DNA of 38,707 nucleotides from Trichosphaerium sp. ATCC 40318 (GCA_038496445.1 JALMLS010000251.1:1-38707); one strand, 5' to 3'; shown: positions 1-38,707, counted from the stretch's first letter. Notes: generated by a model from the sequence alone, not told the origin. Made by a program: numbers and translations.

Positions 1-1911
1 TAACTTTTTGTTGTGACAGGTTCTTCATACGAAGATGTTGAATTGAGGAAAGATACAGATGCAAAACTTGATCCAAAACCCAAGAAGGTATGTTACAAGT
101 GTGGCTGTTTTGTTTTTTCTCACTGTTGTTAATCTCCCTCCCTTAGAATACCTCAAACATAATTATTAATATACTTGACACCCATGTTGCAAGTGATACA
201 CTTCGTTCGTGGGTTGTATACAGTGTACAGTCTACGGTATGTTTATACTTCATGCGTCTTTCGAGTGATTGTAAAATTAGTTTATTTCTCCTTCGGAACG
301 TGTTCATGTTGAGCGTCGTTACAGTGATTTTCTATGGCTTCGTGATAGATTGGCTGGAAAGTATAAATACTACATAATGCCTCCACTACCGCGAAAGGTT
401 CCAGTATCAACAAGTACGTCACCAAAAAGTTAAAGGAACAAAGACAGTTTTCCGACGTTAATGAAATTCAAGACCACTTCACGCTCGTGTTCAGGCAATA
501 TAGAAAGAAGCTGTTACAAATATTCCTTCAACGCATAGCGAATCATAGGGCTTTATCAAAATCAAAAGACTTTAAAAAGTTCTTGCGTGAGCAGGTACGA
601 AAACGTGCAGCAGAGTATTGCAGAATTGAAAGAAGTTGAGGTTTTTTTGGTGGAAATTCTCCTGTGTTGAGTCTTTGGGTGCTGATTGCTCCCTATTAGG
701 ACTATCAAAAAAACTTGAAGAAGGGTACATGGAAAGAATGGGGTCAAAAAAGCACATCAATATTTATGGCTAAGAGTAAGGAAGTGGCAAGTAGGCTTCC
801 ACATATTCACAAAGAAGTTGCTGTTACAACTGGCACTAAAGCAGTAGAAGATGTACGACTACTGCACAATCCCTATCTAAGAGTCTTGGTTATATCCCTG
901 ACATGGACCTAGGAAGATCCTTGGTTTCAAGCTGTAAGAGAACTTACTGAAGGCGCTGCTGTTTCGTTTAGAAAAGTGCGAATTATTTTGGTTTTTACGG
1001 AATATTTTGAGATAACATACTAATTATATTCTGCAGTTGTTAGCTGCATCTCAGATGTTGTCGGCAAAAGAGCGAGGTAAGACATGAGAAAACAGTATTT
1101 TCATAGCAGAAGAATAGATTTCTAAGGAAAAGAAATGTTGCCATGCGTTGAAATTAACTATAAATAGGGTTCAATAAAATATTATCTGCTTTGTCTCAAG
1201 TCAGCGCAGACTTTTCATCTGTCGAAGTTATGGGCAACAGCAATTCTACTTTGTATAAGCCACTAGTCAAGTTATCTGAAGTGGCAGTAAGACTCTAAAT
1301 TTCCATTTTCTCAGCCAACAACGTGTTTCTAACTTTTCTTTTTCAAGGGAAGATTGAGCGAGCTAGAAACAAAATTAGCAGAATCCGAACCTCAAAAATT
1401 TGGGGAAACAGTTGAGGATTTTCTAGGTTACTCCATGGTTGTCAAGGTTTGTACCAAGCGTATAAATTGATTGCCCTCATTTATTCATAATTTATTAATA
1501 GGCTGCACTACATAAGCGATATGTAATGATGCTTCAATTGGAAGAACAACAAAAAGTTAGAGGAAAAAGAAAAGGAACATTGATTGAAACAAAACTAGAC
1601 CAAGAGCGTGTTCTTAATTCAGCTGAAGGATTCTTCGAGGTCAGTACTTTATTTACACCAATGTTACAGCACTACCTATTTTAATCATCTGCATTTAGGC
1701 CGAGTTTAGTCATTATTCAACGAAACAAAAGTTTGATAGGATAGCTCAAAGAAATAAGCAGTGTATGCAACAATACATTGACTATAAGCACGAAGACTTT
1801 ATTACAGCTATGGTAGATATGGCTGATCTTCATATACTTTGTTCAGAACAACGAATGCTTGCATGGAAGGAACTAGAAGAATCTTTAAACGCAAACCCAC
1901 CACCCTATTAG
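1..1911 (+). CDS. PX-BAR sorting nexin (Vps5/SNX1/2/SNX8-like), 5' end outside window, ~11 GT-AG introns
   Basis: The spliced translation contains the PX signature VERRYSDFLWLRDRLAGKYKYYIMPPLPRK and ...YRKKLLQIFLQRIANHRALSKSKDFKKFL. A helical BAR-like region follows (EDPWFQAV...ETVEDFLGYSMVVKAALHKR...) and ends EESLNANPPPY* (TAG 1909-1911). Confidence 0.9.
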
Positions 1912-2101
1912 ATAGAAAAATAAACACGAGAATCCTCAGACAAAGTCACTTACCCATTGCCTCAATGTGAATTTTGTTGCTAGTTGGATTGAGTACTTCT
2001 TTTAGAGCGTTTTTGACATGATAAAAACTCAGTTTAAGGTTACATTCCAACTTAGTAAATTACTATGAATCAACAGAATTATTTTCTTTATTGTTATGAA
2101 A

Positions 2102-2841
2102 CTACTGACCTGGGAAGTCGCAACATGGTATGCCGCAAATATACAGGGTTTGCATAGGTGCTGGTCTCCTTTTTCTTTTTCTTCTCCTTGTCTTCTTTGT
2201 TGGCTCTTCAGTTCCTTCTTTCTTATCATTTTTTTCCTTCTCTGACTTTTCGTCTTTGTCAACTTCCATTGCATCGTCCTTTGTATTCTCCTTCTGTTCT
2301 TCCTCTTCCTTAGCCTTCTGCGCTGCTTCCGTTAACTCTTTCTCATGCGCTGTATCGTAGCGCTCGGCAATGAAACCATCAAGTTCCTTGAGACATTCGT
2401 TGACATCTACTCTAAGAGCATTGTATTCAGCAATATCATTTTCTTTGTAGTATTCTTCAAGTGCTTCATCAAGATTCTTTCGAAATATTTGCAAAGCAAT
2501 AACGAATATCTCTTCAGATAGAACTCCGTTATGTTCTTTTGCGATATCTACGATCGTATCATAATGAGTGCATAGCTGATTAAGTGATCCAGTGAACACA
2601 GGGCTTAGAAACTAAAAAGCGTTAGTTTTTTGAATGACATGATTGATGAATACAAAGTTAAAGAATGTACTTCGATCTGCTTCAAAAAAAAAAAATAACT
2701 GGTCAACTCGATGAGTTTAATGTGTTATACTTGAGTACATATTACCTTATCATCTCCTATGATTGGTTGGTTTATAAAATACTTTTCAATTTCACCCATT
2801 CTATCAATTATCGAATCACGCGTTGGTATTTCATCCTCCAT
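2102..2841 (-). CDS. Hypothetical acidic helical protein with C-terminal basic (NLS-like) tract
   Basis: Exon 1 (ATG 2841, MEDEIPTRDSIIDRMGEIEKYFINQPIIGDDK) splices in frame to the 165-aa ORF 2102-2599, possibly via a 6-9 nt micro-exon. The protein has an E/K-rich tail, KKTRRRKRKRR and a terminal ICGIPCC. Confidence 0.65.
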
Positions 2842-2955
2842 ACTTGTAGAAATAAGTGTACTTGTTCAGTTTCTTATTGTGTTGCGTTGATGATTAGTTA
2901 AAAATAAAATGAGCAGATTGATTGAAACCAAAAAAAATGAAGGTTACGAGTTAAG

Positions 2956-3037
2956 TGGCAGTAAGCAGGAATTGAACCCGCACGATATGCAATTTCGCCT
3001 AACAGATAGCGTCAACCATGACAAGGTGAACCACCAC
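2956..3037 (-). ncRNA. tRNA-like element (intact T-arm/B-box and 3' acceptor strand, degenerate D/anticodon region)
   Basis: The minus strand reads ...GCGGG-TTCAATT-CCTGC-TTACTGC-CA, a 5-bp T-stem with a canonical loop. A T8 run (2930-2937) follows about 18 nt later. The 5' strand GTGGTGG pairs only with several G-U pairs. Confidence 0.35.
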
Positions 3038-3303
3038 TAGTGGCCTTCAAACGAAATCTGTCCCTGCAATTGATCCAACTGCAAGTGAATGTAATCTGTA
3101 AAAACTTTCCAAAACACAACGTTCTTTACCACAAGTTGTACGTGCATGCAGCTAGACATGTGATTTGTAGTGAAGCTGTGGCATTAAGCGAACTTTCAGG
3201 CAATGACTGTTTTTGACATTTACGTTTCCGCCTATCATTGTTACTTCCTTTAGCCTAGACCTCTTACATACCAAATAAACCACATTATATTAACCTACGT
3301 GTC

Positions 3304-6001
3304 ATGTGGGGTGTAACGCAGGTATGCATTTAAACCGTTTTATTCACATTGTAATTATCTCAGGCGCTTGGTGATTTGACTGGAACATCGAAACAACCTT
3401 CAAGACGCGTAGAATTGACAAAACCTCTCAAAGATGTTCAAAACAAGATTTTACGCGTTGCCGAAGGCTCAGTTCTTGTGTGGGACGCTCAAATATCGTT
3501 TGAAGACATAGACGATCCTAGGTTGGCAACGTTACCAATAATCGCGTCTTTACCAGCCCTAGACTGTGGAATGGTAAATTAGATTTTGTGCCTTTACAGC
3601 CAAACCGCATTTCAGACGCTCTCGCTTTTATAAGCCGAACAAAGCACCAAAACATCGTCTTTTATATCCGTACGGAGTGTCAAGTGTCATACGTATACTT
3701 AACGGCTGGAAAGAGGTGGCTTGTGGCGTGTGGGCAAGTTGTGTCAGCCAGATTTTGTCGTTAAGAGATTGGGATACTATTACCACTTTTGTTGGTATTC
3801 CACCAACGTTACCTTGGCCTGGTCCAACACCTGCAAGTGCGTACATGCAATATATAAATAGCAATCGCGTTAGGGTAAGCTCTAAACGTCATAATAGCTA
3901 TAATGCCTTTGTATGACTTCAAGGATCCAGATGTAATGCTTTTCAATTATTGGCAGCCTGATTGCATTCCACCAATCATTATAGCTCACGACCTAGCGTC
4001 AGCATTGAATCCTCTTGGAAAGTAAGTACCACATATACCATTTCATTGGCCTCCAGTCTAATTGAAGTAGAATTGAGCCAACCAACGTACCACAACCACT
4101 AGTAGTATGTTTAACATGTCACCTGTCAAAAAGTATTCACTTGCCCTTCTTAGAAATACACAAAACGAGCATCAACTGGTTTATTAAAACTATTTGCATC
4201 TCTTGATATAGCCGTAGACTGTTTCGCTCTTGGGCCTGCAGCCAAGGTGTTTGGCTATTCGTTAAGAGAACGACTTGCTTTTGAACCACCCGCAAGCACA
4301 GCTAACAGAGTTTCCTTTGTTATCATTGATCGAGTACACAAACCTATATCAGCAACATCTAATAGCGCATACAGGGAATAGATTTGGTGGCGCCTATCGA
4401 ATCTGCTACATTGTTGGACAAAGTACAAATGATGGCCAATGTACGCACTCAAAACGTAATGATTTTGCGCTAAAACTTTTTTTTCTTAGGGTGAAAAGGC
4501 ACCCACGTGGCTTCACATGAATAAACATGTAGAAAAAGACTATAAACTTGATGAATCTGTTCCTACACCATCTGTGTATATACAAAATCTATTAGAGGGT
4601 GTGAATACTGATGACGTCTTGGCAAAGCTCTCAAAGAGGCTCGAACTCAAAAAACAAGCACAGGTAATCACAAGTAATTGGTAAATTGTCTTTACCTTAT
4701 TTAGTTGCAAGAAGCTCCACTAGCAAGGCTCTCACAAGCGCTTGAAATACTCTCTGAAAGTAATGGGACTGCGTACCAAGATGTAGATGCTGTTTCGTGG
4801 GCTACACTCGCAGCTTGGGCTGCTTATAAAGAAGGTACAATAAAATAACACAATGCGAAGCGTTATTAATCTTTGTTGGTATTAGACACAGTACCATTTT
4901 TAAAACGCAGACGCAATGTCATTGATGCAGTAATGCGTTATGATACAAAAGAGAATGCTATTCAACGCCTTATTACAGCCCTGAAGCAAAATGGTACTTT
5001 CGGTTTTTTTGTTTGGAATTTTGTAACTGATTAAGCTTCGATGTCCCCCAACTTACTTATGTATAGCACCAATGGTCACTACGGATATTCTTTTGTGTAG
5101 TATCCTTGCGTTTTCTTTACATGGAGCTAAAGACATATCTTGGGATGAGCAAAGAGATCTTAAGGTTTTTTTGGTGGAAGCTCTAATTTCTAAGGACCAA
5201 AGTGATGCTGTGCGAGAATTTGCTTTATTTCAAAAACTCAAGTCTCGTAGGATAAATGGTTACTTGGGGATGCACTAGCTAAAGACTTAAAAGCATTCTG
5301 GGATAGCAAGGGAGAAACAGAAGTATTTACTTAATTCTGTAATAAAGTTCGCTCAGCCTTCTTAGGAAAACCACGTGGCTCAACAAATACGTCTCGTAGT
5401 TGAGGATAAAGTTGATGATGTACTTTCGAAGCTTATGGCTGTAAAAGATGCTCGTAAAGACTTGAGACAATACAGGCATGTGGAAAGTTGTATAGAAGTT
5501 GACAGACTAACTGTTTTATAAAGGAACTTACATCCAGGAAAATACGAAAGTGTAATTTCTCAATTCATATACGATTTGCTAGACCCTCGCAAACCTGAGC
5601 TACTTGGAGTAAAGCCTATAGCCTCAGTATCTATAAGTGGATTGCTTAACAGAGGGTTTAGTAGCTTAGGTCTAAAGAACAGAGATAGACCAACAGACAA
5701 CAAAGTTGTATCCTTTTTTCGTTTGGTTTCTAGAAACTGTTGTTAACACTACAGTCTTCTTTCTATTTATCTATCCTTAACAGATCAGATAATTCTTCAT
5801 TTTATTGGTGGCATATCTTGGAGAGAAATTTACGATATAAGAAAGGCAGCAAAAGATAAAGAAGAACACCAGGCACGTTTTTGATGTTTTCTTCTAATTT
5901 TCTCGTTTACTTCTACAAAAATAACTGTACCACAGATAATAATAATGGCGGATATAATCAATAAACCTAAGCAAGTGCTACAGTCCCTTTTTTGCAAGTA
6001 A
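3304..6001 (+). CDS. Sec1/Munc18-family protein, SCFD2/MIP3-like (~13 introns incl. one U12 and two GC-AG)
   Basis: The spliced product has the Sec1 motif VSFVIIDR|GIDLVAP and an SCFD2-type C-terminus GLLNRGFSSLGLKNRDRPTDNKV|IILHFIGGISWREIYDIRK...IIIMADIINKPKQVLQSLFCK*. The start codon is the best guess. Confidence 0.8.
5708..5788 (+). other. U12-type (minor) GT-AG intron
   Basis: Donor GTATCCTTTT (5708), branch site TCCTTAAC (5774-5781), AG at 5787-5788. Removal joins PTDNKV|IILHFIGG in frame. Confidence 0.9.
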
Positions 6002-6218
6002 AGTATAATAATAAGAGATTTATCACCAAAACCTCTGACGATTAAAAATACATACTTACTTTCTATACTGGGAACTCACGTACTATTCTGTTTCATATTA
6101 TTCTCCATGTACATTATACACCATCAAATTTAGTGTCGTGGCTATCTGTAACAAGTGTATATCAGAATAAGTAAAGTCTAATAGCGAAATCACAGCTTTT
6201 TTATTTCCTCAGATTTAT

Positions 6219-7614
6219 TTATTGAACTTTTAAATAGAATTTCCCATATTTTTCCATTCGAGAATCGTACACGATTGTCTTGTCATTTTTCCTCACAAGC
6301 GTCACTACGTAATGGTAAGATTTTAATTTGTAAAGGTTTCTGTTGGTAACACCACAAACAAGAAATGTGAAACTACAATTGCATCCACAACTTTGATTGT
6401 AGAGTCTAACGCTGTTATACAAAAAACGAACCTTCCGTAGGATCAACACCGTAGCCACTCTCCAAAATCTTTGCTAGGCAGCTGTGTTTATCATGAAGAT
6501 CGTATATTGTAAAGTTAGTTGACACCAGAGATGGCAGAAATACCAGTCCGAACCGGTTACGGACCGAAACGCAACAGACCGGTCTGTAAACGGTCCAAAC
6601 GGTCCGCTGTCGTACCCTTGGAAAACCGGAAAAATAGCCGAAAGGAATTTTTGTCAAAGGGTACTCCCTTGGATTTTTATCGGTCCAAACGGTCCTATCA
6701 CTAGATCTCAGAGGCCTCCATCCATTGACCTACTCACTGTGTGCATGCATAAGGTGGCTATACACTTTTGTGGCCCGTTTGAATTTCACTTTCTTTTTAT
6801 GAGCCTAAAATAGTTTAGAAACTATTATTTCGCATAAGTAATGCCCTGATACATTTGTCTACGCGCACAAAGTAATAGAAAGAGGTTTGGGTGAAAGTGT
6901 AGTGGTACTACTAAAAAAGGGTATAAGTATCTGCTTTTTTGTCTGCACGAGGTCCTTAGAGCCTATTAACCATACGTCAATGTATCCACATGCTTGGGTT
7001 GGTAAGTGGGCACCAGAATATTCAATATAATCGATGATTTCTCTGTGCACGTTGAATTTTATTTTAATAGTAAACTGGTAGTTGTTATCGGAGTCAGAGT
7101 AAGCAACCTGTACAGTACAAACGTTATCTTTAGTGTACAGCATCTTAACATATGCTTGCCTTGAAATCGTAGGTTAACGCTTTGTTTAAGATGAACGTCC
7201 AAAGAAGTACGTTTACAATTTTGTGTTGTAGCGCACATGGTACTAGCAGGGAAGAGGTGTCCTCAAAGTATGTTGTGCATCAAGAAGTAGTAGCAAGAAG
7301 AGCTCTCGTAGAGCGAAATCGGACGACAAGTCTCCAAAAAGGAAGAGACGTCTTCTAAATCTAGCAAGTCCTCTAAAGAGTAAAGTGTAGAGTAACGTGA
7401 TGCCAAGAACTGGAGTTCTGTACGATCAACAGCCAATACATGGTTCACAGAAGACTTTTGTTGTGATTTCGCTCAATTTCAGACAATAATAAGCGCATTG
7501 AGCAACTGTTTTCGAAAAGTATGAAATTACCTTTTTTTTATTTTCCGTTACTAAACTACTACACCACGCACAAACCAAACTCGAAATCCGCGTATATAAT
7601 CCAAAAAGCATCAA
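6219..7614 (-). pseudogene. Probable degraded orphan gene (several collinear ORF fragments)
   Basis: Coding-like fragments 7263-7448, 6859-7143 and 6219-6458 lie on the same strand. I could not assemble a clean spliced frame, and a repeat element (6526-6703) lies inside. Confidence 0.3.
6526..6703. mobile_element. MITE-like relic with hAT-type features
   Basis: GC-rich island with a 15-bp direct repeat CGGTCCAAACGGTCC (6591, 6681), palindrome ACAGACCGGTCTGT (6574-6587) and inverted GTACCCTT/AAGGGTAC. AAACGG motifs resemble Ac subterminal sites. The ends CAGAGATGG / (rc) TAGTGATAG are imperfect and no TSD is seen. Confidence 0.4.
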
Positions 7615-7733
7615 TAATGCGTAAATATGTCGTGGCTATCGTGTAGGAGGGTTTTAGAAGAAATTCGCAAAAACCACAATTAAATTTTGATCAAAATAGT
7701 GATCAATAAAAGGATTTTGGTTTCAATTCATTA

Positions 7734-7950
7734 GTAGAATCCGTCTACGCAGGTTCCGAGCGGCTCCACACGTCCTCTGAAGAGTACCCTGTTTCACCAA
7801 GGGGTAGCAGGGCATACGGAACGGAACGCCCGCAAGTATATTAACAATCTGCTTGCAATGCGCGGCTGACGATATTCCCAGCAAGGCTATGGTTGTCTTG
7901 TCAGAGTTGTTGGTGGTGATGAGAAAGGCTCTGGTCGAAAGACAATTTTT
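7734..7950 (+). ncRNA. Unassigned structured RNA candidate
   Basis: GC-rich non-coding island with nested stems (GTTCCG/CGGAAC, CCCTGTT/AGCAGGG, GCAAGTA/TGCTTGC, TTGTCTT-TCAGAGTT/GGCTCTGG-AAGACAA) ending in AATTTTTG. G-U pairs favour the + strand. Confidence 0.4.
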
Positions 7951-8621
7951 GCACCTTTTTATGTTAGTTTAAGGTTGTTTGATTTTCCGTACGTTAACCT
8001 TACGTCCAAGCCGCGTTTGGGACGGGCGAACTCCAAAAAAATAGGGTTTTTGGTTTTAAACGTCTGTAGCTCGGTTGAGTTGTGGAATGTATGACTGCTG
8101 CCTTAGATGAAAGCATTGAGAATCAAAATTAGAACGGCACGGTACATTCTTGGCGCGGTTGGTCACGAGATCTGTCATATCCTTGCCACAGCTGGTTCGT
8201 AACAACGTGAGCTCCATTAGAGCTTATGGGTTTTTGTAAGCCGGCTCTTAAAAAAAGCGGTACTACTTGCAAGTGATTATGTGGTGTTTTGCGCAAAACG
8301 TACCATCCTTCTCTGTCCGCACATGAGAAAGTCGTTTCCATACGAGATTTAGGCCCAAGTATTTCTCCGCTCAATTTTTAACAAGGGTAACCTATCTCTA
8401 CGCAGTGCGAGTAAGAAAGCAGATATTGGCGTAAATAGGTTTAAAGAAAAGCGGCTTCTGAAACGCACAAACTACAAGGCACCACGGTGTTATGAATTAT
8501 ATCGCGATTTGTAGAAAAGAAGACTGGCCAAGAAGCGCTCTGCTATCTAAAAACTAACGTCAGCATGATACACCATACTAGAATATGTTAACACGTTCGC
8601 GTTCATGGTTACTGCTGAATA

Positions 8622-8791
8622 TACCATCCGTGTTCTGCTAAGGATGATTACTCACATTGAATGAAGTAAATTGTGCAGGTAGCACCTAGCTATGTACAGT
8701 ATGTGTCAATCAAAACGTTGGGGAGCTAAATATTCGCGTAGATACGTCGATAACCTTATACGTATCGTAGACACGCTAGCGCAGGTACATA
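8622..8791. repeat. Rearranged duplicate of 18092-18264 (fragment of the 16.6-18.5 kb gene)
   Basis: 8622-8674 is a direct copy of ~18203-18264 with a small deletion. ~8681-8791 is an inverted copy of ~18092-18201. Intron sequence is retained. Confidence 0.85.
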
Positions 8792-8933
8792 GCTCTTTTT
8801 TTTTTTTGGCGTGAATCCGTGTTCATTCATTATCGGAATAATGATACTTGTCTTAAAAGATTAAACTTAAATTCGGATCGTGTCTTCTTGATATCAACTC
8901 GTCAAGACTACTTTACCACCTGACAATACCGAC

Positions 8934-9512
8934 ATGAGCACAAACAACAGGTGCGGCTCACAGCGACGCTTTTGCGCGTTTGTAACACGTCATTTAGAAG
9001 AGTCAGACCTAAGAAGTATACACCAATTATTGTATCCCAAGAAGAAAGAGAGTACGTTGACGTCCAATTCTAATTTTATTTGTGCTTGTTTTGTGATATT
9101 AACCTTTGGACCATAGAATGATGACAGGGCTAAGACCCAAGCCAAAATACAAACTACTGGTGCGAGACCAAGTTACTCTAGGTTCTTAGTCTTTTTGTTT
9201 TTGTAGTTCCCGCCGACAGATGTTATTTTGGCCGGTTTCTCGCTACAGAAGTTTATTGTGAAAGAGCTGAACGAAAAGTCAGCAAACGTTTTAAAAACGA
9301 GAAGTAACATCCACTTTAAAACCCTACAGAGGTGGTTACAGTTTATGCGAGACGACCCTAACGCTGTCTTGCTAAGAAATGCGATAAGAAAACCAGTTAT
9401 CAACGAGCTCTTGAAACAACGCAACGACTTATATCACCCAAGGGGAGCTTTTAACCTGGACATAATGCAGGAGTGTGTTGATATAATTGTTCGTGTCCTC
9501 AATGAACAATGA
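8934..9512 (+). CDS. Orphan family F1, copy A (~140 aa, 4 exons)
   Basis: MSTNNR|RVRPKKYTPIIVSQEERE|MMTGLRPKPKYKLL|FPPTDVILAG...ECVDIIVRVLNEQ*. Intron phases are 2,2,0, with AATAAA after the stop. Paralogous to 32197-32783. Confidence 0.8.
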
Positions 9513-10391
9513 GTTTGTAGAATAAACGTATTATATTTATGGTTCACAAAGTTGTATTTGCTGCCTGTGTGTTTACTTGCTTTTCAAGCAGTACGAGTAG
9601 TTGACGACATGTTGCATTGTTTAACAATTGAGTTACTCACAGGCTTGGTGAAAGACCATTTGAATAGGTTGAACTACCCGCATACGTATGAAAAACGATT
9701 ATGTCAAATAAGTGGAACGGCCAACCACGTAGCGTGCTATTAGATCACGTTATAAGTGCATTGCTACCAGAACAATAAACTCTCCTTAGGTCGAACTTGA
9801 AGGATTTGGCATGGAACATGGGTAAAACAATTTTAATGACAATCCGTTTATTAGTTTGTTATTGTTCACCAAAACATTAGGCCAGGTTACGAGTAATGAC
9901 AAATAAAAATGGAATTTGTCCGTCGTCTTTTTTATCAACAATCCTATGTCATTACCTTCCATTACACTTCCAGTTGTACGATGCCGGCACCAGAGAAAAC
10001 GTTTTGCGATTTGTAACGTGCAAATGTAGACAGCCGCTGCCGCCTTTACTGAGAATAGCGTCTTCGTCAATCTCAGGCAGCTTCTACGCGTGAGAGAGTG
10101 TTTTCACTAGCCTTGAAACTACGTTAAAGTACACAGTTGGTTCTAAACAATCGCTATTAACATTTTAAAACAGTGTAATGCCGTGGTGTTGGTTGGAATA
10201 GCTGAAAAAAGCGAACAAAGCTAAAAGAAAAAGGACGACAGACAACCCTGGTGTTTTCTACATAATAACACGCCCTTTGCTTGTAATATTATTTATTGAG
10301 TTTTTTTTCGTTCATGGAGGTTTTTTTTTTCTCCGCATGTTTACAAGTATGATAATATAAAAGGTAAAAAGGCGTGTTGAAAAACACACAA

Positions 10392-11811
10392 TTACTTAGA
10401 ACGTCTTGTATTTGCTACAAGGGTATAAGTTATAAAGTGAGAATGAAATGACTTGCCTAAGCGTTGGACTATCCTAGCACGGCCTGGATTAATTATAGAG
10501 ACCAGAGCGGAACAGTAGTCAAGCAGAGCTTGACTATTGCCACAACGATTGTGAACTACATCACCTCGCTTTTGCGATATATTATGTATTAGTCGTTCGG
10601 CTGTGCTGGGAGCTATAGCGTTGGACACCAGGAATGTGACCATCAAATACCATATTTCCTTATTAAAGAAGAATTCGCAGTACCACCCACAAAAATCTAG
10701 AGAGCTTAGCATTGGTAGGCCTTCAGGCAAGTACTTTTGCAAGCACATCACGGCACTAAGAAATGCTTCACGGATCTCTATCATCATGAGGGTGTACCTG
10801 GACCAATAGTCAATGTCAAAATTATTTGACTCGCAAAACTCCTTGCTGAGGAGTTTACCGTGCTTTCGGTAGAACCTAATGGCTGTATGAGTGCTGCGTG
10901 GACAGCTAAGCAATAAGAAAACCAGCGATAGAAGGAGTTGACTCGGATTATCGATAAAAAAAAAAAGAACACGATTTTTATAATCCTATTTTTAGTTCAT
11001 CATTACTCATAACCCTAAAACCTTTTTCCTTCATAGTTTGTACGGTAGGTGCTAGCAGGTAACGAAAACATTTTTTGCTTGTTAAAACGAACTACAGGTT
11101 CACAGTGATGAACAAAAACGAGCTCAAATATGAAATTATCGAATTCTTATTTCCGGAAAAAGCAAAAAAAAAAAGTAGATGCCAAAGTGTACGTACCGCG
11201 TTTCGTCCAAAAATATGTAGACCACCTTATGACCTTGATAAATATTAGCTGAGGAAAAAAGTAACAAAAGAAAAAGTTTAAACATACATTCTAAAGGGCG
11301 AAAATTGCGCTCAAAGGCTATTGCCGAAAGATTGAAGACTAGAACATCTCCAGCGTTTCGAGCCTTTACGGCAGAGCACTTTAGAGCAACCCAGGCTTTG
11401 AGAATTTCAAACTGGGTTTTTAGAAGAGCAGGTTTGTTCATAAACCTTATAGTCAACTTCCATTTATCGCTGGACAACCACTCGCATAACGACAATTCCC
11501 TCACTTCAGGGACCATTGCTGGGAACCGGGTACCTAGCGTTCTATCGACAATGATGGTCAAATAACGCGCAATATCTGAGACGTCAGAGATATCAAATCT
11601 AACGCGTAATTAGTTTTACTCCAATAACCGATTTAAATAAATAACACGTACGTTATAGTAAGCCGGGGTCGCTTTAATGGCCTATAGCTCACGGTACTGC
11701 TATGTTTCCGCTTACTCTAAACACAAGTGTCATTACCACTACCTTAGTAAACTATCTACTACGTACTTGTCGATCCGAACGCTCTGCGTGAAAAGTATCA
11801 CGAGTGGTCAT
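10392..11811 (-). CDS. Orphan family F2, copy A (~330 aa)
   Basis: MTTRDTFHAERSDRQ|SKRKHSSTVSYRPLKRPRLTIT|FDISD...DRTLGTRFP...SLCEWLSSDKW...NKPALL...LPEGLPMLSSLDFCGW. The same motifs and similar intron layout occur in 29763-30973. Middle exon boundaries are approximate. Confidence 0.7.
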
Positions 11812-11922
11812 CGTAGTGGTGCTTGAAAAAATTGTTAGTTTTCTTGTATTAATAAAACATGTCAAACTAAAATTAGGTTTTTTGGGTTTTTTTTGAAATC
11901 AAATGAGAATTTATAACGTTGT

Positions 11923-12540
11923 TTATGTGTACGAGCAGCAACCACCTTTAGTTCTTATTGGTTTCTCCGCTTGTACTTCCGTTATACACGAGCGGTTCGA
12001 CTAAAGAGGTCTAATGTTATGCCATAGGACTGAAGAGTTAGTTGACTCGCAAAGTTTTAATAAACCAAATTTGGTACCTAATTCATTCGAAACGTCAAAA
12101 TCACCATGTTGTATTTTTCCGTAAAGTTGGTTGGCGGTCTGTTTAAAAGCCTATGGCGCGTGAGACAGGTTTTCGGGAAACAAAGTTTTATTAATGGCAA
12201 CATGGAATTCGAACAAATAAAACCTCTAATTTTGTGAAATGTTGGCAAACTTTCAAAACTAGTAATTAACGTACCTCTTCCGCGTTTGCAGCCATTTTTG
12301 CAGACGTTTCGAGAAAGAAGAGACCGTTCTCCTTTGCAAATTGTTTTCCTTCGTCTGTGCTCATGGCGCGCTTTTGTTCAAGGTCTGACTTGTTGCCTAC
12401 GAGCACAATGGTCATATTTTCGTTGGCATGTTTCACAGCTACGCAAATTTTAGCACTCAAGTAATATAACGTACCTGGCAATATCACGTAAGTAAAACTC
12501 CATCGGCTCCTCTGTAAATACGATCTGGGTGACAGATTTG
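11923..12540 (-). pseudogene. 5'-truncated, intron-retaining Rab2 pseudogene
   Basis: [52 protein letters not shown] is nearly identical to the Rab2 at 27.1-28.1 kb, with the same intron positions. It lacks the P-loop exons, has a deletion of [15 protein letters not shown] and has frameshifts. Confidence 0.9.
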
Positions 12541-12609
12541 TACCCAACGGCGATGGGCGACTCGCTTACAGGTACAACTGACCATTTGGCATTTAACGCT
12601 AACTACAAG

Positions 12610-13340
12610 GCTTCTTTTCGCTTTAATTTCAACAAGCTAGTAGGGTGGTAAGCCAAAGGTTGATAGAAGAACGCTTGGTTGCATACAACAAGGAACTGCG
12701 ACAACACGTGCTCTTTTGTGATCCTCTACATTGTATCACTTCCGGTTCTCTGGCTTTTGTAGTTATAATATTCGCGTCTTGATTTATTAGCAAATGTACA
12801 ATGCGCGTTGTAAGAGATATAGCCATAAATTTTAACTTCGTCCACGTTTTCTTTCGTTTTCAAAGCTTGGTGACTTAATTTTCTTATCTTTAAAAGCCAG
12901 TGATCGCTAAAATACGCAGATCTACGAGCAATGCACCAAACGACGTTGTCAACACAAAATACTACGATTTGACACTCCCTAGTTTGTTGTGTGAACCTTG
13001 TTGTTCCTCCAAAAGGCCCAATATCTGGCGTGTACCACGTCAGTTTGTACGGTTTAAATTTTAAACCATCGGAAAACACAAAAGTTAAGTTTGGCAAACA
13101 TGTCTTTACAGACGTTGAATGACATGCACAAATCTAATGTTTTTTTCTCTTGTCAGCCTTTATGTTCATTTGACGCGCACAGACACCAAAAAACCACAAG
13201 TTAGCAACTTTTGAAAACTTGCCTGGTTTCTCGGCTAGCAATTGTTCTCTGAGTCCAAGCCATAGTCCTTCGTATCTTGGGTCAGATAGTACTAAAGCCA
13301 CGCATAGAAGCAATAGAGTACTTGCATACGATAATTGCAT
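12610..13340 (-). CDS. Possible secreted orphan protein or relic
   Basis: MQLSYASTLLLLCVALVLSDP looks like a signal peptide. Downstream exons (12726-13097) could not be joined unambiguously. Confidence 0.35.
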
Positions 13341-13673
13341 GTTTTTAACGGTATGATGGAAGCTAAGTGAGGCTACGAATTCATTGTTTTGCAGTGCAAT
13401 ACAGAAAGCCGCCAAAGTTAAGTGCCTGCTCTAGCTTATAAAAGAAGGTCACAAGCGCTAGAATGCCATGTACCAGCTGACCGTTCGCACCAACTTTTAT
13501 CCCATTTAAAAAAGTGAAGTTAGGTTAAATGCCGTGTCAGCAGGTGAACTGCTTATTAATGGGTTGTCGTAAATTGCTGGGTTTTATTGTGATTATATAG
13601 AAACAGTAACTCTTATTACAAAGGTTTCGATTGCAGAAGGATTAAAAATTGTATGGGCTCAAAAGCACAAAAA

Positions 13674-15703
13674 TTATGCTTGCTTTGCTTTTGCAGTGTA
13701 ACCCAAGTGTAAACCTTGAGCAACCAACATACCAAACCCTGCAATGGCAGCAGGCACACCAATTACAAGGGAAGAAACCTAAAACTGGAGTCAGTAATGT
13801 ACTGCAGTAGGTAGTCTCCTTTTTACGTACCAGAGTATTAGTAGGATCTACTAGACCGCTGGCAGCAACGCCGACGGAAGTGATTGTGAAAGCGGCAACA
13901 AATGATATGAAAGAAATACCATAGCTAACAGCGCCAGCAGGTGCACTAGTACTCTCTGGTGCAGATTGAATCGGAGCTGGTGTAGGCGATGAAGCATCAC
14001 TGACAGCATTTTTTGCTTCAGCAAGGGCAGACACGAGATACTCTTTAACTTTTGCGGCTTTCTCTATTGCACTGCAAAAAAAATTAACAGAGCGTCCTTA
14101 CATAGCCACGTGATGGTACCTTAGGGAACTATCCGCTCCACAATATTGTTTAAAATCGGCGTCAAATAATGTAGAAAGTTCAGTTGCTATGCTATCTTGA
14201 CCGCCAGCTACAGGTGCTTCAACAGGTGCTTGTGACTTAGACTGAGCCTTCTAGAAACCAGTAAAACAAACGAATTCTGTGGTTTGTTTTTCGTACGTAC
14301 AGCTTTCTTCAACGACGCTTGTAATTCAGAAATTGTTTGCTCCTTTTCGGCATTTTCTGTGGTAATACGCTTCAACTCCTCGTCTTTAGCATGAAGGACA
14401 CTTGATTGTTCTTCAAGAGCAGCTGTGTTACGTTCCAACGCTTCTTGCATTGCTTCAACATCTTCTTTAAGTTCATCGATTTCGCTAGTATCAACTGGAG
14501 CTGCTGGGGCAGCTTTTACTTCTTTAGGGTTTTCTTGTTTGCTTAATTCTGCATTTTCTGCTCGGAGATTATCTAATTCTTTTTGTAGCTTTGCTACAGT
14601 CTCATCGCGTTTCTTTAGTTTATCCTCATTTTCCTATTACAGTTGTTAGAAGGATAACTCGTGTAAAATTAAGAAAAACGTTTTTCGAAGCGTCAAAAGT
14701 TTGAAACGGCTGATTTTGGTGTTTTTAGACGCACCTGTGCACGTGTGAAGGCATCAGAGTGTTCTTGGGTCACTTTGTTAAGAAGTTGTCGGAGTTCTTC
14801 CGTTTCAGAAGTTTTAGAGCCGCTCTTTAGCTTGGACTTGCTTGGTTGTTTTTTTGGCTTTGGCTTTTTATCTTTACTGCTTGTCTTTGGACTAACATGC
14901 TTGGAGCTGGTTTTCTTTTCTAATTTCTTTGATGAATCTTCCTCTGGTTCTGCTTTAGCTTCGGTTTCAGCTTCGCTTTTTTTTAATTCATCATCTAAGC
15001 TATCTCCAAAATACTAAAAATATGCTTAATACATGCACGCCATCATTTTGTAACTTTGTAGAACGATAAAAAACAAACAATTGGATTGTGACATTTTCTC
15101 CTTACCTTGATCGATACTTTGAGTTCTCCGGATACCTTATCCTTATCCTTACGTTTTCTAAGCGTTTGCCAACCACTTACTTCATCTACAAAATAATTAA
15201 TAAATTATTGATAATTATTGTTGTTTCCAAAAAAAATGTGAGTAACAAGATCGTACGTTTCATTAAATATGCTACTTTGAAGGAAAGTTGCCCCTGTAGT
15301 AAAGCGGTTACTTAGATACCCGAAAAAACAAAAAGGTCAATAATGACGCTATACCATGAAGTCTTTCCCAAACGCGTCGTCGTCCCACATAAGGAGGTTA
15401 ATTTCGCTGTCTTCAGATACGCGACTCATCGGAACTGCAAACGATTCCTACGCGCAATTAGCAACGGCTATACACCCCCACACAACGGGTAAAGCGTATA
15501 CGCACATTAAAGATTGGGGTCAGTGTGTTGGGAATGATTTTCGTTTTATCGATCTTTTTAGACCCCACTCTGATGTTAACATACGGATCACTTGTGCCTA
15601 TGCAAGTTATTAGTTTTTACAGGTAAAACAAAAACGTACCATCACTATCGTGGGCGTAAAGATCGCGGCCTTCGATAATCCTAATTAGAAACCCTCCGCT
15701 CAT
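13674..15703 (-). CDS. C2-domain / coiled-coil / C-terminal two-TM protein
   Basis: C2 domain: MSGGFLIRIIEGRDLYAHDSDG|TSDPYVNIRVGSKKIDKTKIIPNTLTPIFN|ESF...LLMWDDDAFGKDFM|GQLSF...WQTLRKRKDKDKVSGELKVSIK, with the Ca-binding Asp residues present. A K/E-rich linker and coiled coil follow. The end has two hydrophobic helices (GISFISFVAAFTITSVGVAASG; VSSLVIGVPAAIAGFGMLVAQGL). Confidence 0.85.
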
Positions 15704-15957
15704 TTGTTGGTTGAGGTGTTGTGGCAAAGAATGAATAATAATTCCAAAATAAAGCGGGTCTCTATAAGTAAACAATATGGTTGACGTCACTTGTGTGCGC
15801 ACTAACACGAGTGTATGTCAACTAAAAGCTCTTCAATGTTTCACTGATTAATGCTGATGTGGACAGTTGATAAAATATTCTGCAAAGAGTACAAAGAAAT
15901 AAGGCAATAATACTAATGTCGGTACTTTATTTTAATTGAAATCAAACTGATACGAGC

Positions 15958-16499
15958 TCACGCAACGCGGAGTATTATATGTACACCGGAAGAAGTGTCA
16001 CAAACTTCACTAATTTGTCCAACTTTAAGAGCGAAACTACACTACGGTTAATACGTACTACGCGTAAAGATTCACGTACGAGGCTTGTTCGAAAGGTAGA
16101 TGCATTTCACCTGAGTAAAGTAAGAAAACATGCTCTAATTAAACAAAAAGCGCGCCTCTGCCAAAGAAACCTAAATCACCACCTCTTTTGGCTGACGAGC
16201 AATCGCTGAACTCTTTGGCAATGTCAACAAATTGTTTTTCCCCAGATGTTATTTGAGCGCGATAGCCTACGTCTGTGAGTGATACTTGGCATAACTGGAA
16301 CGTTTAGAGCCGGAGTAGTTCCGTTACCTTTTAATATTTCTAAAGCTTCGTCCTTGGTTCTAGTTACATTGTCTTGGCGCCAACTACGTGGGTTTCTATA
16401 CAAAAACGTCCATTAATAGATGCAATGTCCCACAAGCACTCCTTACCGTACGGCGTTGTGTTTAACTAGAATATGGGAGCAGCGTACTTTGGTTGTCAT
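15958..16499 (-). CDS. PIN1: Pin1-type parvulin peptidyl-prolyl isomerase lacking a WW domain
   Basis: Not in the ORF track (5 exons): MTTKVRCSHILVKHNAVR|NPRSWRQDNVTRTKDEALEILK|GYRAQITSGEKQFVDIAKEFSDCSSAKRGGDLGFFGR|GEMHLPFEQAS|FALKVGQISEVCDTSSGVHIILRVA*. Confidence 0.95.
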
Positions 16500-16607
16500 T
16501 TGATTACTCTTGCACTGAAACTTAAACATGGATAATTTAAGTAAGATGATTTTATTGTATAGTACAGTTTTCTTTTTTTTTGACATTTAACGCAATGACA
16601 CTCCTGG

Positions 16608-18497
16608 TTACTCACCGAAACTTGGTACGTAAACCTCCACGCGTATGTCTAACTCTTGTAGACATATCTCAGCGCATTTTAGACGCAAAACGTTGAATGC
16701 GTGTACTGTGTTTCTATAGCCTGCGTATGCGTTCAAATATTCCCTCATGCAATCGGCATACCTTCCTTCGGCCTTGGCAAATGCGAGAGCTGCTTCTAAG
16801 TGAAAATTAAGAACGATTTTATCTCATTTCATTTAGTACACTTGCCTGTGAATTGATTGTTTTTATGGACATATCCTATCGCTCCTTTTGTCCTCGCACG
16901 TTCATCAAAGGCTTGTTTCCATTCCAAAATTTTATTTTTAACTTCTTGATCTTCCAAACTCTCACGTAGTTGCAGTATGAGCTTTAACAATCCTTGTGAA
17001 ATATTATTATTCTAAAATCATTTGTTAGTAGTTTGTACTATACTATAGTAACATACAGTATCTACATAAGATGATCTAAAGGCTTTCATCATCATATCAA
17101 ACTCTTTAATATATCTTGCTATGATATCATGTAATTCAGCATCCTCGGTTTGTAGTGCCTCAAAGAATATAGATAACTTATTTAACGCTTCGTCCGAAGA
17201 GTGCTGTGCAAAAATATATGTAAAATCTTCATGACTAAAGTGAAATTAATCCAACAAGTACCAGCAAAGAGAGCACGGCTTGGTACTTACTCCATAGAAA
17301 ATATGACTTGAGCAAAAGGCATTAATAGGCTCGTTATTTCTTCGTTTAATCTGACACACTGACGATCAAGTTTTCGAGCACTCTCAAGGATAGGAACTAA
17401 GGATTATTGTTTAGTATCAGTTCAGTTGCTATTGTTTAAAAGTACCATTACGAAACTTTTCGTAAGTTGCTTTTTTTGTACAGTAATTGAGTTGTGCTTC
17501 TCGTGTATCGTTTGTAGATTCAGCTATTCTTCTAGATTTTCTCAATATATTAAAACCTTGAACAGCATGTCTAAGACTTTCAGAGTACGTCTGTCCATGA
17601 TTAGTTTCATTTGATGTGTAGTATTCATACTGACTTGGTTGTACCTTTTTAATTTGCGTTATATCACGTAAGACACGAATGTTTTCAGCTGTGACATAAT
17701 GAAGATGTTCTATCAAGCCTGGCATCTGGTCCAACAGCTTTACAATAGGATGATTTTCAAAACGCCCTAAATCCAAATATTAGTTTATAGTTGATTGTAT
17801 CAACCTTTCTTACGTGATAATCTAGTTATACCCTTACTTGCAACCGCAGCTACCTGTCCATTTTGAGCAGCATGTGCTATTAAGTGTCAATTTGGCATTT
17901 TTTGTTGTTTTTTTCTGACACGTGATTAGAAGTTTCAACATACCTAACCCGTGTACGTAAACCTTGGCTCTACCAAGTGCCTCTTTAACACACGTTATAA
18001 ATTGAACTACAAACTCATAATCAATACAATTAGGAAAGCCCTACGCAATTTTGAACGAACACGCGAATAACGTTTACGCAAAAACAAAGGTATGTACCTG
18101 CGCTAACGTGTCCACGATACGTATAAGGTTATCAACGTATCTACGCGAATATTTAGCTCCTCAAGGTTTTGATTGACACATACTGTACGTAGCTAGGTGC
18201 TCTACCATCCGTGTTCTGCTACACAGTTAAGGGACGATTATTCACATTGAATGAAGTAAATTGTAATGGGCGGATCAAGGATACTGCTTTGGCGCCTATT
18301 TCAGAGGCTTCTTCGCGTATTTCAAGCAAGTATTTCAAAATCATTTGTATTGCGTCGTATACTGGCTCCAGATCAGTTTTGTACTTACGTACAAGACGCT
18401 CCTCGAACCATTTGCCGAAAGACCACAGAGAAACCAATTTTATCTTTACATCCGTTGATTGGTGAACTTGTGGTTTTTCCGCCACCACCTTTTGCAT
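16608..18497 (-). CDS. Hypothetical all-helical protein (~450 aa, possibly BAR/coiled-coil-like), with one U12 and one GC-AG intron
   Basis: A continuous spliced frame runs from MQKVVAEKP...EIGAKA|QNTDGRAPSYVQ|YVDNLIRIVDTLAQ|GFPNCIDY... through ORF 17429-17776 to ...ELDIRVEVYVPSFGE*. No motif recognised, and an extra 5' exon is possible. Confidence 0.7.
18219..18284 (-). other. U12-type (minor) GT-AG intron
   Basis: Minus-strand donor GTATCCTT (18284), branch site TCCCTTAAC, then TGTGTAG. Removal joins EIGAKA|QNTDG and removes the in-frame TAG. Confidence 0.85.
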
Positions 18498-18685
18498 CTC
18501 TACAATGTCAGCAGAGAATAAACCGACAAAACTCGCGGCTCCAGTCAAGTTCGTTCTTTAAAAGGCTAATTACACTTTTATAGCCGCCCAACGCGTAATT
18601 AGTATGATTTCAGGATGACAACGTTTGTTTCTGTTGTTGTAAACAAAATGTCATTACCGCAGTTCGAAATAGCCCCACGACACTA

Positions 18686-21168
18686 ATGAGAGTATCAAGT
18701 ACGTATAAGCTGCGTTTGTACAACTATTGTACAGTAAAAAAGTTCTTAACCCAATCAACGCGCAGCCAAGCTTCGAAAACAAGTGAGTTTCACTTTGAAA
18801 GACAAAAAACGCAAAAGTGTCCAACAATCGCTTAACAGCCTTGGCGCATCACTTCGTGTTCAAATATTAGATGACTGGTACAAAGTGACATCAACAGAAA
18901 TACGTACCCATGCCGATAAAGCAGTGAGCAACGAGTACGATTTCACACGTGACATTTTTTTATGATAACATAATCCCAATCTTCTAATGCATTGATTAGG
19001 TACAAAGATAATCCAATGTTGTTTCTTTCATCTTATCCCCAACATACATGGAATACAAAAAAACTAGCAATAGCAGGGTACGTTCTAGCATGGACAATAT
19101 TGTTTCGGGAGTCTTACTGTGTAGTAGACACATTCATAGTTCCTATTGGACTGCTGAAAATATATACGAGATTCTCGATGATATCGCAAGAGATTTCAGA
19201 ATCAAAGCACTGGATGATTGGTACAAAGTTAAAATTACAACTCTACAGAGTCATAAAGCTGGAAAAGCACTACTAACATTGTACGCCAACATTACTTGGA
19301 GCCGCAGTCTCTTATTCATTCCTTAGTCACAACAACTCTATGGCATCTTTACTGCTTTCTACATATAAAGACTACGAGTGGGTAGCTGCTAGGTTAGAGT
19401 AAGTTATTCACAATCTCAATAATATGAACCCGCCTCATCTTTTGCAGACCACGCAAAACAAGTAAATCTAATGATAGTCGCCACACAATGAACGCAATTG
19501 GTAAAATACTAAACGTTAAAACTTTGGACGATTGGTATAATATAACATCACAACAAGCATCCTTGAATGGTGCAAGATCGTTAATACAAACGTAGAAGAT
19601 GCTACTCTTACATGTTTGAACTAACTACATTTCAGGCATGGTTTATTCTATACTACAATACGGGCTGTATACCCAGAGTACTCGTGGAATCCTCTTTTAT
19701 TTGCGTACGGGAAATTATGACGGTCAATTACTAAATATAAAGTTTAGGAGTGTACCTCGGTGTCACTGGCACTCTGTAGACAATCAACGTGATATGTTAG
19801 TATTCATGTCGCAGAAGCTCCAAGTAAAAACATTAGAAGGGTGGTACACTATCACAAATCAAGACATTCTCGATTTGGGCGGATCAAGCATAATGTCGAT
19901 GTAATATTCAAAAAAATTTCTCATTTTTTTCTCATCATTCATAGATATAAAGGTTCCTTGTCACGTGCCCTAGTGTCAATATTCGCTGATTACGATTGGG
20001 TAAAATGGAAATTTACGTACGCGTGCAACTTATTATTACTTTTTTGTTCACGTGATAAATCAGAAACACGCCAAAACAATTCCACGACGAAAACGAATTA
20101 TATAGTAACAAGATGGAGTTTGTCGCAGAACAACTTGGAGTCAAACTTTTTTCGGATTGGTATGCTGTATCAATGCGAGATGTATATACTGTAGATAACG
20201 CTGGTCCATTGATAGGAAATAGGTAGAAAGAGCCATGTTGCAATAGTTTGTTAATTTTTTTAGATACAATGGATCTATTATACAAGCTTTGAAGGCAAAT
20301 TATCCTAGTGAACTATGGCACTTAGAAAAGTTTCTGTATGCTTGAAGCTTTTACTAAGAGGAGTATTGATATTTTCTAGTTATGACAATAGCCGCTATGG
20401 CTATATTGATCGTGCTACCTATAGCAAGCTGTACTATGAAATTGATGAGATGGTATTTGATAGCGCGTACGAGTTTGTCAACTTCGGGTTTTGTTATAGT
20501 CTTACTAGTGTATAGCAAGCAGCTTATTAAATTTAAACGGTTAATAAGGAACCTCAACATTACTAAATTGAAGCAATGGTATAGTATAACATGGAGTAAT
20601 TTAATAGACACTGAAGGTGGATGGCTACTTCTCAAGTACGTAGCGAACGCTATAAAACCAAAAAGTAAACACTTATACTCAAAGATTTCGTGGCTCATTG
20701 AGACGTGCCTTGGAAGCTATTTACCCTGGAGTTACATGGGATGCAAAACAATTCAAATTCTCGTAAGCTATTAATCAAATACTAAACTAAACAAGCAAAG
20801 GCATGCACCCTCGGGTTATTGGTATTCAAGGAACAACGTGTTACACTTTTTGCAGCATGTAGAAAGAAGCCTGCTGATCAAGTCTCCAAACGAATGGTGC
20901 GTTTACTGCAATCTAATAAATCAACTCCTAAGTATATGACCAAATAGGGCACGTGTATCTTTGATCCAAATAGTAGAGCTTGGTGGTACTAGTATTGTGT
21001 CAAAGTATCCACAAATACTGGAACGCCTCCACCCTAGTCATCCTTGGGATTGGTCTATGTTTGAACTGAGTGATAAGCGTGCTTCTCAAAGGTATACTAA
21101 TTGTGTTTGTATCTGTATTAACTCTTAAAACCAGGCAATTACTTGCTTGCACTCGTGAGATTCTGTGA
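18686..21168 (+). CDS. Tandem LxDWY-repeat protein (7 repeats of ~75 aa)
   Basis: Repeats LDDWYKV, LDDWYKV, LDDWYNI, LEGWYTI, FSDWYAV, LKQWYSI, PNEWARV, each followed by GGxxxL...Y(K/N)GSLxxAL...YPxxxW. The protein ends ASQR|QLLACTREIL*. First exon uncertain. Confidence 0.8.
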
Positions 21169-21587
21169 CAGTGTTGACAACGATCGAAGCACATTAAATG
21201 ACGCAATTTTGGGTGAATCTATGTGACGCAACATCACTCTGATCTCTTATTGATTGCAATACCACTCAGAACAATTTTATGTTGTCATACAATATCATAT
21301 TTGTAGAGCAAGAAGCATAAAAGTAAAGAATTTGTCTCCAGCTTTCATTTGCTAGTTTTGTGAACTTGTTAATAACCAAAGCTGGCGGCTGGCCATGTGG
21401 TAATTCACGTACATACAGGTTATTGATACACAGAATACATGTTGACCGCCCAACTTGTTGGAATTTCAGTAAAAAACTGGTAAGAAGATGCGGTTTGACC
21501 GATAAGGACAAAAAATAAAATGCACTTTCTCGGTTTCCTAAACTGTTTACCTCAAAAGCCGTTACATACTATTAAAATCCTACTTCA

Positions 21588-22221
21588 ATGTCTGAGAGAA
21601 ACAATAGCCCATGTAGTTCTTCCAGGTGCGCTTGCGGTTAAACAACCTCGTTTTTTTATTTTTTTGTGAATTTTTGCCTAGCTCGAATGGAAATGAAGAC
21701 AACGTTACGCACTGGTATATGCACCCAGATGCAAGTTATTTTCGAGTGAAGTTGACGAACGAGCAACTTGAGTGCGTTAACGTGATTCCCCTTTGTTGCC
21801 ATTAACCTTCCTGTAGTAAAATAAGTAAGATACGGCCAAAGCCACAAGGTGTATTTGTAAGTTTGGTATTCAATTTATTCAAAAAACACTAAATTTTGTT
21901 TAGCTGCTGGACCCAAAAGAAGTGACCGATATCTACGTATGTGGTCTAGAACTACTCCAGGCCATTAATTTCGTCAGTGATAAGCTGGCAAAACAAATGG
22001 ACTGCGCTCCATTATACTTTCAATCTCTTCCAGAATGTCGCCAGTGCTTACTGGCACCACAATGTGCTCTTACTCAGCACTTGTCTCATATTATCAATCC
22101 CGTAGCTCTTAGGGACGTAATACAACAGCGTAATAATGGCGCGCATGGCGCGAATAGCGGTGACATCGGCAAAATGAGTCGTAGTGCATTTAGCATTATG
22201 AGAACCCTTGCTCGGGTGTGA
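21588..22221 (+). CDS. Orphan family F1, divergent copy B (~160 aa)
   Basis: MSERNNSPCSSS|SNG...VKLTNEQLD|KISKIRPKPQGVF|LLDPKEVTDI...LYFQSLPECRQCL...PVALRDVIQQRNN...IMRTLARV*. It has the same 2,2,0 intron phases and the LTxE(E/Q)L(E/D)|xIxx(L/I)RPxP motif as the other F1 copies. Confidence 0.7.
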
Positions 22222-22540
22222 ATAAAACTTGTTTTTTTGGTTCAAACATTTTGGTTTGCCTGGCTTGGAACTTCTAAAAAGCCCATCTCGCACCTGACGT
22301 CAGAAAGGCCTTTAGTAATACGCCTTAGCTCCCAGCTCGCGATCTATCGCTGGTGCAAACTTTGCTTTTTGAAGTTAGCACGATCATTAGCCGATGGCCA
22401 AAACCGTTTATACTTAACTCGAGGTAGATTTTCTTCCTACCTTGTTTTTGATGCCATTTTAAGACAGAGCGCTACTTAGCTTATTGTCACTGAAACACCT
22501 TTTTCACGCATCAACGCGTATAAATTTAATTCGCGCTACC

Positions 22541-25236
22541 ATGACGTTTTATCCTGGTAACGGCGGAGATGATTTATTTATGTTGGACGATGCGAGAGGT
22601 ATTAATCAAATGGGTATGGCCCAAATACCGACGCTATCAAATACAGACGGTTTTACGTTCCAAAACTCTAATTTCGATAATACTGTGGACAAGTACGCGT
22701 GCCTAAAACAACCGCATGTTTATTCATTAATAGCGGTATTATCATCAAACAAGAGCCCAGAGATCTATTTGACTCAGAAGATTATTCCAACGTAACCCAA
22801 TCTCCATTTTCACTCGAGTAAGTACATGACGAAGTTGTATTTTGTAAGTAATGTGCAAAATTGATAGAAATAGGTCTTCGCTGTCTAACCCGAATTCTCC
22901 AGCTCCAGCTCATACCACGCTTCCACACCAACGTGCTGTTGACGATTCACCTGATTACAGCACGTTTACATTCGATTGTGGCATTTTTAGCTAATACAGC
23001 TTAGAGCAAAATATTCCACCACTCCTTCAGTCATTGCCAAATGCGATGGTACGTTTTATTTCGGTTATAGTTTAGCTACAAAAAAAAAAAAAAAAAAGAA
23101 ACGGCTATACTTTGCCACTAGTGCACTTAAATAAATTAAAATATTTATTGTAGGTAGATATGGAGCTTGTTGTGAATAAGACGCGTGTGAATCCGTACAT
23201 CCGTATCGGTAAAAAAATTCGCCTCAAACTGAACTCTATTCCGAATGTATACCATTTCTTGAAGCTAAAATCACAAAACGGCAACTACAGCGGCGATCAA
23301 GGTACAGAATTACCCTTTTGCCAAAAACGAATCAATTTTGAAGGGAGAATTTTGGGAATCTCTAAACGTTGTTCCTACGCCTTTAAAAAGGAGAAGCCCT
23401 TTTTTTACCACTGTTTGACGTTTTGGTGTAGTTTTTTTTTTTTGTCACAGGTCCATTTTCACTACGACTTGTATCTTTTACCTCCTCAAAAGGCTTTTTG
23501 TACATTTATTGCACTACCCAAGAGTTCACGCTCCTTTCACAAAACTTACCCGGTTTTGTTTTAATTAAGATTCTACCCTGTATTTGGACGTTCAAATAGT
23601 CGGTTTGGAGGATGCTCAAGTAATTGCCACGCTATGTAACAAGTGTCAAAAATCCAAAAGCAAAAAAGAAAAAACTACCGTATTCGGACCTATAAAATTT
23701 AATGTACGAACCTCTTTCGTTGGTTGGTGTCTTATTATATCTTCCATAGGATCAATTCCCTATTCAAGTTAACAGACAAACTCTTACGATGGACTTTTCA
23801 ATTCACTGTAACCACGAGCGTCCTGGAAGGCCACTAAAGTTTTGTTCCTTGGAATGCACTTTAATCAACAAACACAGGTAAATTATTTTTTTATTGAGTT
23901 TCAGCAACACTGCGCTCTTTTTTGACCTTAATTATCGTTTACACGTATACTAGAGAGCTTATTGGCCAAACTAAAGCTGCCTTTATGCTTAACTCAGGGT
24001 CTGGTAGTACAGTCGAGCAAAAGTCAGATGTTGTCAAATTTTGGCGTGTTTTTCAACACTTACACAATAATTCTACCTACTTAATATTACCTGAAGCTCT
24101 CGCTTCTAGAAAGCCCAGAGGCCCAAGTGCACAACCTAAGCGGTCTAGAAACTCTGACTATGTAATGGACCCAAAAGTATCGCAAAAGTCTGAACTTGAC
24201 TTCAGGGAGTCTTGCAGAGGTGTTTACAGAACTTCATTACCTCCTGATATATATAACGCACGTCCTTTGTCCGAACACGATCTACGGTAAGCGTTAACGC
24301 GATTTAAAACGTTTTGAAGGTCTTTTTTGTTGTTCTAATGTCGCGCGTAGTTGGCTTTGGGAATTTAGTCAGGGGCAGTTTGACGGTAATTTTTACAAGT
24401 TTGGCACATCGTGGTTGAACCCTTCATTCAATAGCCTCTCTCAGGTACGCATGTCAGCTGGCAAAACTCTCTCGAAAAAAATATAAGTTGGTTATTTTTA
24501 CAACGCTCCACTTCTTCTCCTTTGTGGGTAGATAAAATATATGTGCCTGTAAACGGTCAGATAGATACACCTCAAAGCCTCTTTCGTCCTTTTACTGAAC
24601 TTTGTATGGCTTATTTTGTTGTATTTACTCGTTGTTCTAGATTAAAGCGTTGTGGGTTGCTGGTCACCCTAACTTGGAGGTCCTACCTGCGTTTATTTCT
24701 CGCCAGCATTGTTTCAATATTCTTTGCCAACCAGCCGTCGCTGCGTCTACAGGATTAATTCGATGGAGTAGACAGTTCCCTGGGTCACTTATTATTCAAG
24801 TTAAAGGACCCGACGGTTCCATTAATGAGTGGTTGCTAGAAAGAACTTCTAATATGTTTGTATCATCTTATCAGTTTGATGGTAACAAGTGTCCATTGGA
24901 AAGAATGCTTCAAGTACGTCAATCTTTGTAATTAGCTCGCCGTTCATCCACTACGTTCGCACGTTATAAAAAATCCTTTTTGGCGTTGTTTGTCTCAAAC
25001 ACAACGTTCAAAGCGTATTTCTTTTTTTCTAGCACCAATACGTAGTTTCCGTTTATACTAATGCTTGCATGTAGTTACTGCTTCAGCAGAGAAAGCTGTT
25101 GTACCTTCTATGTCGCATTACAAACACAGCTGATAATTTTAGAGCTGTGCCATTACAAGATGTCTTAGGGAGCTTGGGTTGTTTCAACAACCGCCAAGAG
25201 ACTGCTGGGCCTATTTACAGGACGAGAGCAAACTGA
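22541..25236 (+). CDS. STAT-like protein: putative Zn/Ig-fold DNA-binding domain + Dictyostelium-STAT-type linker + SH2
   Basis: Linker RPLSEHDLR|WLWEF...FYKFGTSWLNPSFNSLSQ|IKALW. SH2 AFISRQHCFNIL...TGLIRWSRQFPGSLIIQV retains the betaB5 Arg. Upstream are LCNKCQK...FSIHCNHE, and the C-terminus is GPIYRTRAN*. One splice junction (~23470-23570) is unresolved. Confidence 0.75.
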
Positions 25237-25734
25237 TACGATCTTGTTTCAAACAAAAAAAGAATCGAAAGAACAAAAATACTTTTCGCTTAGGGTACTT
25301 TTTAATCTCCTTGTATTTTACTGTACATTAAAATTACAATGGCATAACAAACTGTTCTTTTTTGTGTGACAGTACTTAGCACGCGCTATTCCTTTCGTTC
25401 TCGCTACTGATACTTACGCCCACGAGGCGAAAAAAATACCTACTTACTGGCACACAAAAAGCACTGTGCGCTAATGAATGTGCACGAAGAATTTGTGCAA
25501 TGCATTACGTCTAGGTTTTCGTTGTTTAGGCTTGTTTAACTAGCATCAGATCTGACCTAGGTTGCAAGCTTACCAGATAAAACCGTAAGTGCGAAATTCT
25601 CCATTCATGTTTATCCGTATACAAAGCCCTAGAACGTTTTTTGATTCTTTCAGGAAGTTTTACCAATCTCTTTTTGCAAAGAACTGCGTTAAAGAAACAA
25701 AAGAACATTGTACAGCATGGCAGTTTCCAAAAAA

Positions 25735-26016
25735 AGATATGTCAGGGTTCGTAAAGCGGTTCTTAAGTCGGCCTACCGGGCAACCCTTCGACAGAATCAA
25801 TCTTGCCGCAACACTTTTACCAGAAGTCGTGAGACAATAGGTGGTTAGCGAAGCCAGTGTTAGGAGACGAGCTGAGCCGCCGTTAAATGTTTAGTCGTTA
25901 GGCCCGAACTCCCCGGTGCGTGAGAACTTTTCTTGGACCAGATTATACCGGGTCTAAACCGTGTACGCTCAGCTAAGCCAATCTCCTTGGTATTGAATAT
26001 CAACAATTATCCTTTT
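25735..26016. ncRNA. Unassigned long rod-like structured RNA candidate
   Basis: Nested pairings: GGTGGTT/AATTATC, CAGTGTTA-GGAGA/TCTCC-T-TGGTATTG, AGCTGAGC(25870)/GCTCAGCT(25967), TTAGGCCCG(25898)/CGGGTCTAA(25949). There is a GGG-CAA-CCC hairpin upstream and T-runs flank it on both strands. Confidence 0.5.
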
Positions 26017-27141
26017 GTGCACGTATAAACAAACAAAAAATAAATTATGGGATACACTTCACCGAAATATCCACTTAAAATACTCAAATATGGATAATGC
26101 ACATTTAAAAACGCCCACAAACCCTTTTGAAACCTATCCTGACGCGTGAAAACAGTATTGGCGCTGTTTTGGTTCTCAAAAAGTGTTTTTGTTAGCTATT
26201 AATCCTATTTTCCCTTGTGCTTTGGTAGAAATTCGTTTTCTTTGTCTAACGCATTACACAGGTTATAGTGAACCTTTTACACGCTGTGCGCGAAATGAAA
26301 TTTGAGGGAAATTAGGAAAGCTGGCTCTGAAAAAGTAGAAAACGACGCTATGAAACTTGTGAAGCTAAACTGTTTTTTTTTCCTTTTTCGGGTATTCAAA
26401 GGTGCCGTTTCATACGTGTTTGTTGAGTGCTTTTAACTAAAAGCACTTGGCATGCCTTAAAATGACAATAATATCATGCACAGTTGGTTCAAAAGTGCGA
26501 TCAGTACCGAACAAGTGCCAAATAACGAAAAACAGATCATTTACAACAAGTTTTAAGCAAAACCGATTAAAGCCGCAAACAAAAATTCAACGATCACCGT
26601 GGACGACTACATTCGCGTAGGCTAATCGGTTTGGCTATTGAGAAGACAGTTCAGCGTTTTGTCGCATAAACCACCATTACAGACCGCCATTTTCCTCCAA
26701 GTTAACCTGCCAGCCGCGAACGAATGAGAAGAATCAATCTGGTGTACCCCTGGGCTTGTGCAATATTACTGCTGATTTGTAGCCAACCAAAAAGCTCAAC
26801 CGACATTTCTGTGTAACCACCACGTTTAAACTCGTCTCATTAATACGGAGTGCTTCGTACCTTTGAAGGCGTGTCTTAAGCAAACTTAAACTTACGCGTA
26901 ACAGGTGCATTGTTCGTTGTTGAAGTGTTGCTTAGAACGAACGAAGTACAAGCGTTATGCCCTTGCTCGTAATTGTGAAATTGCGTTTCCTACCAATAAC
27001 TGTATTTATGCTGCCAACCGTTCAGCTTAATTATAATTGTGCTCGCGCACCGTTGAAACAAAACTTTATCACTAATAAGTATTTATTTGAAAAAGGAAAA
27101 AGTCTTAATTTCTTCCAGAATTTTGTTTGTGGCGTGCATTT

Positions 27142-28071
<930 letters not shown>

Positions 28072-29167
28072 GGTTGGTTAGTCCTAATTATTTTCGTGCG
28101 CTTCAGTTCTAAAAAAAACTACCGTTGCTGAATTTAACTCCGTCGCCGTCAGTACACGTCGTGTAGAAATTTTTAGTTTGCGATTACGCATCAAATTCCA
28201 GACGTATTTCAAGTAAAGTAAACAGCAATAATATTATCGTCATGCTAAGGTGCCAGTGGGTATCAAAACCAAGCAGAAAGGACACCCTTCGTTCGAAAAG
28301 GTAGAACAACACCGCTTCGTTGGGTAGAAGCGCTCTTTGCGGCTCAAACGAATTGTTTTTAGTACCATCGAAAGTACGCGACGCGCTGTACTTACAATTG
28401 GCTGTTTATTTAACAAAACGCAAAGTTCAACCAAAAACCCGGAAACTTGCAAAGACAACTGGAATAGGTTTCATATAAGAAACATGGTTGCCATTATTGG
28501 CATTAGTAAATTCGCTCAATGGCCACTAGTATTACGCGTTATTGTTGTTTGAGCGATTCTTACGCATCCTAAAACAAAAGAGTAAGCAAGAGGTACAAAG
28601 TAGTCATTTCTGTTCCCGAGAAATGTAAAAACATGAGCAGCAATGCGTTTTTTGTGCAGGATTGCTCAAACACTCATGTTCGTTTAGAAAATACTGCGGT
28701 GGAAAAAGCAAGTCGCAGTTTAATTTTTGTTTCAAATGTACTTTGACGATCAGCAAGCAAAGGTAACTTAAACCGTCCTTCTGCTGACACTGTATCACCA
28801 TACGATTCTGATAGGTGATGCGTCTGTTTTGAGCCATCTACAAGTGTTTGATGGGTTACCTTTGAAAAAGAATAAACTTTATCACGTGATTGTCATATGT
28901 GATTTTTTTTGAAAACAATTATACTTCATTGACAAGGACGAATACAAATACGAACCTTTATTCCGTGGAGTTTTACGCTCCAAAACGATGCTAAGCTTCG
29001 AGGACATCCTGTAGTAATCTTACCCCTAACCCTGACGTAAATTTATATAGTTTCGTTCGTATAACTTTACTTCTCAGCAGAATTGTACTTTCCGTTACAT
29101 TGAGTAAAAATAAAATAAGAAAAAATCAAGAAAACCTTTACTGGTGTTTTTATTTGCTTAGTTTATT

Positions 29168-29620
29168 TTATTTGGCGACGTACCACCGCGGTTCCCATCT
29201 CCCTCGTATTTCGCGCCAGCCTTTGTAACGAGTCTCCCTTACCATGTATTTTATCATTCTTCCGTTGACAGGTATTCAGATACATCAACAGAGATAAACG
29301 CCTCTTCGTTTATTCCCGTGTCAATGACTTTATAAGTCATCAAGTCTTTCAGCTGTATCCCAAAATCGTTTTCTGTAAGATAAGGGCCTTTCAAACGCTA
29401 AAAACCAAATATTAGTCAAGGATTGTTTTAGAGCTTGTAAATTGGAAAACAGTACAGAGACTGTACAAAAAGTGTAAACAAAGACGTAATTTGAGCTAAC
29501 AAGCGAGTTCATAACTTTTTGTAGATTGTTTCCACTACGCGAGATTCCTGGATGTCTAGGTTTTTACACCTTTTTAAGTACCCTAGTGCCACCTTGGGTA
29601 ATTTTATGCCTGTACACAGG
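29168..29620 (-). pseudogene. Possible small orphan gene/relic
   Basis: Coding-like ...ENDFGIQLKDLMTYKVIDTGINEEAFISVDVSEYLSTEE, then after a 1-nt shift MIKYMVRETRYKGWREIRGRWEPRWYVAK* and AATAAA. Confidence 0.25.
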
Positions 29621-29762
29621 TATATTAGTTAAAAAGGTAAGTGGTTCGTGCTGTCGTGTATATGCAGTACCTTGCTGTTCTTAGGTGTTCAATGTTTTAA
29701 TTTTGACTAAAACAGAATTTCTTATGACTGTAAAAAGATTAATTTTCCCAACCTCTACTTGA

Positions 29763-30973
29763 ATGGCTTCCCGTGATACTAATCACAGGTGCCATTCCCC
29801 AGGTCGCGTACGTAGCACTTATAAACACAAATACGTTGTTTATAGGCATGTAGGGAACCAAGCGACCAAAAGAAGATAGAGACAATGGCAAACCTGCCAG
29901 CGGAGACGCTGACAGACCTGCCAAGCGGTTAAAAACCGCAGCTACGTGCGTTACACTAAACTTGTTTGTTTTAACCGTTTAGCTTAGACTGATACCAGAA
30001 CGTTATACTAAAATAGCGTCTGAACACTGTCATCTAGCATTCTACATGCTAGCCACGACAGACCTCACTTTTGGGCGGCACTTCCCTGACCTAGTTGAGG
30101 ATGATAAGGAGTGTTCTCTGTTAGACTGGCTGTCTAACATGCATTGGGAGAGGATAGTCTTCCTGACAAACAAGCCAGCTCTCATAGAGAGAGCTTTAAC
30201 AATAGTATCAGTGTTCATTTTCGAGGACACATTCCGAGAGGAGGAGGCAGCTTTAAGAGCTTGCGCTACTCTTGAATACAATTTTAAGCACTACATCGAT
30301 AGGCATAGCAGAGCCCTGGCATGTACGTTATTTCTTTTTTTTTTACTATTTCGAGAAACCTTTGACATTGGCGTAGGTAGCAAGGCTGGTACTGACACAG
30401 AGTGCGTATTTATTTGTTTCGCTTTGTTTGAAGTGTCGGGTAATTTATTGCTATTTTTAGGTTTAACGCTAAATGTGGCAAACGGTTTAGTAGCCCTGAG
30501 CTTTGCAAAAAATTAAACTTTAATTACAACGAGTTCAGGTGTTTTACAAACAACCTTTATATCGTTTGTGAGTGTATTTTATCAATGATATTACCACTGG
30601 AAGAGTTCATTCCAGAGGGGTTACCGCTCCTGAGGTGCCTCGATATTCATGGCTGGAACTCCATATTGTTCCACGGACCCAAATTGTGGGGTTTAGTCTA
30701 TGTCTACCTGAAATCGCAACGAAGAAATATTTGTCGCGCTAGAAACTTGTGGCGAACAATTATTAACAAGCGAAGCTTAATTTACCATGGTGGTAAACTT
30801 AGTCATTCAAAGTTAGAAGAAGATTGTATAAACTTTGTTCGAATTACTTGTCCTGAATTTGTTCCACGTATCACGGATTATAAGGTATGCTTTGCTTTTC
30901 GCGTCCGTTAAGGTTACTAACTAAAATATAGAATCAACTAGAAGAAGAAACAAGGAACACAATAAATAAATAA
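29763..30973 (+). CDS. Orphan family F2, copy B (~330 aa, 6 exons)
   Basis: MASRDTNHRCHSPGR|GTKRPKED...PAKRLKTAAT|LIPERY...DLTFGRHFP...SLLDWLSNMHW...NKPALI...|FNAKCGKRFSSPELCKKLNF...IPEGLPLLRCLDIHGW...ITDYK|NQLEEETRNTINK*. The spliced frame is fully open. Confidence 0.8.
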
Positions 30974-32109
30974 AAAATTTTCAAAGAAAATAAAAATTTG
31001 TAATATTGTCTATATACTTCTGCTTGCGTTACTTTTCTTTCACGATATTCTACATGAAGCATTTATTATCGCCTACCAAATTGTAGTTCTTATCACTTTA
31101 TGCTTCACTTTACTCTTCACTTCCTCTTCACTTCCTCTTTAGGCTAAATGACTTTCACTGTTTCTCTTCCTTTTTCTGATTTTGCTCGACAAGCTCTTCT
31201 TACGTTAGTGCAAATTTTATTGAGTACTAGCAGTACCCATGTACACTAAGCCATGACTTCGTACAACAACAATGGTGCGCTGTCTCATGACTGTTACGCT
31301 ATGGTTGTAGTGCGAAACACCACGTTCGTTACCCTGAATGAACACAGCGTAGTAAAAATATAAGCTACTGTATGAGAAATACTAAAAGCACCAGCACAAG
31401 CGATGGGCTGGTGCTGCGACCAGTGTCGAACATTGGAGGGTTGACGATAGTCACAGTAATCATCGAACGGAAATTTAGCTTATTTGGTTGCTAGCAAACC
31501 TGCAGTCAGATCGCAGATGTTATCGAATGCTGAGCGTCTCCACGTTGGTCCCAACGAAAACCCTCGATGACATCGTGTATAAGCGACTGATTTACCGTCA
31601 ATAACTACAGTAACGCTATTCGGTGACGACGTGTTGGCGCAGAGTTAGTAAGCCAGTGATCTAGTAAAATGTATTTTTTTTTTGTGACATCACGTGGTGA
31701 ATATCTGTTGGCATAATAAAAAGGGCACCTTCTATTGAAAATGATTGAGCCAAGTGAAGTTACACTTTTTGTAGTTCCTAGCGCCGTTGAAACAAAATTT
31801 CACTCCATAGAAACATAAAGCATGAGAAAGGAGTAATCATACTGCAAAAAAGAAAATACGAAGCCATCGTTTTGCACCCTACCACTTGATCGGCCTCAAC
31901 GAGGGCTCTGTTGGCGTACCTGCGTGCATATGTGTTACCTGGTTATGTAGCTCATCCTGTACGTGCGGACAAAATTTATGCTGCACATGTTGAAATACAA
32001 TACCAAGACCACTGATCATAACTACAAAACCACGAGAACCATAGTAACACAAAATGCTACAAGGGACTCGCGTTGAAAGTGTCCTGTATTTTCGCTTGCT
32101 TGTGCTGTG

Positions 32110-33004
32110 CCTTAAAAGACAACTTAAACATCGGATCTTGTCTAACAGAAAGCAACTTGTCAAGACTTTACTTTACTATCACTCTACAATACGACCATGA
32201 GTACAAACGAGAACAAGTGCGGCTTCATTGTGTCATTTTATTGCATTTGTAAGATGTTGTGTAGGAGCAATAAAGTGTACAAGGTTATCAACGGCATTGA
32301 ACTCACCAAAGAAGAGCTGGAGTACGTGTTGGACGAATTCTAATTTCTTTTCATTCTCTTGTGATATTAACCTGGCCCATCGTAGGATGATACAAGGGCT
32401 AAGACCAACACCTGAGTGCAAAGTTTTGGTACGAAGAACAAGTTTACTATTGGTTTTCTTAGTCTTTATTTTTGTAGAGTCCACCAATTCAAGATCTTGT
32501 GACTGGTGAGGGGCTAGTTTGTGGCGCTCTAGCTGAGCTAAACAAAAAGGCAGGGAAGTTCTTAACAAACCAAAGCAATATCAGCTTTGCGTGCCTACAA
32601 GAGTGGTTGTTGTTTATGCAAACCGACTCTAGTGCTGCTCAACTTACAAAAGCAGTTACTAGGGAGGTTGTCGATGAGCTGGCGGTCCAATGGGATCTCT
32701 TGACTCGCAGTAATTTTAAATTTAATCTGAACGCTTTGGCAGAATGTATTGGTAAACTTGTTCGTGTCCTTAATCAACAATGAGTTCTGAAATAAACGTA
32801 TTATTTTCTCGGTTTTATTTTACTATTTCTTACGTATTTACTACTTTGAGTGTTTACTTTGCTTTTCAATTGACCTGACTATTCGATGACACGTTGTATT
32901 GTTACTATTTTTACAAGCAATTGACATTCTAAACAATTATTCCAACCCACAGCTGTTTTCTATGCTGTGCTTATGGCCTCATGTACACGCTGTGCCATTC
33001 TGTA
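32110..33004 (+). repeat. Left arm of recent inverted duplication
   Basis: Nearly identical to the reverse complement of 37643-38457 plus 37223-37297. Confidence 0.95.
32197..32783 (+). CDS. Orphan family F1, copy C (~140 aa)
   Basis: MSTNENK|SNKVYKVINGIELTKEELE|MIQGLRPTPECKVL|SPPIQDLVTGEG...ECIGKLVRVLNQQ*, intron phases 2,2,0. Confidence 0.85.
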
Positions 33005-34039
33005 TATTCTTGCTTTTATAGCGCATTTGATAACTGAGGTACCAAAACACAGGTTAAAGTTTGTTGTTTGAAAATGTTAAAACTCATTTCATTAATCAGA
33101 CTTTTCATATTTGTGTAATAGTTTTATGAAAAGAAATCGTTTGTCTTCGTCTTTGGTCTTGCGCTAGGTAGGTAAACAGTATATATCATTTTACATGGAT
33201 ACCTTCTCTTTATTCGGCCGCAGCATATCACCTGTCTTCTGAATTCGAAAACTCTAGCTAGTTTCTTACTCGCTACTAGAATGAGGACAATATGAATTTT
33301 GCGAACGCCTAGAAATGTCTAGTAGTTTTGGTTCTGTGTAGAGCGTCTCCTCAAGTTTGTCTAATTCTAGCACCATGTGAAGTTGCTGCAACAAGATTCA
33401 TGGTTAGCGCTGATGATGTCAAGCGTTGCCTGTAGCCATTGTAGCCCTCTCCAGGTACTTCCCTACGCGAACGAATATTAGACACAAATGCAAGCACACG
33501 TGCTATCGATGAATTTCTAGACAAGCGCACCTCTGATTATTTCGGAACCAGTGTAGCTGGTTTTGATATTGAAAGATGATTGATCTTATTTAATTTTGTT
33601 GGTCAACAATCTCTTCGTGTTTTACGGCTCCCCAGCTGAAGGACGAAACGTCATTTGTACGGGATCCTTGAAACAACATTTACAATCTACAAACGTCAAT
33701 AAATTGGTAGTGTAAAAAAAGTTGTATCAATGGCGTTTTTCTCACGTGATGGCTTTCCTGTTCGCGGTTTGGTAGGCGTTTAAGAGAAGCGCCTACAGTT
33801 TCTTCGATGTTGGATTGAGAACGTGTGATGTTCCCTTGAAAGCCATATGTTCCAGAACGCTGTCAGCATCGATCCAAATGCCAATAGTGGCCTTGACGTG
33901 AATGCAAGGCGATTGATTTTTTTTATTTAGTACCTTCTCGCGTTTAACGCACTCTCGTTTTTTTGGAGGGGCTCAATTAGAGCTGACGGAGTTGTGTAGC
34001 AGGCTCATAAGGCGCGGTAATGATAGGACCAATAATCAC

Positions 34040-34660
34040 TGTCGTTGAGAACCCCCAAGGCGGTGGCTTTATTTCGATATCAGCGGAATACACTAATACT
34101 TAGTACCACTACGCAACTGCCAAATAATATAATGATGGAGGTAGCAAGTAATGCTGACACATCATTGTATCGCGGTCCCACTCTGCATCTAGTAAGAAGG
34201 ATGTAAGATCCTCTAAAACCTTAGCAACAGCCAATGCTGGCAATTGGAGAATTAAACATACGATCAAGTACTATATTGGCTGATGACATCTATCTGGGTG
34301 AGCTGTCAGCTCTGTAGCCAACCCAAACCGTGTGATGACCCCTACCGCAGCATGTTAGCTGCCGTAGTCTGTCACGATAAGCATCAAATCATCTGGTTGC
34401 ACAGCTCCTCGAATACTAGTACTTGGCTGTATAGCAACATTGAGCGGCTCTACCAATAAAGCTAACAACAAAGGGCATAGCAGGTTACCTTGCCCTATAC
34501 CACGTCCTTTGTTGAAAGTCCAGATGGGCACCATTGATTTTGATCCGCACAGCTTCAAAGCACTGACAAGACAAACAAAGCTGTGACTAAGACCTAGATG
34601 AGTGAGCACCTTAGCAAGGGCTTTCATACTACAAGAGTCAAACGCCTTTTAGCAATTCCT
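34040..34660 (-). mobile_element. Degenerate non-LTR (LINE, L1/Tx1-like) reverse transcriptase relic
   Basis: KAFDSCSMKALAKVLTHLG...RGIGQGNLLCPLLLALLVEPL...QPDDLML matches the RT motifs KAFD, GxxQGxPLSPLLF and a decayed YADD. Stops and frameshifts flank it. Confidence 0.85.
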
Positions 34661-35014
34661 GACAAAGTTTGAGCCAACACGTAATACGAACTCAGAGGGT
34701 CTATGTTTGGTTTCATTTAAACCTGGCCACGGTTATTTGGGCTAAGAATGTCAAAAAAAATGTATCACAGCTTAAATGAAACACGACATATCTTCACAGT
34801 TTCTCACAACGTGGGATAAACAGTTACGAGTCACGTCATTTTGCAATGTCAAGTATGGAGAAATATTGAAGGCGTTGGGGCAAATAAGAGTACTAACAAA
34901 GGCAATGTAGTAGCGAATAGCAATTTATTGTGCTACAGTAATCATGTAACGTTGTACACCCTTCTTTGTAGGTACATACATACACAGAAAGTTACTGACC
35001 TGATTTAAAACAAA

Positions 35015-35350
35015 GGATGATAATACGTACCAACTGCAAAGGAATCGGAAGAAATCCAAGGTGACACATAAAAATAAAGTAAATACTTGATAGAAAAAAA
35101 AAAAGAAAGTAAGACATACCGATTGCAAAGCAATCGAAAAAGCAGTCCGAGTAGTGAATTACAAGAGGTAATTCCAATAGTATGGCCCAAGAGGAATGCC
35201 AAGAGTGAGTGTCAAGAGGGAACACCAAGAGTGAGAACATAAAAATAAAGTTAGGTAGATACAAAAAACAAAGAAAGGTAAGACGTACCGATTGCAAAGC
35301 AATCGAAAGATCATGCCAAAAGTGAGCGCCAAGAGTGAATACCAAGACCA
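35015..35350. repeat. Degenerate tandem repeat (two ~169-bp units plus an older partial copy) carrying a perfect hairpin
   Basis: CGATTGC-AAA-GCAATCG occurs at 35120 and 35289 inside aligned units. A decayed copy CAACTGCAAAGGAATCG lies at ~35031. Confidence 0.8.
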
Positions 35351-35394
35351 AGTACCTAGAACGTAAGCAAATTGTATAATGTATTTTATTTTTG

Positions 35395-35478
35395 GAAGCT
35401 ATTTCAGGTTATTGAAGAAGTGCTATTTCAAAGAAGTGCTATTTTATAAGAAGAGCTAATTTAAGAAGTGCTATAAGA
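35395..35478. repeat. Minisatellite (AAGAAGTGCTATTT)n
   Basis: Four to five imperfect units. Confidence 0.8.
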
Positions 35479-35679
35479 TCCTATGACAAAACGGGATTAG
35501 CAAAGAAGGCACCGCTATAGTGCCAAAGGCTTCTCTGATTTTTGCTTGTAGGACGAGACAGGAACCTAAATAAAAAAAGAGTTATCGAAAAACTAGCAAG
35601 CCTCCAAAGCCATTTCCCACGTCATCTGTGTTGTCAAAAAATCTGAAACAATTATAACGTACAAGCCAAAGCGCGATTA

Positions 35680-35915
35680 TTTTTGTCAATGTACGCCTCG
35701 AGGTTGCGCTCAAGGGTTGCGCAAGCTCTTAAAGCTGCCTCTTCCTCTTGAAACGAAGCGTCAAAAATAAATACAACTATTATTGTAATTGCCCTCTGTG
35801 AGAGCTGGCTCCGAAAAGTGGCGACCCAGTGTGAGGTCTAGTGTCGCTAGCATATACTTTGCTAGGTGACCATAGCGCTGCTGGATCCGTCTAAGCTAAA
35901 CGGTTAACAAGTTTA
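35680..35915 (-). pseudogene. F2 relic (internally deleted)
   Basis: YMLATLDLTLGRHFS/PAL...FIFDASFQEEEAALRACATLE matches copy B (FEDTFREEEAALRACATLE). It shares the intron end AACCGTTTAGCTTAG, and the segment between RHF and PAL is deleted. Confidence 0.85.
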
Positions 35916-36059
35916 ACTTTCGGCCTTACTGTACTATCCTATCTTGCTGCTCTTACCTGTTCTGACTCGCAAACTTGCATGCTGTACAAAACTAAAACAG
36001 TTAGAACAAATTAGACACGTACATTTCAAGTCCCAAAAGTTGCTTCTGATAGATAGCAA

Positions 36060-36640
36060 TTTATCTGCACTCCCGTATAACATCCAAATTAAATCTGGAG
36101 TCACAATGCTGTAGGTAATTGCGTTGTACAGCAAGTTCGTTGATTACATTCTTCGTTACTGATACACTACACACAAGGCATTAGGATCAGTTGTAGGAAC
36201 ACTAGCCACTTGTCTAGGCTCTTGGAGCTGGTGTTACTGGAAGGTGCTCTTGGCTGGTAAGAAGCTGGACGAGATTGCTGTCTACGAGCTTAACCAAAAG
36301 TCGGCGAGAGTGCTACAAACGCGTAGCAACATCACGTTTACAAACCTATCGGATGGTTGTCTAAAGCTTTTTGTTTAGCTCAGCTAGAGCGCCACAAACT
36401 AGCCCCTCACCAGTCACAAGATCTTGAATTGGTGGACTCTACAAAAATAAAGACTAAGAAAACCAATAGTAAACTTGTTCTTCGTACCAAAACTTTGCAC
36501 TCAGGTGTTGGTCTTAGCCCTTGTATCATCCTACGATGGGCCAGGTTAATATCAAAAGAGGATGAAAAGAAACTAGAATTCGTCCAACACGTACTCAAGC
36601 TCTTCTTTGGTGAGTTCAATGCCGTTGATAACCTCATACA
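36060..36640 (-). pseudogene. Chimeric F1 pseudogene
   Basis: 36367-36640 is a near-identical copy of F1-C exons 2-4 (start). 36060-36330 is an older frameshifted F1 3' exon (SKSLDKWLVFLQ/DPNA...VTKNVINELAVQRNYLQHCDSRFNLDVIREC). Confidence 0.8.
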
Positions 36641-37317
36641 GGTTATCAGTAACTTAGTTTGATAATTTGTGTAACGTACGTGGCAAAGGTCATAGCACAT
36701 GTTCAGTATCATGGTAAGCTGTTTGTACCAAAACATCTGAAAAAAAGTGAGTTATGCGAAATTTAAGCGAACTACTCTAAAAATTGCACTTGCAGTCTGA
36801 ACATTGATTTGTAACTTGTGAAGTCTATGTGGATACCTCAAACCTAGAAGGCAGATCTGAGAAAAAAAAAGTAGAATTCCAAAACTTGAGCCTAATGAAC
36901 AAATGCAATATTGACGTGTCCTTGTTAACTAAGAATAAACCTTATTTTACGTACCTATCGATTGTACCTTATTATATACTAATACGAACAGTTTAGTTAA
37001 ATATACTATAAACGAGCCTTGGTGAGGAGTTGCTAGCTGTTGTTTAGAAGTGTGTAAAGTTTGAATCTTGCTTCACGTGGTATTTGAGCACTAAATAGCA
37101 CGTGAAGCATGTTGCTGTGTCTTGTTAAACCCGTATGCAAGAAAGGGTGGTTGGCGGTTTAGCGTTCAACGCAGGGTTTTCACGTGAGTTTTGTGATTAA
37201 AATGGCTACAAGTGCACGTATTTACAGAATGGCACAGCGTGTACATGAGACCATAAGCACAGCATAGAAAACAGCTGTGGGTTGGAATAATTGTTTTAGA
37301 GTGACGATTTTCATGAG

Positions 37318-37632
37318 AACGTTTCCGCTTTTCGGTGTGAACGAAAATTTCTGCTTAATCTTTACTAGCCACCAAGTGCTTTTTTCCTATTTTAAATACT
37401 TCCAACCTGTTTAAAATACAATTTTGTATCGATTTATAGCCCAAAGCGTGCCTTTGAGGGCTTTTAAGCGATATAATTGTTGCAAAAAAAGGTTGTACAA
37501 CCACGCAAAGTGAGGTTCGCCAAAAACTCATACTTTTTCGTAACCCCGTCTCGCCCTAAACAATCACGCAAACGCCTTTGAATGTCTAAACAGCTATACT
37601 ACGTAAAAAACATATACAGAGGCGGAAAGGTT
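37318..37632. mobile_element. MITE candidate
   Basis: Present in only one arm of the inverted duplication. Terminal inverted repeats AACGTTTCCGC / GCGGAAAGGTT match 10 of 11, and TTAA overlaps the right end. Confidence 0.5.
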
Positions 37633-37786
37633 TAACTTAAAAATGTCAAATTGCTTGTAAAAATAGTAACAATACAACGTGTCATCGAATAGTCAGGTCA
37701 ATTGAAAAGCAAGTAAACACTCAAAGTAGTAAATATGTAAGAAATAGTAAAATAAAACCGAGAAAATAATACGTTTATTTCAGAAC

Positions 37787-38370
37787 TCATTGTTGATTAA
37801 GGACACGAACAAGTTTACCAATACATTCTGCCAAAGCGTTCAGATTAAATTTAAAATTACTGCGAGTCAAGAGATCCCATTGGACTGCCAGCTCATCGAC
37901 AACCTCCCTAGTAACTGCTTTTGTAAGTTGCGCAGCACTAGAGTCGGTTTGCATAAACAACAACCATTCTTGTAGGCACGCAAAGCTGATGTTGCTTTGG
38001 TTTTTTAGGAACTTTCCTGCCTTTTTGTTTAGCTCAGCTAGAGCGCCACAAACTAGCCCCTCACCAGTCACAAGATCTTGAATTGGTGGACTCTACAAAA
38101 ATAAAGACTAAGAAAAACAATAGTAAACTTGTTCTTCGTACCAAAACTTTGCACTCAGGTGTTGGTCTTAGCCCTTGTATCCTACGATGGGCCAGGTTAA
38201 TATCACAAGAGAATGAAAAGAAACTAGAATTCGTCCAACACGTACTCCAGCTCTTCTTTGGTGAGTTCAATGCCGTTGATAACCTTGTACACTTTATTGC
38301 TCCTACACAACATCTTACAAATGCAATAAAATGACACAATGAAGCCGCACTTGTTCTCGTTTGTACTCAT
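37787..38370 (-). CDS. Orphan family F1, copy D (near-identical to copy C)
   Basis: Same exon structure as copy C. It differs by a 3-nt in-frame deletion (Met at the start of exon 3) and T>K in KFL(T/K)NQ. Confidence 0.85.
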
Positions 38371-38707
38371 GGTCGTATTGTAGAGTGATAGTAAAGTAAA
38401 GTCTTGACAAGTTGCTTTCTGTTAGACAAGATCCGATGTTTAAGTTGTCTGTTAAGGCAGCTTTCTAAGTCTGCTTGTCCATTTTACATTCCTCACACTG
38501 ACATTGTTTGGCTTCTAGCTTGTTAGTACATTCATAAAAAGCAGCTGTTTTTCTGTTTAAACTGATTTACAACAGTACATCCTGCCTATGTACCGCGCAT
38601 GGTGCACACGTTTGCTAATTGTTACGCAGCTTCAGTTTTAACGCTCATGTTAACCTACTAGACACAGCATGAGCAGGAGAAAATACAGGGTACATTTTGT
38701 TAACAAC

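Follow-up and report, generated by a model that had tools for sequence, protein, structure and literature searches.

The window analysed here, a 38,707-nt stretch of DNA from Trichosphaerium sp. ATCC 40318 (GCA_038496445.1 JALMLS010000251.1:1-38707), contains four intact copies of a gene family, F1 (copies A, B, C, and D), a chimeric F1 relic, and members of a neighbouring orphan family, F2 (Table 1). Our gene models place the four ATG codons exactly at the positions given in the initial annotation. In particular, each copy comprises four exons in phases 2/2/0, separated by GT..AG introns of 41–74 nt, and encodes a product of 139–161 aa; the family-wide range is 132–161 aa. Intron 3 is 47 nt long and begins, with GTGCGA, farther upstream than the stretch previously quoted for it. 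The core motifs described previously, among them RPxP and ELNxK, are present in our F1 alignments. C and D form an inverted pair (98–99% identical); in D, 3 nt are deleted in frame where exon 3 begins, and exon 4 carries one amino-acid change. Copy B is a very distant paralog, with 16–19% aa identity in the last exon, DNA that is not alignable, and no match to the F1 family profile at E ≤ 10; we count it as F1 because of the shared gene structure, RPKP in exon 3, and an aligned QRNxxxH. At least nine intact F1 genes, a truncated copy, and fragments occur on four contigs of the 70-Mb genome. The gene models number ten when the near-identical copies A2 (contig C260, 97% aa identical to A) and D2 are included.

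Table 1. Features of the F1 locus (positions counted from the first nucleotide of the window).
Feature	Position	Strand	Details
F1 copy A	8934..9512	+	139 aa; gene model
Copy A exons	8934-8950, 8998-9051, 9117-9159, 9207-9512	+	introns 47, 65, 47 nt; phases 2/2/0
F1 copy B	21588..22221	+	161 aa; distant subfamily
Copy B exons	21588-21625, 21682-21771, 21817-21856, 21904-22221	+	gene model
F1 copy C	32197..32783	+	141 aa; gene model
Copy C exons	32197-32216, 32265-32321, 32386-32428, 32478-32783	+	gene model
F1 copy D	37787..38370 (ATG end 38370)	-	140 aa; inverted duplicate of C
Chimeric F1 relic	36061..36646		mosaic, three pieces
Relic piece 1, G-like exon-4 fragment with stop	36061-36162	-	sequence comparison
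Relic piece 2, E-type exon-4 fragment	36240-36361	+	93% identical to copy on contig C240
Relic piece 3, C-type, exon 2 to exon 4 start	36367-36646	inverted	97% identical
Neighbouring orphan gene F2a	10392..11609	-	C-terminal exon within 10392-10985, N-terminal exon within 11136-11609
Neighbouring orphan gene F2c	29983..30911	+	1.3 kb upstream of C; K-R-S-L-I-Y-H
Candidate HEPN catalytic motif of A, R-N-D-L-Y-H	9420..9437	+	exon-4 residues 72-77
RNNGAH codons of B	22129-22146	+	sequence
Family-specific leader/promoter motif TCAAGACT	8902..8909	+	32 nt upstream of ATG of A
3' flank of A	9521..9620	+	AATAAA at 9521-9526
Conserved 3' block of A, TGTTTACTTGCTTTTCAA	9570-9587	+	alignments
Conserved 3' block of A, GACGACATGTTGCATTGT	9603-9620	+	alignments

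The surroundings of the F1 genes are rearranged. The region shows copy-number differences, indels, and the chimeric relic also reported in the initial annotation; it is rich in repeats, with a 14-copy element upstream of many F1 copies. Paralogous segments differ in whether they carry copy A. B2, which occupies the position corresponding to copy B, shares 69% identity with it inside collinear blocks of 88–99% identity, with a dS of 0.7–0.9 in blocks that are only ~12% diverged. No terminal inverted repeats or target-site duplication were found at the boundaries of the block containing copy A (8342/10840) or at its two flanking insertions, and we rejected this block as a mobile element. Searches for a hidden F1 copy opposite copy H (25357-27051), for Rfam and tRNA matches in the window, and for Pfam domains in the ten largest other ORFs of the window were negative.

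An orphan F2 gene lies 0.6–3.5 kb from six F1 copies. Specifically, F2a is convergent with copy A, carries an invariant K-R-G-D-V-V-H, and is truncated on one haplotype; F2c shares 27% identity with F2a in the C-terminal exon; and F2 paralogs adjoin copies E, F, G, C, and D2. Homology between F1 and F2 was ruled out (hhalign probability 0.25%). The recurrent neighbourhood may reflect a single functional unit of F1 and F2.

The F1 genes also resemble one another outside their coding sequences. The leader motif recurs 37 nt upstream of C and of D, and its exact matches in 215 kb, eight in number, all lie upstream of F1 genes; AATAAA is located at the stop codon or just past it. Between A and C, identity is 67, 71, and 78% in the three introns, 67% in the leader, 58% in exon 4, and 48% in exon 2; shuffled controls fall well below every one of these values. 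A gap-free alignment of the last exons of A and C/D shows 39–40% aa identity, in agreement with the ~39/101 residues counted previously. From such values the initial annotation had concluded that coding sequence diverges faster than non-coding sequence. This holds in the C lineage only; over the whole F1 tree the two are about equal, with a tree length of 1.9 substitutions per site for exon 4 versus 2.0 for 5' non-coding sequence. Moreover, conservation in the short introns is mainly at the splice signals, and dS between F1 copies (1.0–1.7) far exceeds intron divergence, indicating that introns and leader are constrained and unfit as a neutral reference. Constraint on the leader motif and splice signals accounts for the ease with which non-coding parts are aligned between paralogs whose synonymous sites are saturated. 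In genomes with introns of 45–65 nt and compact promoters, a coding divergence equal to intron divergence is thus no sign of positive selection, because their non-coding parts are mostly signal.

Codon models (our own GY94/F3x4 code) were fitted to 9 sequences and 124 codons with synonymous sites near saturation, and the power of the tests is therefore low. The family-wide omega (M0) is 0.45, with omega = 1 rejected (LRT 33.3); deep pairwise omegas are all 0.2–0.55; and the M2a versus M1a site test is not significant (LRT 2.27, p about 0.3). The C/D/D2 clade has an omega of 0.056 (LRT 11.3 against 1), and episodic positive selection on the stem of the C clade was rejected (omega 0.5, not above 1). 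F1 evolves fast under weak purifying selection, with diversifying selection not detectable; the speed is due to about half of the codons being nearly neutral (M1a assigns half of them to omega 1), not to detectable positive selection. The step from coding divergence to diversifying selection, made in the initial annotation, thus does not hold, and the refutation rule given there (dN/dS well below 1) weakens the selection claim, although an omega of 0.45 is not at the level of a housekeeping gene.

Two explanations bear directly on these values. Under the first, F1 acts in genetic conflict, as a poison/antidote, an anti-parasite effector, or a self/non-self factor, and diversifying selection drives its protein apart. 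The young motif-bearing pairs argue for it: A/A2 differ by 4 N : 0 S and E/F by 5 N : 1 S (pooled 9 N : 1 S), whereas C/D/D2 differ by 1 N : 8 S (Fisher p about 0.003, from approximate counts), and the maximum-likelihood omega on the A/A2 and E/F tips is about 2.7. The half of codons at omega 1, the unstable region with its strongly diverged B/B2 pair, and the association of HEPN domains, to which F1 may belong (see below), with conflict systems (PMC3710099) point the same way. However, the tip omega is not significantly above 1 (LRT 1.1), the family-wide, deep-pair, site, and C-stem estimates give no excess of replacements, and the non-coding yardstick is itself constrained, making this explanation distinctly unlikely. 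Under the second, the copies are neutrally decaying duplicates or repeat-element cargo with accidentally open frames, as the repeat-rich setting, the 14-copy element, the relics, and the truncated copy might suggest. The selection tests largely refute this, since omega = 1 is rejected and the C clade is strongly constrained. In addition, at least nine copies retain the ATG, three GT..AG introns, frame, stop, and AATAAA despite a dS above 1, and the block of copy A has no flanking terminal repeats or target duplications; we regard neutral decay as next to negligible.

By sequence, F1 is an orphan family, as the initial annotation had called it, and is seen in this amoeba alone. Pfam gives no match over cut-off, a word search of 5.8 billion clusters with the family alignment and a search of JGI metagenome contigs give no relative, and an exhaustive HMM search of 1.84 billion protein representatives gives no genuine one; its single match, to a translated tandem repeat with seven scored stretches, was spurious. 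PADLOC and NCBIfam yield nothing relevant, and the PDB sequence search yields no HEPN match; an NLRC4 match (E 0.06–0.5) was taken as chance. For A/A2 only, the top Pfam models are nevertheless HEPN families, both sub-threshold: HEPN_Swt1 (E 0.008–0.02; 15 bits vs a cut-off of 27.5) and HEPN_RiboL-PSP (E 0.014–0.065). The ESM Atlas returns RnlA-HEPN (0.89) and Csm6-HEPN (0.87). The same genome holds a solo Swt1-like HEPN ORF (PF18731, E 3e-4), itself with no relatives in the word search, in which LNEK is followed after 48 aa by RNAVCH; in F1, LNEK is followed after 50 aa by RNDLYH. An hhalign comparison of F1 with this ORF aligns 10 residues, LNEK only, and a genome-wide scan with the HEPN_Swt1 HMM fails to recover F1.

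The candidate catalytic motif divides the family. HEPN RNases are expected to carry Rx4-6H in which R is directly followed by a polar residue (N, D, or H), and this pattern is present in A and A2 (RNDLYH), E and F (RNNCNH), G (RNYLQH), and B (RNNGAH), with RNSGAH in a B-type pseudogene. It is absent from C, D, D2, and I (WDLLTR), H (QNDNMI), and B2 (MNNGAR), with R and H lost jointly in three lineages. RNxxxH is aligned in register between subfamilies with only 16–19% identity. A, C, D, E, and F retain ELNxK; the corresponding residues are KLNVD in G, KLNEK in H, and AINFV in B. ELNxK belongs to the first helix of the exon-4 model and is only a loose match to the conserved acidic residue upstream of Rx4-6H in HEPN, typically Ex3[KR], which is said to be in helix 2.

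AF2 models of the exon-4 part, which follows the N-terminal 38–56 aa (exons 1–3), were obtained for A (pLDDT 82) and B (pLDDT 89, pTM 0.83), and both are predicted helical bundles with the same helix order; the HEPN fold is an all-alpha up-and-down bundle of roughly 110 residues, frequently with an insertion separating helices 2 and 3. In the A model, helices span residues 62–75 and 84–100 and the motif forms the helix end and loop start; in the B model, helices span residues 66–80 and 88–103 and the motif occupies residues 76–81. In both, the predicted location is that expected of Rx4-6H in HEPN (PMC3710099). An exhaustive VIA fold search of the PDB lists about 8–10 HEPN entries per top 50, at Z 5–7.7, and all VIA Z scores are at most about 8, a range described by the tool as common among helical bundles. 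For A, the HEPN chains are 1wwp (Z 7.7), Csm6 6tug (6.3), HEPN toxin 8xdj (6.2), 2hsb (6.0), 1ufb (5.8), sacsin HEPN 3o10 (5.5), 1jog (5.2), and HepS 9oik (5.1), with HepT 6m6w (6.0), 5yep (5.3), 4nqf (4.9), and 7ae2 (4.2) added by a second fold comparison; for B, they are 2hsb (7.7), 1ufb (7.3), 1wwp (6.9), 3o10 (6.8), 8xdj (6.4), 1wol (6.2), 1jog (6.0), AbiF 8vz6 (5.9), and 5yep (5.8). Rank 1 for both models is 9cap_B (LPD-3 complex), which is not annotated as HEPN, and rank 2, 9fcv, was left out of the HEPN count because its title says only 'Cas nuclease'. Foldseek, suggested in the initial annotation, gives no match for either model at E ≤ 0.001.

These data could also describe an orphan helical bundle other than HEPN, such as a regulatory or structural adaptor, in which RNxxxH would be a surface or binding motif peculiar to the family and the resemblance to HEPN would follow from how common four-helix bundles are. 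Every structural Z falls in the unspecific range, Foldseek and profile searches give nothing at cut-off, and half of the family, including its best-conserved clade, does without R and H. Set against this are the site of the motif within the fold, the polar residue that follows R, the fact that R and H were lost jointly, the sub-threshold Pfam and language-model leads, and the recurrence of HEPN entries in the VIA lists, and we consider a non-HEPN bundle rather unlikely.

We favour, with a probability of roughly 0.6, a lineage-specific expansion: minimal HEPN-like proteins, some of which look active and others dead, would have multiplied in a region of duplication and rearrangement, next to a second orphan family. 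HEPN ancestry is here deduced from fold and motif. The last exon would encode a minimal HEPN-like helical domain. The genes themselves are compact: each has a conserved leader motif, three introns that are very short and keep their splice signals, and AATAAA. By analogy with other HEPN RNases, copies that keep R-N-x3-H where the third helix ends (A, A2, E, F, G, and B) may be metal-independent endoribonucleases acting as dimers. Copies without R and H (C, D, D2, H, and B2) are probably non-catalytic partners or regulators and not genes in decay; the C/D clade is under strong purifying selection. HEPN domains are typical of toxin and defence systems, so the evidence from fold and motif makes a defence or conflict role plausible by analogy; this part of the initial proposal survives the loss of its diversifying-selection step. 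If the HEPN reading is true, F1 adds a sequence-invisible family to the known HEPN expansions in amoebae. Its live-looking and dead paralogs, with one clade under strong purifying selection, would then form a natural series in which to ask what inactive eukaryotic HEPN domains do.

A more speculative, and in our view improbable, extension is that F1 and F2 constitute a eukaryotic two-gene RNase module, in which dead F1 proteins (C/D, H, and B2) neutralise or license live ones by heterodimerisation and old divergent cassettes are held under balancing selection, yielding a HEPN-built poison/antidote or self/non-self system in an amoeba. The cassette idea derives from the B/B2 dS, the presence or absence of copy A, and the haplotype truncation of F2a; the spacing of motif-bearing and motif-less copies, 10–25 kb apart on each contig, is circumstantial for toxin-antidote pairing, as is the proximity of F2 genes to six F1 copies.

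Three known systems come closest. Solo, catalytically active Swt1-family HEPN proteins are expanded in Naegleria, dictyostelids, and Daphnia (Anantharaman et al. 2013, PMC3710099). Like F1 in the favoured reading, the solo Swt1/Ava_2192-type HEPN (PF18731) is a small stand-alone HEPN-type domain, multi-copy in a lineage-specific manner in amoeboid eukaryotes, with R-N-x3-H, and it is also the best, sub-threshold Pfam match of F1, with LNEK-RNxxxH spacing shared with the Swt1-like ORF of this genome; F1 differs in having no significant sequence match to it, in having lost the motif in half of its copies, and in its conserved four-exon structure and N-terminal RPxP segment, which are not described there. 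The minimal HEPN toxins of bacterial and archaeal MNT-HEPN (HepT) pairs (SO_3166 5yep, 6m6w, 8xdj, 7ae2, 1wwp, 2hsb, and 1ufb) are of similar size, about 130–140 aa; the exon-4 model is predicted to superpose on them from about residues 22–35 to the C-terminus (Z 4–7.7), and their Rx4H lies near the end of the penultimate helix, as in the F1 model. Unlike them, F1 is eukaryotic and intron-containing, shares 6–14% sequence identity, has neither an MNT nucleotidyltransferase partner nor the tyrosine of RX4HXY, and neighbours the orphan F2. Finally, catalytically dead HEPN domains (Swt1 proper, a subset of MtlR, and NT-fused HEPN; PMC3710099) resemble copies C/D, H, and B2 in the loss of Rx4-6H with fold and selection kept, whereas F1 holds dead and live close paralogs within one gene cluster.

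Splice-aware gene models of the four intact copies of the orphan gene family F1 in the window (~39% G+C, eukaryotic), copies A to D, reproduce exactly the start codons of the initial annotation, whose observation on these copies is borne out overall. Each copy comprises four exons with intron phases 2/2/0 and introns of 45-65 nt (41-74 nt family-wide) that begin with GTRCG, except for one intron of B, which begins with GTAAGT. C and D form an inverted pair with 98-99% identity. Genome searches using the last exon and a family profile revealed additional copies on three other contigs (C260, C240, and C16), plus several fragments. The profile does not match B within the genome. The B subfamily comprises B, B2 on C260 (49% amino acid identity), and, on C240, one pseudogene and one fragment; we count B as F1 because of the exon structure in common, RPKP in exon 3, and QRNNGAH in register with QRNDLYH. 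A gene-syntax scan of 215 kb ([RKE]PxP, donor, short intron, then a last exon of 85-125 aa) returned only F1 genes, including B and B2.

Features in the window and related loci elsewhere in the genome
Feature	Location	Strand	Remarks
F1 copy A	8934-9512	+	splice-aware model, 139 aa
F1 copy B	21588-22221	+	splice-aware model, 161 aa
F1 copy C	32197-32783	+	splice-aware model, 141 aa
F1 copy D	38370-37787	-	splice-aware model, 140 aa
Chimeric F1 relic	36061-36646		composite of E-type, C-type and G-like pieces
F2 gene	10392-11609	-	
F2 gene	29983-30911	+	
Repeat upstream of F1 genes	7209-7875	+	core 7545-7718
Insertion relative to C260	6426-8341		flanks A block
Insertion relative to C260	10841-13363		flanks A block
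F1 A2	C260		97% amino acid identity to A
F1 D2, E, F	C240		
F1 G, truncated copy I	C16		
F1 H	C260		
Swt1-like HEPN ORF	L047:1429-1851 = G000 contig C1:649353-649772	-	

F1 is most likely a minimal HEPN-like family that is orphan by sequence and combines dead paralogs with live-looking ones (probability roughly 0.6). The strongest single point for this reading is the motif R-N-x3-H, which is present in A, A2, E, F, G, B, and one B-type pseudogene, and which aligns across subfamilies of only 16-19% identity. In HEPN proteins, the catalytic motif, Rx4-6H, lies where helix 3 ends, and its R is followed by a polar N, D, or H (Anantharaman et al. 2013, PMC3710099). In both predicted F1 models, the motif spans the junction between the third long helix and the loop that follows, a modeled placement that matches this description exactly. 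R and H are lost jointly in the C/D/D2/I lineage, in H, and in B2, a pattern that, with the B type as outgroup, indicates three separate losses.

Searches and folding used exon 4, the last exon; exons 1-3 offer too little sequence for a search by themselves. F1 sequence searches (Pfam, PADLOC, NCBIfam, PDB sequences, word search, exhaustive HMM, and JGI metagenomes) were blank save for sub-threshold Pfam leads; those for A/A2 are to two HEPN families only, each below cut-off. AlphaFold2 predicts confident helical bundles with identical helix order for A (exon-4 alignment, pLDDT 82) and B (wider alignment, pLDDT 89, pTM 0.83). Foldseek returned no significant match for either model. For both models, numerous HEPN structures rank among the top 50 of an exhaustive VIA search, at Z values of 5-7.7 that, by VIA's own warning, are common among helical proteins. 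These include 1wwp, 2hsb, 1ufb, 1wol, sacsin (3o10), the HEPN toxins 8xdj, 5yep, 6m6w, and 7ae2, and Csm6, AbiF, and HepS; the first match for both models is 9cap_B, which is non-HEPN. Weak ESM Atlas leads (RnlA-HEPN, 0.89; Csm6-HEPN, 0.87) point in the same direction as the HEPN reading.

The initial annotation had proposed diversifying selection on F1, a proposal that codon analysis does not support. With exons joined locally into codon alignments, pairwise comparisons between F1 lineages give dN of 0.4-0.6, dS of 1.0-1.7, and omega of 0.2-0.55. Codon models were fitted with our own GY94/F3x4 likelihood code to nine sequences and 124 gap-free codons, with the IQ-TREE topology ((A,A2),((E,F),(G,(C,(D,D2)))),H). 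The one-ratio model yields an omega of 0.447 and rejects omega = 1 (LRT 33.3), and M1a assigns 50% of codons an omega of 0.14 and the other 50% an omega of 1. Adding a class with M2a (20% of codons, omega 1.76) gives an LRT of only 2.27 over M1a. Three branch ratios are preferred to one (LRT 9.9): the background omega is 0.45, the young A/A2/E/F tips have an omega of 2.7 (excess over 1 not significant, LRT 1.1), and the C/D/D2 clade has an omega of 0.056 (LRT 11.3 versus omega = 1). The C-clade stem has an omega of ~0.5. Raw counts of nonsynonymous to synonymous changes agree with these ratios (A/A2, 4:0; E/F, 5:1; C/D/D2, 1:8). Trees of the 5' part and of exon 4 conflict on the position of G, suggesting past exchange between paralogs. 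Together, the results show that the F1 copies are real, weakly constrained genes, although the power of all these tests is low, given nearly saturated synonymous sites and a small sample.

Copies A and C are 67% identical in the leader, 67, 71, and 78% identical in introns 1, 2, and 3, 58% identical in exon 4, and 48% identical in exon 2, all far above shuffled controls; identity at third codon positions is only 40-52%. The claim that coding divergence equals or exceeds non-coding divergence holds literally for the pair on which it was made, A and C. Across the full tree, total length is about equal for exon 4 and the 5' non-coding parts, and coding change is clearly faster only in the C lineage. 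The non-coding parts of F1 are not neutral. Intron conservation lies chiefly in the 5' splice site, the branch-site block TGATATTAAC (8 of 11 exact matches in 215 kb are F1 intron 2), and the T-run with its TGTAG acceptor; the leader motif TCAAGACT lies 32-37 nt upstream of the ATG, and each of its eight exact matches in 215 kb belongs to an F1 gene.

Another orphan family, F2, neighbors six F1 copies (A, C, E, F, G, and D2) at distances of 0.6-3.5 kb, has paralogs on C240, C260, and C16, and ranks in divergence as the adjoining F1 copies do. F2 genes have at least two exons and encode roughly 200-290 aa, with invariant P, L, D, G, and W residues in the C-terminal exon, an invariant R-x4-H (KRGDVVH), and an invariant C 18 residues after the R. 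Pfam gave no match to F2, word search no relatives, and hhalign no link to F1; apart from the motif, nothing connects F2 with HEPN or F1. A separate repeat occurs in roughly 14 copies, six of them 0.7-2 kb upstream of F1 genes. Its conserved elements, namely an upstream box, a TATA-like GTATATAATCC, and a stretch of ~95 nt that hardly varies and closes with GGATTTT, resemble a small Pol III-type RNA gene. The repeat has no conserved ORF and no Rfam match. A 122-nt inverted repeat (8681-8802 and 18080-18201, 93% complementary) has one arm just upstream of A and further copies on C260 and C16.

The window contig, C306, is collinear with C260: the first 21 kb, interrupted by three large indels, are 99% identical, and identity falls to 83-88% thereafter. 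On C240, the left part has an 88-93% identical counterpart that lacks the A block altogether, the entire segment 6333-13285 being missing. The three contigs may be either haplotypes or paralogous segments. Neither terminal repeats nor target duplications were found at the insertions flanking the A block; the downstream insertion removes the N-terminal part of F2a, the F2 member convergent with A, on C260, so that F2a is intact in the window and truncated on C260. B (21328-22474) and B2 (C260 28789-37072) occupy the same position and are 69% identical (dS 0.66-0.90), with flanks 98.6% identical on one side and 88% on the other. Synonymous divergence far exceeding that of the flanks indicates different histories of gene and flanks, through long-standing alleles, exchange of cassettes, or flank conversion.

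Solo, active HEPN expansions of the Swt1 family are described from Naegleria, dictyostelids, and Daphnia (PMC3710099). The genome of the window contains a solo Swt1-like HEPN ORF of 140 aa (PF18731, E 3e-4) with the motif LRNAVCH. A paralog lying 2 kb from this ORF shares 45% identity with it, and word search gave no relatives. The spacing from LNEK to RNxxxH is closely similar in F1 (50 aa) and in this Swt1-like ORF of the genome's own (48 aa).
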